Shown piece by piece: positions 1 through 40,147 of a stretch of 40,147 nucleotides of DNA. The translations under genes were made by a program, and so were the position numbers. The DNA comes from Verrucomicrobiota bacterium. Lineage in GTDB: Bacteria; Verrucomicrobiota; Verrucomicrobiia; Chthoniobacterales; JAFAMB01. The notes beneath the pieces were generated by a model. The model saw only the letters and a list, made by a program, of their open reading frames with translations, ran no database searches and was not told the DNA's origin. Location: the NCBI GenBank assembly GCA_019233825.1, contig JAFAMB010000086.1, positions 1 to 40,147 of the forward strand. Direction: 5' to 3'. The first letter of the stretch is position 1. Each line of letters starts with the position of its first letter.

Positions 1-332
1 ACGTCGTGGTTGGCCGGTAGGGTCGCGCGACCGGCGTTGCCGGCGTTGCCGGCGTATCGGCGTGTCGGCGTATCGGCTTATCGGCGTATCGAAAGTCCAA
101 CCTCGACAGAAGTAAACAGCATGCAAGCGGCAAGCAAGTGTCAGAGGTGCCTTGGTAATAACCAGCTTTCAAAAGAAGATCTGACTCGTGAGTTGACCCA
201 TCGAGACAAAATTAAAGAAGGTTTGATCGCAATCTTCACTGAAAGGCCTTCCCTACGGCTGATGCCGAATACGCCGACACGCCGACACGCCGGCAACGCC
301 GGTCGCGCGACCCTACCGGCCAACCACGACGT
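1..332. repeat. Inverted tandem-oligomer array element. Arm 1-91 and complementary arm 264-332 flank a roughly 170-bp lower-GC core. It may be truncated by the window edge.
   Basis: Read directly: 1-46 (ACGTCGTGGTTGGCCGGTAGGGTCGCGCGACCGGCGTTGCCGGCGT) is the exact reverse complement of 287-332. The inner part of the left arm (47-91) is tandem GCCGGCGTT / TCGGCGTR units, and 264-290 carries the complement (ACGCCGAC). The right arm overlaps the last codons and the stop of the HAD gene. Confidence 0.9.
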
Positions 333-894
333 AGTCCATCCCGGCCGCGGTGGCGGCTTCAAAACCGGCCGGACTATCCTCGAGCACCAGGCAGTCGGAA
401 GGCGCTACGCCCATCCGCCGCGCGGCCTCGAGGAAAAGATCCGGGAACGGTTTCCCATGTTCAACCTGTTCACTCGTGACTATCACCGAAAAAAAGTCCT
501 TGAATCCGATTGCCTCCAATGTCTTGGACACGACAGGCAGGATGCCTCCGGAGGCCACCGAGACCTTGGCAAACTCGGCGACCTGGCGGGCGAAATCGGC
601 AACTTCCGGAATCGGCCGGATTGTTTCGATTCGTTGCACGTAGAGATGCTCCTTTTCGCAGGCAATCGTTTCGGGATCGAGTGAAGTACCGAAGCGCTCG
701 TTCAAAAACTCGACTATCTTGCGGCTCGGCCATCCGCCGAGATTATAAAATAGTTCTTCCGGGATTTGGCCCCCATGCATCCGTACCGTGTCGGCCCAGG
801 CGAGGTAATGAACTGGCATAGAGTCGGCCAGGGTGCCGTCGCAATCGAAGATATAGCCTGCGTATCCCTTTTCGGGCGGGGTAAAGACTGTCAT
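313..894 (-). CDS. HAD-IA family hydrolase (beta-phosphoglucomutase/phosphatase-like)
   Basis: ORF 313..945(-). It has HAD motif I (YIFDCDGTLADS), then VSVASGG, GKPFPD and LVLEDSPAGFEAATAAGM in canonical order. I chose the ATG at 894 (MTVFTPPEKGYAGY...) because it lies about 15 aa before motif I; 945 is an alternative. The C-terminus ends inside the repeat arm. Confidence 0.85.
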   Translation of the reverse strand: MTVFTPPEKGYAGYIFDCDGTLADSMPVHYLAWADTVRMHGGQIPEELFYNLGGWPSRKIVEFLNERFGTSLDPETIACEKEHLYVQRIETIRPIPEVADFARQVAEFAKVSVASGGILPVVSKTLEAIGFKDFFSVIVTSEQVEHGKPFPDLFLEAARRMGVAPSDCLVLEDSPAGFEAATAAGMDYVVVGR

Positions 895-1000
895 AAGAGA
901 GCCGGGGACAGTTGCACGCATTTGGAGACAGGAAAAGGGAGCCATTGCAGAATTTTTGTTGATTTTAGACGCTTTCCCGGGATGATCTCTATCCCTTGTT

Positions 1001-1477
1001 ATGCGTCACACAATCTCGGTACTGGTTGAAAACAAGTTCGGCGTCCTGGCTCGAATAGCCGGCATGTTCAGTGGGCGAGGATTCAACATCGATAGTCTGA
1101 ATGTTGCGCCGACCAATGACCCTTCTGCTTCCAGAATGACGATCGTAGTACGTGGAGATGACACAGTTCTCGAGCAAGTCACAAAACAGTTGAACAAGCT
1201 TGTTGACGTGATTGAAATCCAGGATTTCAGGGACGGAGATTATGTCGATCGTGAGTTGGTCATGCTCCGGGTTAACGCCGATTCCGAGAATCGATCGGAG
1301 GTTATGCAGATCTGCGATATTTTTCGGGCGAAAATAGTCGATGTTCAACCGAAGCGTCTCGCCATCGAAATTACTGGGAACGAAAGCAAGATCAGTAAGT
1401 TTTTAAGACTAATGGAAAACTTTGGCATCAGCGACTTGACGCGCACGGGCAAGGTCGCCATGGCCCGAGTCGAATGA
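1001..1477 (+). CDS. ilvN: Acetolactate synthase small (regulatory) subunit
   Basis: 158 aa with an ATG start. The N-terminal ACT-domain string HTISVLVENKFGVLARIAGMFSGRGFNIDSLNV is typical of IlvN/IlvH. The gene lies immediately upstream of ilvC. Confidence 0.92.
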   Translation: MRHTISVLVENKFGVLARIAGMFSGRGFNIDSLNVAPTNDPSASRMTIVVRGDDTVLEQVTKQLNKLVDVIEIQDFRDGDYVDRELVMLRVNADSENRSEVMQICDIFRAKIVDVQPKRLAIEITGNESKISKFLRLMENFGISDLTRTGKVAMARVE

Positions 1478-1558
1478 CCCCTGTAACAAAAAATCGGCAA
1501 CAAGAGGTATACCCCGGAATCGCGATTTCCATTTCGGAAGTCTGGTTCAACTAAATTT

Positions 1559-2584
1559 ATGGCAGCAAAAGTCTACACTGATAAGGACGCCGACCTCGCG
1601 AATCTCAACGGAAAAGTCTGTGCAGTGATCGGATTCGGATCACAAGGGCACGCGCATGCCCTCAATCTGAAAGACAGCGGGGTAGAAGTGGTGGTCGGCC
1701 TGTACAAAGGAAGTAAATCTGCCTCGGTTGCCCAGGAACATGGTTTTCCGGTGCTGGATGTCAGCGAGGCGGCACAAAAGGCCGATATCATCTTTTTCGC
1801 AACCCCTGACCTCAAGAGCGCGTCGATTTATGAAACCGAGGTGGCACCCCACCTCAAAAAAGGCAAAGCACTCCTGTTCAGCCATGGTTTTGCGATCCAT
1901 TTCAAGACCATCGTACCGCCAACAGATGTGGACGTGATAATGGTGGCGCCGAAGGGTCCAGGACACATCGTGCGCCGCCAATACCTCGAAGGGAAAGGGG
2001 TGCCGGCGCTTATCGCGGTTTACCAAAACCCGTCCAAACAAGCGAAGAAGCTGGCATTGGCATGGGCGAAGGGAATTGGTGCGACTCGAGCCGGCGTGCT
2101 GGAAACTACATTCAAAGAAGAGACCGAGACGGACCTCTTCGGGGAACAGACTGTGCTTTGCGGCGGTTTAACCTCGCTGGTCCAAAACGGGTTCGAAACT
2201 CTCGTGGAAGCCGGTTACCAGCCGGAGATGGCCTATTTCGAGTGTTTGCACGAGTTGAAATTGATCGTTGACCTTATGTATGAGTCCGGCATTGCAGGCA
2301 TGCGATTCTCCGTCTCCGAGACCGCCAAGTGGGGCGATGTTTCGGTTGGGCCGACGGTGATTGACAGCTCGGTCAAAAGGAAAATGCAGAAGGCCCTCAA
2401 GGATATCCAGAGCGGAAAATTCGCTAAGGGTTGGATCGCCGAATACGCTGCCGGTTTGCCAAAATACAAGAAACTACTGAAGGATGGCGAAAAGCACGCG
2501 ATCGAGAAGACTGGTGAACGTTTGCGCGGACTGATGCCCTGGATACAGAAGAAGAATATCAAGGGCGCGCAGGCTGCTTATTAG
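1559..2584 (+). CDS. ilvC: Ketol-acid reductoisomerase (class I)
   Basis: 341 aa with an ATG start. It has the NADP Rossmann motif [19 protein letters not shown] and conserved [14 protein letters not shown] and [15 protein letters not shown] blocks. Confidence 0.97.
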
Positions 2585-2623
2585 AGCGCCAAGAACTGAA
2601 GAGCTCTTGCCCAGCTGTCCGGA

Positions 2624-2667
2624 CTTCTCGGCGATGCCGGCGTTCTCGGCGTTTAACTTGCGGCGTT
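2624..2667. repeat. One-armed tandem array of TTCTCGGCG-like units between convergent ilvC and a small ORF
   Basis: CTTCTCGGCGATGCCGGCGTTCTCGGCGTTTAACTTGCGGCGTT. It belongs to the same unit family (complement GARAACGCC) as the arrays at 10246-10406 and 28177-28313. No complementary arm was seen nearby. Confidence 0.7.
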
Positions 2668-2866
2668 ACTCAACGTAATGGGTGAGATTTGGGGGTGCCG
2701 TCACTCGTCTGGTTGCGGCTCTCCGCGTGGTCACGAAGTCTTGTAGTTCGGCGGCCAACCGGAACAACCGTTTGCTGCTGAGCTGTTCTTCCGCCCTTTC
2801 GAATTCGGCGTCGTGGATCTGCTGCTCGGAATATTCTTTCGTATTGCTTCTCGTCTCCTCGTTCAT
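2666..2866 (-). CDS. Hypothetical small, highly charged protein (66 aa from the ATG)
   Basis: ORF 2666..2872(-). The track start is GTG at 2872 and an ATG lies at 2866, preceded by GGAGG about 10 nt upstream. It has no TM segment and no motif I recognise. It sits about 200 nt downstream of the DAC-like gene on the same strand. Confidence 0.5.
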   Translation of the reverse strand: MNEETRSNTKEYSEQQIHDAEFERAEEQLSSKRLFRLAAELQDFVTTRRAATRRVTAPPNLTHYVE

Positions 2867-3067
2867 AGTCACTCCGCCTCCGCTCCTTTTGATGACTGCA
2901 CCTCACTAACCCCTGAGAAATCAGCAATGTTTCTGCAGTATTTAAACGACTGTAGAGACAACTAATATTGCAGGTAAATGCGTTTGTAAATTGAGAAGTT
3001 TGATACGCCTTCCCGCGGCTCGGACAGCTGCCGTTGCGTGGTAGGCGCGTCCGGGTAGGGCGAGGCT

Positions 3068-4372
3068 CTAGAAATCCAGGTGATTCCAGTAGGTGACCTT
3101 GTCCTGATAGTTCGCGACGAATTTGACCGCACCATCCTGAGAGACGACGACCGCCAGACATTCCGAGTAATCGCGGCAGAGCCGATACGCCGCACGATGT
3201 CGCGTTCCGGCAGCCTCCATAGACTCAAGGACACAATCCTGCGCTTCGATATCGAGGGCGCGATAAACCATTTCGTCTTCAAAGCTGGGCACCTGAATCT
3301 CAACGCCAAATCCCAGAACGTTGAATTCGTGATCGAGCAGGAGGCAACCGTCGACCGCCGTGAGGTCAGAAAGCCACAGCGCGAGTTCCACAAACCGCTG
3401 ACTGAATGTAAACGGGAACTCGTCAAACCATTCCAGGTACTCCTGCCAACCTACCGACGGTTTTTCCTTAGTCAGTGCAAATTGAACCAGCCGGCGCCGG
3501 ACCTCAGCAAGAATAACAGCAAAGGGGGATGCGGTGCAGGTCTCTTGGATCCGATACTTTGCGCACAAGGGACCGCTCGGCTCCAGGAGTTTCCCCGTGA
3601 GGGTCCGCGGCACGAATACGGCCGTGCCGCCGTGCCGCGAATTCCGAATCTCGCGAATAACTCTCCTCATGAATGCAAAGCCGATTTTCTCGACGAGATC
3701 TTCCCGCACGATCACCGAATCGGGCGGGGTAGCCGAATTTTCGTCTGCAAAACCCGCGCGGATAGTTCGAAAGCGCTCATGTAGCCAGGTGGACCCGCAC
3801 AGATCAAATCCGTGACCTTCGACCCGACCATTCAGCAGGGTAACCAGGCGTTCTGAACCGTTGTTAATCACGAGATTCCCTGGACCCCGGACATGGATGA
3901 TCAGCCAATCGGGGATTGGGTGGTTGATGGAATCGATGGCCGCAGTGAGGTCTCTGGACAGGGCACCGGTGTGGATCATTCCGGAAATTTCGAAACCGCG
4001 TCGGGGGGACCGTTCGACCAGGATCATCGACCGATAAAATCCGGTGGCAGGTCCCAAGCGGCGGATTTCCTGCTCCGCAAATTTTCGGCGCTTCGCTAAG
4101 CGGACGAGATGAAATCCGATCCGGGCGAGGCTCGTGGGCTCAAGATCCTTCGGAGCCGACAATGCGATCCGGCATTCCACGGGCCGGCCCTCTTCGCGGA
4201 GGAGACTTGCCTGGTAGGCGACACTGAGGAAGGAGTGTAAACTCTCGATGGAATCGACGACCGTGTGCGTACCGTCCACCATACCCCAGAGCGACCAGAT
4301 CTGTTCCGCAAGCTCGTGGGGATAGCAATGTGCGTTTAATTCGATGGGTGACACTTCGTAAAGTTTGGCCAA
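3068..4372 (-). CDS. DAC (DisA_N, diadenylate-cyclase-like) domain protein with an uncharacterised N-terminal region; soluble
   Basis: The C-terminal third contains HGGTAVFV, then VDGCLLLD (the DGA-motif position, nt 3344-3352), then GTRHRAA (nt 3188-3208), then AVVVSQDGAVKFV. This is the ordered signature of DAC domains. There are no TM helices and no HhH domain. The start is uncertain: TTG at 4372 (track), GTG at 4354 or ATG at 4282. Confidence 0.7.
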   Translation of the reverse strand: MAKLYEVSPIELNAHCYPHELAEQIWSLWGMVDGTHTVVDSIESLHSFLSVAYQASLLREEGRPVECRIALSAPKDLEPTSLARIGFHLVRLAKRRKFAEQEIRRLGPATGFYRSMILVERSPRRGFEISGMIHTGALSRDLTAAIDSINHPIPDWLIIHVRGPGNLVINNGSERLVTLLNGRVEGHGFDLCGSTWLHERFRTIRAGFADENSATPPDSVIVREDLVEKIGFAFMRRVIREIRNSRHGGTAVFVPRTLTGKLLEPSGPLCAKYRIQETCTASPFAVILAEVRRRLVQFALTKEKPSVGWQEYLEWFDEFPFTFSQRFVELALWLSDLTAVDGCLLLDHEFNVLGFGVEIQVPSFEDEMVYRALDIEAQDCVLESMEAAGTRHRAAYRLCRDYSECLAVVVSQDGAVKFVANYQDKVTYWNHLDF

Positions 4373-4398
4373 ACAGTTGCTGTTTGCATCTCATTTCC

Positions 4399-6261
4399 TC
4401 AGCCCGCCACAATGTGGTCGTGGCTTCGGCTTTGCTGCGATTTTTGCGGGCTGGAGCTAGTGATTAACTCTCGCAACTGCGCAATCCTCCTCTGAAAGAG
4501 ATCCATCGCTTTGTCAATCGGCTCGGGTGATTGCATATCCACCCCAGCGTCCCGGAGAGTTTCAATCGGGAACTTGGCTCCCCCGGATTTGAGGAATCCC
4601 AGGTAGGCCTGCACTTCGGCGGGACCGCCGGTCAGCACTCGGTCCGCGAGCGATATCGCCGCGGAGATTCCGGTCGCATACTTATAGACGTAAAACGCCG
4701 AGTAAAAGTGCGGGATTCTCAGGCACTCGATGCTGAGTTCGTCGTCTACGCTGAATCGCGGACCGAAGTAGGCGTCGAGAAGGTCGCGGTACACGTTTCG
4801 GAACACGTCGAGAGTCAGGGGTCCGCCGTTTTCCTCAATTTCATGCACAAGTTTCTCGAACTCGGCGAACATTGTCTGGCGAAATAGAACCTGCCGGATG
4901 TCCTCGATCTGGCGATCGATGAGGTACGCCCGCATCAAAGACTCCTGAGCACGTTCCAGAAGGTAGTGCGTAAGAAGTTCTTCATTTAATGTTGAAGCCA
5001 CCTCGGCAAGAAAAATCGGATAGCCGTAGTTCTGGAAAAGCTGATGCTGCTGCGCAAACCAGGTATGCATGGAGTGTCCGGACTCGTGGGCAAGGGTGAA
5101 CACATCGGAAAAGACGTCTGGTTTGTAGTTCATCAGAATGAAGGGGGGATTGCCGTAACTGGAGGATGAGAAGGCTCCGCTTCTTTTTCCTTTGGTCTCG
5201 TAGCGGTCGACCCAACGAGAGCGAAGTCCGTTTCTGAGAGTCTCGACGTATTCGGTGCCCAGAGGATGTAGCGCCTGGACGACGATTTCGATTGCTTCAT
5301 CAAAACCGACATTGGTTTGGATCTTAGGGACCAGCGGCACAAACGTGTCATACTGATGGATGTCGGGCAGCTTGAGGACTTCGCGGCGGAGTTCGTAGTA
5401 CTCGTGGAGCACCGGGAGGTTTTTCCGAACAGTGGCAATCAAGTTATCATATACAGCCACCGGGACGTTGTCCTCAAAGAGCGATGCTTCACGCGCGGAC
5501 GGGTAGTTGCGGATCTTGGCGGAGAATACGTCAGCTCGGATTGAGGAAGTCAGCGCGGAGGCCAGGCTATACTTGTGATCACCAAACTCCTGATAGAATT
5601 GGTGAAACGCCCGATGACGCAGATCCCGGTCCTGTCTATGCAGAAAAGAGAGATAAGTGCTCTGAGAGAGCGCGACTTCCTGTCCCTCTTCATTGATTAG
5701 AACGCCAAACTTCATGTCGACATTCGTGAGCTGTGAAAATGTTTCCGAATGACCACGTAGCACCGGCGCACCGAGCGTTAAAAGCCGCTCCTCGGGTTCG
5801 GAGAGGGTGTGTGGCCTGAACCGGCGAAGCTTGCCGAGATAGATCCTCCAGTCGGTCAGCGCCGGGTCATCCAGGAAGCGTTGAAACTTGTCGTCACTGA
5901 TCGCCTGGATCTCCGGATTGATGTACGAAGCGGCCTCATTGACCTTGGTGAGCAGGTTCGTCAATTCCGCGCGGCGAGACAGATTCTCATTGTTCGAACT
6001 GTCTTCAGAGTACTTAAGCGAGGAGTAATGTCCAAGCCGTTCCGCGATTTGATCGAGCCACTTTTCGAGCTCCAGACAATTCAACAATGTCTCAGGGGAT
6101 TCTGCCAGACGGCCCTTGAACTCCGTGATCTTCAGGTAGCAGTTCTTGAGGTCAGCCAATGACTTTCGGTACTCCAGTTCGGTTTTGAAGATGTGGCTGA
6201 GGTCCCAGGTGTCAGCTTCGGGGATCTCGGAGCGGGCCGGAATCTGGCGAGTAGGTGTCAT
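4399..6261 (-). CDS. pepF: Oligoendopeptidase F (M3B metallopeptidase)
   Basis: HESGHSMH zinc motif (HExxH), about 620 aa, and an N-terminal ...EIPEADTWDLSHIF typical of PepF. The track start at 6279 is TTG; the first ATG is at 6261. Confidence 0.93.
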   Translation of the reverse strand: MTPTRQIPARSEIPEADTWDLSHIFKTELEYRKSLADLKNCYLKITEFKGRLAESPETLLNCLELEKWLDQIAERLGHYSSLKYSEDSSNNENLSRRAELTNLLTKVNEAASYINPEIQAISDDKFQRFLDDPALTDWRIYLGKLRRFRPHTLSEPEERLLTLGAPVLRGHSETFSQLTNVDMKFGVLINEEGQEVALSQSTYLSFLHRQDRDLRHRAFHQFYQEFGDHKYSLASALTSSIRADVFSAKIRNYPSAREASLFEDNVPVAVYDNLIATVRKNLPVLHEYYELRREVLKLPDIHQYDTFVPLVPKIQTNVGFDEAIEIVVQALHPLGTEYVETLRNGLRSRWVDRYETKGKRSGAFSSSSYGNPPFILMNYKPDVFSDVFTLAHESGHSMHTWFAQQHQLFQNYGYPIFLAEVASTLNEELLTHYLLERAQESLMRAYLIDRQIEDIRQVLFRQTMFAEFEKLVHEIEENGGPLTLDVFRNVYRDLLDAYFGPRFSVDDELSIECLRIPHFYSAFYVYKYATGISAAISLADRVLTGGPAEVQAYLGFLKSGGAKFPIETLRDAGVDMQSPEPIDKAMDLFQRRIAQLRELITSSSPQKSQQSRSHDHIVAG

Positions 6262-6300
6262 ATCAGGAACGTCAACCAACCTCGGCGAACGTCAAATAGC

Positions 6301-6570
6301 CCGGTAGGGGCGTGCCGGCGAGTCGGCGTGCCGGCGAGTCGGCGTGTCGGCGTATCGGCGAGTCGGCGTGTCGGCGTGTCGGCGTGTCGCCGTATCGCCG
6401 TATCGGCGCACAACCGAAGATCCCGTTTCGGAGCCCTCGCGGATATCCTTTGTGCCGTTCTCCGACCTTCGCTGCCTTCGTGTGGATCTGTTATACGCCG
6501 ACACGCCCATACGCCGACACGCCCATACGCCGACACGCCCATACGCCGACACGCCGACACGCCGATACGC
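6301..6570. repeat. Inverted tandem-octamer array: about 12 TCGGCGTR units (6301-6408), an 84-nt loop, then the complementary ACGCCGAC-type array (6493-6570)
   Basis: Read directly. The left arm starts with CCGGTAGGGG and then runs TCGGCGTG/TCGGCGTA/TCGGCGAG units. The right arm is ATACGCCGACACGCCC x3 followed by ACGCCGAC units. It fills the gap between the xerC stop (6613) and the pepF ATG (6261). Confidence 0.92.
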
Positions 6571-6612
6571 TTTTCCCGCAAAGATCGCGGGCGGGACGCC
6601 CGTGCACGTTGT

Positions 6613-7515
6613 TCAGGCTCGCGGGTGTGCCTGGTCGTATGCCTTTTTCAAACGCTCCATGGTGACGTGGGTATAGATCTGTGTCGTCGAAAGATTCGCG
6701 TGACCGAGTAGTGTCTGTACGCTTCGCAAATCGGCCCCGTTATCCAGGAGGTGCGTAGCAAAACTATGACGCAGTTTGTGTGGACTTACGCGAAGCTGAA
6801 TTGAAGTCTCAGAAACATGCTTCCTTAGCATGAGCCAAATCGATCGCGGGGACATTCGCTTCCTCAACTTGCTGATAAATAGTGGGCCGGATTGGACGCC
6901 CGCTTCAAGCCGATATTGCTGAATGGCTTTCAGCGCCAGCTGTCCCACGGGCACGATTCGTTCCTTCCGACCTTTGCCAATGACGCGGACAGTTTCGCTG
7001 AACGTATCGAGGTCGGCGACATTCAGCGCAGCTAACTCGCTCAATCGAAGCCCGCTGCTGTAGAACAACTCCATCATCGCCGCGTCGCGCGCCGCCGCCC
7101 AGGCGGGAGCCTGAGGCTGGCGCTCGGTCTTCTTGGGCACAGTCAATAGCTCGTCCACCTGCCCGACCGAAAGAACCACCGGAAGTCTCTTTTCCATTTT
7201 GGGCAGTTGCACTTCCCTTAGCGGGTTGTCTCGAAATCCTTCTCGTTCGACGAGGTATTTATAGAAACTGCGGAGTGCTGCAAAAGTGAGTCGAACATAC
7301 GACCTGGCCATGCCCGATTTCATGCAGTCCAGCAAAAAGCCCCGGAATTGTTGCGCCGTATAGCCATTCCAAGACGGTTTGTCGCCGGCGAAGTGCCGGA
7401 ATTTTTCCAAGGCGTGCCGATAAGCGACGACTGTCCTGGGAGAAGCATTGCGTTCGACCTCAAGATACCGAATGTAGCGTTCGAAGAGCCGGTCCTTTTT
7501 TTTCTGATAAGACAT
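6613..7515 (-). CDS. xerC: Tyrosine site-specific recombinase, XerC/XerD type
   Basis: 300 aa with an ATG start. The N-terminal SAM-like domain has RYLEVERNASPRTVVAYRHALEKF. The catalytic region has RKERIVPVG, HKLRHSFATHLLDNGADLRSVQTLLGHANLSTTQIYTHV and ends ...AHPRA. Assigning XerC rather than XerD is tentative. Confidence 0.85.
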   Translation of the reverse strand: MSYQKKKDRLFERYIRYLEVERNASPRTVVAYRHALEKFRHFAGDKPSWNGYTAQQFRGFLLDCMKSGMARSYVRLTFAALRSFYKYLVEREGFRDNPLREVQLPKMEKRLPVVLSVGQVDELLTVPKKTERQPQAPAWAAARDAAMMELFYSSGLRLSELAALNVADLDTFSETVRVIGKGRKERIVPVGQLALKAIQQYRLEAGVQSGPLFISKLRKRMSPRSIWLMLRKHVSETSIQLRVSPHKLRHSFATHLLDNGADLRSVQTLLGHANLSTTQIYTHVTMERLKKAYDQAHPRA

Positions 7516-7532
7516 TCAGGAGGTGCGGAGAT

Positions 7533-7726
7533 GGGAGTTCAGGAGTCAGGAGTTCAGGAGTTCAGGAGCAGGAGTTGCAGGAGTTCAGGAGTTCAGGGGG
7601 ACCGTCGCGAGGAAAAAAAACTGCCGGATAGTTCGAAGCGAATCAAACTCTATGCAGTGCAGGACGGAAAAAAAAAGAGCCACCACCTTGGGCCAGAAGC
7701 GTGTTTTTTCATTCTGCAACTCCTGA
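7533..7726. repeat. Inverted tandem-octamer array: CAGGAGTT units (7533-7597), a roughly 106-nt loop with two A8-9 runs, then the complementary arm CTGCAACTCCTGAACTCCTGACC (7704-7726)
   Basis: Read directly. GTCAGGAGTTCAGGAGTT (7544-7561) is the reverse complement of part of 7704-7726. The left arm ends 18 nt from the xerC ATG. The right arm overlaps the ferritin-like stop codon (7709-7711). Confidence 0.88.
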
Positions 7727-8185
7727 ACTCCTGACCTTCTGATTTCCAGCCAGAAAGCCCAGGAACAGCCGGTGATGTTCTTGTTCCTCGGATAATATGT
7801 CGATCACCATGTCCTGCGTGAGGTAATCGAGTCCGTCTGTCAGGTTGATGATCTTTTGGTACTGAGAGATCGCGACTTCCTCGGTTCTGATGACTCCCTG
7901 GATAACCGCCGTCACATCTTCACTATCCAACGGAGGTTGCAGCAGTTTCTGATCCCGCGGCAGCTCCAGGGAGCCCGGGACGCGACCGCCCAAAACCCTG
8001 ATTCGTTTCGCAAGGCGACGCGCGTGCTTCAGCTTGAGCGCGATCTCTGCTTCGAGCGATTTCTTGACTTTCTCAGCGTTGACTCCGTTCAGATCGATGG
8101 AGTTTGCGAGGTAATTCTGTATCGTCTCCAGCTCTATCGCATAGGATTTTTTTAACTCGGTCACTATTTCTTTCGCCTTATCCAC
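7709..8185 (-). CDS. Ferritin-like (Dps/bacterioferritin superfamily) di-iron protein
   Basis: 158 aa and predicted all-helical. The ligand pattern is E...ExxH...E...ExxH (ELETIQ, EAEIALKLKH, RTEEVAISQ, SEEQEHH). It has a GTG start at 8185 and no nearby ATG. The last residues (RSSGVAE) are read from the repeat arm. Confidence 0.75.
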   Translation of the reverse strand: MDKAKEIVTELKKSYAIELETIQNYLANSIDLNGVNAEKVKKSLEAEIALKLKHARRLAKRIRVLGGRVPGSLELPRDQKLLQPPLDSEDVTAVIQGVIRTEEVAISQYQKIINLTDGLDYLTQDMVIDILSEEQEHHRLFLGFLAGNQKVRSSGVAE

Positions 8186-8236
8186 ACGAAAGGCCCCGAG
8201 ATGCAGTTAGCCGTTGCACCAGTCGGGAGCCGCAGC

Positions 8237-10153
8237 TTAATGCGTCGCCCCCATGGGAATGCCTAAATGCTCCGGCTGCGCGGTAGCGCCAACGTCTCCA
8301 AACCGAGCTGTGTCTCGCCGCAAGACCAGAGTCGCAGATCTGGTTTCGACGCCGTCCGGGGAAACGGCGACGATCGGGACTTCGAACTCGTTGTCTGGGA
8401 ATTTGAAATGGTACCGGAAAGTGCCATCCGGTTGGAGCTGAACGGGTCTGCCGGCGATGGTGACTTTTGCCTGCGGATCTGTGCCGCCATAGAAGATCAC
8501 CTCTGCGTTCACATGCATGAAGAACTTGCGCTCTGGTTGGCTAAAAGGCTGCGCACTCCAGCTGGCTCCGAATCCGCTGAAGAGACTGCTTTCGGAAACC
8601 AACTGGCTCCAACTTGAAAGGCCGAACTCCAAACCGCTCCAGCTTAGATTCCAGGCCGACAATTGCTCGGAGCCGAACGAGAACGAACTGACCGCAAGCG
8701 AACCGAAAGCGGTTTCCCAGCTGGAAGTGATCGCGCCCAGGCCAGCCTGCCAACTCGCGAGGGTTTCGCTGCTGAGGCTGTATGAGCTCAACGCGGTTTC
8801 CCAACTTGAGGTGACCTCGCTGAGACCGGCCTGCCAACTCGCCAGCACTTCACTGCTGAGAGCATACGAACTCAATGCGGATTCCCACTTCGCGAAAATC
8901 TCACTGACGCCAACCTGCCAGCTGGCGAGCGTTTCGCTGCTTAGGCCGTACGAGCTGATCACCTGTGCAAAGCTGCCGGTGACCTCGCTGAGACCGGCCT
9001 GCCAACTCGCCAGCACTTCGCTGCCGAGGCCCAGCGAACTGATGGCCTGTGCAAAGCTGCCGGTGATCTCGCTGAGACCAGCTTGCCAACTTGCCAGGAC
9101 TTCGCTGCTTAGACCGAGCGAGCTTACCGCCTGTTCCCATTTCGAAACGATCTCGCGAACCCCGGCCTGCCAGCTCGCGAGGGTCTCGCTGGCGCCCGCC
9201 AGAACTTCTGACGAGATGCCTCCGACTTCAGAGGATAAGCCGCCAAGTTGTGAGGAAACACCGCCGAGGCTGCTCAGGCTGCTCACCCCGCCCAGGCTGC
9301 TCACGCCACCGCTCGAAAGTTCCTGCCGAAGAAATTCACGGATCGAGCCGCTGAACAAGCTCGATTGTGCCGGCGCCAACAAAGAGGCCAAACGACCTTT
9401 AGCGAGAAGTTCACTCGCAGATTCGGAGTCCAGCTTACCACCGAGTTCGCCATGCAGAAATTCGAGTACTTCCTGCGAGCTCATCGAGAAGAGTCGATCG
9501 AGAAAATCTTTCCCCAACAGCGTTTCTAAAGTCTTAACCTGTTCAGCTCCCCAACTCGATGCACCCCCCGGACCGCTCAGCGCCCGCTGCTGCAACCGCG
9601 CTAAGGCTTCCGTCAAAGGCTGGCCGCCGGCTTGCGCAGCTGAGAGCACCTCGAGAAGAAAATTGAAGCTCAAATGGAATGGTACGGTGGCGAACTGAGT
9701 ATCCCAGTTGAGGCTGACCGATTCAGGAGGCGTGCTGGCCGGTCCGGCCTCGGTCACGCTTGTCCAGGTACCTTTCTCGTCCCGGTGGCCAAAAACAACG
9801 CTGTACGCTGTTCCGGCATATTGAACCGGGATATACCAATTACGCGCAATCTCGTTGATCTCGATTGTCGATTCGAGCTCGTCGTTTCGATAAACCTGGA
9901 GAAACAGTTTGCGCGGCGCGGGAAATTTTGAGTAATCCAAATCCCAATAAGTGAAAAGCCAATGCGGGTCTCGCGCGATGACAAACATCTCGCCATACCC
10001 GGAAGGCAATGCGCCTAAATCCTCAAACTTCAGCTTTTCAGTCGGTCCGCCAAGAGCGTGACCTTCGGATCCTTGTTCCTTGCTTTCTTCTGACAAGATT
10101 GGAGTGGATGCTATTCGAAAACCATTCTGTTTTTCCGCCGATTCTTTGCTCAT
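8237..10153 (-). CDS. DUF4912-like protein with a central 28-aa tandem-repeat region
   Basis: The N-terminal LPSGYGEMFVIARDPHWLFTYWDLD resembles the DUF4912 signature. The C-terminal block is FFMHVNAEVIFYGGTDPQAKVTIAGRPVQLQPDGTFRYHF...IVAVSPDGVETRS. The track start at 10159 is TTG; an ATG lies at 10153. Confidence 0.7.
   Translation of the reverse strand: MSKESAEKQNGFRIASTPILSEESKEQGSEGHALGGPTEKLKFEDLGALPSGYGEMFVIARDPHWLFTYWDLDYSKFPAPRKLFLQVYRNDELESTIEINEIARNWYIPVQYAGTAYSVVFGHRDEKGTWTSVTEAGPASTPPESVSLNWDTQFATVPFHLSFNFLLEVLSAAQAGGQPLTEALARLQQRALSGPGGASSWGAEQVKTLETLLGKDFLDRLFSMSSQEVLEFLHGELGGKLDSESASELLAKGRLASLLAPAQSSLFSGSIREFLRQELSSGGVSSLGGVSSLSSLGGVSSQLGGLSSEVGGISSEVLAGASETLASWQAGVREIVSKWEQAVSSLGLSSEVLASWQAGLSEITGSFAQAISSLGLGSEVLASWQAGLSEVTGSFAQVISSYGLSSETLASWQVGVSEIFAKWESALSSYALSSEVLASWQAGLSEVTSSWETALSSYSLSSETLASWQAGLGAITSSWETAFGSLAVSSFSFGSEQLSAWNLSWSGLEFGLSSWSQLVSESSLFSGFGASWSAQPFSQPERKFFMHVNAEVIFYGGTDPQAKVTIAGRPVQLQPDGTFRYHFKFPDNEFEVPIVAVSPDGVETRSATLVLRRDTARFGDVGATAQPEHLGIPMGATH
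8690..9211 (-). repeat. Six well-conserved in-frame 84-nt (28-aa) tandem repeats inside the DUF4912 gene, with consensus about SSEVLASWQAGLSEVTGSFAQAISSLGL
   Basis: The conserved Trp recurs at residues 330, 358, 386, 414, 442 and 470 (track numbering), exactly 28 aa apart. The flanks (nt 8546-9319 overall) are degenerate S/G/L-rich micro-repeats. Confidence 0.9.
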
Positions 10154-10245
10154 TTTCAAAACCCTCAGACTTTCCAGGGGCCTCGCAACCGCCTATGGTG
10201 GGCGAATTCTGACGAAATGCAAATGGTATTTGAGGGTCAGTGCAA

Positions 10246-10406
10246 GTGAAAACGCCGAGAGCGCCGAAAACGCGCGAGAACGCCGAAAACCTAGGGGAAC
10301 GGTTGAATGGCAGGCGCCAAATAATTAATGGCTAAGAGTAACAGCTCTGTGCTTTTTGTTTGGCATTGCCGGCCCCTTGCGTTCTCGGCGCTCTCGGCGT
10401 TTTCAC
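10246..10406. repeat. Inverted tandem 9-mer array: GARAACGCC units (10246-10291), a roughly 85-nt loop, and the complementary arm (10376-10406)
   Basis: GTGAAAACGCCGAGAGCGCCGAAAACGC matches the reverse complement of 10379-10406 at 27 of 28 positions. It lies between the stop of the 10421 gene and the start of the DUF4912 gene. Confidence 0.9.
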
Positions 10407-10420
10407 CGACACTGGCACTC

Positions 10421-11185
10421 CTATCGTTCCGTTCCCGATTTGCCAACCGCTTCGCTGATCGACGACTCCGTCGCAAGTAAACCTGAAAGATAGCCATTTC
10501 GGGGCGGTAACGAGGCGGAACGCTCTATGTTTTCCGGCCTCTCGAGGCGCGAAAAAATTGCAAAGGCGATGCGGGATCGGGGTACACTCTTTTCACCGTA
10601 GCCCAGAGGTTTGTTGCTCGACCAGAATCGGATCATTTCGACGCCATTTTGCTGCTCTCGGCCGAGGTAAATCACAGAGTGGCCATGCTCTCGCCTACCG
10701 ACTGCTTTGGTCCAAAAGATCTTCATGAAATCACCCGGTCTGGCTGCTTCGAAGGAGGTGAAATTAGGACCGAGCCCCAACTCGGTAAAGAGACAGGCTG
10801 TGCCCGGGCCATTCGCATTCCAGCGGCCCCAGACGCCGACGCCGTCCGGTTGCCCTTTGATCGCCAGTGTTTCGGCCAACCCGCCTGCGAGCGACGATTC
10901 AGGGACCATCAACTGAATTGCCCGAATGAAGACAAGATAAGTAGCCCCGGAGCAATAGGTGGTCCTGGCGGCAAATGGGTTCACCTGAAGTCTCCCTCCT
11001 GTGACCTGAACGGCAAACTGGAGGTCGCGCGTGGCGGCGTCGGTCGCGAGGTAACCGCCCCCGACCGGCATCGAATGGAGAAGCGAGAGAATAACATGGT
11101 TCGGGTCGCCGGGGAGAGGTACGTTCTGGGCGCAGGCTGGCGAGAAGACTAGCAGCAGGAGGCCGAAAGAAGACACACGGATCAT
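10421..11185 (-). CDS. Secreted hypothetical protein, possibly an NlpC/P60-like (papain-fold) hydrolase
   Basis: The signal-peptide-like start MIRVSSFGLLLLVFSPACAQ is at ATG 11185 (the track ORF extends to 11293). TTYCSGATYLVF (candidate Cys nucleophile), then ARPGDFMKIFW...EHGHSVIYLG (candidate His), match the order and spacing of NlpC/P60 enzymes. This is a motif-level call only. Confidence 0.4.
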   Translation of the reverse strand: MIRVSSFGLLLLVFSPACAQNVPLPGDPNHVILSLLHSMPVGGGYLATDAATRDLQFAVQVTGGRLQVNPFAARTTYCSGATYLVFIRAIQLMVPESSLAGGLAETLAIKGQPDGVGVWGRWNANGPGTACLFTELGLGPNFTSFEAARPGDFMKIFWTKAVGRREHGHSVIYLGREQQNGVEMIRFWSSNKPLGYGEKSVPRSRIAFAIFSRLERPENIERSASLPPRNGYLSGLLATESSISEAVGKSGTER

Positions 11186-11337
11186 AAAAACAGGTCCAGC
11201 CATTTGCGCGCGCGTTCGATGCGTCGAATGAAATCGGATGCTCCGTTCCGTGTGACGATCGACTTCTTTTCGGGGCTTTGGTTCCATCGCCATACCTCTG
11301 CTATGTTGGATTAGGAAACGCTACTGGCAACAACCAT

Positions 11338-11412
11338 CTGAAGCGTGCGCTCATGATTGAAGACGAGGCAAAGACCGGGACCTACCTTCGCAAGGGTCTC
11401 CAGGAAAACGGC
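11338..11412 (+). pseudogene. Remnant of the N-terminus of an OmpR/CusR-type response-regulator receiver domain
   Basis: The translation LKRALMIEDEAKTGTYLRKGLQENG closely resembles the start of CusR/CopR-like regulators (M.ILIVEDE.KTG.YL.KGL.E.G). The expected ATG position reads CTG. Similarity is lost after about 25 aa and a stop follows at 11470-11472. Confidence 0.35.
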
Positions 11413-11446
11413 TGTGCACCCTCGCTTGTTACCAATCCATTTTTGG

Positions 11447-11475
11447 TTGCAGTTTTCCCAACCCCGGAGTAGTGT
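11447..11475 (+). promoter_or_regulatory. Putative sigma-70-like lexA promoter (TTGCAG, 17 nt, TAGTGT)
   Basis: Hexamers at 11447-11452 and 11470-11475 with a 17-nt spacer. The -10 overlaps the left half of the LexA box. The promoter consensus for this lineage is not known to me. Confidence 0.3.
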
Positions 11476-11486
11476 TCGGTTGAACA
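11473..11486 (+). promoter_or_regulatory. LexA operator (SOS box) TGTTCGGTTGAACA
   Basis: A perfect TGTTC-N4-GAACA palindrome ends 3 nt before the lexA ATG. As I recall, this is the LexA-binding motif reported for Verrucomicrobia. I found only this one copy in the window by eye. Confidence 0.7.
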
Positions 11487-11489
11487 TCT

Positions 11490-12101
11490 ATGGCTGAACT
11501 TACCGCGCGGCAGCAGGAAGTCCTCGATTTCATTCGCCAGCAACAACGAAAAACAGGGTTTTCTCCTTCCAGTCGTGAAATTCAGGCTCACTTTGGGTTT
11601 CAGAGTCAAACCGCGGCGATGAATCATCTCAGAGCCTTGGAGAAAAAAGGTGTCATCAAACGGACACCGGGGAAGGCTCGTTCGACAGTCGATCCTCATT
11701 TCCGTTTTCTAGAGGGTCTTCACTCGATCCGGATTCTGGGCCAGATTCCGGCAGGTATGCCAATCGATGCCTCGGAACTATCGGGCGCCAGCCTGGCGGT
11801 CGATTTGGCAGCCTTCGGGGTACAGGGTCAGGCGGAAGTCTTCGCCGTCAAGGTTCGCGGAGATTCGATGATTGGCGCTCAAATCGCCGATGGCGACACG
11901 GTTATTCTGCAGAAGCGTCTGCCGAAGAATGGTGACATCGTAGCGGCGTTGATTGATGGGGAATCGACGCTGAAGCGCTATCTGCTCGACCATGGGGAGC
12001 CTTTTCTTCGAGCTGAGAATCCGTCCTATCCGGATCTTCTCCCGGCTGCCGAGCTCACGATCCAGGGAGTGATGATTGGCCTGCTCCGGAGAGTGGGTTA
12101 G
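11490..12101 (+). CDS. lexA: LexA repressor (S24 peptidase)
   Basis: 203 aa with an ATG start. The N-terminal winged-helix region reads LTARQQEVLDFIRQQQRKTGFSPSSREIQAHFGF. The catalytic region has VRGDSMIGAQIADGD (Ser) and ESTLKRY (Lys). Confidence 0.96.
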   Translation: MAELTARQQEVLDFIRQQQRKTGFSPSSREIQAHFGFQSQTAAMNHLRALEKKGVIKRTPGKARSTVDPHFRFLEGLHSIRILGQIPAGMPIDASELSGASLAVDLAAFGVQGQAEVFAVKVRGDSMIGAQIADGDTVILQKRLPKNGDIVAALIDGESTLKRYLLDHGEPFLRAENPSYPDLLPAAELTIQGVMIGLLRRVG

Positions 12102-12105
12102 GGGA

Positions 12106-12155
12106 GTGCCGGCACGCCGGTGCCAGTGTAGCGCCAGGGTGAGTGTCAGTGCAGG
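12106..12155. repeat. GTGYCRGT-type oligomer run immediately after the lexA stop
   Basis: GTGCCGGCACGCCGGTGCCAGTGTAGCGCCAGGGTGAGTGTCAGTGCAGG. It shares words (GTGTCAGTGC, GCCGGTGCC) with the run at 21664-21699 at the 3' end of opgH. Confidence 0.55.
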
Positions 12156-12336
12156 CTACTATTACTCTGTTAAGTAGTGGCGTCGATTTTCTCAGGGAAC
12201 GTGGCGTGGCAGTAGGGACAATGTCCGGTCGATCGCAGCAGCCAAGGCCGGATCGATTTCCGGATCTTCTCCAACGTCAGACCAGAAGTTTTTTTTGCCT
12301 TAGATAGATAAAGGCTGTTGCGAAAAGGGGTTATTC

Positions 12337-12480
12337 CTCGTGCTCGTGCTCGTCGTCGTGCTCGTGCTCGATGTGTTCGGCTTGTGGGGCGAAAAGGGAA
12401 TCCGCTCCGTAATGATTTTGTTCGACCGCTCTGATGGCGAGACATCTGCGTTCTCGAGCACGAGCACGAGCACGAGCACG
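12337..12480. repeat. Inverted tandem hexamer array: GTGCTC units (12337-12370), an 82-nt loop, and GAGCAC units (12453-12480)
   Basis: Read directly: CTCGTGCTCGTGCTCGTCGTCGTGCTCGTGCTCG on the left and CTCGAGCACGAGCACGAGCACGAGCACG on the right. The flanking GTTGCGAAA (about 12317-12325) and TTTCGCAAC (about 12500-12508) extend the inverted repeat. Confidence 0.9.
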
Positions 12481-12664
12481 AAAGGACAGCCTAGCCTATT
12501 TCGCAACGGGCACTAGTCTAGCTAGCCTGGCGACCAATTCCCTGACGACGACGAGAACACGAATAACGGTCGATGTGCTTGTTGTTCTGGTTTGGGAGCG
12601 CGCCTGCAGCGCTGTATCGCGGGGCGATCAATCCCGACTAGCGCGTTGCGCTAGCGAGAAGCCT

Positions 12665-12691
12665 CGTGTCGGCGTATCGGCGTGTCGGCGT
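12665..12691. repeat. Short one-armed TCGGCGTR run (3 units) just downstream of the GT-C gene stop
   Basis: GTGTCGGCGTATCGGCGTGTCGGCGTA. It uses the same unit as the arrays at 1-91 and 6301-6408. Confidence 0.7.
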
Positions 12692-12714
12692 AAAACATGC
12701 GCGCATGTAGCGAG

Positions 12715-14010
12715 TTATGAGGATACGCGCGTAGCGCGCGGGAGCGCGTCGCTACCGACCCGCAGTCCGAGCCGGGGAGCAAGCGTTGCGTCCAACTTCG
12801 CGGCGAACAAGGCGAGAAAACAGGCGGCGAAGAAAGGCTCGAACGGGAACGTGGAACCATACGGCACCCGGGTGTTCGGGTTTGGCATGTTGGTCCAAAT
12901 AAATGGGAGCACCTGGATGAAAGAGAAAAGCAACAGCAACCGGAATTCGGGTGGGCCATATTTAAGGGCTGTCCAAATCCCGGCAATACTCAAGAGGAAC
13001 AGGAACGGCAGTTTCTCCGCTCCAATGGGGAGCACTATGCAGACGTTGCTGAAGCCGTATATCAGCCGGTAAAGAACGTCCGGAAAATTATGGGTCGCCG
13101 CGTAGTCATGCCAGGAAAAGCTCGGGGCCCGTTCGCCGAAATCGTGAGCCAGATGGTAGGTATCCACCCATAAAAAGTTAGTTAAATAACCCGTGTACAG
13201 CGGATCCCTGAAATAGTATAGCCTTGGCAGCCAGGATGGGGTGGTGATAACAACTAGCAGCAGCACCGCGATCAGATAGTTAGGAAGCAGTCGAAGCACT
13301 TTTCTGGGAAAAAGCGGCTGCTCTTCTGCAGATCTTGGCGGCATCAGGATGTCGGCCAGAAATAATATAGAAAAATAGGCGGCAGCATCAAAGATGGCGC
13401 TCGGGCGTGTGAGGTAGGCCAACCCGATAAAAGCGGAACCAAGCAAAAGCCAGCCAGCCTTCCGCTCTTGCAAGTATTGCAGAAAAGCGATGATCATCCA
13501 TACGAGGAACAGAACATAAAGCGGTTCGGTTAGGAGCCTTTCACCTGCTAGCCGCCACATAAAGCGATTGGCAGCAACGCAGAATGCCGAGATCGCCGCT
13601 ACGGATGGACTTCGAAAAAAGCGAAGCACGCCATAGTAAACCGACCCGATCACGAGTGTCATCGCGACCACATTTACCGCTCCCAAATAAAACAGATTCC
13701 CGTTTCCCAGCTCGCTCGCGACCGCCAAAGCGAATGGGTAAAGCGGTTGGCGGTGAGGCACATCGCGAATGTAATCCATGGAAAAATTGCCTTTTAGAAA
13801 ACGTTGTGCGAAGGCCAGGTATTGACGTGAATCCGTCGACACCAATGTTTCTTTGCCCTGTGCAGCATGGAGGTCCATTGCCCAGATGTTCATGACCAGA
13901 TAGACAGAGGTCACAACAAAGTAGACTGCCATGAGTAGGCCGATAAAGCGGAACTGGCCAAGATCGCTTTTCTGTTGGCCTTGGCGGGCATTCGTCAGTT
14001 CGGACGCCAT
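12715..14010 (-). CDS. Polytopic membrane glycosyltransferase, GT-C fold (ArnT/PMT, family 39/83-like)
   Basis: 431 aa with an ATG start and about 10-12 hydrophobic segments. The first-loop motif reads STDSRQYLAFAQRFLKG...PHRQPLYPFALA, as in ArnT/PMT_2 enzymes. It is clustered with GT4 and GT9 genes. The last roughly 14 codons overlap a GGTAG...CGCGCTCCCGCGCG repeat-like sequence. Confidence 0.6.
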   Translation of the reverse strand: MASELTNARQGQQKSDLGQFRFIGLLMAVYFVVTSVYLVMNIWAMDLHAAQGKETLVSTDSRQYLAFAQRFLKGNFSMDYIRDVPHRQPLYPFALAVASELGNGNLFYLGAVNVVAMTLVIGSVYYGVLRFFRSPSVAAISAFCVAANRFMWRLAGERLLTEPLYVLFLVWMIIAFLQYLQERKAGWLLLGSAFIGLAYLTRPSAIFDAAAYFSILFLADILMPPRSAEEQPLFPRKVLRLLPNYLIAVLLLVVITTPSWLPRLYYFRDPLYTGYLTNFLWVDTYHLAHDFGERAPSFSWHDYAATHNFPDVLYRLIYGFSNVCIVLPIGAEKLPFLFLLSIAGIWTALKYGPPEFRLLLLFSFIQVLPFIWTNMPNPNTRVPYGSTFPFEPFFAACFLALFAAKLDATLAPRLGLRVGSDALPRATRVSS

Positions 14011-14066
14011 ATCATTCGAGTCACCGCAACCGGGATCAGGAAATGAGAAACCCGAAACGCTTCACC

Positions 14067-15260
14067 TCATTGCACTGGATGCAACCGCGGCGACTCAGCC
14101 GCTCGCGCCATCACCAACCGGTAGGCGGCCAGTACGCGGTCCTGGAAATGCCTCCAGGTGAACTGTTCCAGGACCCGTTTACGTCCAGCTGCGCCATACT
14201 TGCGAACCAACTCTGGGTGATCATATAAGAACTGAATCGCGGATGCCAGAGCGTCAGCGTCGTTGGGCGGAACGACGAGTCCGTTCACTCCGTCCACCAC
14301 TACGTCGCCGGCTTCCCGCGTTGTGATCTGCGCGAGAGCACAGGCCGCAGCTTCGTAGGTTGTTTTCGCGCTCCCTTCGAGAGAGGAGGGAAAGAGGTGA
14401 ACAGAACCTGCCCGAAAAACATTCTCGATATCCGTCCTGAAACCGAGCACCTTGACATTGGGCGGCAAGTCTACCAGATACGGCTTGATTTCTTCGTGGG
14501 GGTAACCGGCGAGCCAGAGTTCAGCCTTTGGCAGTTTAAGCTTCTTCCACGCCTCAACCAGGATATGCACGCCCTTTCGCTTGATCAAAGCGCCCACAAA
14601 AACCGCGCGAAAGAGCGGTGGCGGTGGGCCGGGTTGAAAACGGTTCACATCGACTCCTTGCGGCATGCTGTACAGCTTTTCGTTTGGAAATCCTAGTACC
14701 CGAAACGAGTCTGCTGCCTTCTCTGACTCTACCAGAAGCAGGTCTGCCAATTCGTACTCTTCTAAGGATTCCTGCCGGCGGATTAATAAGCGATTTAGCC
14801 AACGTTGGGGAATGGGAGCCTTTTCCATCGCGATCTCGTGTTGCGTTTTCGGTGGGAGCACTTTTCCTAGCTGCCGATGCCAGGTCGGAATCTCCAGAAT
14901 GGATGGAATCCCGAGTGATTTTGCCACTCGCAAGCCGCATAACGCCGAGCCGGACCAGACGTGGAAGAGATCAAAGCGGCCCGTCTTTAGAAACTGCGCG
15001 GCCACCCGATCGACAGCACGTTTCTTGGCTGCGTAATAATATTTCCGATCCAGATTCGATAAGAGCCGTACCGGGTGGAATCGCAGAGTTTTCATTTTGC
15101 GCCGATCGATATCCGGAGCTTGGACGCCATACGATATCGCCTTGCCCAAAAAGGGTTGGATACCCCGAATAGTTTCGTGGGCCACAAGGTCCAAACCAAC
15201 CCCGCCGATTCGCGCCGAGATCGCATAAAGGACGCTTTTTGGTAAATTTTCTTGAGACAT
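14067..15260 (-). CDS. Glycosyltransferase family 4 (Glycos_transf_1 type)
   Basis: The C-terminal domain has FVGALIKRKGVHILVEAW...LFPSSLEGSAKTTYEAAACALAQITTREAGDVVVDGVNGLVVPPND (E-x7-E region). The track start at 15272 is GTG; an ATG lies at 15260. Confidence 0.88.
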   Translation of the reverse strand: MSQENLPKSVLYAISARIGGVGLDLVAHETIRGIQPFLGKAISYGVQAPDIDRRKMKTLRFHPVRLLSNLDRKYYYAAKKRAVDRVAAQFLKTGRFDLFHVWSGSALCGLRVAKSLGIPSILEIPTWHRQLGKVLPPKTQHEIAMEKAPIPQRWLNRLLIRRQESLEEYELADLLLVESEKAADSFRVLGFPNEKLYSMPQGVDVNRFQPGPPPPLFRAVFVGALIKRKGVHILVEAWKKLKLPKAELWLAGYPHEEIKPYLVDLPPNVKVLGFRTDIENVFRAGSVHLFPSSLEGSAKTTYEAAACALAQITTREAGDVVVDGVNGLVVPPNDADALASAIQFLYDHPELVRKYGAAGRKRVLEQFTWRHFQDRVLAAYRLVMARAAESPRLHPVQ

Positions 15261-15322
15261 TGAAAAACGCACTTATGGAAAACCATAAGCTCTAACTCGG
15301 CAAATGGAAGTTTGCTCACGCG

Positions 15323-15377
15323 GCTAGCCCGCAATGAGCTCGTCGATTCTCCCAGCGCGTAATTTTTGCGGGCTAGC
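15323..15377. repeat. Perfect 12-bp inverted repeat GCTAGCCCGCAA / TTGCGGGCTAGC with a 31-nt loop, between the GT9 stop and the GT4 start
   Basis: Read directly (15323-15334 and 15366-15377). There is no U-tract in the transcribed (minus) direction, so it is not a canonical intrinsic terminator. Confidence 0.6.
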
Positions 15378-15392
15378 TGAACTGCTTTTTCG

Positions 15393-16544
15393 CTAACCCG
15401 CGCGGTGCTGGATATTCGCGCTAAGCTCCGACTCGACTCGCTCGATCACGGCTGCTGCGCTCACCTGAGCCATGCATGCGTGGCCATGCGGGCATTGCGA
15501 CAGTCGCCGGAAATTGCATGGCGAACAAGCCAAGTCGGCGCGCACCACGGCGCGTGGGCGACGATACGGACCGATCTGAACCGGATTCGTCGGGCCGAAT
15601 ACGCTCACTACCGGACGCTCCAGGGCAATGGCGAGATGCATCGCGCCGGAATCGTTGGTCACGCAAACGGCGGCTTGCTTCACAAGGGCAGCGAGTTCGG
15701 CTGCAGTGGTGCGACCGGAATAATCGATCGCGCCACCGCAAAGTTTTGCGATCTGCTCGCAGGGCAGCCGATCGCGTTTGCTGCCCAAGACCAATACGCC
15801 GAACCCCTGTGTTTTGAGCCATCGGCCGACTGCCGCAAACCGCTCCGGATGCCAGTGTTTCGTCTCCCAAGTCGTTCCGGGAACCAGTGCGACGAATCGG
15901 TGTAGCGCATTGTGTTCGAGGAACCGTTGCGCGGCCTCCTCAATCTCGGCGGACAAATAAATTCGGGAATCGATGGGGGAGTCATCCAAGCCGAATATCG
16001 GAATGAGCCACAGGTAGCGATCGATTGCGTGGACGTCGAGCGTAGGAATAGGGATGTGATGTGAGTAAGCAACCCAGGATCCTTCCCGTGCGCCCGTCCA
16101 TCCGTGTCTGGGAATATTCCTCAACGCGTGATGCTCTGCCGTCGATCGCGTCCGGCGGACAGGCCGGCCAAAGCCAACGCGCACAGGCGCACCGGTTGCA
16201 AGCGTTATGAGCGCCGAGCGCATTTGACCGTGCAAATCGATTACCAGGTCATAGTTGGCTTCGCGGAGCTGCCCGAGCAGCCGCAGCGGTTCCGTTGTCG
16301 CCGTCCAATCGCGGCCAAGTTGACCAAACTTTTGCCGGTTAAATAGCACAATGCCTGACAGGTCAGGGTGATCTCGCACCAAACCGGCATTCTCGGGCGT
16401 TATGAGCCAGTCGATCCGGGCAGAGGGAAAACGGACGCGCAGTTTCGGTAATACAGGGATCGTGTGCACGACGTCCCCCAGCGCGGACGGCTTGATCAGC
16501 AGGATGCGGGAGAAATTCTGGGAACTAAGCGATTCAGTTTTCAA
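15393..16544 (-). CDS. Glycosyltransferase family 9 (LPS heptosyltransferase-like)
   Basis: The N-terminal ILLIKPSALGDVVHTIPVLPKL and C-terminal VTNDSGAMHLAIALERPVVSVFGPTNP are typical of RfaF/RfaC-type GT9 enzymes. It has a TTG start at 16544 and no upstream ATG. Confidence 0.88.
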   Translation of the reverse strand: MKTESLSSQNFSRILLIKPSALGDVVHTIPVLPKLRVRFPSARIDWLITPENAGLVRDHPDLSGIVLFNRQKFGQLGRDWTATTEPLRLLGQLREANYDLVIDLHGQMRSALITLATGAPVRVGFGRPVRRTRSTAEHHALRNIPRHGWTGAREGSWVAYSHHIPIPTLDVHAIDRYLWLIPIFGLDDSPIDSRIYLSAEIEEAAQRFLEHNALHRFVALVPGTTWETKHWHPERFAAVGRWLKTQGFGVLVLGSKRDRLPCEQIAKLCGGAIDYSGRTTAAELAALVKQAAVCVTNDSGAMHLAIALERPVVSVFGPTNPVQIGPYRRPRAVVRADLACSPCNFRRLSQCPHGHACMAQVSAAAVIERVESELSANIQHRAG

Positions 16545-16582
16545 ATAGGCACAGGTCGGATTCTATAGCGAAGGAGCCATAC

Positions 16583-17281
16583 TTATGCGCCACGAGCTAA
16601 AAACCGCCCAAAGATTTTTTTCGTCATGGCGGAGAAACGGTGCCGGCTCTGCTCACGGCGTACCACCTGCTCGTCGGTGACCCAATTGAGCTGAATGACG
16701 CGTCGTTCGCCGGCAAAGGGCTTGTGGCCATGCCAAGAGTTGTCACTTCGTTTGAATGCAAGCAGGGTTCCCGCTATCGGGGGCAGCTCGACCACGAGAT
16801 CGTCCAGAGTGTTCTCCGATCGCAGCAATCGCAACCGTCCCCCGTCGCTTTCCCACTTCGAGTTAAGGTAAATCAGCACCGTTATGAGTTTCGTCTTTGA
16901 GTCGGTGTGGACCTTTCCGTCCCTCTCGGAGCACCGACCGCGCACGGTGACCATGCTCGGTCGGCCTGTCAGATCGATCGAAAATTTGCGCTCGACCGCT
17001 GCACGTAACTCGCGACCATTAAGATCGTCGATAAATTCTTTGAACTTTGGTCCGAATGTCAGTTCGCTGAGAGGGAAACTGCCGGCCCTGGTTATTTTCG
17101 GGTAATCGTCACTGATCGCCTCGCGCGCCTGCGGCTTCACAAACTCCGGTACGATGAGATACTCGAATGGCTCTTGCACTAACGGCGTTTGTTCGAACCG
17201 TTCGAGATCCAGTGTCTTCACGCGCCGGGTTCCTTTTTCAATCGAATTTTGAGCTGCGTGACCTGCGCTAGGCTTGATCAT
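16583..17281 (-). CDS. 2OG-Fe(II) oxygenase superfamily protein (prolyl-4-hydroxylase-like)
   Basis: 232 aa with an ATG start. It has HTD (HxD) in KVHTDSKTKLITVLIYLN, then GGRLRLL, then a distal His in SWHGH. Confidence 0.72.
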   Translation of the reverse strand: MIKPSAGHAAQNSIEKGTRRVKTLDLERFEQTPLVQEPFEYLIVPEFVKPQAREAISDDYPKITRAGSFPLSELTFGPKFKEFIDDLNGRELRAAVERKFSIDLTGRPSMVTVRGRCSERDGKVHTDSKTKLITVLIYLNSKWESDGGRLRLLRSENTLDDLVVELPPIAGTLLAFKRSDNSWHGHKPFAGERRVIQLNWVTDEQVVRREQSRHRFSAMTKKIFGRFLARGA

Positions 17282-17388
17282 GTTGAAATGCCCAATTCAT
17301 CAATGACTTTAGGCGCAAGTTCGGGAATTGGAAAAACCAATTTGCGGGTTGACTTGACGAAGATCGTGTTGCCATCGTCGCTGGGCGT

Positions 17389-18927
17389 ATGAAAATTTTC
17401 GCGCTGCTCCTGGTGGTGTATTTGGCAACCACGGCGATGGCACAAGAAGAGAATGTGTTTGGCTATCGTGACGTGGTGCAGATCGCCGAGGCCCTTTCCA
17501 AGCAGCCTTTTGCGCCGCAAAACCAGGAGCTTTCGCCTGATCTTCAGAACTTGGATTATGATCTTTATCGCCGGATCCGCTTTCTCCCGGAACGCTCTGT
17601 CTGGCGAAACCTGCCGTATTGCCTCGGTTTTTTCCATCCTGGCTATTACTACAAGCGGCGTGTGCTCTTTCGAGAGATTGAAAAGGACCGTCTTCGCGAT
17701 ATTCCGTTTTCTCCGGATTACTTTTACTACGATCATCCGCTTATTTTTAGCGGGCATGAGAGCTTTGTTGGCTTCAAGGCTTTCGTTCCGTCGAGCCAGC
17801 CTGGGATTCAGGATGAGTTTATGTCATGCCTTGGAGCGAGCTACTTTCGCGCGATCGCCAAAGGCTTGCACTGGGGACTCTCCTGTCGAGGACTCGCCGT
17901 CAACGCAGGTCTCGGCAGGCCAGAAGAATTTCCGGATTTTCGGGAGTTTTGGATGCAGAAGCCGAACCCGGCGGATGATTTTCTGAGGTTCTACACGCTC
18001 CTCGACAGCGAAAGCGTAACGGGCGGTTATGAGTTCGTTGTCCGATACGATGTGATTACTACAATGGATATCAAGGCGACGCTCTTTGTCCGGAAAAAAC
18101 CGGAGGTACTCGTCCTGGCACCGCTTACCAGCATGTTCTATTTCGGTGGCAATACGGTGAATAAACCGACGCTCAAACCCGACTATCAACCTACGGGTAA
18201 AACTGAATTCACAATGAACAAGACAGACTTTCACCGGCGCGAATTTCGCCCGCAAGTGCATGATTCTGACGGGCTTTTGCTTGACACGACTTCGGGCGAA
18301 AAACTGTGGGCGCCATTGAGCAACCCAAGGTCGGTCAGTGTTCGTCGGTTCTCAAACGTATTGTCTTACTCCTTCGTGCAACGGGATCGGAATCTGAATG
18401 ACTACCTGGATCGGGAAGCAGAATACCATATGCGGCCGAGTGTGACGGTGATTCCGAAAAGTGACTTCGGGCCGGGGTTTGTCCGGCTTCTTGAGCTTCC
18501 AAGCAGCGATGAATACTCGGACAACATCGTGGCCGGTTGGGAACCTCGGAACCCGCCGGCTCCTGGCACGAGTTTCGAATTTGCCTACCAGCTCAAATGG
18601 AGGGGGGACGAACCGGACACGACGCAGTTTCGAGTGCTTTCGACCACCGTGCGGCCAAGTCCGGGTTCCAACGAAACGCGTTTCGCGATCGAATATGGAA
18701 AACCGGAAAACGGTGAAACGATTCCGGTGGCCGAGCTGCGTCCGTACATCCTGGTGGGTCAAGGTGCCCAGGTTAAAGATGTCCAATTCACTCCGACGGA
18801 TAGAGGTTGGCTGATTGGTTTTACAATTTTCAATCCCAATTCTTCCCAGCCTTTGGATCTCAGCTGTGTTATATTACGCCGCGATACATTTTGCTCTGAG
18901 AAATGGCAATATCTCCTGAATATTTAG
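17389..18927 (+). CDS. opgG: Periplasmic glucan biosynthesis protein OpgG/MdoG family
   Basis: 512 aa with a Sec-type signal peptide (MKIFALLLVVYLATTAMAQ) and an MdoG-like block WRNLPYCLGFFHPGYYYKRRV. It pairs with opgH downstream. Confidence 0.82.
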   Translation: MKIFALLLVVYLATTAMAQEENVFGYRDVVQIAEALSKQPFAPQNQELSPDLQNLDYDLYRRIRFLPERSVWRNLPYCLGFFHPGYYYKRRVLFREIEKDRLRDIPFSPDYFYYDHPLIFSGHESFVGFKAFVPSSQPGIQDEFMSCLGASYFRAIAKGLHWGLSCRGLAVNAGLGRPEEFPDFREFWMQKPNPADDFLRFYTLLDSESVTGGYEFVVRYDVITTMDIKATLFVRKKPEVLVLAPLTSMFYFGGNTVNKPTLKPDYQPTGKTEFTMNKTDFHRREFRPQVHDSDGLLLDTTSGEKLWAPLSNPRSVSVRRFSNVLSYSFVQRDRNLNDYLDREAEYHMRPSVTVIPKSDFGPGFVRLLELPSSDEYSDNIVAGWEPRNPPAPGTSFEFAYQLKWRGDEPDTTQFRVLSTTVRPSPGSNETRFAIEYGKPENGETIPVAELRPYILVGQGAQVKDVQFTPTDRGWLIGFTIFNPNSSQPLDLSCVILRRDTFCSEKWQYLLNI

Positions 18928-19484
18928 GGCTGCTGCGGGTTGGAACCAGATCTTCGCCCGAATGGACCGAGGCGTGGGACCGCATCAATGATTATCTGGA
19001 TGCTTTGAAAACGCCGGATAGTCTTGATCGGGATCTCATTCTGCTTTCGAGTTTTGAACGTGCGATTGCCCGTAAACGGCGGGAGCCGTTTGCGCCGGCT
19101 ACCGAACTTGTGTTCGAAGAGGTTCAGAAAACGCTGGACCACGCCCTGAGACACTTGGTTGATCAAAGTGTCCCGGAAGATCGCCGCCCGGTCGAGCAGC
19201 GGGTAAGGCTGTATCTGACCGAGAGTGTTGATGGGAGTCTGCTCGGCCGCACCGAGGAATTGTCAGAGGAAGTTCTTCAAGCCTTACGCGAGGTCAAGCT
19301 CCAGGCCGCGCCGAACCTGCAAGCGGCGAGCGTAACACCTCGCCCGCTGGAATTGTCCAGGGCTGGCAAGAGTGTGGTCAATCTCGCGCAGTGGCTTTCC
19401 CCGATCGGCGCAAATCCCATCATGGGCTGGGTGATCGGGCTGGCTATTCTTGGGCTGCTTGTTTTCGCGAGCCTTTACAGATAG
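18903..19484 (+). CDS. Hypothetical protein with a single C-terminal TM helix (tail-anchored), inserted between opgG and opgH
   Basis: 193 aa. The ATG at 18903 overlaps the end of opgG by 25 nt. The body is helical and acidic, and the C-terminus is IMGWVIGLAILGLLVFASLYR. I recognise no family. Confidence 0.5.
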   Translation: MAISPEYLGLLRVGTRSSPEWTEAWDRINDYLDALKTPDSLDRDLILLSSFERAIARKRREPFAPATELVFEEVQKTLDHALRHLVDQSVPEDRRPVEQRVRLYLTESVDGSLLGRTEELSEEVLQALREVKLQAAPNLQAASVTPRPLELSRAGKSVVNLAQWLSPIGANPIMGWVIGLAILGLLVFASLYR

Positions 19485-19582
19485 CGATTTTTCGACAACC
19501 ATTGAGGGGGTGTCGCGCGAACTGGGGGCGGCGGTAAGGTAAACAGGACCGCAGAGGGGACGGTGGATTTTTTGTCAGGATT

Positions 19583-21715
19583 ATGAGTGGCAACGACAGG
19601 TCAAGGAAACTTGTTGAGCTGATTGGTTCGGCGACTTTTGAAGAGGCATTTCAAAGAAAAGTCCGCCAGCGACGCTGGGGGGTTGCTCTGGTTACGCTAG
19701 GGATTTCTCTGCTTGGCTTGTGGCTGATGTTCGACATTGTGGGCGCCAGGGGTTGGACGCCTCTCGAGGTGGCGGAGACAGGCTTGTTCGGTCTTCTGTT
19801 CACTACCTTGTCATTTGGATTCACTCAGGCATTTCTCGGCTTTCTGGTTCTCGCTGAGGGTCAGGAACCGCTTAAGATAACGAACACACTGGACGAGGAG
19901 ACTCCCCTGGCTTCAACGGCGGTTGTCATGCCGGTCTATAACGAGGATGCGGAGACCGTTTTTGGCAACGTTCGGGCGTTGTACGAGTCTCTGCGGGAAA
20001 GAGGTGAGCTTGATTCGTACGATTTTTATATTCTGAGTGATTCGACCGACCCGGCCAAAGCAGTGGAAGAGGAATTGGCTTGGTCGGACATCTGTCGTCA
20101 GACAAGCGGATTTGGTAAAATCCATTATCGCCGGCGCAAACTTCCCGTAAACCGGAAGAGCGGAAACGTCGCAGATTTTTGCCGTCGTTGGGGTCATCGC
20201 CACCGTTACATGGTGGTCTTCGATGCTGACAGCGTCATGACTGGTGAGGCCGTTTCTGCTTTGGTCCGTTTAATGGAGCGGAATCCGCGAGCTGGAATCA
20301 TTCAAACGATGCCGCGACTGGTCAAGGCCGAAACCCTCTTCGGCCGGATGCAGCAGTTTGCTTCGCGGCTTTACAGCCCTATTTTTGCGGCAGGATTAAA
20401 TTTCTGGCAACAGGATGAAGGCAACTATTGGGGACATAACGCAATTCTCCGCGTTTCACCATTTTTAACGAGCTGCGGGCTGCCGGGATTACCCGGCAAG
20501 GAACCGCTCGGGGGCAGAGTGTTGAGCCATGACTTCGTCGAAGCGGCCCTCATGCGAAATGCGGGGTGGGAAGTCTGGTTCGCTTACGATTTGGAAGGTA
20601 GTTACGAAGGAATGCCACCGAATCTGACCGAATACGTGAAACGCGATCGACGCTGGTGCCAAGGGAATCTGCAGCATATGTGGCTTCTATTGGCTCAAAA
20701 CATTCGCTCGATCAGCCGGATCCACCTGGTTCAGGGAATCCTGGCCTATGCATCCGCTCCCCTGCTGACCTTGTTTCTTCTTTTGGGCGCATTGCAAGCC
20801 GGGCTTGACCATCTGCATGAGAAGTTCGGGATGTTTCCGGCCGCTTCAGCGGCGGTGCTGTTTCTGATGACGTTAGCCCTGTTGTTTGGTCCGAAGGTTC
20901 TGAGCCTGCTACATCTTTTTTCACGCCCGAAGGAGCTTGCCGCTTTTGGGGGCCCGGCCCGGGTACTGCTGGGTGCTATTCTGGAGATGTTGTTTTCGAT
21001 CCTCACTGCACCAGTCCTGGTCTGGTTTCATACCAGGTTCGTCCTCTGGAACATTGCTGGAAAGACGGTGACCTGGCATACTCAGACGCGCGGCGGCGGC
21101 GGGCCAAGCTGGTTTGATGTCGTCTGGGAGTATTGGCCTTTGACCCTGGCTGGAGTTGGACTCGGCGCGGCGGCTTGGTGGATCGCCCCGAGTTATCTGG
21201 CTTGGATTTCTCCGATCCTGCTCGGGTTATTGCTGGCAATTCCAATCGCTAAATTCGGCGGTGGCACCGGCCTGCTTAGAAAGTTGTTCCTAACGCCAGA
21301 GGAACTCTTGCCGCCCAAGGAACTTTGTGTGCGGTCTCATTTGCAGCTCCGCGACGGCGATCAGTTCGTTCACGCTCTCCTTGATCCTTTCTACAATGCT
21401 GTACACGCTGCGCTCCAGCGTCCGCGTGAGAGCAGCACTCCCGCCTTGGACGGGTATGTTGCTTCATTGGCCGCGAGGCTTTTCAAAGAGGGCCAGGATG
21501 CCTTAACACCTCAGCAGAAACGTGCGTTGCTTGGTGATGGCCAGACCTTGGCCAAGTTGCACGACCTGATCTGGAAGACGCCGGCCGCAAGATTGCACCC
21601 CTCATGGGCGAAGGCGCTCGCGCAGTATCGCTCTTCAAAGCGGGGGGCCCGGCCCCAAGCCGCGTCAGTGTCGGTGTCAGTGCCGGTGCCGGTGGTCGGC
21701 GCCAGCGGAAGGTGA
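19583..21715 (+). CDS. opgH: Glucans biosynthesis glucosyltransferase H (GT2, OpgH/MdoH)
   Basis: 710 aa. Motifs: VVMPVYNED, YILSDSTD, VVFDADSVM and RDRRWCQGNLQH (a QxxRW-like motif). There are multiple TM helices on both sides of the GT2 domain. The C-terminal SVSVSVPVPVV tail is read from an oligomer run (21664-21699). Confidence 0.93.
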   Translation: MSGNDRSRKLVELIGSATFEEAFQRKVRQRRWGVALVTLGISLLGLWLMFDIVGARGWTPLEVAETGLFGLLFTTLSFGFTQAFLGFLVLAEGQEPLKITNTLDEETPLASTAVVMPVYNEDAETVFGNVRALYESLRERGELDSYDFYILSDSTDPAKAVEEELAWSDICRQTSGFGKIHYRRRKLPVNRKSGNVADFCRRWGHRHRYMVVFDADSVMTGEAVSALVRLMERNPRAGIIQTMPRLVKAETLFGRMQQFASRLYSPIFAAGLNFWQQDEGNYWGHNAILRVSPFLTSCGLPGLPGKEPLGGRVLSHDFVEAALMRNAGWEVWFAYDLEGSYEGMPPNLTEYVKRDRRWCQGNLQHMWLLLAQNIRSISRIHLVQGILAYASAPLLTLFLLLGALQAGLDHLHEKFGMFPAASAAVLFLMTLALLFGPKVLSLLHLFSRPKELAAFGGPARVLLGAILEMLFSILTAPVLVWFHTRFVLWNIAGKTVTWHTQTRGGGGPSWFDVVWEYWPLTLAGVGLGAAAWWIAPSYLAWISPILLGLLLAIPIAKFGGGTGLLRKLFLTPEELLPPKELCVRSHLQLRDGDQFVHALLDPFYNAVHAALQRPRESSTPALDGYVASLAARLFKEGQDALTPQQKRALLGDGQTLAKLHDLIWKTPAARLHPSWAKALAQYRSSKRGARPQAASVSVSVPVPVVGASGR

Positions 21716-21865
21716 GAACGCGAACTTGAGAGTTCGGCCCATATCGCGCTACTGTTATCGATGGCGGGAGGAGTTATGGGGTCTTGAGGTGGTTTGTCAC
21801 TGACACTCCACTTCGAAACTGCTGCTCGACAAATCGTGAGCGCCCTTTTCTTATCTTCCTTCGCA

Positions 21866-23518
21866 ATGAAACGACTGATCGCCGGAGGGCTTGTGCTACT
21901 GTTGGTCGCGAGTGGAGTGTTCCTGTGGCGGCGGAATCAGAATTCTCTTTCATCAAGTCAGATTGCACCAGCTGATTGCCTGGTCTACATCGAGATGCCG
22001 AACTTGGTTCAGACGGTCACACGCTGGCCTGATACGGCCCTTAGCCAAATTCTTGCCGAGCCATCGGTTCAGCGGTTCCTCCGGCAACCAGTTTCAAAGA
22101 TCCCAGAGAACTTCCAGAAGGCTTTACGGTCGCTTCGAGAGCTGCGCTGCAGCGCCCTTTTCTTCGGGATGACGGACCCGAATTACCAGAGTTGGGTCTG
22201 CGGTTTGCAGACTTCGGCGGATGAAAAAGTCTGGCGACGGGAGATCGGCAACATTTCCGGCAGCCTCTTTGGCCTGACCGCACAAGAATTCGGGGCAGAC
22301 CTGCATAAGCAGACCGGCTCTGGCCCGAGCGAAACCGGCAAAATCGGAGTGCAGACCTACTGCGCAAAGGTGGGATCCTGGATCTTGCTGAGCCGCAGCA
22401 CAGCCTTGTTAAGCGATGCAATTCTAAATGCGAAAATGGCGTCTGGCGGGCTGCGATCGCTGAAATTGTTTCAGGAATGCCGGTCAAAGATTCCAGCGGA
22501 TTACGATATCTTATGTTTCGTCCGAGGTGGACCTTCGATCGATTTGGCCAGTGTATTGCGTTGGCGTTTCCATGAAGAGAAGCCTGGGGAAGCTGCTCGT
22601 GCGGTGCTTGCGGCGACGGCGATTGACGGAACGCAGCTTCGCGACACGATCTTTGCCCTAACTGATACGTCCGCTGCTCCGACCAGTCCATTGGATTGGC
22701 CAGGATTGGCGATGACGGGCCCGACAACGGCCGGTTATTTGGCCACGCGTGTTAGCCCGTCTAAGATTTGGCGGTGGTGTGATCAACTCTCACAGGAATG
22801 GCCTGTTGCCGAAACAATTCGGAATTACATGAGCGAAGTGAAAGCGTTCGGCATTGATCCGCGGGATCTGGATGAGCTGCTTTCCTATGCCGAAGTCGTC
22901 GTTGACCATGATCCTAGCGCTGATTTTTTGAAAGCAGCGTTCTCGCTTGGGGTCACCGATCCAGCAAAATTTCAGCATTTGATCGACCAAGTGGTGACAG
23001 AGAAATTTCCCGATAGTTGCAGAAAAATCGAGGTCGCCTCCGTCCCCGCGTATGCAATGCAACTGAGCGGGAATGCGTCCATTGTTTTCGGTCTGGTCGG
23101 GCACCAGCTTTTGATTGCCTGGAGCGGCTCGGTATTTGCCGAGCTCGTACAGCGGTTGAAGAGCCATAATGCGGGACTGGAAAACAACGCTCAGTTCAAA
23201 GCGATGGCGAAACTGGTGGCCGAACCGACTGACACGTTTGTCTATTTTGACGCCAAGACCGGTTTTGAGAGCCTATATAATGCGTCGAGGCCGATGCTCG
23301 TTTTCGGGGTCGCACTGATTCCGACGATCAATAAGTATATTGACGCCATGGCCTTGCCGCAGACTGCTGAAGTCAGCAAACACCTGAGCCCGATTGTGCT
23401 GTCTCGGCACCGGGTGGCGAACGGTGTCATTGACGAATCGGTAGGACCGATTACGGCCTATGAGGCCTTGGCGTTTGTCTCGGCGGGCGGCGTCGCGATG
23501 GGTTTGTTAGAGCACTAG
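21866..23518 (+). CDS. Hypothetical N-terminally membrane-anchored protein (about 550 aa)
   Basis: I prefer the ATG at 21866 (MKRLIAGGLVLLLVASGVFLWRR, a signal anchor); the track ORF starts at 21794. I could name no diagnostic motif. Confidence 0.55.
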   Translation: MKRLIAGGLVLLLVASGVFLWRRNQNSLSSSQIAPADCLVYIEMPNLVQTVTRWPDTALSQILAEPSVQRFLRQPVSKIPENFQKALRSLRELRCSALFFGMTDPNYQSWVCGLQTSADEKVWRREIGNISGSLFGLTAQEFGADLHKQTGSGPSETGKIGVQTYCAKVGSWILLSRSTALLSDAILNAKMASGGLRSLKLFQECRSKIPADYDILCFVRGGPSIDLASVLRWRFHEEKPGEAARAVLAATAIDGTQLRDTIFALTDTSAAPTSPLDWPGLAMTGPTTAGYLATRVSPSKIWRWCDQLSQEWPVAETIRNYMSEVKAFGIDPRDLDELLSYAEVVVDHDPSADFLKAAFSLGVTDPAKFQHLIDQVVTEKFPDSCRKIEVASVPAYAMQLSGNASIVFGLVGHQLLIAWSGSVFAELVQRLKSHNAGLENNAQFKAMAKLVAEPTDTFVYFDAKTGFESLYNASRPMLVFGVALIPTINKYIDAMALPQTAEVSKHLSPIVLSRHRVANGVIDESVGPITAYEALAFVSAGGVAMGLLEH

Positions 23519-23535
23519 CGATGCAGGCTTCCAGG

Positions 23536-24423
23536 TTACAATACGGGACGTTTCTTCAGCATCGTAACGAAGGCGCGCGCTGCGGCCGGCTGGCCCCGGG
23601 TTCTGCGCTGTACGAGACCAATTGGCCGCCACATATCAGAACACTCAATCTCTACCGGGACAAGGCTACCAAGCTGGCGTTCTTCTTCGACTGTCGTCAG
23701 TGGCACAATCGAGATTCCATGTTCAATTTCGACTGCCCGCTTCAACGTTTCGATGCTGTCAAATTCCATGATTCGCCGAATCGTAACTTTGTTCGTCTTA
23801 AAGATCCGATCGATCGCCTTGCGGGTCGGTTGATCGAAAGCGAAGGAGATAAAACGTTCGCCGTTCAACGCAGTAATAGAAACACTGCGATGCTTGGACA
23901 GCCGGTGGCTAGGCGCACAAATCAGCACCAGCTTATCTTTCCAGCAACTCTCTACGGTCACCCCTTTGCGACGGCTGGGGAACGCGACTAACCCCAGATC
24001 GGCATTCCCGTCAGCGACTCTCTGGTAGACCTGTGCGGAACGAAGATATTCAACCATCACTTCGACCGCGGGGTGGGTGTTGCGAAATAGCTTGAGGTTT
24101 CTAGGCAGCTCATGGAGGCCGATGCTTTGGACTGTCGCAATCCGCAACTCCCCACTAACAATCGTTTGTAGCTCCTGCAGCCGATCGCTCAGCGTGTCGT
24201 AGGCGTGCAAAATTTCTCTACTGGCTTGCAGAAAGACCCGGCCCTCTACAGTCACCGAAAAGGTTTTTTTGCCGCGTTCGATCAGCTCGACTTTGAACTT
24301 TTCTTCCAGGGCACGAATCTGCTGACTAACTGCGCTCTGGGTGACGGCATTTAGCTCGGCTGCCTTAGAAAAACTTGCTGTCTCAACCAGATCACAGAAG
24401 ACCTTGAATGTTTCAATCTGCAT
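23536..24423 (-). CDS. LysR-family transcriptional regulator
   Basis: The N-terminal HTH reads IETFKVFCDLVETASFSKAAELNAVTQSAVSQQIRALEEKF, followed by a LysR substrate-binding domain of the expected length. The ATG is at 24423 (the track TTG is at 24429). It is divergent from yggS. Confidence 0.92.
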   Translation of the reverse strand: MQIETFKVFCDLVETASFSKAAELNAVTQSAVSQQIRALEEKFKVELIERGKKTFSVTVEGRVFLQASREILHAYDTLSDRLQELQTIVSGELRIATVQSIGLHELPRNLKLFRNTHPAVEVMVEYLRSAQVYQRVADGNADLGLVAFPSRRKGVTVESCWKDKLVLICAPSHRLSKHRSVSITALNGERFISFAFDQPTRKAIDRIFKTNKVTIRRIMEFDSIETLKRAVEIEHGISIVPLTTVEEERQLGSLVPVEIECSDMWRPIGLVQRRTRGQPAAARAFVTMLKKRPVL

Positions 24424-24481
24424 CAGCAAAAGCTTTGATCATGCGCCGCGCTCAGAATAAGTTCAGCTAATAGACGAGTCA

Positions 24482-25174
24482 ATGGAGCCCAACATTGCTG
24501 AAAATCTTGAATCGGTTCGAGCAGGCATCAATGAATCGGAGCGAAGATCAGGCCGACCGGCCGGGAGTGTCGAACTGATAGCTGTCAGCAAAACACATCC
24601 TCCTGAGGTCGTCCGACAGGCTATTGAAGCAGGTCAGTTGCTATTTGGCGAGAACAGAGTGCAAGAGGCGAAAGCGAAGATCCCTGAGTTGCCGGAGAAG
24701 CTACGGTGGCATTTGATCGGGCATCTGCAGAGTAATAAAATCCGGCAAGCGTTACCACTTTTCGAGATGATCCAAAGCGTGGATTCAGTGGAGCTTCTGA
24801 ACGAGATTCAGCGTATTGCGGGAGATCTCGGTCTCTTTCCACGGGTCTTGCTACAGGTCAATGTGGCCGGGGAATCTTCCAAATTCGGGTTTTCGCCGCA
24901 AAGGCTATTATCGCAGGTGGAACAGATTTCTCGCGCTGACCGAGTTCAAGTCGAGGGACTCATGGCGATTCCGCCCCTGGCGCCCAGCCCGGAAGACTCC
25001 AGGAGATACTTTGTTCAATTGCGGCAACTCCGCGACCGGTTGGAGATGGAGTTCCGATTTCCGCTACCGCATCTGTCGATGGGAATGAGCGGAGACTACC
25101 TCGTAGCGGTCGAGGAAGGCGCAACTTACGTGCGCGTGGGTACGGCGATTTTCGGGGAGCGACGAGCAAAATGA
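24482..25174 (+). CDS. yggS: YggS-family pyridoxal-phosphate homeostasis protein
   Basis: 230 aa. Motifs: VELIAVSKTHP (PLP lysine), FGENRVQEA, HLIGHLQSNK, LSMGMSGDY and YVRVGTAIFG. Confidence 0.93.
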   Translation: MEPNIAENLESVRAGINESERRSGRPAGSVELIAVSKTHPPEVVRQAIEAGQLLFGENRVQEAKAKIPELPEKLRWHLIGHLQSNKIRQALPLFEMIQSVDSVELLNEIQRIAGDLGLFPRVLLQVNVAGESSKFGFSPQRLLSQVEQISRADRVQVEGLMAIPPLAPSPEDSRRYFVQLRQLRDRLEMEFRFPLPHLSMGMSGDYLVAVEEGATYVRVGTAIFGERRAK

Positions 25175-25548
25175 AAATGAGCAATCGATTGGCCCGGAGC
25201 CTTGCAGGGATGCTTGGATTTTTCGGCCTTCTGTTTGGCGTGTTTGGTGCGCACGGTCTCCGAACTTTTCTGGAAAGCCACGGGACCGCCGAATACTGGC
25301 GGACGGGGGTGCTTTACCATCTAGTGCAGGCGGTGGCGCTCCTGGCCTTGAGCGGTTGTCGACCGGTTCCCCGATTTGCATTCTACCTGATTCTAGGCGG
25401 AGTGACCGTTTTTAGTGGATCGCTGTACGCCTTGGCGTTGACCAATTTGAAGTGGTTTGGTGTGATCACACCGGTGGGCGGTCTTGGCATGTTGTCCGGT
25501 TGGCTGACCCTGGCGCTCGCTAAAAGGAATGAAGGGGAGGGGCTATAA
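25171..25548 (+). CDS. DUF423-family small membrane protein
   Basis: 125 aa with 4 hydrophobic helices and FGVFGAHGL near the N-terminus. Its ATGA start overlaps the yggS stop. Confidence 0.75.
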   Translation: MKMSNRLARSLAGMLGFFGLLFGVFGAHGLRTFLESHGTAEYWRTGVLYHLVQAVALLALSGCRPVPRFAFYLILGGVTVFSGSLYALALTNLKWFGVITPVGGLGMLSGWLTLALAKRNEGEGL

Positions 25549-25566
25549 GTCCTAAAGACCTCCCCT
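25533..25566. terminator. Possible shared hairpin between convergent genes (AGGGGAGG ... CCTCCCCT, 18-nt loop)
   Basis: The 8-bp stem arms are at 25533-25540 and 25559-25566, overlapping the 3' ends of both genes. The loop is long and there is no clear U-tract. Confidence 0.25.
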
Positions 25567-26314
25567 ACTTCAACCTCTCTTCGGCCTGGGCTATATACTG
25601 CCGATCCCTGGCGTCGCTCGGTTTGAGCTGTTTGACCTTTAGCCATTCGGCCTTGGCTTCCTGCGTTCTACCCATCGATTCCAGCGCTTTGGCGTACTCG
25701 GCGTGATTTATGATACGCTGGGGGGCAGCGGCAATCGCTGCCCGGAAATATTCAACGGCTTTTTCTTTCGACGCCGGAGGCAATTGACCGTACAAAGCTT
25801 GCGCGATGCCCTTTAGAATGGGATTTAGCGTGGCCATATCGAAATTCCAGCGGGCCAGAATGAGCAAAGCCACGTCATTCTCAGCGTTCAGCTCGACAGC
25901 CTTTTCCGCCTCGGACTTCACCACCTTGGAGTATTCCATTTTGGTCCTGTTATCTACGAAGTCGGTCATCTTTCCATAAGCGATGGAGAGACAGACATGG
26001 GCGTCAGAGCTGCCGGGCGCTTCGCGGACGGCCTTTTTCGCATACTCCAGACACAGATTCGCAAAGTGTAATTTCTCCGATCGAACTTTCACGGCATCGA
26101 TCTTGTCTGAATAATCTTGCGACAATTTAATGAGAACATCGGAATTGTTCGGGCTGATTTTTTCCGCCTGTTTGAGCGCGTCGATTGCGCGATCTGTTTG
26201 TTCCTGTGCATCAAGCTGATCGGCTTTGCGGATCAACGTTGAAACATCCTGGCTTTGTCCAATCGTCGCGAGAAGAATGGAGTAGGTCGCGGCTGTAGTG
26301 AAAAGGAGACGCAT
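25565..26314 (-). CDS. Secreted tetratricopeptide-repeat protein
   Basis: 249 aa with an ATG start and signal peptide MRLLFTTAATYSILLATIGQSQ. It has repeated helical A/Y/L-rich 34-aa-like units. Confidence 0.7.
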   Translation of the reverse strand: MRLLFTTAATYSILLATIGQSQDVSTLIRKADQLDAQEQTDRAIDALKQAEKISPNNSDVLIKLSQDYSDKIDAVKVRSEKLHFANLCLEYAKKAVREAPGSSDAHVCLSIAYGKMTDFVDNRTKMEYSKVVKSEAEKAVELNAENDVALLILARWNFDMATLNPILKGIAQALYGQLPPASKEKAVEYFRAAIAAAPQRIINHAEYAKALESMGRTQEAKAEWLKVKQLKPSDARDRQYIAQAEERLK

Positions 26315-26372
26315 GATCTACGATCGGGGCGGGAAAATCTTTTGCAAGAGACGACGCTTGGATAGAATCCCG

Positions 26373-26401
26373 TTGACAGGCCGAGAGCTTAACCCTAGGT
26401 T
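26373..26401 (+). promoter_or_regulatory. Putative promoter for rplM-rpsI (TTGACA, 17 nt, TAGGTT)
   Basis: A consensus -35 at 26373-26378, a 17-nt spacer, and a TAnnnT -10 at 26396-26401, about 15 nt upstream of the rplM ATG. Confidence 0.3.
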
Positions 26402-26415
26402 GCCGGCTCTTTTTC

Positions 26416-26841
26416 ATGAAGACGTTTTCAGCCAAGGCGAGCGGCATAGAGCGCAAATGGTATATCGTTGATGCGGCAGACCGGTCGCTCGGTCGTGTTG
26501 CCGTGACGGTGGCAAAACTCCTTCGTGGCAAAGGGAAACCAATTTTCACTCCGCATGTTGACACGGGCGATTACGTGGTGGTCATCAACGCCGAAAAAGT
26601 CCGTCTGACCGGAAAAAAGGAAGTTCAGAAGACCTTCATGAGTTTCTCGGGATATGTCGGCGGACACAGGTCGGAGACCGCGCAACAGCGTCGGCAACGC
26701 CGACCGGAGCTCTTGATTGAACATGCGGTCAAAGGTATGATACCGCACAATCGTCTTGGGCGGGCAGTTTTCAGAAAGCTCAAAGTTTACAAGGGCGATC
26801 AGCATCCGCACGAAGCACAGCATCCAATCCCCGTTGACTAA
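26416..26841 (+). CDS. rplM: 50S ribosomal protein L13
   Basis: 141 aa. [47 protein letters not shown] is canonical uL13. Confidence 0.98.
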
Positions 26842-26858
26842 TCTTATCCTATAACACT

Positions 26859-27248
26859 ATGTCAGAGATATTTGCCGCCACAGGTCGTCGTAAGACGGCT
26901 GTCGCCCAAGTTCGAATTTCTCGCGGTTCCGGTAAGATCGAAGTGAATGGGCGTGCATTGGAAGAATATTTTCCGACCCCGTCGCTGCAATTCACTGTGT
27001 TGAAGCCGTTCGAGGTGACCAAAACGAGCAACTCTTTCGATGTTAAGGTTAAGACCACCGGGGGAGGAGTCACTGGGCAGGCCGGCGCCGTTCGATTGGC
27101 CATAGCGCGCGCCTTGCTGCAACAGGATGTGGCCATGCGGCCGGCGTTGAAGGAGGAAGGCCTCCTTACCCGCGATCCGAGAATGAGGGAACGTAAGAAA
27201 TCGGGGCAACCCGGTGCGCGTAAGCGGTTCCAGTTCTCAAAACGTTAA
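26859..27248 (+). CDS. rpsI: 30S ribosomal protein S9
   Basis: 129 aa. It has [19 protein letters not shown] and the C-terminal [28 protein letters not shown]. Confidence 0.98.
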
Positions 27249-27298
27249 GCGCAGGCTAGTTGCTTTCCGGGCGCCACCTCGGTAGCTTGGAAACAAAG

Positions 27299-28195
27299 AT
27301 GTCTTGTTCAAAGATAGATCCGTCGTTGCACCAGGCTAAGAAGCCCGAGTGGATCAAGGTCCGGCTGCCTTCGAGTCCCATTTTTTTTTCCACCAAAGCG
27401 CTGATCTCGGATCTGCGGCTACACACCGTTTGCGAGTCTGCCCAGTGTCCGAATCGATGGGAGTGCTGGAGCCAGGGTACCGCTACGTTCATGATAGCCG
27501 GTGAGCGATGTACCCGGGCGTGTGGTTTTTGTGCGGTCTCCACCGCTAAGCCTTTTGCCTTGGAAGTGGATGAACCAGCACGGGTAGCCGAAGCGATCCG
27601 CCGAATGAGGTTGAAGCACGTCGTAATCACGGCGGTCGCACGCGACGATCTGGCAGACGGGGGAGCGAATCACTTTGCAGAAACTATTCGTGCGATCAGG
27701 GAAATTGATCCCGAAATTGTGATCGAAGTTCTGACTCCGGATTTTAATGGGAGAGAATACTCTCTCCGGCTCGTCTTGGAGGCGCGGCCTGACATATTTA
27801 ATCATAACTTGGAAACCGTGGAGCGCCTGACACCTGTCGTACGGTCTCGAGCAAAGTATCGGCGATCCCTGGACGTGCTACGACAAGCGAAGCAGCTGGA
27901 TCCTGGCGTAGTGACGAAAAGCGGAATGATGCTTGGGCTAGGGGAGACAAAGGCGGAACTATGTCAGGCGATGGATGATTTGCGCGAGGCGGATGCGCAG
28001 GTTTTGACGCTTGGTCAATATTTGAGGCCGACTCCGCATCATCTGCCTGTGCTCGAGTACATCCGACCGGAGGTGTTCGAGCTCTATAAAGAGATCGCGG
28101 AGCAAAAGGGGTTTGAGTATGTAGCTTCCGGGCCGCTGGTTAGAAGCTCTTATCACGCCGCTGATTATCATCCGAGCCGAAAACGCCGGGAGTGA
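27299..28195 (+). CDS. lipA: Lipoyl synthase (radical SAM)
   Basis: It has the CESAQCPN.WEC auxiliary cluster motif and the radical-SAM motif CTRACGFCAV. I prefer the ATG at 27299 (the track ORF starts at 27260). The final residues RKRRE are read from the repeat arm. Confidence 0.95.
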   Translation: MSCSKIDPSLHQAKKPEWIKVRLPSSPIFFSTKALISDLRLHTVCESAQCPNRWECWSQGTATFMIAGERCTRACGFCAVSTAKPFALEVDEPARVAEAIRRMRLKHVVITAVARDDLADGGANHFAETIRAIREIDPEIVIEVLTPDFNGREYSLRLVLEARPDIFNHNLETVERLTPVVRSRAKYRRSLDVLRQAKQLDPGVVTKSGMMLGLGETKAELCQAMDDLREADAQVLTLGQYLRPTPHHLPVLEYIRPEVFELYKEIAEQKGFEYVASGPLVRSSYHAADYHPSRKRRE

Positions 28196-28313
28196 AAACG
28201 CCGGGAGCCCCGGAAACGCCGAGAACGATAGGAGCGCTCTGAAAAGCCCGACCACAGGCGCCTCAGCGATCCGGGCGTTCTCGGCGTTTCCGGGCGTTTT
28301 CGGCGTTCTCCCC
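28177..28313. repeat. Inverted tandem 9-mer array of the GARAACGCC family: left arm 28177-28227, right arm 28271-28313
   Basis: CCGGAAACGCCGAGAACG (28210-28227) is the reverse complement of part of the right arm CCGGGCGTTCTCGGCGTTTCCGGGCGTTTTCGGCGTTCTCCCC. It spans the whole gap between convergent lipA and the 28315 gene. Confidence 0.9.
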
Positions 28314-28314
28314 A

Positions 28315-28809
28315 TCAGTGCGAAGTCGTTCCGCTCGCCGGTTTCGGGGTGGGGAATTCCTTCTTCAACGTCTCAATAATGGCTGCAATGCCAATCTGCC
28401 GCTTTTCCTGGATCTCATGTGCGAGCTGCTCCTCCAGACGGCGTCTCTCCTGCAGGTAACGCTTGCGAAACATCGCACGCTGTTCGTCGTTAAGCTGCAG
28501 TCCAGATTTCTGATAGGCCTCATTGATCGAAGCCTCCTGTTTCTGTCGTTGCACGCGCTCCCTTTGGCGCAACACTTCGCGCTCGTCTTGACTGAGCTCC
28601 TGCCAGCGAAGGAGATTGAGAAGAACTTTCTCCTGTTGTTCCGGTGAGAGCTGGTCAAAAGCTCTGCGCAACAGTTCGAACCGAGAAGGGCTAGTTGAGG
28701 GGGATGCCTGCGGTGCTGCCGAAGAGGTCGGCGAGGAGGACGCGAGCTGGGCCTGACTCTCCGCGACTGAGAAAACTATGAGAGTCAATGAGACGAAGAA
28801 TCTAACCAT
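28315..28809 (-). CDS. Secreted coiled, charged protein (DUF3106-like)
   Basis: It has signal peptide MVRFFVSLTLIVFSVAESQAQ, an S/P/A-rich linker, then LSPEQQEKVLLNLLRWQELSQDEREVLRQRER and LNDEQRAMFRKRY repeats. Confidence 0.55.
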   Translation of the reverse strand: MVRFFVSLTLIVFSVAESQAQLASSSPTSSAAPQASPSTSPSRFELLRRAFDQLSPEQQEKVLLNLLRWQELSQDEREVLRQRERVQRQKQEASINEAYQKSGLQLNDEQRAMFRKRYLQERRRLEEQLAHEIQEKRQIGIAAIIETLKKEFPTPKPASGTTSH

Positions 28810-29129
28810 ACGGAAGATTCCTCGGAGGAAAGCGCAGAATCCAGGTCGGCTATCAACTCGAGGTCGCTTTGCTCATTCTGTGTGACAATCACTGGTTTAG
28901 ACTCAGTCTTGTGTTCCACGCGAACACTGAAAACGGTCAGAAAGACCGCCAGAGCGCCTGCGACCGCTCCAGGTAGACCAAATCGCAGCCAATTCGCCCA
29001 AAACATCCGCCGATCCTCTTTCAGCTTGCGGACCGAAGCGACTACCTTGGCGGCAAAAAAATGGGAAGGCTCGTTGATCTTCGCCCTCCCAAGCAGGCCC
29101 CAAAGGTCATCCCGTTCTGGATCGTTCAT
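28785..29129 (-). CDS. Small single-pass membrane protein (anti-sigma-factor-like topology)
   Basis: 114 aa with an ATG start and a central TM segment (LRFGLPGAVAGALAVFLTVFSV). It overlaps the downstream gene by 25 nt. No ECF sigma gene is adjacent. Confidence 0.45.
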   Translation of the reverse strand: MNDPERDDLWGLLGRAKINEPSHFFAAKVVASVRKLKEDRRMFWANWLRFGLPGAVAGALAVFLTVFSVRVEHKTESKPVIVTQNEQSDLELIADLDSALSSEESSVWLDSSSH

Positions 29130-29246
29130 TACGTTGAATTGAACACGACAGATTGCCTAAAGTTTCACTCGGACCAACCGCCGGTTTCTTTAGACTTATT
29201 TTCGAAGCACACAATCAGTACAACGCAACGAAGAAATCCTCAAGGT

Positions 29247-29351
29247 GGTTTTGGGTTTTACGTTTTGAGTGGCGCCGAGACAGACGAAAACTTATCGGCT
29301 CCAAACGAACGTTGAGCCCTACGCAAAACCCAAGACTCAAAACTCCAACCC
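29247..29351. repeat. Opposed G/T-rich (GGTTTTGGGTTTTACGTTTTGAGTGG, 29247-29272) and C/A-rich (GCAAAACCCAAGACTCAAAACTCCAACCC, 29323-29351) oligomer runs directly after the rpoD stop
   Basis: It belongs to the same GAGTTTTG/GGTTTTGG unit family as 38417-38518. The arms are complementary in composition, but only short (8-9 bp) collinear stems can form. Confidence 0.7.
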
Positions 29352-31205
29352 TTACTCTCCCGCTTCGAGGAAGCCTTCGAGTTGCCGGATCCTCGTCGGA
29401 TGTCGCATTTTACGAAGGGCTTTGGCTTCGATTTGCCTGATCCGCTCTCGGGTGACCCGGAATTGGCGTCCGACCTCTTCGAGCGTCCGGCTGTACCCGT
29501 CAACGAGACCGAACCGCTGTTCGAGCACCTGCCGTTCGCGCTCAGTTAAAGTATCCAAAACGTCTCGAATCTTTTCCCGCAGGAGCACGATCGCAGTCAT
29601 GTCGCTTGGATTCTCAGCTCCCTTGTCCTCGATGAAATCCCCGAAGCTGGTATCATCGCTGTCGCCAACCGGGCTTTGGAGAGAAATGGGCTGCTGGGCC
29701 ATCTTCAGGACAGCGCGCACTCGCTCGACCGGTAGCTGGATCTCTTCGGCTACCTCTTCAGGAATAGGTTCGCGCCCGTATTCCTGGACCAGCTGTTTTT
29801 GCACCCGCATCAGCTTATTGATCGTTTCGATCATGTGGACCGGGATGCGGATTGTACGAGCTTGATCGGCTATCGATCGGGTGATCGCCTGGCGAATCCA
29901 CCAGGTGGCGTAAGTAGAGAATTTGTAACCGCGCCTGTACTCGAATTTCTCGACGGCTTTCATGAGGCCCATGTTGCCTTCCTGGATCAAATCGAGAAAC
30001 GACAGACCGCGATTCGTATATTTCTTCGCGATCGAAATCACCAGGCGGAGGTTCGCCTCCACCATCTCCGTCTTCGCCCGGAGTGCCCTTTTGAGCCAAT
30101 CTCTCAGATCGCAATGTTGACGCGCAAAATCGTCGGGCTTCAGCCAGAGTTTGTATTCGAGTTCGCGGAGACGATTCTTGAATTCGGCTAATCGCTCGCG
30201 GCCCCCGCTTGGTCCCTGCTCGGCGCGAGCAATTTCGTTCTGCAGATTGATTAGAATTCGCAAATAGTCGTCCGCCAGTTGTACAAACTCTTCCGTTACC
30301 TTCTGTTTGAAGTAGAATTTCGCGTAAAGCTTCATCAAGGAGTTGTGCGCCTTCTGGAATTCCAACTTGGTGGAGGATTCTTTTCCCGTGCCACGCGCGT
30401 CGACGAGCCTGCGGTAGAGCGTGGCGACGTCGCTGCTAGTCCGCTCAATATGCGAACAAAGTTTCGGAAGCCCTTTCATGTAGCGTTCGCGGCTTTCGAT
30501 CTTCTTATCAAGAATGACGCGGTCGAACCTTTCGCGCCCCTCGATCAGTTTCTGAGCCAGGTCTAGATGAGCTTTCGAAGTAAAGCCAAACCGATTGATA
30601 AATCTCTGTACCATCAACTCGGCATCTTCGATCCGTTTTGAGATTTCGACTTCCTGTTCGCGCGTTAAAAGGGGCACTTGGCCCATCTGCTTCAGATACA
30701 TCCGCACCGGGTCATCGAGGATATCGAGCTTTTGATCCTTTTCCTCCTCCTCGTCGTCGATGTCCTTCTTGCCGTCTTTGTAGCGATCGACTTCGGACGC
30801 ATCGATAATGTCGACCTCCATCGACCGCAACCGGCTGATGAGCTGCTCCATTTCCTCCGGATCAGCCATGTTTTCCGGTAACGCTTCGTTGATATCATCG
30901 TAGGTGACGTATCCCTGTTCCTTGGCCAGCTTTACCATGTCGCGGACTCGCTCCTGGAGATCGAGGGCCGGATCGAGCGGGGAAAGCCTCGACCCGTGCG
31001 CGGAGTGTCCGTTCGCCGACACTAAGGAAATATGCGAATCCAGAGACGGTTCGGGCGGCGGCTTATCTTTGCGCTCCGGCGGCGAGGCCTTGATGTTTGA
31101 AGACTTCGTTTTGCGACTGAGCCTCCTAGCTTTCTTCTCCTCCGTGGTGGCTTTCGATTTGGCAGTCTTCGATTTGGCTGAATTTTGAGATGTAAGCTTT
31201 GCCAT
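29352..31205 (-). CDS. rpoD: RNA polymerase primary sigma factor (sigma-70)
   Basis: Regions 1.2-4.2 are present, including [54 protein letters not shown] and [30 protein letters not shown]. The ATG is at 31205 (the track GTG is at 31211). Confidence 0.97.
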
Positions 31206-31282
31206 ATCCACCTACGAATGCATTCGCTATGGGTCCGACAGAGGGGATGAGAAGAAAGTTTTATCCCATGAAGACAATTTAC

Positions 31283-33091
31283 TCAGTGTTCCTGGCTCGG
31301 AAGTCGCGAAATATCTGTGAACCGAGATTCCAGGTCAAGGATTTCTTTGAGTTCAACATTCGCCTGTTCGTAGGCGACGAGATCGTCCGAAGCGAGCCGG
31401 CGGATATTCTCCAACTGCCGCCGCCTGCGTTGGAGTTCGGCGGCGGCCAACTGCGTCCAGAACACCTCGCCCATGAGTTCGTTCAACTCTTTATTGGCCA
31501 GGATGAGAGTAAGCGCGGAGGCTCCAGATCTCGGCAACGACGCAAAAAAGCCGGCGATACTCGCCGGTTCATTCGGCTGCAACTTCGATTCAAGGATTTT
31601 TGATAGCAATTCTGCGCCCTCCACGTGTCTCAGGATAGCCTTCCAAGGCTGTTGCTGAATTCTGTTCAACAAATCGGGCACAACCAGAGCGGCTTTGCAA
31701 ATGACCGCCAAGTCATGGCGTAGCATTGGCGGGGAATTCGCAGGAACTTCTTCTGCGGGTGTTCTGCCTGGTGAATGCCTGGCCCGCGTACGAATCATCT
31801 GCTGGAGCGCGTCGCGCGGAATCGTGAGACGAGTCGCCAGCCGGCTGATGAGCGTCTCCCTCAGAACAGGGTCGGGCACAACACTAACATATTGTGACAT
31901 CTTTCGTGCGAACGCGACCCTGCCAGCGGTTGTTTTCGATTCTGCTGTAGTCATGTTTCGATTCATTTGGAAATCGAAAAAATCCTCTGCGTTATCGACT
32001 CGCGCGCGGAATGCGTCGCCACCCAGCTTGCGTATTAATGAGTCGGGGTCCTCACCTGCGGGCAGTTCGCCGAGCCTGACCTGGAGTCCGGCACCAAAGA
32101 GAACTTCAAGCGCGCGCTCGGCTGCTTTCTGACCGGAGGGATCCGCATCAAAAAACAGAATAACCTCATCCGCAAATCGGCGAAGCAAAGCCGCCTGTCG
32201 CTCGGTCAACGCCGTGCCCTGTGGAGCAACCACATTCTGGATTCCAGCTTCAAAGCTTGTGATCAAATCCAGTTGCCCCTCGAGTACGATCGCTTGACGT
32301 GCGTTCGCGACGAACCGCTTTGACTGATTGAGCCCAAATAGGATACTCCCCTTCGAAAAAAGCGGTGTTTCGGGTGAGTTCACATACTTCCCACCCATCG
32401 CCTCGGGATGCAGGATCCGTCCGCTAAATGCAATCACTTCTCCGATGTCGTTGTTAATCGGAAACATCAGTCGGTCACGGAACCGGTCGTAAATACTCGA
32501 CCGGGGATTTCCCTCTTCGCGCAGCTTCACTAGCCCGCTCTCGACAAGTTCCTCTTTGGTGAAACCGGCTCGGTTCGCCCAGGACACCAAGGCATCCCAG
32601 GCGTTGGGCGAATACCCGATCTGCCAACGCTTTGCCATTTCAATATTGATTCCCCGGCCTTGCAAATAGGAGCGGGCATGCGTGGCCGCTCGGGTACGAA
32701 GCAAATTACTGTGAAACCAGGCAGCGGCCTCGAAATGGAGCCGCAGCAACCGTTTTCTCAGGCTCTGTTTTGCTTCTTCTTCGGCGTCAATTTCATCTTC
32801 GATGATTGGGATCCCAGCCCGCGCCGCGAGACGACGCACAGCTTCCGGAAATTCAATATTCTCATATTGCATCAAGAACTGGAATACAGCGCCCCCGGCG
32901 CCGCAGCCGTGGCAATAGTAGGATTGCTTTGAGGGATTGACGAAGAAGGAGGGCGTTTTTTCCTGGTGGAACGGGCAGATCGCACGGAACTCTGTCCCGG
33001 CGCGCTTGAGCGGAAAGTAGCTGCCAATGATCTCCACTATGTCCGAGGCGGCAGCCACCTGTTCAACTGTCTCTTGAGCGATGCGCGGCAC
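31283..33091 (-). CDS. dnaG: DNA primase
   Basis: 602 aa. It has the zinc ribbon CPFHQEKTPSFFVNPSKQSYYCHGCGAGG and TOPRIM blocks (VLEGQLDLI, FDADPSGQKAA). It has a GTG start. The dnaG-rpoD order is the classical one. Confidence 0.96.
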   Translation of the reverse strand: MPRIAQETVEQVAAASDIVEIIGSYFPLKRAGTEFRAICPFHQEKTPSFFVNPSKQSYYCHGCGAGGAVFQFLMQYENIEFPEAVRRLAARAGIPIIEDEIDAEEEAKQSLRKRLLRLHFEAAAWFHSNLLRTRAATHARSYLQGRGINIEMAKRWQIGYSPNAWDALVSWANRAGFTKEELVESGLVKLREEGNPRSSIYDRFRDRLMFPINNDIGEVIAFSGRILHPEAMGGKYVNSPETPLFSKGSILFGLNQSKRFVANARQAIVLEGQLDLITSFEAGIQNVVAPQGTALTERQAALLRRFADEVILFFDADPSGQKAAERALEVLFGAGLQVRLGELPAGEDPDSLIRKLGGDAFRARVDNAEDFFDFQMNRNMTTAESKTTAGRVAFARKMSQYVSVVPDPVLRETLISRLATRLTIPRDALQQMIRTRARHSPGRTPAEEVPANSPPMLRHDLAVICKAALVVPDLLNRIQQQPWKAILRHVEGAELLSKILESKLQPNEPASIAGFFASLPRSGASALTLILANKELNELMGEVFWTQLAAAELQRRRRQLENIRRLASDDLVAYEQANVELKEILDLESRFTDISRLPSQEH

Positions 33092-33096
33092 AGAAT

Positions 33097-33140
33097 GGAG
33101 GTTTGGAGTTCGGGCTTTGGAGTTCGGAGTTCGGAGTTGG
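33097..33140. repeat. One-armed tandem GGAGTTCG-type array, 6 nt upstream of the dnaG start
   Basis: GGAGGTTTGGAGTTCGGGCTTTGGAGTTCGGAGTTCGGAGTTGG. It is related to the CAGGAGTT units at 7533-7597. Confidence 0.8.
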
Positions 33141-33227
33141 TAGGGTCGCGCTCCCGCGCGACCGGCGTTGAGTCGATCCCAAGCTGTTTAGAGGGCAACG
33201 CCGGTCGCGCGGGAGCGCGGCCCTACC
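33139..33227. repeat. 32-bp hairpin (31 of 32 paired) with a 25-nt loop downstream of thiS; a possible terminator or insulator
   Basis: GGTAGGGTCGCGCTCCCGCGCGACCGGCGTTG (33139-33170) pairs with CAACGCCGGTCGCGCGGGAGCGCGGCCCTACC (33196-33227). The arm equals the core of 16-39 plus an 8-nt insert (CTCCCGCG). No U-tract follows. Confidence 0.9.
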
Positions 33228-33238
33228 GTCGGCGGCGC

Positions 33239-33439
33239 TTAGCCGCCGGCCGACAGGCGGACGATCTCGATGGCGTCACCCTCTACGAGTTTGGTGAAGG
33301 CAAAATCGGTGCGCGGTACAGCGTTACCATTCCGCTCGACCAGAACAAGTTTCTCCGTTAGCTGCAGCGAACCGAGCAGATCCGATACGGTTGCGACAGC
33401 GGTAATCTCGCGCAGTTCTCCGTTCAGGGTAAGCCTCAT
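33239..33439 (-). CDS. thiS: Sulfur carrier protein ThiS
   Basis: 66 aa from the ATG at 33439 (MRLTLNGE...). It is ubiquitin-like in length and ends in the obligatory GG. The ATGA start overlaps the thiH stop. Confidence 0.85.
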   Translation of the reverse strand: MRLTLNGELREITAVATVSDLLGSLQLTEKLVLVERNGNAVPRTDFAFTKLVEGDAIEIVRLSAGG

Positions 33440-34551
33440 ACCGCAAGAATTGCTGAATCCCAATCTTTCCAGACAGGGTCGAGACCGTGGGAGCGGAGCG
33501 CCGCGGCGACCTCATGCGGAGAACGGCTGTCTTCGATCTCAAATTGGCCGTCCGCCTTGGAACTGCCGCAGTTCGTCCGCGTCACGCGGCCTTTCACCGT
33601 CAAATGCAGCGCATGTGCTCCTTGTCCAGTGTAGCCGCCTGGTTCAGTGCGACTTCCGGCGCTCATCATCGTGACACCAAGAGGCATCAACAGGTCCCTG
33701 AAGCCGGCCGATTCCCGCGTGCTCAGGACGATGCCGACCTGAGGAAACGTGATCCGCAGGGCGCACAAGACCTGCAGCAGATCGCGGTCTGAGAACGAGA
33801 ACCGAGGATGGAATTCCCCGGCTGCCGGCCGAATCCGAGGCAGGCTCACGGTAAGCTGCGAGCGCCAGCATTTCTTGAGGAGATATTCGAGATGTTCCGC
33901 CAAGGCGATTGCATCCGAGCGCCATTCAGCAAGTCCGAACAAGGCACCTATACCGATACGCCGAAACCCGGCTGTGTAGGCGCGTTCGGGAGTCTCGAGT
34001 CGCCAATTGAAATTCCGTTTCGGTCCGGCGGTGTGGAGTTCGGCATAGATTTTACGGTCATAGGTTTCCTGATACACGACGAGGCCTTCGGCGCCCGCCG
34101 CCACCAGTGGCCGGTAATCTTCGACCTCCATGGGAGCAACCTCAAGCGACACGGATGGCACGAATGCAACTAACCGGCGAACAACGTCCCGAAGATAGCC
34201 GTTCGAGACAAACTTCGGATGTTCTCCAGATACCAGGAGAAGATTGCGGAAGCCCTGTTGGACCAGATATTTTGCCTCCGCCTCGACTTCGTCCACAGAC
34301 AAAGTGACTCGTAGAATCGGGTTATCTCGAGAAAACCCGCAGTACTGGCAGTTGTTGATGCACTCGCTGGACAGGTACAGCGGCGCAAACAAGCGCATGG
34401 TCCGACCAAAAAACCGGCGCGTGATCAATTGCGATTGGTGGGCCAGTCGGGCCAGCACGACGTCCTCAATCGGGTCCAGCAGTGCAGCGAACTGTGCAAT
34501 TGTTCGACTCCTGGGCCTGTCGGGCGAGCTAAACAACCGGGCAAACGTCAT
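33436..34551 (-). CDS. thiH: 2-iminoacetate synthase ThiH (radical SAM tyrosine lyase)
   Basis: 371 aa. FAPLYLSSECINNCQYCGFSRDN contains the CxxxCxxC motif in a ThiH-like context, followed by LLLVSGEHP. It is adjacent to thiS. Confidence 0.88.
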   Translation of the reverse strand: MTFARLFSSPDRPRSRTIAQFAALLDPIEDVVLARLAHQSQLITRRFFGRTMRLFAPLYLSSECINNCQYCGFSRDNPILRVTLSVDEVEAEAKYLVQQGFRNLLLVSGEHPKFVSNGYLRDVVRRLVAFVPSVSLEVAPMEVEDYRPLVAAGAEGLVVYQETYDRKIYAELHTAGPKRNFNWRLETPERAYTAGFRRIGIGALFGLAEWRSDAIALAEHLEYLLKKCWRSQLTVSLPRIRPAAGEFHPRFSFSDRDLLQVLCALRITFPQVGIVLSTRESAGFRDLLMPLGVTMMSAGSRTEPGGYTGQGAHALHLTVKGRVTRTNCGSSKADGQFEIEDSRSPHEVAAALRSHGLDPVWKDWDSAILAV

Positions 34552-34562
34552 ACCAGGAACCC

Positions 34563-37142
34563 CTAGCCGGCGTTCGACACCTTTAGCGTGTAGTTTGGAA
34601 ACCGGGTCTTCAGTTCTGAAAGAGTTTTTGTTGCTTGTGGTTCGTTCCCGGCCTTTTGAAACGCCTCGTAAGCATGTTCCAACGCACGTGGAGTGACTTC
34701 CGGATCCTCGTACAAAAGAGCTACGCTCATGTAGGAGCGAGCCGCGTTTTCATAGTTTCCTCTAGCGGTTTCAATGTCGCCGATCAGCATCCTTGCTTCG
34801 GCATTTAATCGGCCTTCGGGTTGAAGCGACAATGCCTGCTCGGCTGACTTTGTCGCCGGATCCAGTTCTTTGGAGCCGAGCTGGGCACTGCTTAATATGA
34901 GAAAGCCCTGGGCGCGATCGGCCGGCTCGGTTGCCAGTTCCAGGTAGTGATTGATTGCGTCGATTGCGTCCGGGTAAGTATTGAGCTCATTGAGAGACCT
35001 GCCAAGACTCAGCCAGATACCCTTATCAACCTTGACCGGATCCATGTTTTTGGTCATCAGCCCAAGGTATTTTGCAGCCTGCCCGAAATTGTTTTCGTTG
35101 TAAAATTCGGAACCGAGCCAGCGACAAACATCCAGGACCATCGACACCCGTTGCGGATCTCTTGCGATGAAGTCATCGACCTCTTTGGCGGCATCCGGTT
35201 TCCGGTGCAGATTCTGGTAGCACAAGATCAAACGGAGAGTAGTCTTCTCGGCGAACTCGTCCGGGCTGAGTTGGCGGGCTTGAGTCAATGGCGTGATGGC
35301 ATCCTGATAGCGTTTCGCCTCAAAGGCCGCCCAGCCAATCCAGTAGTTTGCTTGAGCCGCTCCCGTGCTGTTGGGGTAATCCTTCAGCATTCGGCGAAAG
35401 GTGGCCGTCATCTGCGCGTAATTTCCCTGTTGTCCCAGAGTCAGGCCTTTCTGCAGAAGAGAAGTTTCTGTTTCAGCGGATGCCGGGTAGTCGGTGATGA
35501 TCTTGTCAAAGTCGTTAATTGCCGCAGGAAAATTCTTGGCCTCCTGGTAAAGCAAAGCCCGCTTCAGCAAAGCTTTTGAAACCATCTTGTGTTTTGGGAA
35601 CTTGTCGATCAGGCCGGAAAACGCGTGGATTGCAGACTGGTCGTCTTTCAATTGTAAAAACGAAAAACCTGCAGCGTAGTAACAATCGGCTTTGTATGGG
35701 TCGGCCAGAGACGAGTTGGTGAGCTCGAGATAGAGTCTCGCTGCCGGTTCGAACCTTCTCTGCTGGAAGAGCGCTTGAGCTTTTAAAAGCTTGGCTTTAT
35801 CGGCTCGATCCCGGTTCGGTGTCGTTGCAAGATAAGAATCGACCTCCGCCACCAGGGTCGGATCCTTCAGGGCATCGAGAGAAACCAGTCTCTGGTAACG
35901 GGCGTCGTAAGCTTCGGCCGCGTTCGGATAGATGTGGATCAACTGGTTGTAGAGCTCTAGCGCCTTTTGGTGCTTGCCTAACTGCCGGTAAGAGTTTGCC
36001 ACCAAAAGCATCACGCTTGGCCTGGTCTCGTCTCCGATCGAGTTAACGCTTTTCGCGTACGAATCGAGGACTTGGGCAAATTTGTCCCCTTCGTACTGCA
36101 GCTTCATTTCTTCCAACTCAGCGATTTGTTTCCACTTGCCATCGGCGTTCAAGGCGATGGCTGCCTTGAAGAGTTCGTCGGCTTTATCTTTTTGCCTGAG
36201 ATCAGCGGCCAGTATGCCGGCCCGCGTCATCGCCTCGGCCCTGACTGCGGGCTTCGCTGCATCGTGTCCAAGCCCATTGAACAGATCGAATGCCTGCTGT
36301 CTTTGATTGTTCTCGAGGGCGAAGTATGCCAACGACAAACGCGCTGCATCACGGTAAGGATTCTTGCCCGGAGCCTTGACAACGTCTTGGTATGCGATCG
36401 CGGCCTCTGACTTCTTGTTGGTCACCTCCAGGCACTTTGCTTGATAATATCTCGCCGTCAGTTTGACCTCAGGCGACCGCGCGTTGACGTAGGCCTTCTC
36501 GTAGAGCGGAGCTGCGTCCTGGAATCCCTTCCTGTCAAACTCCCGAGAGGCCAGGCGGAAGGCTGCGCTTCCGACAAATTCGCCTGTGCCAATTTCACTG
36601 ACCAACATCCGGTAGGTGTTCAGCGCGGGCTGCTCCTGGCCAAGGTTTGCGTAGCAGTCAGCCAAACGGTACATCGCAGAGGGCCGACCGGGGTCAGTAA
36701 TGAATTGGCCAAGATATTTTTCGTATTCCGGGACTGCCAGATCATACAGCTTTCGGATGTACAGTCCGTCAGCAATCGCTAACTGAGCTTTAGCCGGATC
36801 GATGCTCTGAGACTCGGCTCCCTGATTTGGGGCGAGCCGGATTTCGTCTTTTTCAGCCTGGTCCCTGGTCTTAGAATCCGGCTCCGCGGGGCTGCCGGCA
36901 GAAGTCTCTGCGTCCGGGGCGCTCTCAGTAGGGTGGCGCCGAGGTTCGGCGCTTCTGGCCGGAGGGATGTTTTCGTCCAGAATCGACTGCGGGCCCGGCA
37001 ATTGATCGGGGTAAACAGGAAGTGCACGCGGAGCCGGTTCCGGCGTTGGGGCGATCGGGAGAGCGCGCCGCACTTCCTGGCCGGGCAGTTCGGAAGCAAT
37101 AAAAATAGTGAAAGTCAGTATTTGCCAAGGACGCACTCTCAT
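34563..37142 (-). CDS. Large secreted TPR-repeat protein
   Basis: 859 aa with signal-like MRVRPWQILTFTIFIASELPGQ and a P/E-rich linker. After that come many TPR-like units (A..Y/L..G.Y..A pattern) to the C-terminus. Its start overlaps the exbD-like stop (ATGA). Confidence 0.8.
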   Translation of the reverse strand: MRVRPWQILTFTIFIASELPGQEVRRALPIAPTPEPAPRALPVYPDQLPGPQSILDENIPPARSAEPRRHPTESAPDAETSAGSPAEPDSKTRDQAEKDEIRLAPNQGAESQSIDPAKAQLAIADGLYIRKLYDLAVPEYEKYLGQFITDPGRPSAMYRLADCYANLGQEQPALNTYRMLVSEIGTGEFVGSAAFRLASREFDRKGFQDAAPLYEKAYVNARSPEVKLTARYYQAKCLEVTNKKSEAAIAYQDVVKAPGKNPYRDAARLSLAYFALENNQRQQAFDLFNGLGHDAAKPAVRAEAMTRAGILAADLRQKDKADELFKAAIALNADGKWKQIAELEEMKLQYEGDKFAQVLDSYAKSVNSIGDETRPSVMLLVANSYRQLGKHQKALELYNQLIHIYPNAAEAYDARYQRLVSLDALKDPTLVAEVDSYLATTPNRDRADKAKLLKAQALFQQRRFEPAARLYLELTNSSLADPYKADCYYAAGFSFLQLKDDQSAIHAFSGLIDKFPKHKMVSKALLKRALLYQEAKNFPAAINDFDKIITDYPASAETETSLLQKGLTLGQQGNYAQMTATFRRMLKDYPNSTGAAQANYWIGWAAFEAKRYQDAITPLTQARQLSPDEFAEKTTLRLILCYQNLHRKPDAAKEVDDFIARDPQRVSMVLDVCRWLGSEFYNENNFGQAAKYLGLMTKNMDPVKVDKGIWLSLGRSLNELNTYPDAIDAINHYLELATEPADRAQGFLILSSAQLGSKELDPATKSAEQALSLQPEGRLNAEARMLIGDIETARGNYENAARSYMSVALLYEDPEVTPRALEHAYEAFQKAGNEPQATKTLSELKTRFPNYTLKVSNAG

Positions 37143-37555
37143 TGGTCAGGTTTACCCGTTGCAAATGCAACGTTCCAGATGTCCGCCTGCCGGCAAATGT
37201 CGAGCACATCGACTATATGTTTATAATCGACGGCCTGATCGCCACGCACGATGACGGCCTGGTCTGGATAAAGTTGGGACAGCTTTTTTAATAGCTCCAG
37301 GAGTTCCGATGGATTCTTCTGCTGGCGGTTGACGATTACCGACCCATTAGCTGTGATGTTGATGACCACCTGGCCGACATAAGGCTGAGTCTCGTTGGCC
37401 TTGGTAGCGGTCGGCACTCGAACATCCAATTCATTTTCGCTCAGTGCAAAATTCCAGGTAACGATGAAAAATACCAGGACGACCAACAGTATGTCGACCA
37501 TTGGCGCGATCATAAACCCAAAGATCGTGGGTTGCCCATGTCTGCGAAAATTCAT
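37139..37555 (-). CDS. ExbD/TolR-family biopolymer transport protein
   Basis: 138 aa with a single N-terminal TM segment containing the conserved Asp (MIAPMVDILLVVLVFFIV) and a periplasmic domain of typical length. Confidence 0.88.
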   Translation of the reverse strand: MNFRRHGQPTIFGFMIAPMVDILLVVLVFFIVTWNFALSENELDVRVPTATKANETQPYVGQVVINITANGSVIVNRQQKNPSELLELLKKLSQLYPDQAVIVRGDQAVDYKHIVDVLDICRQADIWNVAFATGKPDQ

Positions 37556-37563
37556 GTATCTGC

Positions 37564-38316
37564 CTAGATCTCGTCGCTCTCAAGCACTCGGGACCGCTCC
37601 GGCCGGCGAATTTGATGCTGAGAAGTGATGATATTGACAATGTGGGATGTCGCCGATTCCAGATCGGAAACCAGAGAGGCCACTTTGCCCCGAAAGATCG
37701 CGTAGAACGCCATGGCTACAATTCCTATGATCAATCCCGAAGCAGTTGTCACCAGTGCTTCCGATACGCCGTGTGCGAGCAGCATCGGGCGGGGTTGGGT
37801 CGTGTTGCTAGCCAGGACACCGAAGGAGTTAATGATCCCGATGACCGTTCCGAGCAGGCCAAGCATCGGAGACAGCGTTGCGATGTCTGCCAGATAGACA
37901 ATCCGATGATTTAGACTGTTGGCTACTCGGGAGCCTTCGGTCTCAGCGACTTCTCGAACGGCTTCGGCTGAAGCGGTAGGGTTCTTTGTTGCGAAATCCA
38001 GCGTGCGTGAGGTTATACGAGCCACCGCTTCTGAATGACGATTCGAAACGGCGATCAATCCGAGGTAATCTCGTTTTCGAAGTAACGCCTCGGCGGTCTC
38101 CATGAATCGGCGCGTCACGACAGTTCCTCGGCGAAGGCTCAAAAAGCAGGCGAACACCAGGGCGATCGTGACGACGGAGGTCAAAACAAGTGGGATCATC
38201 ACCCAGCCACCGGCCTTTAATAGTTGCAGCAGCGTTGCTTGCGTGGTTCCAGGGGTCGGCATCGATTCGGCCGCCTGTGCCAACAGCGGGGTGATAAGAA
38301 GAGCAAACCAATTCAT
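37564..38316 (-). CDS. MotA/TolQ/ExbB-family proton channel protein
   Basis: The C-terminal block LGLLGTVIGIINSF...ALVTTASGLIIGIVAMAFY is typical of ExbB/TolQ. I prefer the ATG at 38316 (MNWFALLITPLLAQA). The track ORF extends to 38493 only by reading through the hairpin and repeat region. Confidence 0.88.
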   Translation of the reverse strand: MNWFALLITPLLAQAAESMPTPGTTQATLLQLLKAGGWVMIPLVLTSVVTIALVFACFLSLRRGTVVTRRFMETAEALLRKRDYLGLIAVSNRHSEAVARITSRTLDFATKNPTASAEAVREVAETEGSRVANSLNHRIVYLADIATLSPMLGLLGTVIGIINSFGVLASNTTQPRPMLLAHGVSEALVTTASGLIIGIVAMAFYAIFRGKVASLVSDLESATSHIVNIITSQHQIRRPERSRVLESDEI

Positions 38317-38350
38317 TCCTGTTAGCTCCCTATTTAAATGCACCTCGCGG

Positions 38351-38418
38351 CTAAGTGCAAACTTGTTCCGCAGCAATCCGGCCCGAGCCGGATTGCTGCG
38401 GAACAAGTTTGCACTTAG
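38351..38418. repeat. Perfect 32-bp stem / 4-nt loop hairpin in the divergent exbB-uvrC intergenic region
   Basis: CTAAGTGCAAACTTGTTCCGCAGCAATCCGGC, loop CCGA, then GCCGGATTGCTGCGGAACAAGTTTGCACTTAG. I verified the two arms as exact reverse complements. Confidence 0.95.
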
Positions 38419-38518
38419 AGTTTTGGGTTTAGAGTTTTGAGTTTTGAGTTTTGGTTTGGAGGCAAATGAGCGTCGGGAGGACTCAAGACGCAAAACTCAA
38501 AACCCAAAACCCAAAACC
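38417..38518. repeat. Inverted tandem-octamer array: GAGTTTTG units (38417-38459), a roughly 31-nt loop, and CAAAACYC units (38491-38518)
   Basis: AGAGTTTTGGGTTTAGAGTTTTGAGTTTTGAGTTTTGGTTTGG on the left and CAAAACTCAAAACCCAAAACCCAAAACC on the right. It directly abuts the 38351-38418 hairpin. Confidence 0.88.
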
Positions 38519-38561
38519 GTCTAAGCTGGAGCTTTCGCTGACCTACGGTAAGATTTCATTC

Positions 38562-40130
38562 ATGGAGGCGGTTTTCCTCGGAGAAAAGCCAGATCCAAAC
38601 CAGAAATTGCGTGATGTTCCGCATAAACCCGGCGTCTACCTGATGAAGGACCGGCTTAAGCGGGTTATATATGTCGGCAAGGCACGCGATCTCCGCAAGC
38701 GACTCAGCCAATATTTTATGCCGTCCCGGCGAATGACAGCCGATCTGAAGACGCGCGCTCTGCTCGACAGCATTTGGGATTTTGAGGTTCATCTGGTCCG
38801 CAACGAACCGGAGGCATTGCTCCTTGAGGGCAAACTTATAAAAGAATTTCGCCCGAAGTATAACGTCAGTTTTCGCGACGATAAACGTTTCCTGTTGGTG
38901 AAGGTGAATCTTTCAGATGCCATTCCCAGGTTTCAGCTCGCTCGCCTGAAAAAAGAGGATGGTTGCAGGTACTTCGGACCATTCGCACATGCAGGGGCTC
39001 TGCGCACGACGTTGAAGTGGATGAAAAAGCGGTTCGGGATTCGGTCCTGCCGGACCTTAGAGCCGGGGGAGGCCGACTATAAGCGATGCTTGGACCACAT
39101 GATCAAGAACTGCTCGGCGCCATGCATTCGTCGCGTCAGCTTGGACGAGTACAAGGCGCGGGTCCTCGAGGCCTGCGAGTTTCTGGAAGGACAAAGCCAG
39201 GAAATGTTGAAGCAGATCGAGGAAGAGATGAGGAAGGCGGCAGCGAACCTGGATTTTGAACGGGCCGCGGAAATGCGCAACATGCTGGACGATCTTCGCC
39301 GTACCACCAGGCCGGCTCGGCGGTTTACACGAGGCTCGTTACCGACGTCGATTGATCCAAGAGCCGATCTGCAATCCCTGGCAGACGCACTCCTATTGCC
39401 GGGGGCACCAACGGTGATGGAGTGCTTCGATATATCGAACATCTCTTCAACGCACATCGTCGCGTCAATGGTCAGCTTTCGAAACGGTGTACCTGATAAA
39501 TCTAACTACCGGCGTTACCGGATCAGGACGGTCGAAGGACAGGACGACTTTGCAAGTATGGCGGAAGTGGTTCGGCGCCGTTATTCGCGGGTGCTCCTGG
39601 AAAGCAGGATGGCTGCTCCGGATCTGGCGGAGTTCGGCCAGGAGACGGTTGATGAGTCGGTTGCTAGAATCCGGCCCACGGTATCTGAGCGCCTTGTTCG
39701 TCTGCCCGACCTAATCATCGTCGACGGCGGCAAAGGACAGCTTACGGCCGCTTGCAAGGAACTTCAGCGGCTTGGGCTGCAGAATGTTCCAATCATCGGA
39801 TTAGCGAAAGAATTTGAGGAGATTTACCGACCGGGAAGACCGTTGCCTTTGCGATTGCCCGATGATTCGGGCGCTTTGCAACTTTTGCAGCGGATTCGAG
39901 ATGAGGCACATCGCTTTGCCAATGCCTATCATCAGCTCCTTATGAAAAAGCGGGTTGCAGAAAGCATCCTGGACGACTGCCCGGGTGTCAGTGACAGCCG
40001 CAAACAGGCACTGCTGAAACACTTCGGTTCGCTCGACCGGCTTCGCAAGGCATCCGTGGCCGAAATCGCGCTGGTGGAGGGAATCAGCGAGAGACTTGCG
40101 GAGGTGATTTCTCAGTTTCTGCAGCGGTAG
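38562..40130 (+). CDS. uvrC: Excinuclease ABC subunit C
   Basis: It has a GIY-YIG domain (PGVYLMKDRLKRVIYVGKARDLRKRLSQYF), a UVR domain (LDFERAAEMRNMLDDL), an endonuclease V-like domain and a C-terminal (HhH)2. I prefer the ATG at 38562. The track start at 38451 is a TTG inside the repeat array. Confidence 0.94.
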   Translation: MEAVFLGEKPDPNQKLRDVPHKPGVYLMKDRLKRVIYVGKARDLRKRLSQYFMPSRRMTADLKTRALLDSIWDFEVHLVRNEPEALLLEGKLIKEFRPKYNVSFRDDKRFLLVKVNLSDAIPRFQLARLKKEDGCRYFGPFAHAGALRTTLKWMKKRFGIRSCRTLEPGEADYKRCLDHMIKNCSAPCIRRVSLDEYKARVLEACEFLEGQSQEMLKQIEEEMRKAAANLDFERAAEMRNMLDDLRRTTRPARRFTRGSLPTSIDPRADLQSLADALLLPGAPTVMECFDISNISSTHIVASMVSFRNGVPDKSNYRRYRIRTVEGQDDFASMAEVVRRRYSRVLLESRMAAPDLAEFGQETVDESVARIRPTVSERLVRLPDLIIVDGGKGQLTAACKELQRLGLQNVPIIGLAKEFEEIYRPGRPLPLRLPDDSGALQLLQRIRDEAHRFANAYHQLLMKKRVAESILDDCPGVSDSRKQALLKHFGSLDRLRKASVAEIALVEGISERLAEVISQFLQR

Positions 40131-40147
40131 GCGGGGGGGAGAAAGGT

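Follow-up and report, generated by a model that had tools for sequence, protein, structure and literature searches.

The 23S rRNA IVS of Coxiella has an S23p ORF, a 28-bp stem and tandem GACAGAT heptamers; the number of heptamers varies between strains, and RNase III excises the IVS (PMC4990558). Convergent inverted arrays of a GGGAATC heptamer have been reported in Xanthomonas (PMC4692102), where repeat #15 overlaps the start of XCC0516 (PMC4692102 supplement); XCC0516 is an S23p homologue (PDB 2GSC). We compared these systems with a 40,147-nt stretch of DNA, hereafter the window, from a soil verrucomicrobial genome. In this genome, fast-changing repeats able to form hairpins fill the intergenic gaps, and their arms are runs of 6–9-base units. 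The window elements share the stem-array architecture of the 23S rRNA IVS, but the IVS carries an S23p/PF05635 gene whereas the window copies contain neither a PF05635 gene or remnant nor any other ORF. They also fall in the same architectural class as the inverted heptamer pairs of Xanthomonas and the cyanobacterial STRR repeats. The original prediction that no class with this architecture had been described is therefore wrong, as the Xanthomonas arrays and the Coxiella IVS precede it.

Inverted arrays of the window

Tandem Repeats Finder (TRF) and an inverted-repeat finder recovered seven inverted array pairs from the window, all passing a strict test that gave no pair in 100 dinucleotide shuffles. 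Similarly, the window contained 25 arrays, compared with a mean of 5.9 and a maximum of 12 in 100 dinucleotide shuffles. Sixteen of the 25 were intergenic, although intergenic DNA makes up 9.5% of the window, and the same was true of 13 of the 14 paired arms, the remaining arm overlapping the end of the dps ORF. An eighth, weaker pair (29247–29270 and 29321–29350) is too short for TRF and folds weakly (−35 kcal/mol), and its orthologues in relatives are longer arrays built from its unit family. RNA folding energies of the other paired loci lay between −70 and −205 kcal/mol; for the three loci tested against shuffles, the z-scores ranged from −3.7 to −16. These data confirm that the inverted tandem-oligomer arrays are real and non-random. 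The eight pairs, unit families, intergenic enrichment and long imperfect hairpins of the original prediction were all borne out, the eighth pair on the strength of its relatives.

The 5′ arm of element 1 (31–91; TRF) consists of two GGCGTTGCC units followed by five TCGGCGTR units, and its 3′ arm (271–301; TRF and inverted repeat) consists of YACGCCGA units. The 179-nt loop between them (92–270) is lower in G+C and 98% identical to the loop of assembly L106, in which the far arm is present as (GATACGCC)n. A GTAG-tagged palindrome, the definition of a REP (PMC3733652), was recognized from its sequence at 301–316 on the minus strand (GTAG plus GGTCGCGCGACC); its TAG is the stop codon (313–315) of a HAD gene (ORF 313–945). 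In element 2, the 5′ arm (6304–6408; TRF for 6309–6408, and inverted repeat) has about 12.5 TCGGCGTR units after CCGGTAGGG, while the 3′ arm (6493–6570; TRF and inverted repeat) has 9.5 units and its own 16-nt higher-order period, different from that of the 5′ arm. The element 2 loop (6409–6492) corresponds to a nested inner inverted-repeat module (GATCCACACGAAGG...) in truncated form, with 85–90% identity to portions of the loops of L081 and L113. The loops are mutually unrelated within the window, as predicted, but those of elements 1 and 2 have homologues elsewhere.

Element 3 combines eight CAGGAGTT units (7534–7597; TRF), located 18 nt from the xerC ATG, with three AACTCCTG units (7718–7742; TRF) that overlap the last dps codons; this pair was present as predicted, but its right arm reaches 7742 rather than 7726. 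The 5′ arm of element 4 (10232–10290; TRF for 10248–10290) has an outer GTGYCRGT-like layer plus GARAACGCC units, the 3′ arm (10379–10420; TRF for 10379–10399) ends at the stop of a hypothetical gene (10421–11293), and the inverted repeat extends across 10232–10420. The arms of element 5 contain 5.7 copies of CTCGTG (12337–12370) and 4.5 copies of CGAGCA (12455–12481), both detected by TRF and as an inverted repeat, and this family also occurs in L113. The 5′ arm of element 6 (GAAAACGCC family; 28179–28227; TRF) provides the stop and last codons of lipA, and its 3′ arm (28270–28310) varies between aligned strains. Element 7, which varies likewise, has one arm of the GGTTTTG family (29247–29270), and its other arm (29321–29350) ends within 1 nt of the stop codon of rpoD (29352). 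Element 8 lies in the divergent exbB–uvrC gap, with a 5′ arm of the GAGTTTTG family (38418–38461) and a CAAAACYC 3′ arm (38481–38518), each found by TRF and as an inverted repeat; L095 has an orthologous pair. Beside it is a perfect 32-bp palindrome (38351–38418; inverted repeat) in which native exbB upstream sequence is duplicated in inverted orientation. The native arm is single-copy in L096 and L097, and L095 has a different, 41-bp palindrome.

The five predicted one-armed runs proved uneven. Two are clear: one of TCGGCGTR units (12665–12692; TRF), separated by 22 nt from the stop of the PMT_2 gene, and one of GGAGTTCG units (33101–33138; TRF), separated by 10 nt from the dnaG GTG and also present in L087. 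Two others are weak, namely 3.2 copies of TTCTCGGCG (2625–2653; TRF, 70% matches) in the gap where ilvC and a hypothetical gene converge, and a GTGYCRGT/ACGCCGG-type run, visible in the sequence and not scored by TRF, 4 nt past the lexA stop (12106–12155). The fifth, a GTGCCG/GTCAGTGCCGGT run on the plus strand (21664–21694; TRF), lies within the last codons of the GT2 gene. Abutting the GGAGTTCG run is a REPIN-like inverted pair of GTAG-tagged REPs (33139–33227; inverted repeat, 97%), 12 nt past the thiS stop.

Variation and turnover in relatives

Close strains, with identical S9 or XerC proteins, differ in one arm only, by a 7-nt indel (one unit) in element 7 or, in the 3′ arm of element 6, by indels of 9, 10 and 19 nt, equal to one or two units; other differences amount to five units, as in the 3′ arm of element 2, which is five units shorter in L082. 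Unit numbers and variants in the 5′ arm of element 3 differ in both L082 and L083. The single-unit indels substantiate the suggestion that the arms change by slippage. Strain alignment also showed that SNPs in the arms were non-compensatory.

We also compared relatives with RpoD 94–87% identical, in which a given gap carried the family found in the window, another one or no array. The window, L094 and L095 each have a GAGTTTTG pair in the gap after rpoD, and their three loops are unrelated; in L096 this gap contains a CGTTCRC pair, and in L097 it is empty. The L096 loop at this position keeps sequence similar to the array-free L097 gap. Between thiS and dnaG, the window has the REP pair and the GGAGTTCG run, L095 has a GAGTTTTG pair, and L096 and L097 have only 18–20 nt. 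Two alleles with unrelated loops and identical unique flanks were found after the HAD gene, the L081 allele having a 170-nt loop unrelated to that of element 1. No arrays were present in 21.8 kb of L097 (RpoD 87% identical), and its orthologous gaps folded no better than shuffles (z = −0.4, −0.7 and +1.5). Neither a target-site duplication nor a defined element end was found.

Unit families recur at two or three loci each within 40 kb as well as in relatives, and a metagenome scan identified TCGGCGTR arrays in at least 120 stretches. Among the matches listed, a GGCGT run preceded an ACGCC run 18 times, versus 2 in the reverse order, and across many unit families the G-rich arm was the 5′ arm in 78 of 88 informative pairs. 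The median distance between an arm and the adjacent stop codon was 5.5 nt, and convergent gaps were in modest excess (9% vs 4–5%, p = 0.04). This position and this excess also fit some use as 3′-end structures.

PF05635 genes in array loops

We found a new association between PF05635 genes (S23p, four-helix bundle) and the loops of inverted tandem-oligomer arrays. Such a gene lies within the loop at 16 of 20 independent loci from several phyla, a sample drawn partly from loci selected for arrays; the L020 locus was found without any such selection. The 1.9 Mb of loci examined contained five PF05635 genes or remnants, representing four independent loci; all five lie between inverted arrays, and three of the four loci have TCGGCGTR arms, as in the window. 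Inverted arrays also flank 10 of 12 plasmid PF05635 genes, one of which is an Azospirillum 23S rRNA helix-45 IVS. Of the 40 genes in a 50-kb Nostoc control region, an array pair enclosed just one, the PF05635 gene. A protein search yielded four further loci, of which two were clear, one was degenerate and one had no arrays. L243 shows no arrays, L229 has arrays on one side only, and in L221 the arrays are direct rather than inverted. Because the window copies and most arrays everywhere we looked lack a PF05635 gene, we can only infer that the ORF-less copies of the window descend from ORF-bearing elements. It is possible that the direction was the reverse, with PF05635 genes inserting into the loops of pre-existing hairpins.

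Nature of the elements

We consider it reasonably probable that the window arrays are IVS-like foldback (stem-loop) elements, selfish or neutral, rather than conserved control signals. According to this model, each element would comprise a 5′ arm of tandem 6–9-nt units, a variable loop and a complementary 3′ arm, and would settle directly behind a stop codon. Replication slippage would then alter the unit number of either arm independently, as observed between strains. Whole loops would be exchanged between fixed arms, a replacement seen in the relatives and most simply explained by recombination between elements that share a unit family. Elements would also nest within each other and with GTAG REPs, as observed, and flanking native DNA would occasionally be duplicated in inverted orientation to give perfect palindromes such as that upstream of exbB. 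By analogy with IVS stems, the transcribed 25–100-bp stems are probably RNase III substrates; cleavage would sever the transcript where one gene gives way to the next, unlike a classical terminator.

An unlikely alternative is that the hairpins are selected signals, acting as bidirectional insulators, as stabilizers of mRNA 3′ ends or as terminators that lack a U-tract, with the units being the easiest route to a longer stem. The arms abut stop codons, convergent gaps are modestly enriched, the position after rpoD is filled by different unit families in different lineages, and no gene end in window 1–20000 has a canonical hairpin-plus-T-run terminator. However, the array-free L097 gaps that fold no better than shuffles, the 18–20-nt thiS–dnaG gaps, the element in the divergent exbB–uvrC promoter region and the non-compensatory SNPs all argue against selection, which would also leave unit-family sharing, common polarity and PF05635 cargo unexplained. 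Moreover, no T-run follows the arms, and neither a bias toward the transcribed strand nor a consistently more stable fold of that strand was seen. A conserved terminator or insulator role, as had been proposed, is not supported, since the orthologous DNA is unstructured in L097 and other relatives carry a different unit family.

We regard as slightly more doubtful a separate origin at each locus, in which slippage and fold-back template switching enlarged a small native hairpin without any spread between loci or link to the IVS. Slippage was directly observed, the perfect palindromes are made of native flanking DNA, target-site duplications were not found, and the L096 loop after rpoD resembles the array-free L097 gap. 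Independent growth does not account for units that recur across loci, relatives and metagenomes, for the recurrent arm order, for loop modules common to different loci, or for PF05635 genes in elements with identical arm families.

It is improbable that a RAYT Y1 transposase moves the arrays as elements of the REP/BIME type (REPINs), their units being expanded sub-terminal REP sequence. The predicted REP/BIME-like flavour was recovered in that GTAG-tagged REPs are interleaved with some arrays (301–316, 33139–33227, and within the L149 and L166 loops), and the CGGCGTTG sequence next to the REP passes gradually into the GGCGTTGCC and TCGGCGTR units of 31–91. However, five of the six unit families adjoin no GTAG or CGTC tag or REP, and REPs lie both outside and inside arrays, as independent nesting predicts. 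No Y1 transposase domain was detected in the window proteins scanned; in place of the RAYT partner that had been proposed, the loop cargo of related elements is PF05635.

Finally, an assembly artefact can practically be dismissed: contig ends often fall inside arrays, but the arrays are present in independent assemblies (L082, L083, L084–L093 and L106), the internal loci recur, with differences at the level of units, in at least ten independent assemblies of different samples, and complete plasmid records carry the same architecture. An artefact is probable for one segment, window 1–46, an inverted copy at the contig edge that is 100% complementary to 287–332. Because L106 and L081, with the same HAD gene, both continue beyond the far arm into another flank (...TAACGTGCCGTAGCCACAACCGGC), unlike window 1–46, this segment is probably an assembly fold-back and not genome sequence. 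It consists of a GTAG palindrome at 17–32 and, in reverse complement, the 3′ coding end of HAD.

Array pairs in the intergenic DNA of the window

A scan with Tandem Repeats Finder and an inverted-repeat finder identified seven loci in the window at which a run of a 6–9-nt unit is followed after 19–179 nt by the complementary run. An eighth, shorter pair is present at 29247–29350. The original prediction of inverted tandem arrays at gene boundaries therefore stands, as seven pairs were observed in the window and none in 100 dinucleotide shuffles; the arrays themselves numbered 25, against a shuffle mean of 5.9. By its PepF and RpoD, the window is assigned to Verrucomicrobiota, close to Chthoniobacterales. 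It has a G+C content of 55% and is 90.5% coding; the intergenic 9.5% accounted for 16 of 25 arrays and for all but one of the 14 paired arms (13), the fourteenth overlapping the dps ORF at its end. Arrays were present in all gaps of more than 200 nt, and all copies are located between protein-coding genes.

The arms form terminal inverted repeats of 27–84 nt around the loops with 82–100% complementarity, and the predicted RNA folds of the elements ranged from −70 to −205 kcal/mol. Values for element 2, which has TCGGCGTR arms, and for the start of the window were −199 kcal/mol (6295–6600; z = −10.8) and −205 kcal/mol (1–340; z = −16), respectively. Thus, the arrays are intergenic and hairpin-forming, as had been proposed. 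At least six unit families occur in the 40 kb of the window, and G-runs are absent from most of them. The loops showed no relatedness to one another. Rfam returned no match across the window at the gathering threshold or at E ≤ 0.1, and hence no rRNA; profile searches of six-frame translations found no gene or remnant of PF05635, the four-helix-bundle family encoded in the loops of 23S rRNA intervening sequences (IVS). A Pfam match was not found for the ORF in the 92–270 loop. A separate tandem repeat of 84 bp (28 residues; about five copies, 70–76% identity) at 8709–9178 lies inside a DUF4912 gene (8237–10159, minus strand); it is coding and unrelated to the intergenic arrays. The DNA-damage response genes lexA (11490–12101) and uvrC (38562–40130) each adjoin an array-rich gap, which is probably a coincidence; an exact-match look-up of LexA returned no record.

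The same arrays were found in other samples, on contigs whose S9, XerC or HAD proteins are identical. These data establish that the arrays are real, and an assembly artefact was rejected for all of them except positions 1–46. This segment is a perfect inverted copy of 287–332, including the last HAD codons. Because the far arm runs directly into a different flank in two independent assemblies of the locus (L106 and L081), the first ~46 bases of the window are probably a contig-end fold-back; growth of the palindrome into HAD was rejected as the source of this repeat. The remainder of element 1 is backed by L106, the loop of which is 98% identical. Such elements break short-read assemblies. In L083, another assembly of a window locus, the array at the contig end is followed by a poly-G run and G-rich junk (1040–1141), an artefact of sequencing or assembly that begins within a TCGGCGTR array.

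The median distance from an arm edge to the adjacent stop codon was 5.5 nt, and this distance was ≤15 nt in 70% of cases. Pairs were present in 9% of convergent, 4.9% of tandem and 4.0% of divergent gaps (p = 0.04). The HAD stop codon is the TAG of the GTAG tag of a REP (313–315), while arrays supply the last codons and stop of lipA (28179–28195) and the last codons of dps (7709–7742). Annotated C-termini that adjoin the elements are partly repeat-derived. Long spurious ORFs also traverse arrays (for example 6312–6665), and the elements are a source of both spurious ORFs and false C-termini.

A terminator function had been suggested for the arrays. We found no arrays in 21.8 kb of the syntenic relative L097, one element of the window lies in a divergent promoter region, and RNA-level selection, assessed by comparing folding energy and G–U pairs between the strands, showed no consistent bias to the transcribed strand. 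For these reasons a conserved terminator role is unlikely, although opportunistic use as 3′-end structures is possible. The arrays do not fit the Rho-independent terminator class, which consists of a short G+C-rich hairpin and a U-tract: on the transcribed strand the arms lack a T-run behind them, no hairpin-plus-T-run terminator was found at gene ends in positions 1–20000 of the window, and the scan total was no higher than in shuffles.

Slippage and replacement of arrays

Alignments of very close strains captured the arrays in the process of change. In the gap between lipA and hyp164, indels of 9, 10 and 19 nt (one to two units) were each confined to one arm, and the loop carried an 11-nt duplication (alignment A1). 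A single 7-nt unit distinguished strains in the gap after rpoD (alignment A2), and the arrays on either side of xerC differed by up to five units and by unit variants in the independent assemblies L082 and L083. The higher-order periods of the two arms of element 2 are also unlike. These unit-number differences in orthologous gaps bear out the proposed slippage of the arrays unit by unit, and the one-arm indels and unlike periods lead us to conclude that the arms slip independently. They remain able to pair solely because a single unit family makes up both. A model in which template switching expands the two arms in concert was rejected, since the arms differ in unit number and in higher-order period and change one at a time. 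The strain alignments contained no compensatory changes between arms; SNPs break pairs.

Longer timescales were covered by a graded series of syntenic relatives (L094, L095, L096 and L097), in which RpoD is 94, 91, 88 and 87% identical, respectively. In the gap after rpoD, the window, L094 and L095 have GAGTTTTG arms around three unrelated loops, one of which is a 211-nt nested inverted-repeat element, L096 has CGTTCRC arms, and L097 has unstructured DNA (z = −0.4). The thiS–dnaG gap is 18–20 nt in L096 and L097, contains a GAGTTTTG pair in L095, and contains a GTAG-REP pair and a GGAGTTCG run in the window. L095 and L096 also carry pairs where the corresponding gaps of the window are empty. 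Two alleles were found in the gap after HAD, which share both unique flanks and have unrelated loops. No target-site duplication was recognisable when filled and empty sites were compared (lipA–rpsI in L096, the lysR gap in L095, and thiS–dnaG). The pepF relatives in GTDB genomes had no synteny for orthologous comparison. These results demonstrate that arrays appear, disappear and are replaced within short timescales, and we infer that loops pass between same-family arrays by recombination. The elements are hypervariable strain markers.

The exbB–uvrC gap contains perfect palindromes beside its arrays, made by inverted duplication of native upstream sequence. One of 32 bp flanks the array pair in the window (38351–38418), and palindromes of 24 and 41 bp flank the pair in L095 (2460–2530 and 2600–2700). 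One arm of each is native (GGAACAAGTTTGCAC or the uvrC leader). Because L096 and L097 keep the native arm as a single copy, inverted duplication of flanking DNA is a repeated event at these sites. A gene-sized rearrangement was seen in L095, where the DUF423 gene (15670–16128) is inverted relative to the window (25171–25564), L094, L096 and L097 and lies between inverted AGAACTCG / GAGTYCTC arrays. This gene may be either a gene-sized “loop” or the product of an inversion via recombination between the arms.

Dispersed families, arm polarity and PF05635 genes

Three or more TCGGCGTR units were found in at least 120 metagenome stretches, apparently mostly from soil samples. Among the matches listed, a GGCGT-run preceded an ACGCC-run 18 times and the reverse order occurred twice, a partner was present for ~40% of internal arrays, and the CAGGAGTT, TCGTGC and TTCAAGAA families, which also occur in the window or its relatives, were found in the same loci. 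Similar pairs were present in other Verrucomicrobia and in Planctomycetota (loci of pepF relatives in GTDB). Viral contigs yielded nothing for the TCGGCGTR pattern or for PF05635 relatives.

The elements also nest. The loop at 6409–6492 corresponds to a truncated form of an inner inverted-repeat module of ~165 nt, which is present in L081 and L113 and has GAAGGTCAC-type units as its own arms. GTAG-tagged REPs occur outside some arrays and within the loops of others, which suggests that REPs and arrays nest independently and are not one element type.

Comparison of 109 non-redundant pairs from all loci revealed a common arm polarity. In 78 pairs the 5′ arm had more G than C and the 3′ arm more C than G, 10 pairs had the opposite arrangement and 21 were mixed (p = 3e-14). 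This G-rich 5′ / C-rich 3′ rule, which applies to 78 of the 88 informative pairs, extends over many unit families and several phyla, and it was also apparent outside the pattern-selected set (33 versus 3). Since the elements are palindromic, the rule is valid on both strands. Unit families and polarity are therefore common to many loci; the polarity rule appears to be unreported in the searchable literature.

A TCGGCGTR pair at one comparison locus (L131) contains, between its arms, an ORF belonging to the protein family of 23S rRNA intervening sequences (PF05635 / TIGR02436, S23p), of which PDB 2GSC is a homologue and DGR Avd a distant one. When the 1.9 Mb of fetched sequence was searched in full with a profile, five of five PF05635 genes or remnants lay between inverted arrays. 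The gene is intact in the TCGGCGTR-family elements of L131 and L164 and decayed in those of L188 and L152, which represent one orthologous locus. The remaining copy, in L020, was fetched via pepF without selection for arrays and has a different unit (GACGCGGA). Inverted heptamer or octamer arrays also flank 10 of 12 plasmid-borne PF05635 genes, mostly from Nostocales, and these 10 include the helix-45 IVS of Azospirillum 23S rRNA (L224), which has GGACAGA units; of the other two, one is flanked by direct arrays on both sides and the other by an array on a single side. As a control we used a 50-kb region of Nostoc punctiforme with 32 arrays, about five pairs and 40 genes, in which the single gene enclosed by a pair was the PF05635 gene. 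Of four further loci found by protein search, two were clearly flanked, one degenerately and one not.

In the loci from the protein search, PF05635 genes lie within operons, between co-directional genes (L231, L241, L243 and L244). Their neighbours encode a histidine kinase and response regulator, two ABC permeases, or TPR and MetRS proteins, and adjacent genes either overlap or are separated by very little sequence. Contigs with this family are mostly under 2 kb, as expected if array flanks break assemblies. From these data we conclude that the window arrays and the PF05635-carrying elements, including the classical IVS, have the same architecture, and we infer that the ORF-less copies of the window are the non-coding majority of this element class. 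The general association between arrays and the four-helix-bundle gene also appears not to have been reported in the searchable literature.

Relation to known repeat classes

The original prediction knew of no described repeat class with this architecture, a view that did not hold because IVS, STRRs and the GGGAATC pairs of Xanthomonas already share it. IVS with an S23p ORF are found in Coxiella, Leptospira and Azospirillum. In line with the gene link found here, the Coxiella IVS has this ORF in its loop, a 28-bp stem that is excised by RNase III, and tandem GACAGAT heptamers of strain-dependent copy number (PMC4990558). Like IVS, the window elements have a loop on a long stem of terminal inverted repeats, with heptamer-type tandem units of strain-variable copy number in the stem arms, and elements with the same TCGGCGTR arms hold a PF05635 ORF in the loop (L131, L164). 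Unlike IVS, the window copies have no PF05635/TIGR02436 ORF, are not inserted in helix 25 or 45 of 23S rRNA, use at least six unit families, and are often nested. If transcribed, their stems would presumably be cut by RNase III.

Long-unit simple sequence repeats were reportedly surveyed by Mrazek et al. in 2007. In common with these and with cyanobacterial STRR heptamers, the window has dispersed intergenic arrays of tandem 5–11-nt units, and some of them form convergent inverted pairs. Such repeats, which are cited in PMC4692102 and PMC4679880, are described as direct tandem arrays used for fingerprinting, a description without a paired foldback arrangement or cargo. In contrast, the Nostocales plasmids that we fetched contain STRR-type arrays in inverted pairs, both with and without a PF05635 gene.

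Xanthomonas genomes contain 70–75 convergent inverted GGGAATC pairs (Rehm et al. 2015, PMC4692102). These are likewise intergenic tandem arrays, of a 7-nt unit, with one run per strand close together, and their length is species-dependent whereas their type (single or paired) is retained. However, Xanthomonas has a single dominant, G-quadruplex-prone unit per genome, whereas the window has several families, mostly without G-runs. Repeat #15 lies over the start codon of XCC0516, an S23p homologue (PMC4692102, supplementary table); that paper makes no connection of GGGAATC arrays with S23p or IVS elements.

The window arrays are best filed as a verrucomicrobial foldback repeat of the IVS / STRR type that has many unit families. 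A wider reading, which we offer as possible but doubtful when its parts are taken jointly, is that the Verrucomicrobia/Planctomycetes arrays, STRR pairs, GGGAATC pairs and 23S rRNA IVS form one phylum-spanning foldback superfamily, in which the Avd-like PF05635 protein would be the element's own maintenance or mobility factor and the arrays would serve as landing pads and RNA-processing cassettes. Such cassettes would let the gene occupy operons and rRNA harmlessly, and the G-rich 5′ arm rule would reflect a common mechanism. In many bacterial genomes, tandem repeats of heptamer or octamer type rank among the most over-represented repeats, and we know of no explanation for their origin. For 30 years IVS and their four-helix-bundle gene have been described as selfish elements; to our knowledge they have neither a mechanism nor a connection to the remaining genome. 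The window and its relatives join the two through foldback architecture, slippage, a loop gene across phyla and arm polarity. If this connection holds, it would provide a testable model for the source of these repeats, account for the abundance, tiny contigs and operon locations of PF05635 genes, and help to explain transcript segmentation in lineages without classical terminators.

REPs are single palindromes of 20–40 bp with fixed sequence and GTAG tags that are moved by RAYTs (Di Nocera et al., PMC3733652). The window elements resemble REP/BIME/REPIN sequences in being intergenic, palindromic and often inverted doublets, but their arrays are tagless and consist of tandem units of variable length. 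Genuine GTAG-tagged imperfect palindromes do occur, interleaved with the arrays, at 301–316 and in both halves of 33139–33227; the GTAG/CGTC tag is absent from arrays of the CAGGAGTT, GAGTTTTG, GTGCTC, GARAACGCC and GTGYCRGT families, and a Pfam scan of 40 window ORFs revealed no RAYT (Y1 transposase). Foldback (FB) transposons of Drosophila also have long terminal inverted repeats of short, variable-number tandem repeats around a variable centre. These are eukaryotic and kilobase-sized, some with unrelated coding cargo, and the likeness would be one of architecture only. A MITE was rejected, as filled and empty sites showed no target-site duplication and the window loops are unrelated.

A small hairpin at 6571–6612 (CCCGCAAAGATCGCGGG plus GGCGTCCCGCC) directly follows the xerC stop codon. 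Because its 18-nt core is also found in L094, in a different gap (8739–8756), this hairpin may be another small dispersed repeat.

Follow-up and report, generated by a model that had tools for sequence, protein, structure and literature searches.

The window (the whole stretch of Verrucomicrobiota DNA analysed here, 40,147 nucleotides) carries, between ilvC and pepF, a reading frame with the motifs of a diadenylate cyclase (DAC). A first-pass annotation described its product as an orphan soluble cyclase with an unassigned N-terminal region, and grouped it with a neighbouring 66-aa ORF as a pair; it also mentioned that signalling or conflict roles had been predicted for DAC domains fused to N-terminal sensors. 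The locus raises the question of whether it encodes a new two-gene system or one of the ordinary cyclases of its lineage. The genes concerned are as follows.

1559–2584, plus strand: ilvC, ketol-acid reductoisomerase (KARI_N and KARI_C), convergent
2666–2866, minus strand: lineage-restricted small protein gene, 66 aa from ATG 2866 or 68 aa from GTG 2872
3068–4372, minus strand: DACNV-DAC protein gene, stop codon 3068–3070 (ORF list with Pfam DACNV and DAC)
4399–6279, minus strand: pepF, oligoendopeptidase F of family M3 (Peptidase_M3 and M3_N), upstream on the same strand

The frame at 3068–4372 is real and encodes 434 aa when read from TTG 4372 in the ORF list, with 26 nt between that TTG and the preceding pepF stop (4399), as stated before. 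An in-frame GTG at 4354 gives a 428-aa product, and the same 428-aa GTG start is found in the orthologous locus L001 and in the alignment. Because homologues (n = 493, lengths mostly 425–431 aa) are almost all 428 aa long and begin at the position of GTG 4354, the real product is probably the 428-aa protein rather than the 434-aa one. The GC content of the gene is that of its surroundings. The highest Kyte–Doolittle mean over 19 residues is 1.46, in agreement with the reported absence of a transmembrane (TM) segment.

When positions were recomputed, all four motifs of the cyclase lay where the first-pass annotation had put them: HGGTAVFV at residues 247–254, VDGCLLLD at 340–347, GTRHRAA at 389–395 and AVVVSQDGAVKFV at 407–419. 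Judged by sequence, a set of this kind is far beyond chance. Three of the motifs could be placed on the catalytic residues of L. monocytogenes CdaA (LmCdaA).

3344–3352, minus strand: DGC motif, D341 G342 C343, equivalent to the DGA motif D171-G172-A173 of LmCdaA by hhalign
3188–3208, minus strand: GTRHRAA, G389–A395, of which G389–R393 correspond to G201–R205 of LmCdaA in the profile alignment
3134–3142, minus strand: S411-Q412-D413 of VSQDG, equivalent to S222-E223-E224 of LmCdaA by hhalign

In curated bacterial DACs, the D and G of DGA and the G and first R of G-x-R-H-R are reported to be fully conserved. All four of these universally conserved catalytic residues are present in the cyclase as D341, G342, G389 and R391, which hhalign aligns with D171, G172, G201 and R203 of LmCdaA. 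Residues D341, G342, G389, R391, H392, S411 and D413 are invariant in 43 representatives with identity down to 22%, and D, G, G-T-R-H-R and S-Q-D occur without variation among homologues as low as 22% identity. The Cys previously noted in place of the Ala of DGA is indeed present in the window protein. At least 90% of the wider family, whose consensus is the canonical VDGA, have Ala at position 343, and Cys is confined to one Chthoniobacterales clade (groups 1 and 2). This Cys is compatible with activity, because the PanS enzymes, which have Phe at the third position of the motif (DGF), are active.

The motifs lie in a C-terminal domain with an enlarged segment between DGx and GTRHR.

3071–3700, minus strand: divergent DAC (DisA_N-like) catalytic domain, residues 225–434 (Foldseek, hhalign and Pfam)
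3209–3343, minus strand: extended DGx–GTRHR segment ('lid' region), residues 344–388 (hhalign and AF2 strands)

Structure prediction and Pfam searches had been proposed as checks on the assignment. The AF2 model of the full-length cyclase (pTM 0.80) matched the CdaA/DisA DAC fold in Foldseek: every one of the best 50 matches in the PDB was a DisA, CdaA, DacA, DacM or CdaM protein (prob 0.96–1.00, E 3e-3 to 0.12), with target-normalised TM scores of 0.52–0.64 on CdaA-type catalytic-domain chains. Alignment of the family profile to LmCdaA by hhalign (prob 89%, E 2.3e-6) placed DGx, GTRHR and VSxxG in register. The Pfam searches gave a divided answer, as the putative sensor family DACNV matched well above its cutoff but the DAC profile (PF02457) scored 23.9 bits on the window protein, below the cutoff of 27, and covered profile positions 64–115 of 119 only. 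DAC scores across the scanned sets ranged from 23.5 to 26.7 bits, all slightly below the cutoff (lowest E-value 4.4e-7), and a precomputed PF02457 match is present in most close homologues. Searches of PDB sequences by phmmer and profile returned nothing significant, with marginal DAC matches at GTRHR..VVS (E ~0.05), and the catalytic-domain assignment therefore rests on the predicted fold and the profile alignment. Matches to Rap1b in these searches were spurious. The structural matches, the profile alignment and the invariant residues together support the earlier reading of the C-terminal half as a DAC-fold domain, with its catalytic core intact.

Within this domain, about 50 aa are inserted after beta1 (residues ~255–305), and the protein ends 14 residues beyond the last strand of the AF2 model. 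The wide spacing of the catalytic motifs was also borne out, with 48 residues from D341 to G389 versus 30 in L. monocytogenes CdaA; hhalign resolves the 18 additional lid residues into one insertion of 8 aa and one of 10 aa. The spacing is constant at 47–48 in all subgroups, making it a family trait. AF2 models an extra beta-hairpin in the lid at residues 368–384 (pLDDT about 62–64); given this moderate pLDDT, the extra residues are not clearly a flexible loop like that of PanS.

The N-terminal half is the region that had been left unassigned, and it contains the very domain that the first-pass annotation had offered as an example of a DAC-associated sensor.

3971–4249, minus strand: Pfam DACNV match, residues 42–134 (PF21751, E 6.5e-21, 74.8 bits against a cutoff of 27)
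3812–3970, minus strand: N-terminal module past the Pfam boundary, residues 135–187 (AF2 model and invariant columns)
3701–3811, minus strand: variable linker, residues 188–224 (pLDDT <50 at residues 188–214 in the full-length model; columns unconserved)

Residues 135–187 form a helix and a four-strand beta-meander with the conserved pattern PxWLIIHVRGPGNLV...NGRxEGH. In an AF2 model of residues 1–235, the strands of the meander fall at 157–163, 166–171, 174–180 and 183–185, and the mean pLDDT of 10-residue blocks is 87–96 across residues 151–180. The whole N-terminal module thus comprises ~185 residues of alpha/beta structure and is larger than Pfam DACNV. The described arrangement was upheld: a soluble protein in which a non-catalytic N-terminal module precedes the DAC domain. 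Foldseek found no relative of the N-terminal model in either of two databases: the best match had E 0.94 and prob 0.04 in the PDB and E 0.43 in BFVD, and no resemblance to PAS, GAF or another solved fold could be recognised. The idea that the module arose by duplication and decay of a DAC domain, which has been reported for DACNH, received no support: hhalign of the N-terminal against the C-terminal profile gave a prob of 0.2%, the sole aligned stretch being IIHVRGPGNLV against VVVSQDGAVKF. No fusion of DACNV to another output domain was seen among the 43 representatives and the matches of atypical length. These atypical-length DACNV matches have Arg-rich C-termini and look like frameshift products. 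PF21751 bears the Pfam name 'Probable sensor domain DACNV' (PF02457 being DAC), and the N-terminal module may accordingly have a sensor function.

Because its N-terminus is Pfam DACNV, a catalogued domain, the protein is not the orphan that it had been taken for. The same layout of DACNV and DAC in ~430 aa occurs in >200 clusters at 50% identity, comprising hundreds of proteins, and is found in Verrucomicrobiota, Planctomycetota and one Polyangiaceae MAG. DACNV was detected in 43/43 distant representatives, DAC in 40/43 and any other domain in 0/43. With PF21751 above its cutoff, and with DACNV at the N-terminus and DAC at the C-terminus of a soluble protein of the ~400–450 aa typical of the family, the cyclase is by domain content a member of the catalogued DACNV-DAC family. 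Preprints credit the 22 DAC families and the DACN* domains to Galperin 2023, and the attribution of these domains to Burroughs and Aravind in the first-pass annotation looks wrong. DACNV-DAC is one of Galperin's 22 families as cited in bioRxiv 10.64898/2026.08.10.743972, and by analogy with CdaG, which combines DACNG, DACNH and DAC, it presumably has a family letter of its own. None of the papers searched mentions DACNV, in keeping with the earlier statement that no experimental characterisation was known. Chthoniobacterales genomes carry two to three paralogues each; housekeeping DACs are usually low in copy number, so that two to three paralogues per genome are atypical. Homologues are also present in cultured Rhodopirellula and Aporhodopirellula strains.

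The small ORF is preceded by GGAGG at 2877–2881, 10 nt upstream, and has no hydrophobic segment (maximum hydropathy 0.12). Its homologues form 11 clusters of 65 aa from a single narrow lineage, with an invariant LSSK.LFR.AAELQ...LTHYVE; indels in the alignment are in-frame only, and variable sites in the C-terminal half are distributed 12/6/23 over the three codon positions. These patterns mark it as a genuine protein-coding gene; it is independent of the cyclase. As described previously, the gap between the two genes is richer in AT, with a GC content of 0.51 over 201 nt versus 0.54–0.57 in the flanking genes. Two elements were considered in this gap.

2961–2990, minus strand: conserved 30-nt block TTTACAAACGCATTTACCTGCAATATTAGT upstream of the small ORF, near-identical in the window, L001 and L003, with diverging flanks
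2933–2942 and 2964–2973: imperfect inverted repeat CTGCAGTATT / AATATTGCAG, arms of 10 nt, 9/10 complementary

From its conservation, the 30-nt block may be promoter-like; a strict sigma-70 scan did not call it, and a promoter and terminator scan of 2400–6700 found nothing above shuffle expectation. The inverted repeat is present in the sequence as described, but we judged it a chance occurrence, as by our estimate about one such pair is expected in the gap; its distal arm is not kept in the two closest loci (L001 and L003), and a repeat finder did not report it.

We weighed whether the cyclase and the small ORF might nevertheless function together as a two-gene module, in which the small protein would have the part of a regulator, a receptor or an antitoxin-like partner. 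The invariant C-terminal half and the excess of third-codon-position substitutions of the small gene, together with its location immediately 3' of the cyclase gene and in the same orientation in the window, L001, L003, L007 and L046, favour such a module. Against this, the gene is limited to its 11 clusters and was found in only 3–4 of ~17 orthologue loci of the genome census; it was not found at cyclase orthologues of 71–73% identity with the same synteny, for example L004 (where 8 nt separate the cyclase stop from ilvC) and L002, or in any paralogue or Planctomycetota group. In L011, a 648-aa gene on the opposite strand splits the two, and the small ORF stays beside ilvC. The small ORF also has the conserved, putatively promoter-like block and a 200-nt gap in front of it. 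The 'pair' is thus largely refuted by distribution, and we regard a two-gene module as very improbable. The wider neighbourhood gave a similar answer: in a census of the kind that had been proposed, no neighbour was conserved family-wide, neither pepF nor the small ORF. The pepF gene occupies position −1 in 14 orthologue loci only, and pepF/ilvC synteny is kept only within the orthologue group. The context is core-chromosomal (lexA, rpoD, dnaG, uvrC, ilvCN and pepF). The conflict role suggested for the cyclase received no support, with no PADLOC match, no viral relatives (an IMG/VR scan gave none), a core-chromosome setting and no family-wide partner. NCBIfam and PADLOC scans of the cyclase and the small protein gave nothing useful, Rfam models, such as that of a c-di-AMP riboswitch, had 0 matches in the window, and no effector-like or defence gene was conserved beside any subgroup in the neighbour census. 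Among soil Verrucomicrobia, the cyclase gene is inherited vertically as an ordinary part of the chromosome.

Two further alternatives concern the chemistry of the DAC domain. It could be degenerate, a pseudo-enzyme that binds rather than makes nucleotide or has a structural or regulatory role, as might be read from the sub-threshold and partial Pfam match, the change from DGA to DGC, the large insertions in the catalytic domain and the description of DACNH, a related N-terminal domain, as a catalytically dead DAC relative. However, D, G, G, T, R, H, R, S and D are invariant at 22–54% overall identity, as would be expected of an active site that is being maintained, the wider-family consensus is canonical and DGF variants are active in PanS; we therefore give degeneracy little credence. 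Alternatively, the longer lid could direct synthesis of a non-canonical signal (for example 3'3'-cUA or some other asymmetric cyclic dinucleotide, or else a product that is linear or oligomeric), possibly in a conflict or decoy-type pathway with its effector elsewhere. In PanS, a minimal DAC, these motifs are separated by an extended flexible lid that leads to 3'3'-cUA, so that c-di-AMP is not assured as the product of the window protein. The constant spacing of 47–48 residues, against 30 in LmCdaA, and the Cys of the Chthoniobacterales clade point the same way, and the occurrence of DACNG-DACNH-DAC proteins in CBASS-like operons lends some plausibility to a conflict pathway. Yet the extra lid residues are modelled as a hairpin, DS-2C enzymes make c-di-AMP despite their large N-terminal modules, and the stable core-chromosome synteny, native GC content and lack of conserved defence neighbours and of PADLOC or viral matches speak against conflict; a non-canonical signal seems unlikely, although less so than a dead domain or a two-gene module. 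Equally unlikely in our view, and drawn by analogy, is a broader scheme in which the lid extension redirects the product, the N-terminal module is a sensor of new fold and DGC and DGA paralogues (with a possibly redox-sensitive Cys) act together in a multi-input network. Such a network, if real, would resemble GGDEF networks and have no precedent among DAC enzymes.

We favour, as the probable reading from sequence and models, a cytosolic DACNV-DAC diadenylate cyclase of ~428 aa that serves c-di-AMP signalling, has no part in defence and is not paired with the small ORF. Two DAC domains would meet head-to-head in the manner of DisA and CdaA, each binding one ATP via GTRHR and S411, with a Mn2+/Mg2+ ion held by D341 and D413. 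Two phosphodiester bonds would then be made, most likely yielding 3'3'-c-di-AMP. The N-terminal module may pack on the DAC domain and gate productive pairing in response to an intracellular ligand or protein. The role would be ordinary second-messenger signalling in Chthoniobacterales-type Verrucomicrobia. The window protein is probably one of the native cyclases of its lineage and not a phage-defence module; plausibly it is simply the lineage-typical cyclase, the outcome that the first-pass annotation had itself set against novelty.

The locus thus holds an ordinary chromosomal signalling gene rather than a new system, and the small ORF is unrelated to it. Its interest lies in a DAC family that has been catalogued by domain architecture and never studied. 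To our knowledge, c-di-AMP biology rests almost wholly on the Gram-positive CdaA, DisA and CdaS, and we know of nothing on c-di-AMP in Chthoniobacterales, which include abundant soil Verrucomicrobia, or in Planctomycetota. To the description of the family, our analysis adds an N-terminal module that is larger than the Pfam domain and has no detectable solved relative, a constant DGx–RHR spacing of 47–48 residues, a clade-specific Cys in the catalytic site and two to three paralogues per genome. This spacing and the PanS precedent put the identity of the product in question, and the homologues in cultured Rhodopirellula and Aporhodopirellula offer an experimental entry point.

Comparison with known cyclases places the window protein among them. 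With CdaA/DacA (L. monocytogenes CdaA, PDB 4rv7/6hvl) it has in common the DAC fold, the aligned catalytic core and, likely, the conversion of 2 ATP to c-di-AMP, but neither the three N-terminal TM helices nor the cdaA-cdaR-glmM neighbourhood; its DAC domain differs by the ~50-aa insertion after beta1, the 18 additional residues between DGx and RHR and a marginal sequence similarity. The best Foldseek matches to the DAC domain are to DisA (PDB 3c1y and 9y4s; E 3.2e-3, prob 1.00), in which DAC is N-terminal and precedes a helical linker and a DNA-binding HhH domain, whereas in the window protein DAC is C-terminal and there is no HhH Pfam match. For CdaS (N-terminal autoinhibitory helices and DAC, ~200 aa), the equivalog-level NCBIfam model NF038328 scores 12.8 bits against a cutoff of 225. 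CdaG/DS-2C enzymes, DACNG-DACNH-DAC proteins of CBASS-like DS-2 operons, are similar as soluble DACs with large N-terminal 'sensor' modules and non-canonical features; the window protein, in contrast, lacks DACNG and DACNH (Pfam, E<=1), the neighbour census found no CD-NTase or 2TM-beta effector genes, and the gene has no PADLOC match and no defence-island context. PanS (Panoptoo/PanDA), a DAC-only protein of ~150 aa encoded together with an S2TM-beta effector in an operon of two genes, is likewise soluble and also has a longer lid and a residue other than Ala at the third DGx position, but the window protein has 428–434 aa and a large N-terminal module, without a TM or beta-barrel partner. 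With the DACNV-DAC family, the domain order, the length of ~430 aa, the motif set and the absence of TM segments are all identical; nothing essential differs, and the Cys in DGx and a DAC score barely under the cutoff are details of the clade.

The protein encoded between pepF and ilvC is typical of the DACNV-DAC family, which is sizeable and uniform; because its relatives are numerous and share one architecture, it is not the orphan that the first-pass annotation described. Nor is its N-terminal region unassigned: it matches DACNV (PF21751, 'Probable sensor domain DACNV') in Pfam at residues 42–134 (74.8 bits; cutoff 27). The Pfam DAC match (residues 374–420) was sub-threshold (23.9 bits against 27), and NCBIfam and PADLOC scans of the cyclase yielded nothing useful. 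A protein database holds 493 relatives, mostly of 425–431 aa, most with PF21751 and PF02457 and several labelled Verrucomicrobia. A profile search run exhaustively over 1.84 billion cluster representatives recovered 203 clusters at E ≤ 1e-30 (1193 at E ≤ 1e-10); full-length proteins of 400–450 aa gave the best matches. Among 43 representatives at 22–54% identity, a domain scan found DACNV in all 43, DAC in 40 and other domains in none. Matches of atypical length were rejected as new architectures; their Arg-rich C termini resemble frameshift products.

3068–4372, (−): cyclase ORF, 434 aa from TTG
residues 247–254 of the 434-aa protein, (−): HGGTAVFV
residues 340–347, DGC codons nt 3344–3352, (−): VDGCLLLD
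residues 389–395, nt 3188–3208, (−): GTRHRAA
residues 407–419, (−): AVVVSQDGAVKFV
4399–6279, same strand as the cyclase: pepF (Peptidase_M3), upstream, stop 26 nt before the cyclase
1559–2584, convergent with the cyclase: ilvC, downstream
2666–2866, (−): small ORF, 66 aa from ATG 2866 (a corrected position)

The underlying sequence observation was accurate: all four recomputed motif positions agreed with it, as did the placement of the gene 26 nt past the pepF stop on the same strand, with ilvC on the other side. The 434-aa TTG start was corrected: the product is probably 428 aa from the in-frame GTG at 4354, as nearly all homologues have that length and begin at the corresponding position. 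The cyclase has no transmembrane helix, as first proposed, because its maximum 19-residue hydropathy is 1.46.

PDB searches by sequence alone gave marginal DAC matches. A full-length AlphaFold2 model (20-sequence alignment; pLDDT 76, pTM 0.80) was searched against the PDB with Foldseek, and the top 50 matches were diadenylate cyclases only, led by DisA (3c1y and 9y4s) and followed by CdaA, DacA, DacM and CdaM (probability 0.96–1.00, E from 3e-3; target-normalised TM 0.52–0.64 on CdaA-type catalytic-domain chains). Using residues 100–255 of Listeria monocytogenes CdaA (LmCdaA; 100% identical to PDB 6hvl/4rv7) as the hhalign target, the family C-terminal profile matched with 89% probability (E 2.3e-6), aligning D341-G342-C343 with D171-G172-A173, G389-T390-R391-H392-R393 with G201–R205 and S411-Q412-D413 with S222-E223-E224. 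In structural work on CdaA (Rosenberg 2015; Heidemann 2019), the aligned residues reportedly bind the phosphates of ATP and the metal. Within a 43-sequence alignment, D341, G342, G389, R391, H392, S411 and D413 were invariant; a 2026 preprint finds exactly D, G, G and R to be fully conserved in every curated bacterial DAC. Cys343 occurs only in Chthoniobacterales groups 1 and 2; paralogous group 3 has canonical DGA, as does the Rhodopirellula group, and one locus has DGS. Since active PanS enzymes, which are minimal DACs, have DGF according to the same preprint, the Ala-to-Cys change is compatible with activity.

The N-terminal module was modelled separately (residues 1–235, 62-sequence alignment; pLDDT 83), with 10-residue block means of 91–98 across residues 41–130. 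Its ordered, conserved part reaches approximately residue 185, well past the 98-residue Pfam DACNV model, and includes a beta-meander with an invariant WLIIHVRGPGNLV...NGRxEGH block. Foldseek searches of the PDB (best E 0.94, probability 0.04) and BFVD found no structural relative. A degenerate DAC copy is the proposed origin of DACNH, an N-terminal domain of other DAC proteins; hhalign of the N- against the C-terminal part gave no support for such an origin here. The only stretches paired were HPIPDWLIIHVRGPGNLVI (residues 151–169, nt 3866–3922) and RDYSECLAVVVSQDGAVKF (residues 401–419, nt 3116–3172), at a non-significant probability of 0.2%; each is a beta-hairpin with a central Gly turn, recalling the DACNH proposal. 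With neither a structural relative nor support for a DAC copy, a sensor role is suggested only by position and by other DAC families.

A genome scan identified 56 DACNV-DAC loci. Hosts were Verrucomicrobiota (Chthoniobacterales and others, including Luteolibacter and Akkermansiaceae), cultured Planctomycetota (Rhodopirellula sallentina, R. europaea, Rhodopirellula sp. SWK7, Aporhodopirellula rubra and A. aestuarii), Planctomycetota MAGs (Pirellulaceae, Bythopirellula and Planctomycetaceae) and one Polyangiaceae MAG; IMG/VR contained no relatives. Clustering four genes either side of the cyclase in 52 of the 56 loci revealed no family-wide partner. The order Dps, xerC-like, pepF, cyclase, ilvC, ilvN was limited to the orthologue group (at least 64% identity, 14 loci), and neighbours in other subgroups were unrelated (LMW phosphatase, aldo-keto reductase, PDZ proteases, GcvP, bestrophin-like, HlyD). 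In two subgroups that are distant from each other (Rhodopirellula and the Chthoniobacterales 53% group), an aldo-keto reductase gene directly adjoins the cyclase, possibly by coincidence, because its strand differs between them. Defence context was absent; beyond this locus the window carries core-chromosome genes (lexA, LPS glycosyltransferases, mdoG, LysR, rpoD, dnaG, uvrC, exbB), with no second DAC gene and no Rfam match.

Aldo-keto reductase: L005 9473–10423; L006 4466–5416; position +1 in L052–L054 and L061

Seven Chthoniobacterales MAGs each carry two or three paralogues, which is unusual because DAC genes are generally low-copy. Typically one paralogue is of the DGC type (groups 1/2) and another of the DGA type (group 3, approximately 40% identical to the window protein).

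L024/L042/L043: JBAUZZ01
L026/L041: CAWDQF01
L025/L039: DASTDH01
L027/L062: DATNNZ01
L031/L045: CAVXLD01
L036/L044: JAFAHI01
L022/L047: DASZHC01

In another MAG (CAVVII01, locus L046, 6001–7298), the orthologous cyclase gene is broken up into three ORFs that overlap (133, 224 and 147 aa), ilvC downstream of it is fragmented too, and the small ORF (7540–7737) is intact. Frameshift errors in long reads, not pseudogene formation, are the probable cause of the breaks.

The small ORF is a real gene but not a partner of the cyclase, with which it had been described as a pair. Its homologues (11 clusters, 65 aa) share an invariant LSSK.LFR.AAELQ...LTHYVE, and all indels are in-frame. The N-terminal half of the family is variable and acidic; the C-terminal half, which ends in LTHYVE, is invariant and basic/amphipathic, and variable sites in it numbered 12/6/23 by codon position. 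A 30-nt promoter-like block upstream is conserved; Pfam, NCBIfam and PADLOC gave no match. The gene is limited to a narrow lineage and always adjoins the ilvC 3' end. It is missing from orthologous loci of the same synteny, such as L004 (cyclase stop to ilvC, 8 nt) and L002, and in L011 an opposite-strand gene parts it from the cyclase, leaving it beside ilvC.

Small-ORF family: window 2666–2866 (−); L007 5001–5198; L008 257–454; L011 9887–10084
L011 (DASXBV01) 7621–9567, (−): 648-aa ORF inserted between cyclase and small ORF

The AT-richer gap between the cyclase stop and the small ORF was borne out (201 nt; GC slightly lower, 0.51 versus 0.54–0.57). The inverted repeat within it exists (9/10) but is no more than chance would give, and the closest loci have not conserved its distal arm.

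Elsewhere in the window, short-period tandem arrays (8–9 nt, 15–19 nt) occupy intergenic regions and account for spurious 'RRVGVSA' repeat ORFs. Between pepF and the xerC-like gene, (GGCGTGTC)x12.5 at 6309–6408 faces an array of opposite orientation built from a near-complementary octamer, (ACGCCGAC)x9.5 at 6495–6570; the window begins with a related array, and xerC and dps are separated by (GGAGTTCA)n. A 640-aa ORF contains approximately 4–5 tandem 84-nt (28-aa) repeats at 8709–9178 of the type LSSEVLASWQAGLSEVTxSW.

Tandem arrays: 31–91; 6309–6408; 6495–6570; 7515–7597; 10248–10290; 28179–28307
8237–10159, (−): 640-aa ORF; its syntenic counterpart in L004 is a DUF4912 protein

The DACNV-DAC family is already catalogued in Pfam, and the window protein is a further member. 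Preprints credit the DACN* domains and the 22 DAC families to Galperin 2023, rather than to Burroughs and Aravind as in the first-pass annotation. Earlier surveys described other DAC classes, including the Verrucomicrobia-specific DacD and DacZ-like proteins in Planctomycetes. No mention of DACNV was found in the literature searched, so the family appears experimentally uncharacterised.

The reading with the most support is that of a soluble diadenylate cyclase, regulated N-terminally, for ordinary signalling, in which the N-terminal module would regulate the cyclase by sensing, the protein would dimerise via its DAC domains and the dimer would most likely make 3'3'-c-di-AMP for that signalling. 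The main alternative is that the long lid, the DGx-to-GTRHR segment, may lead to a product other than c-di-AMP, for which long-lid PanS offers a precedent. The spacing (47–48 residues) is constant in every subgroup and is thus a family trait. Compared with CdaA, the DACNV-DAC family has an approximately 50-aa insertion after beta1. The DGx-to-GTRHR segment holds two more, of 8 and 10 aa, which in the AlphaFold2 model and hhalign alignment make an extra beta-hairpin (residues 368–384).
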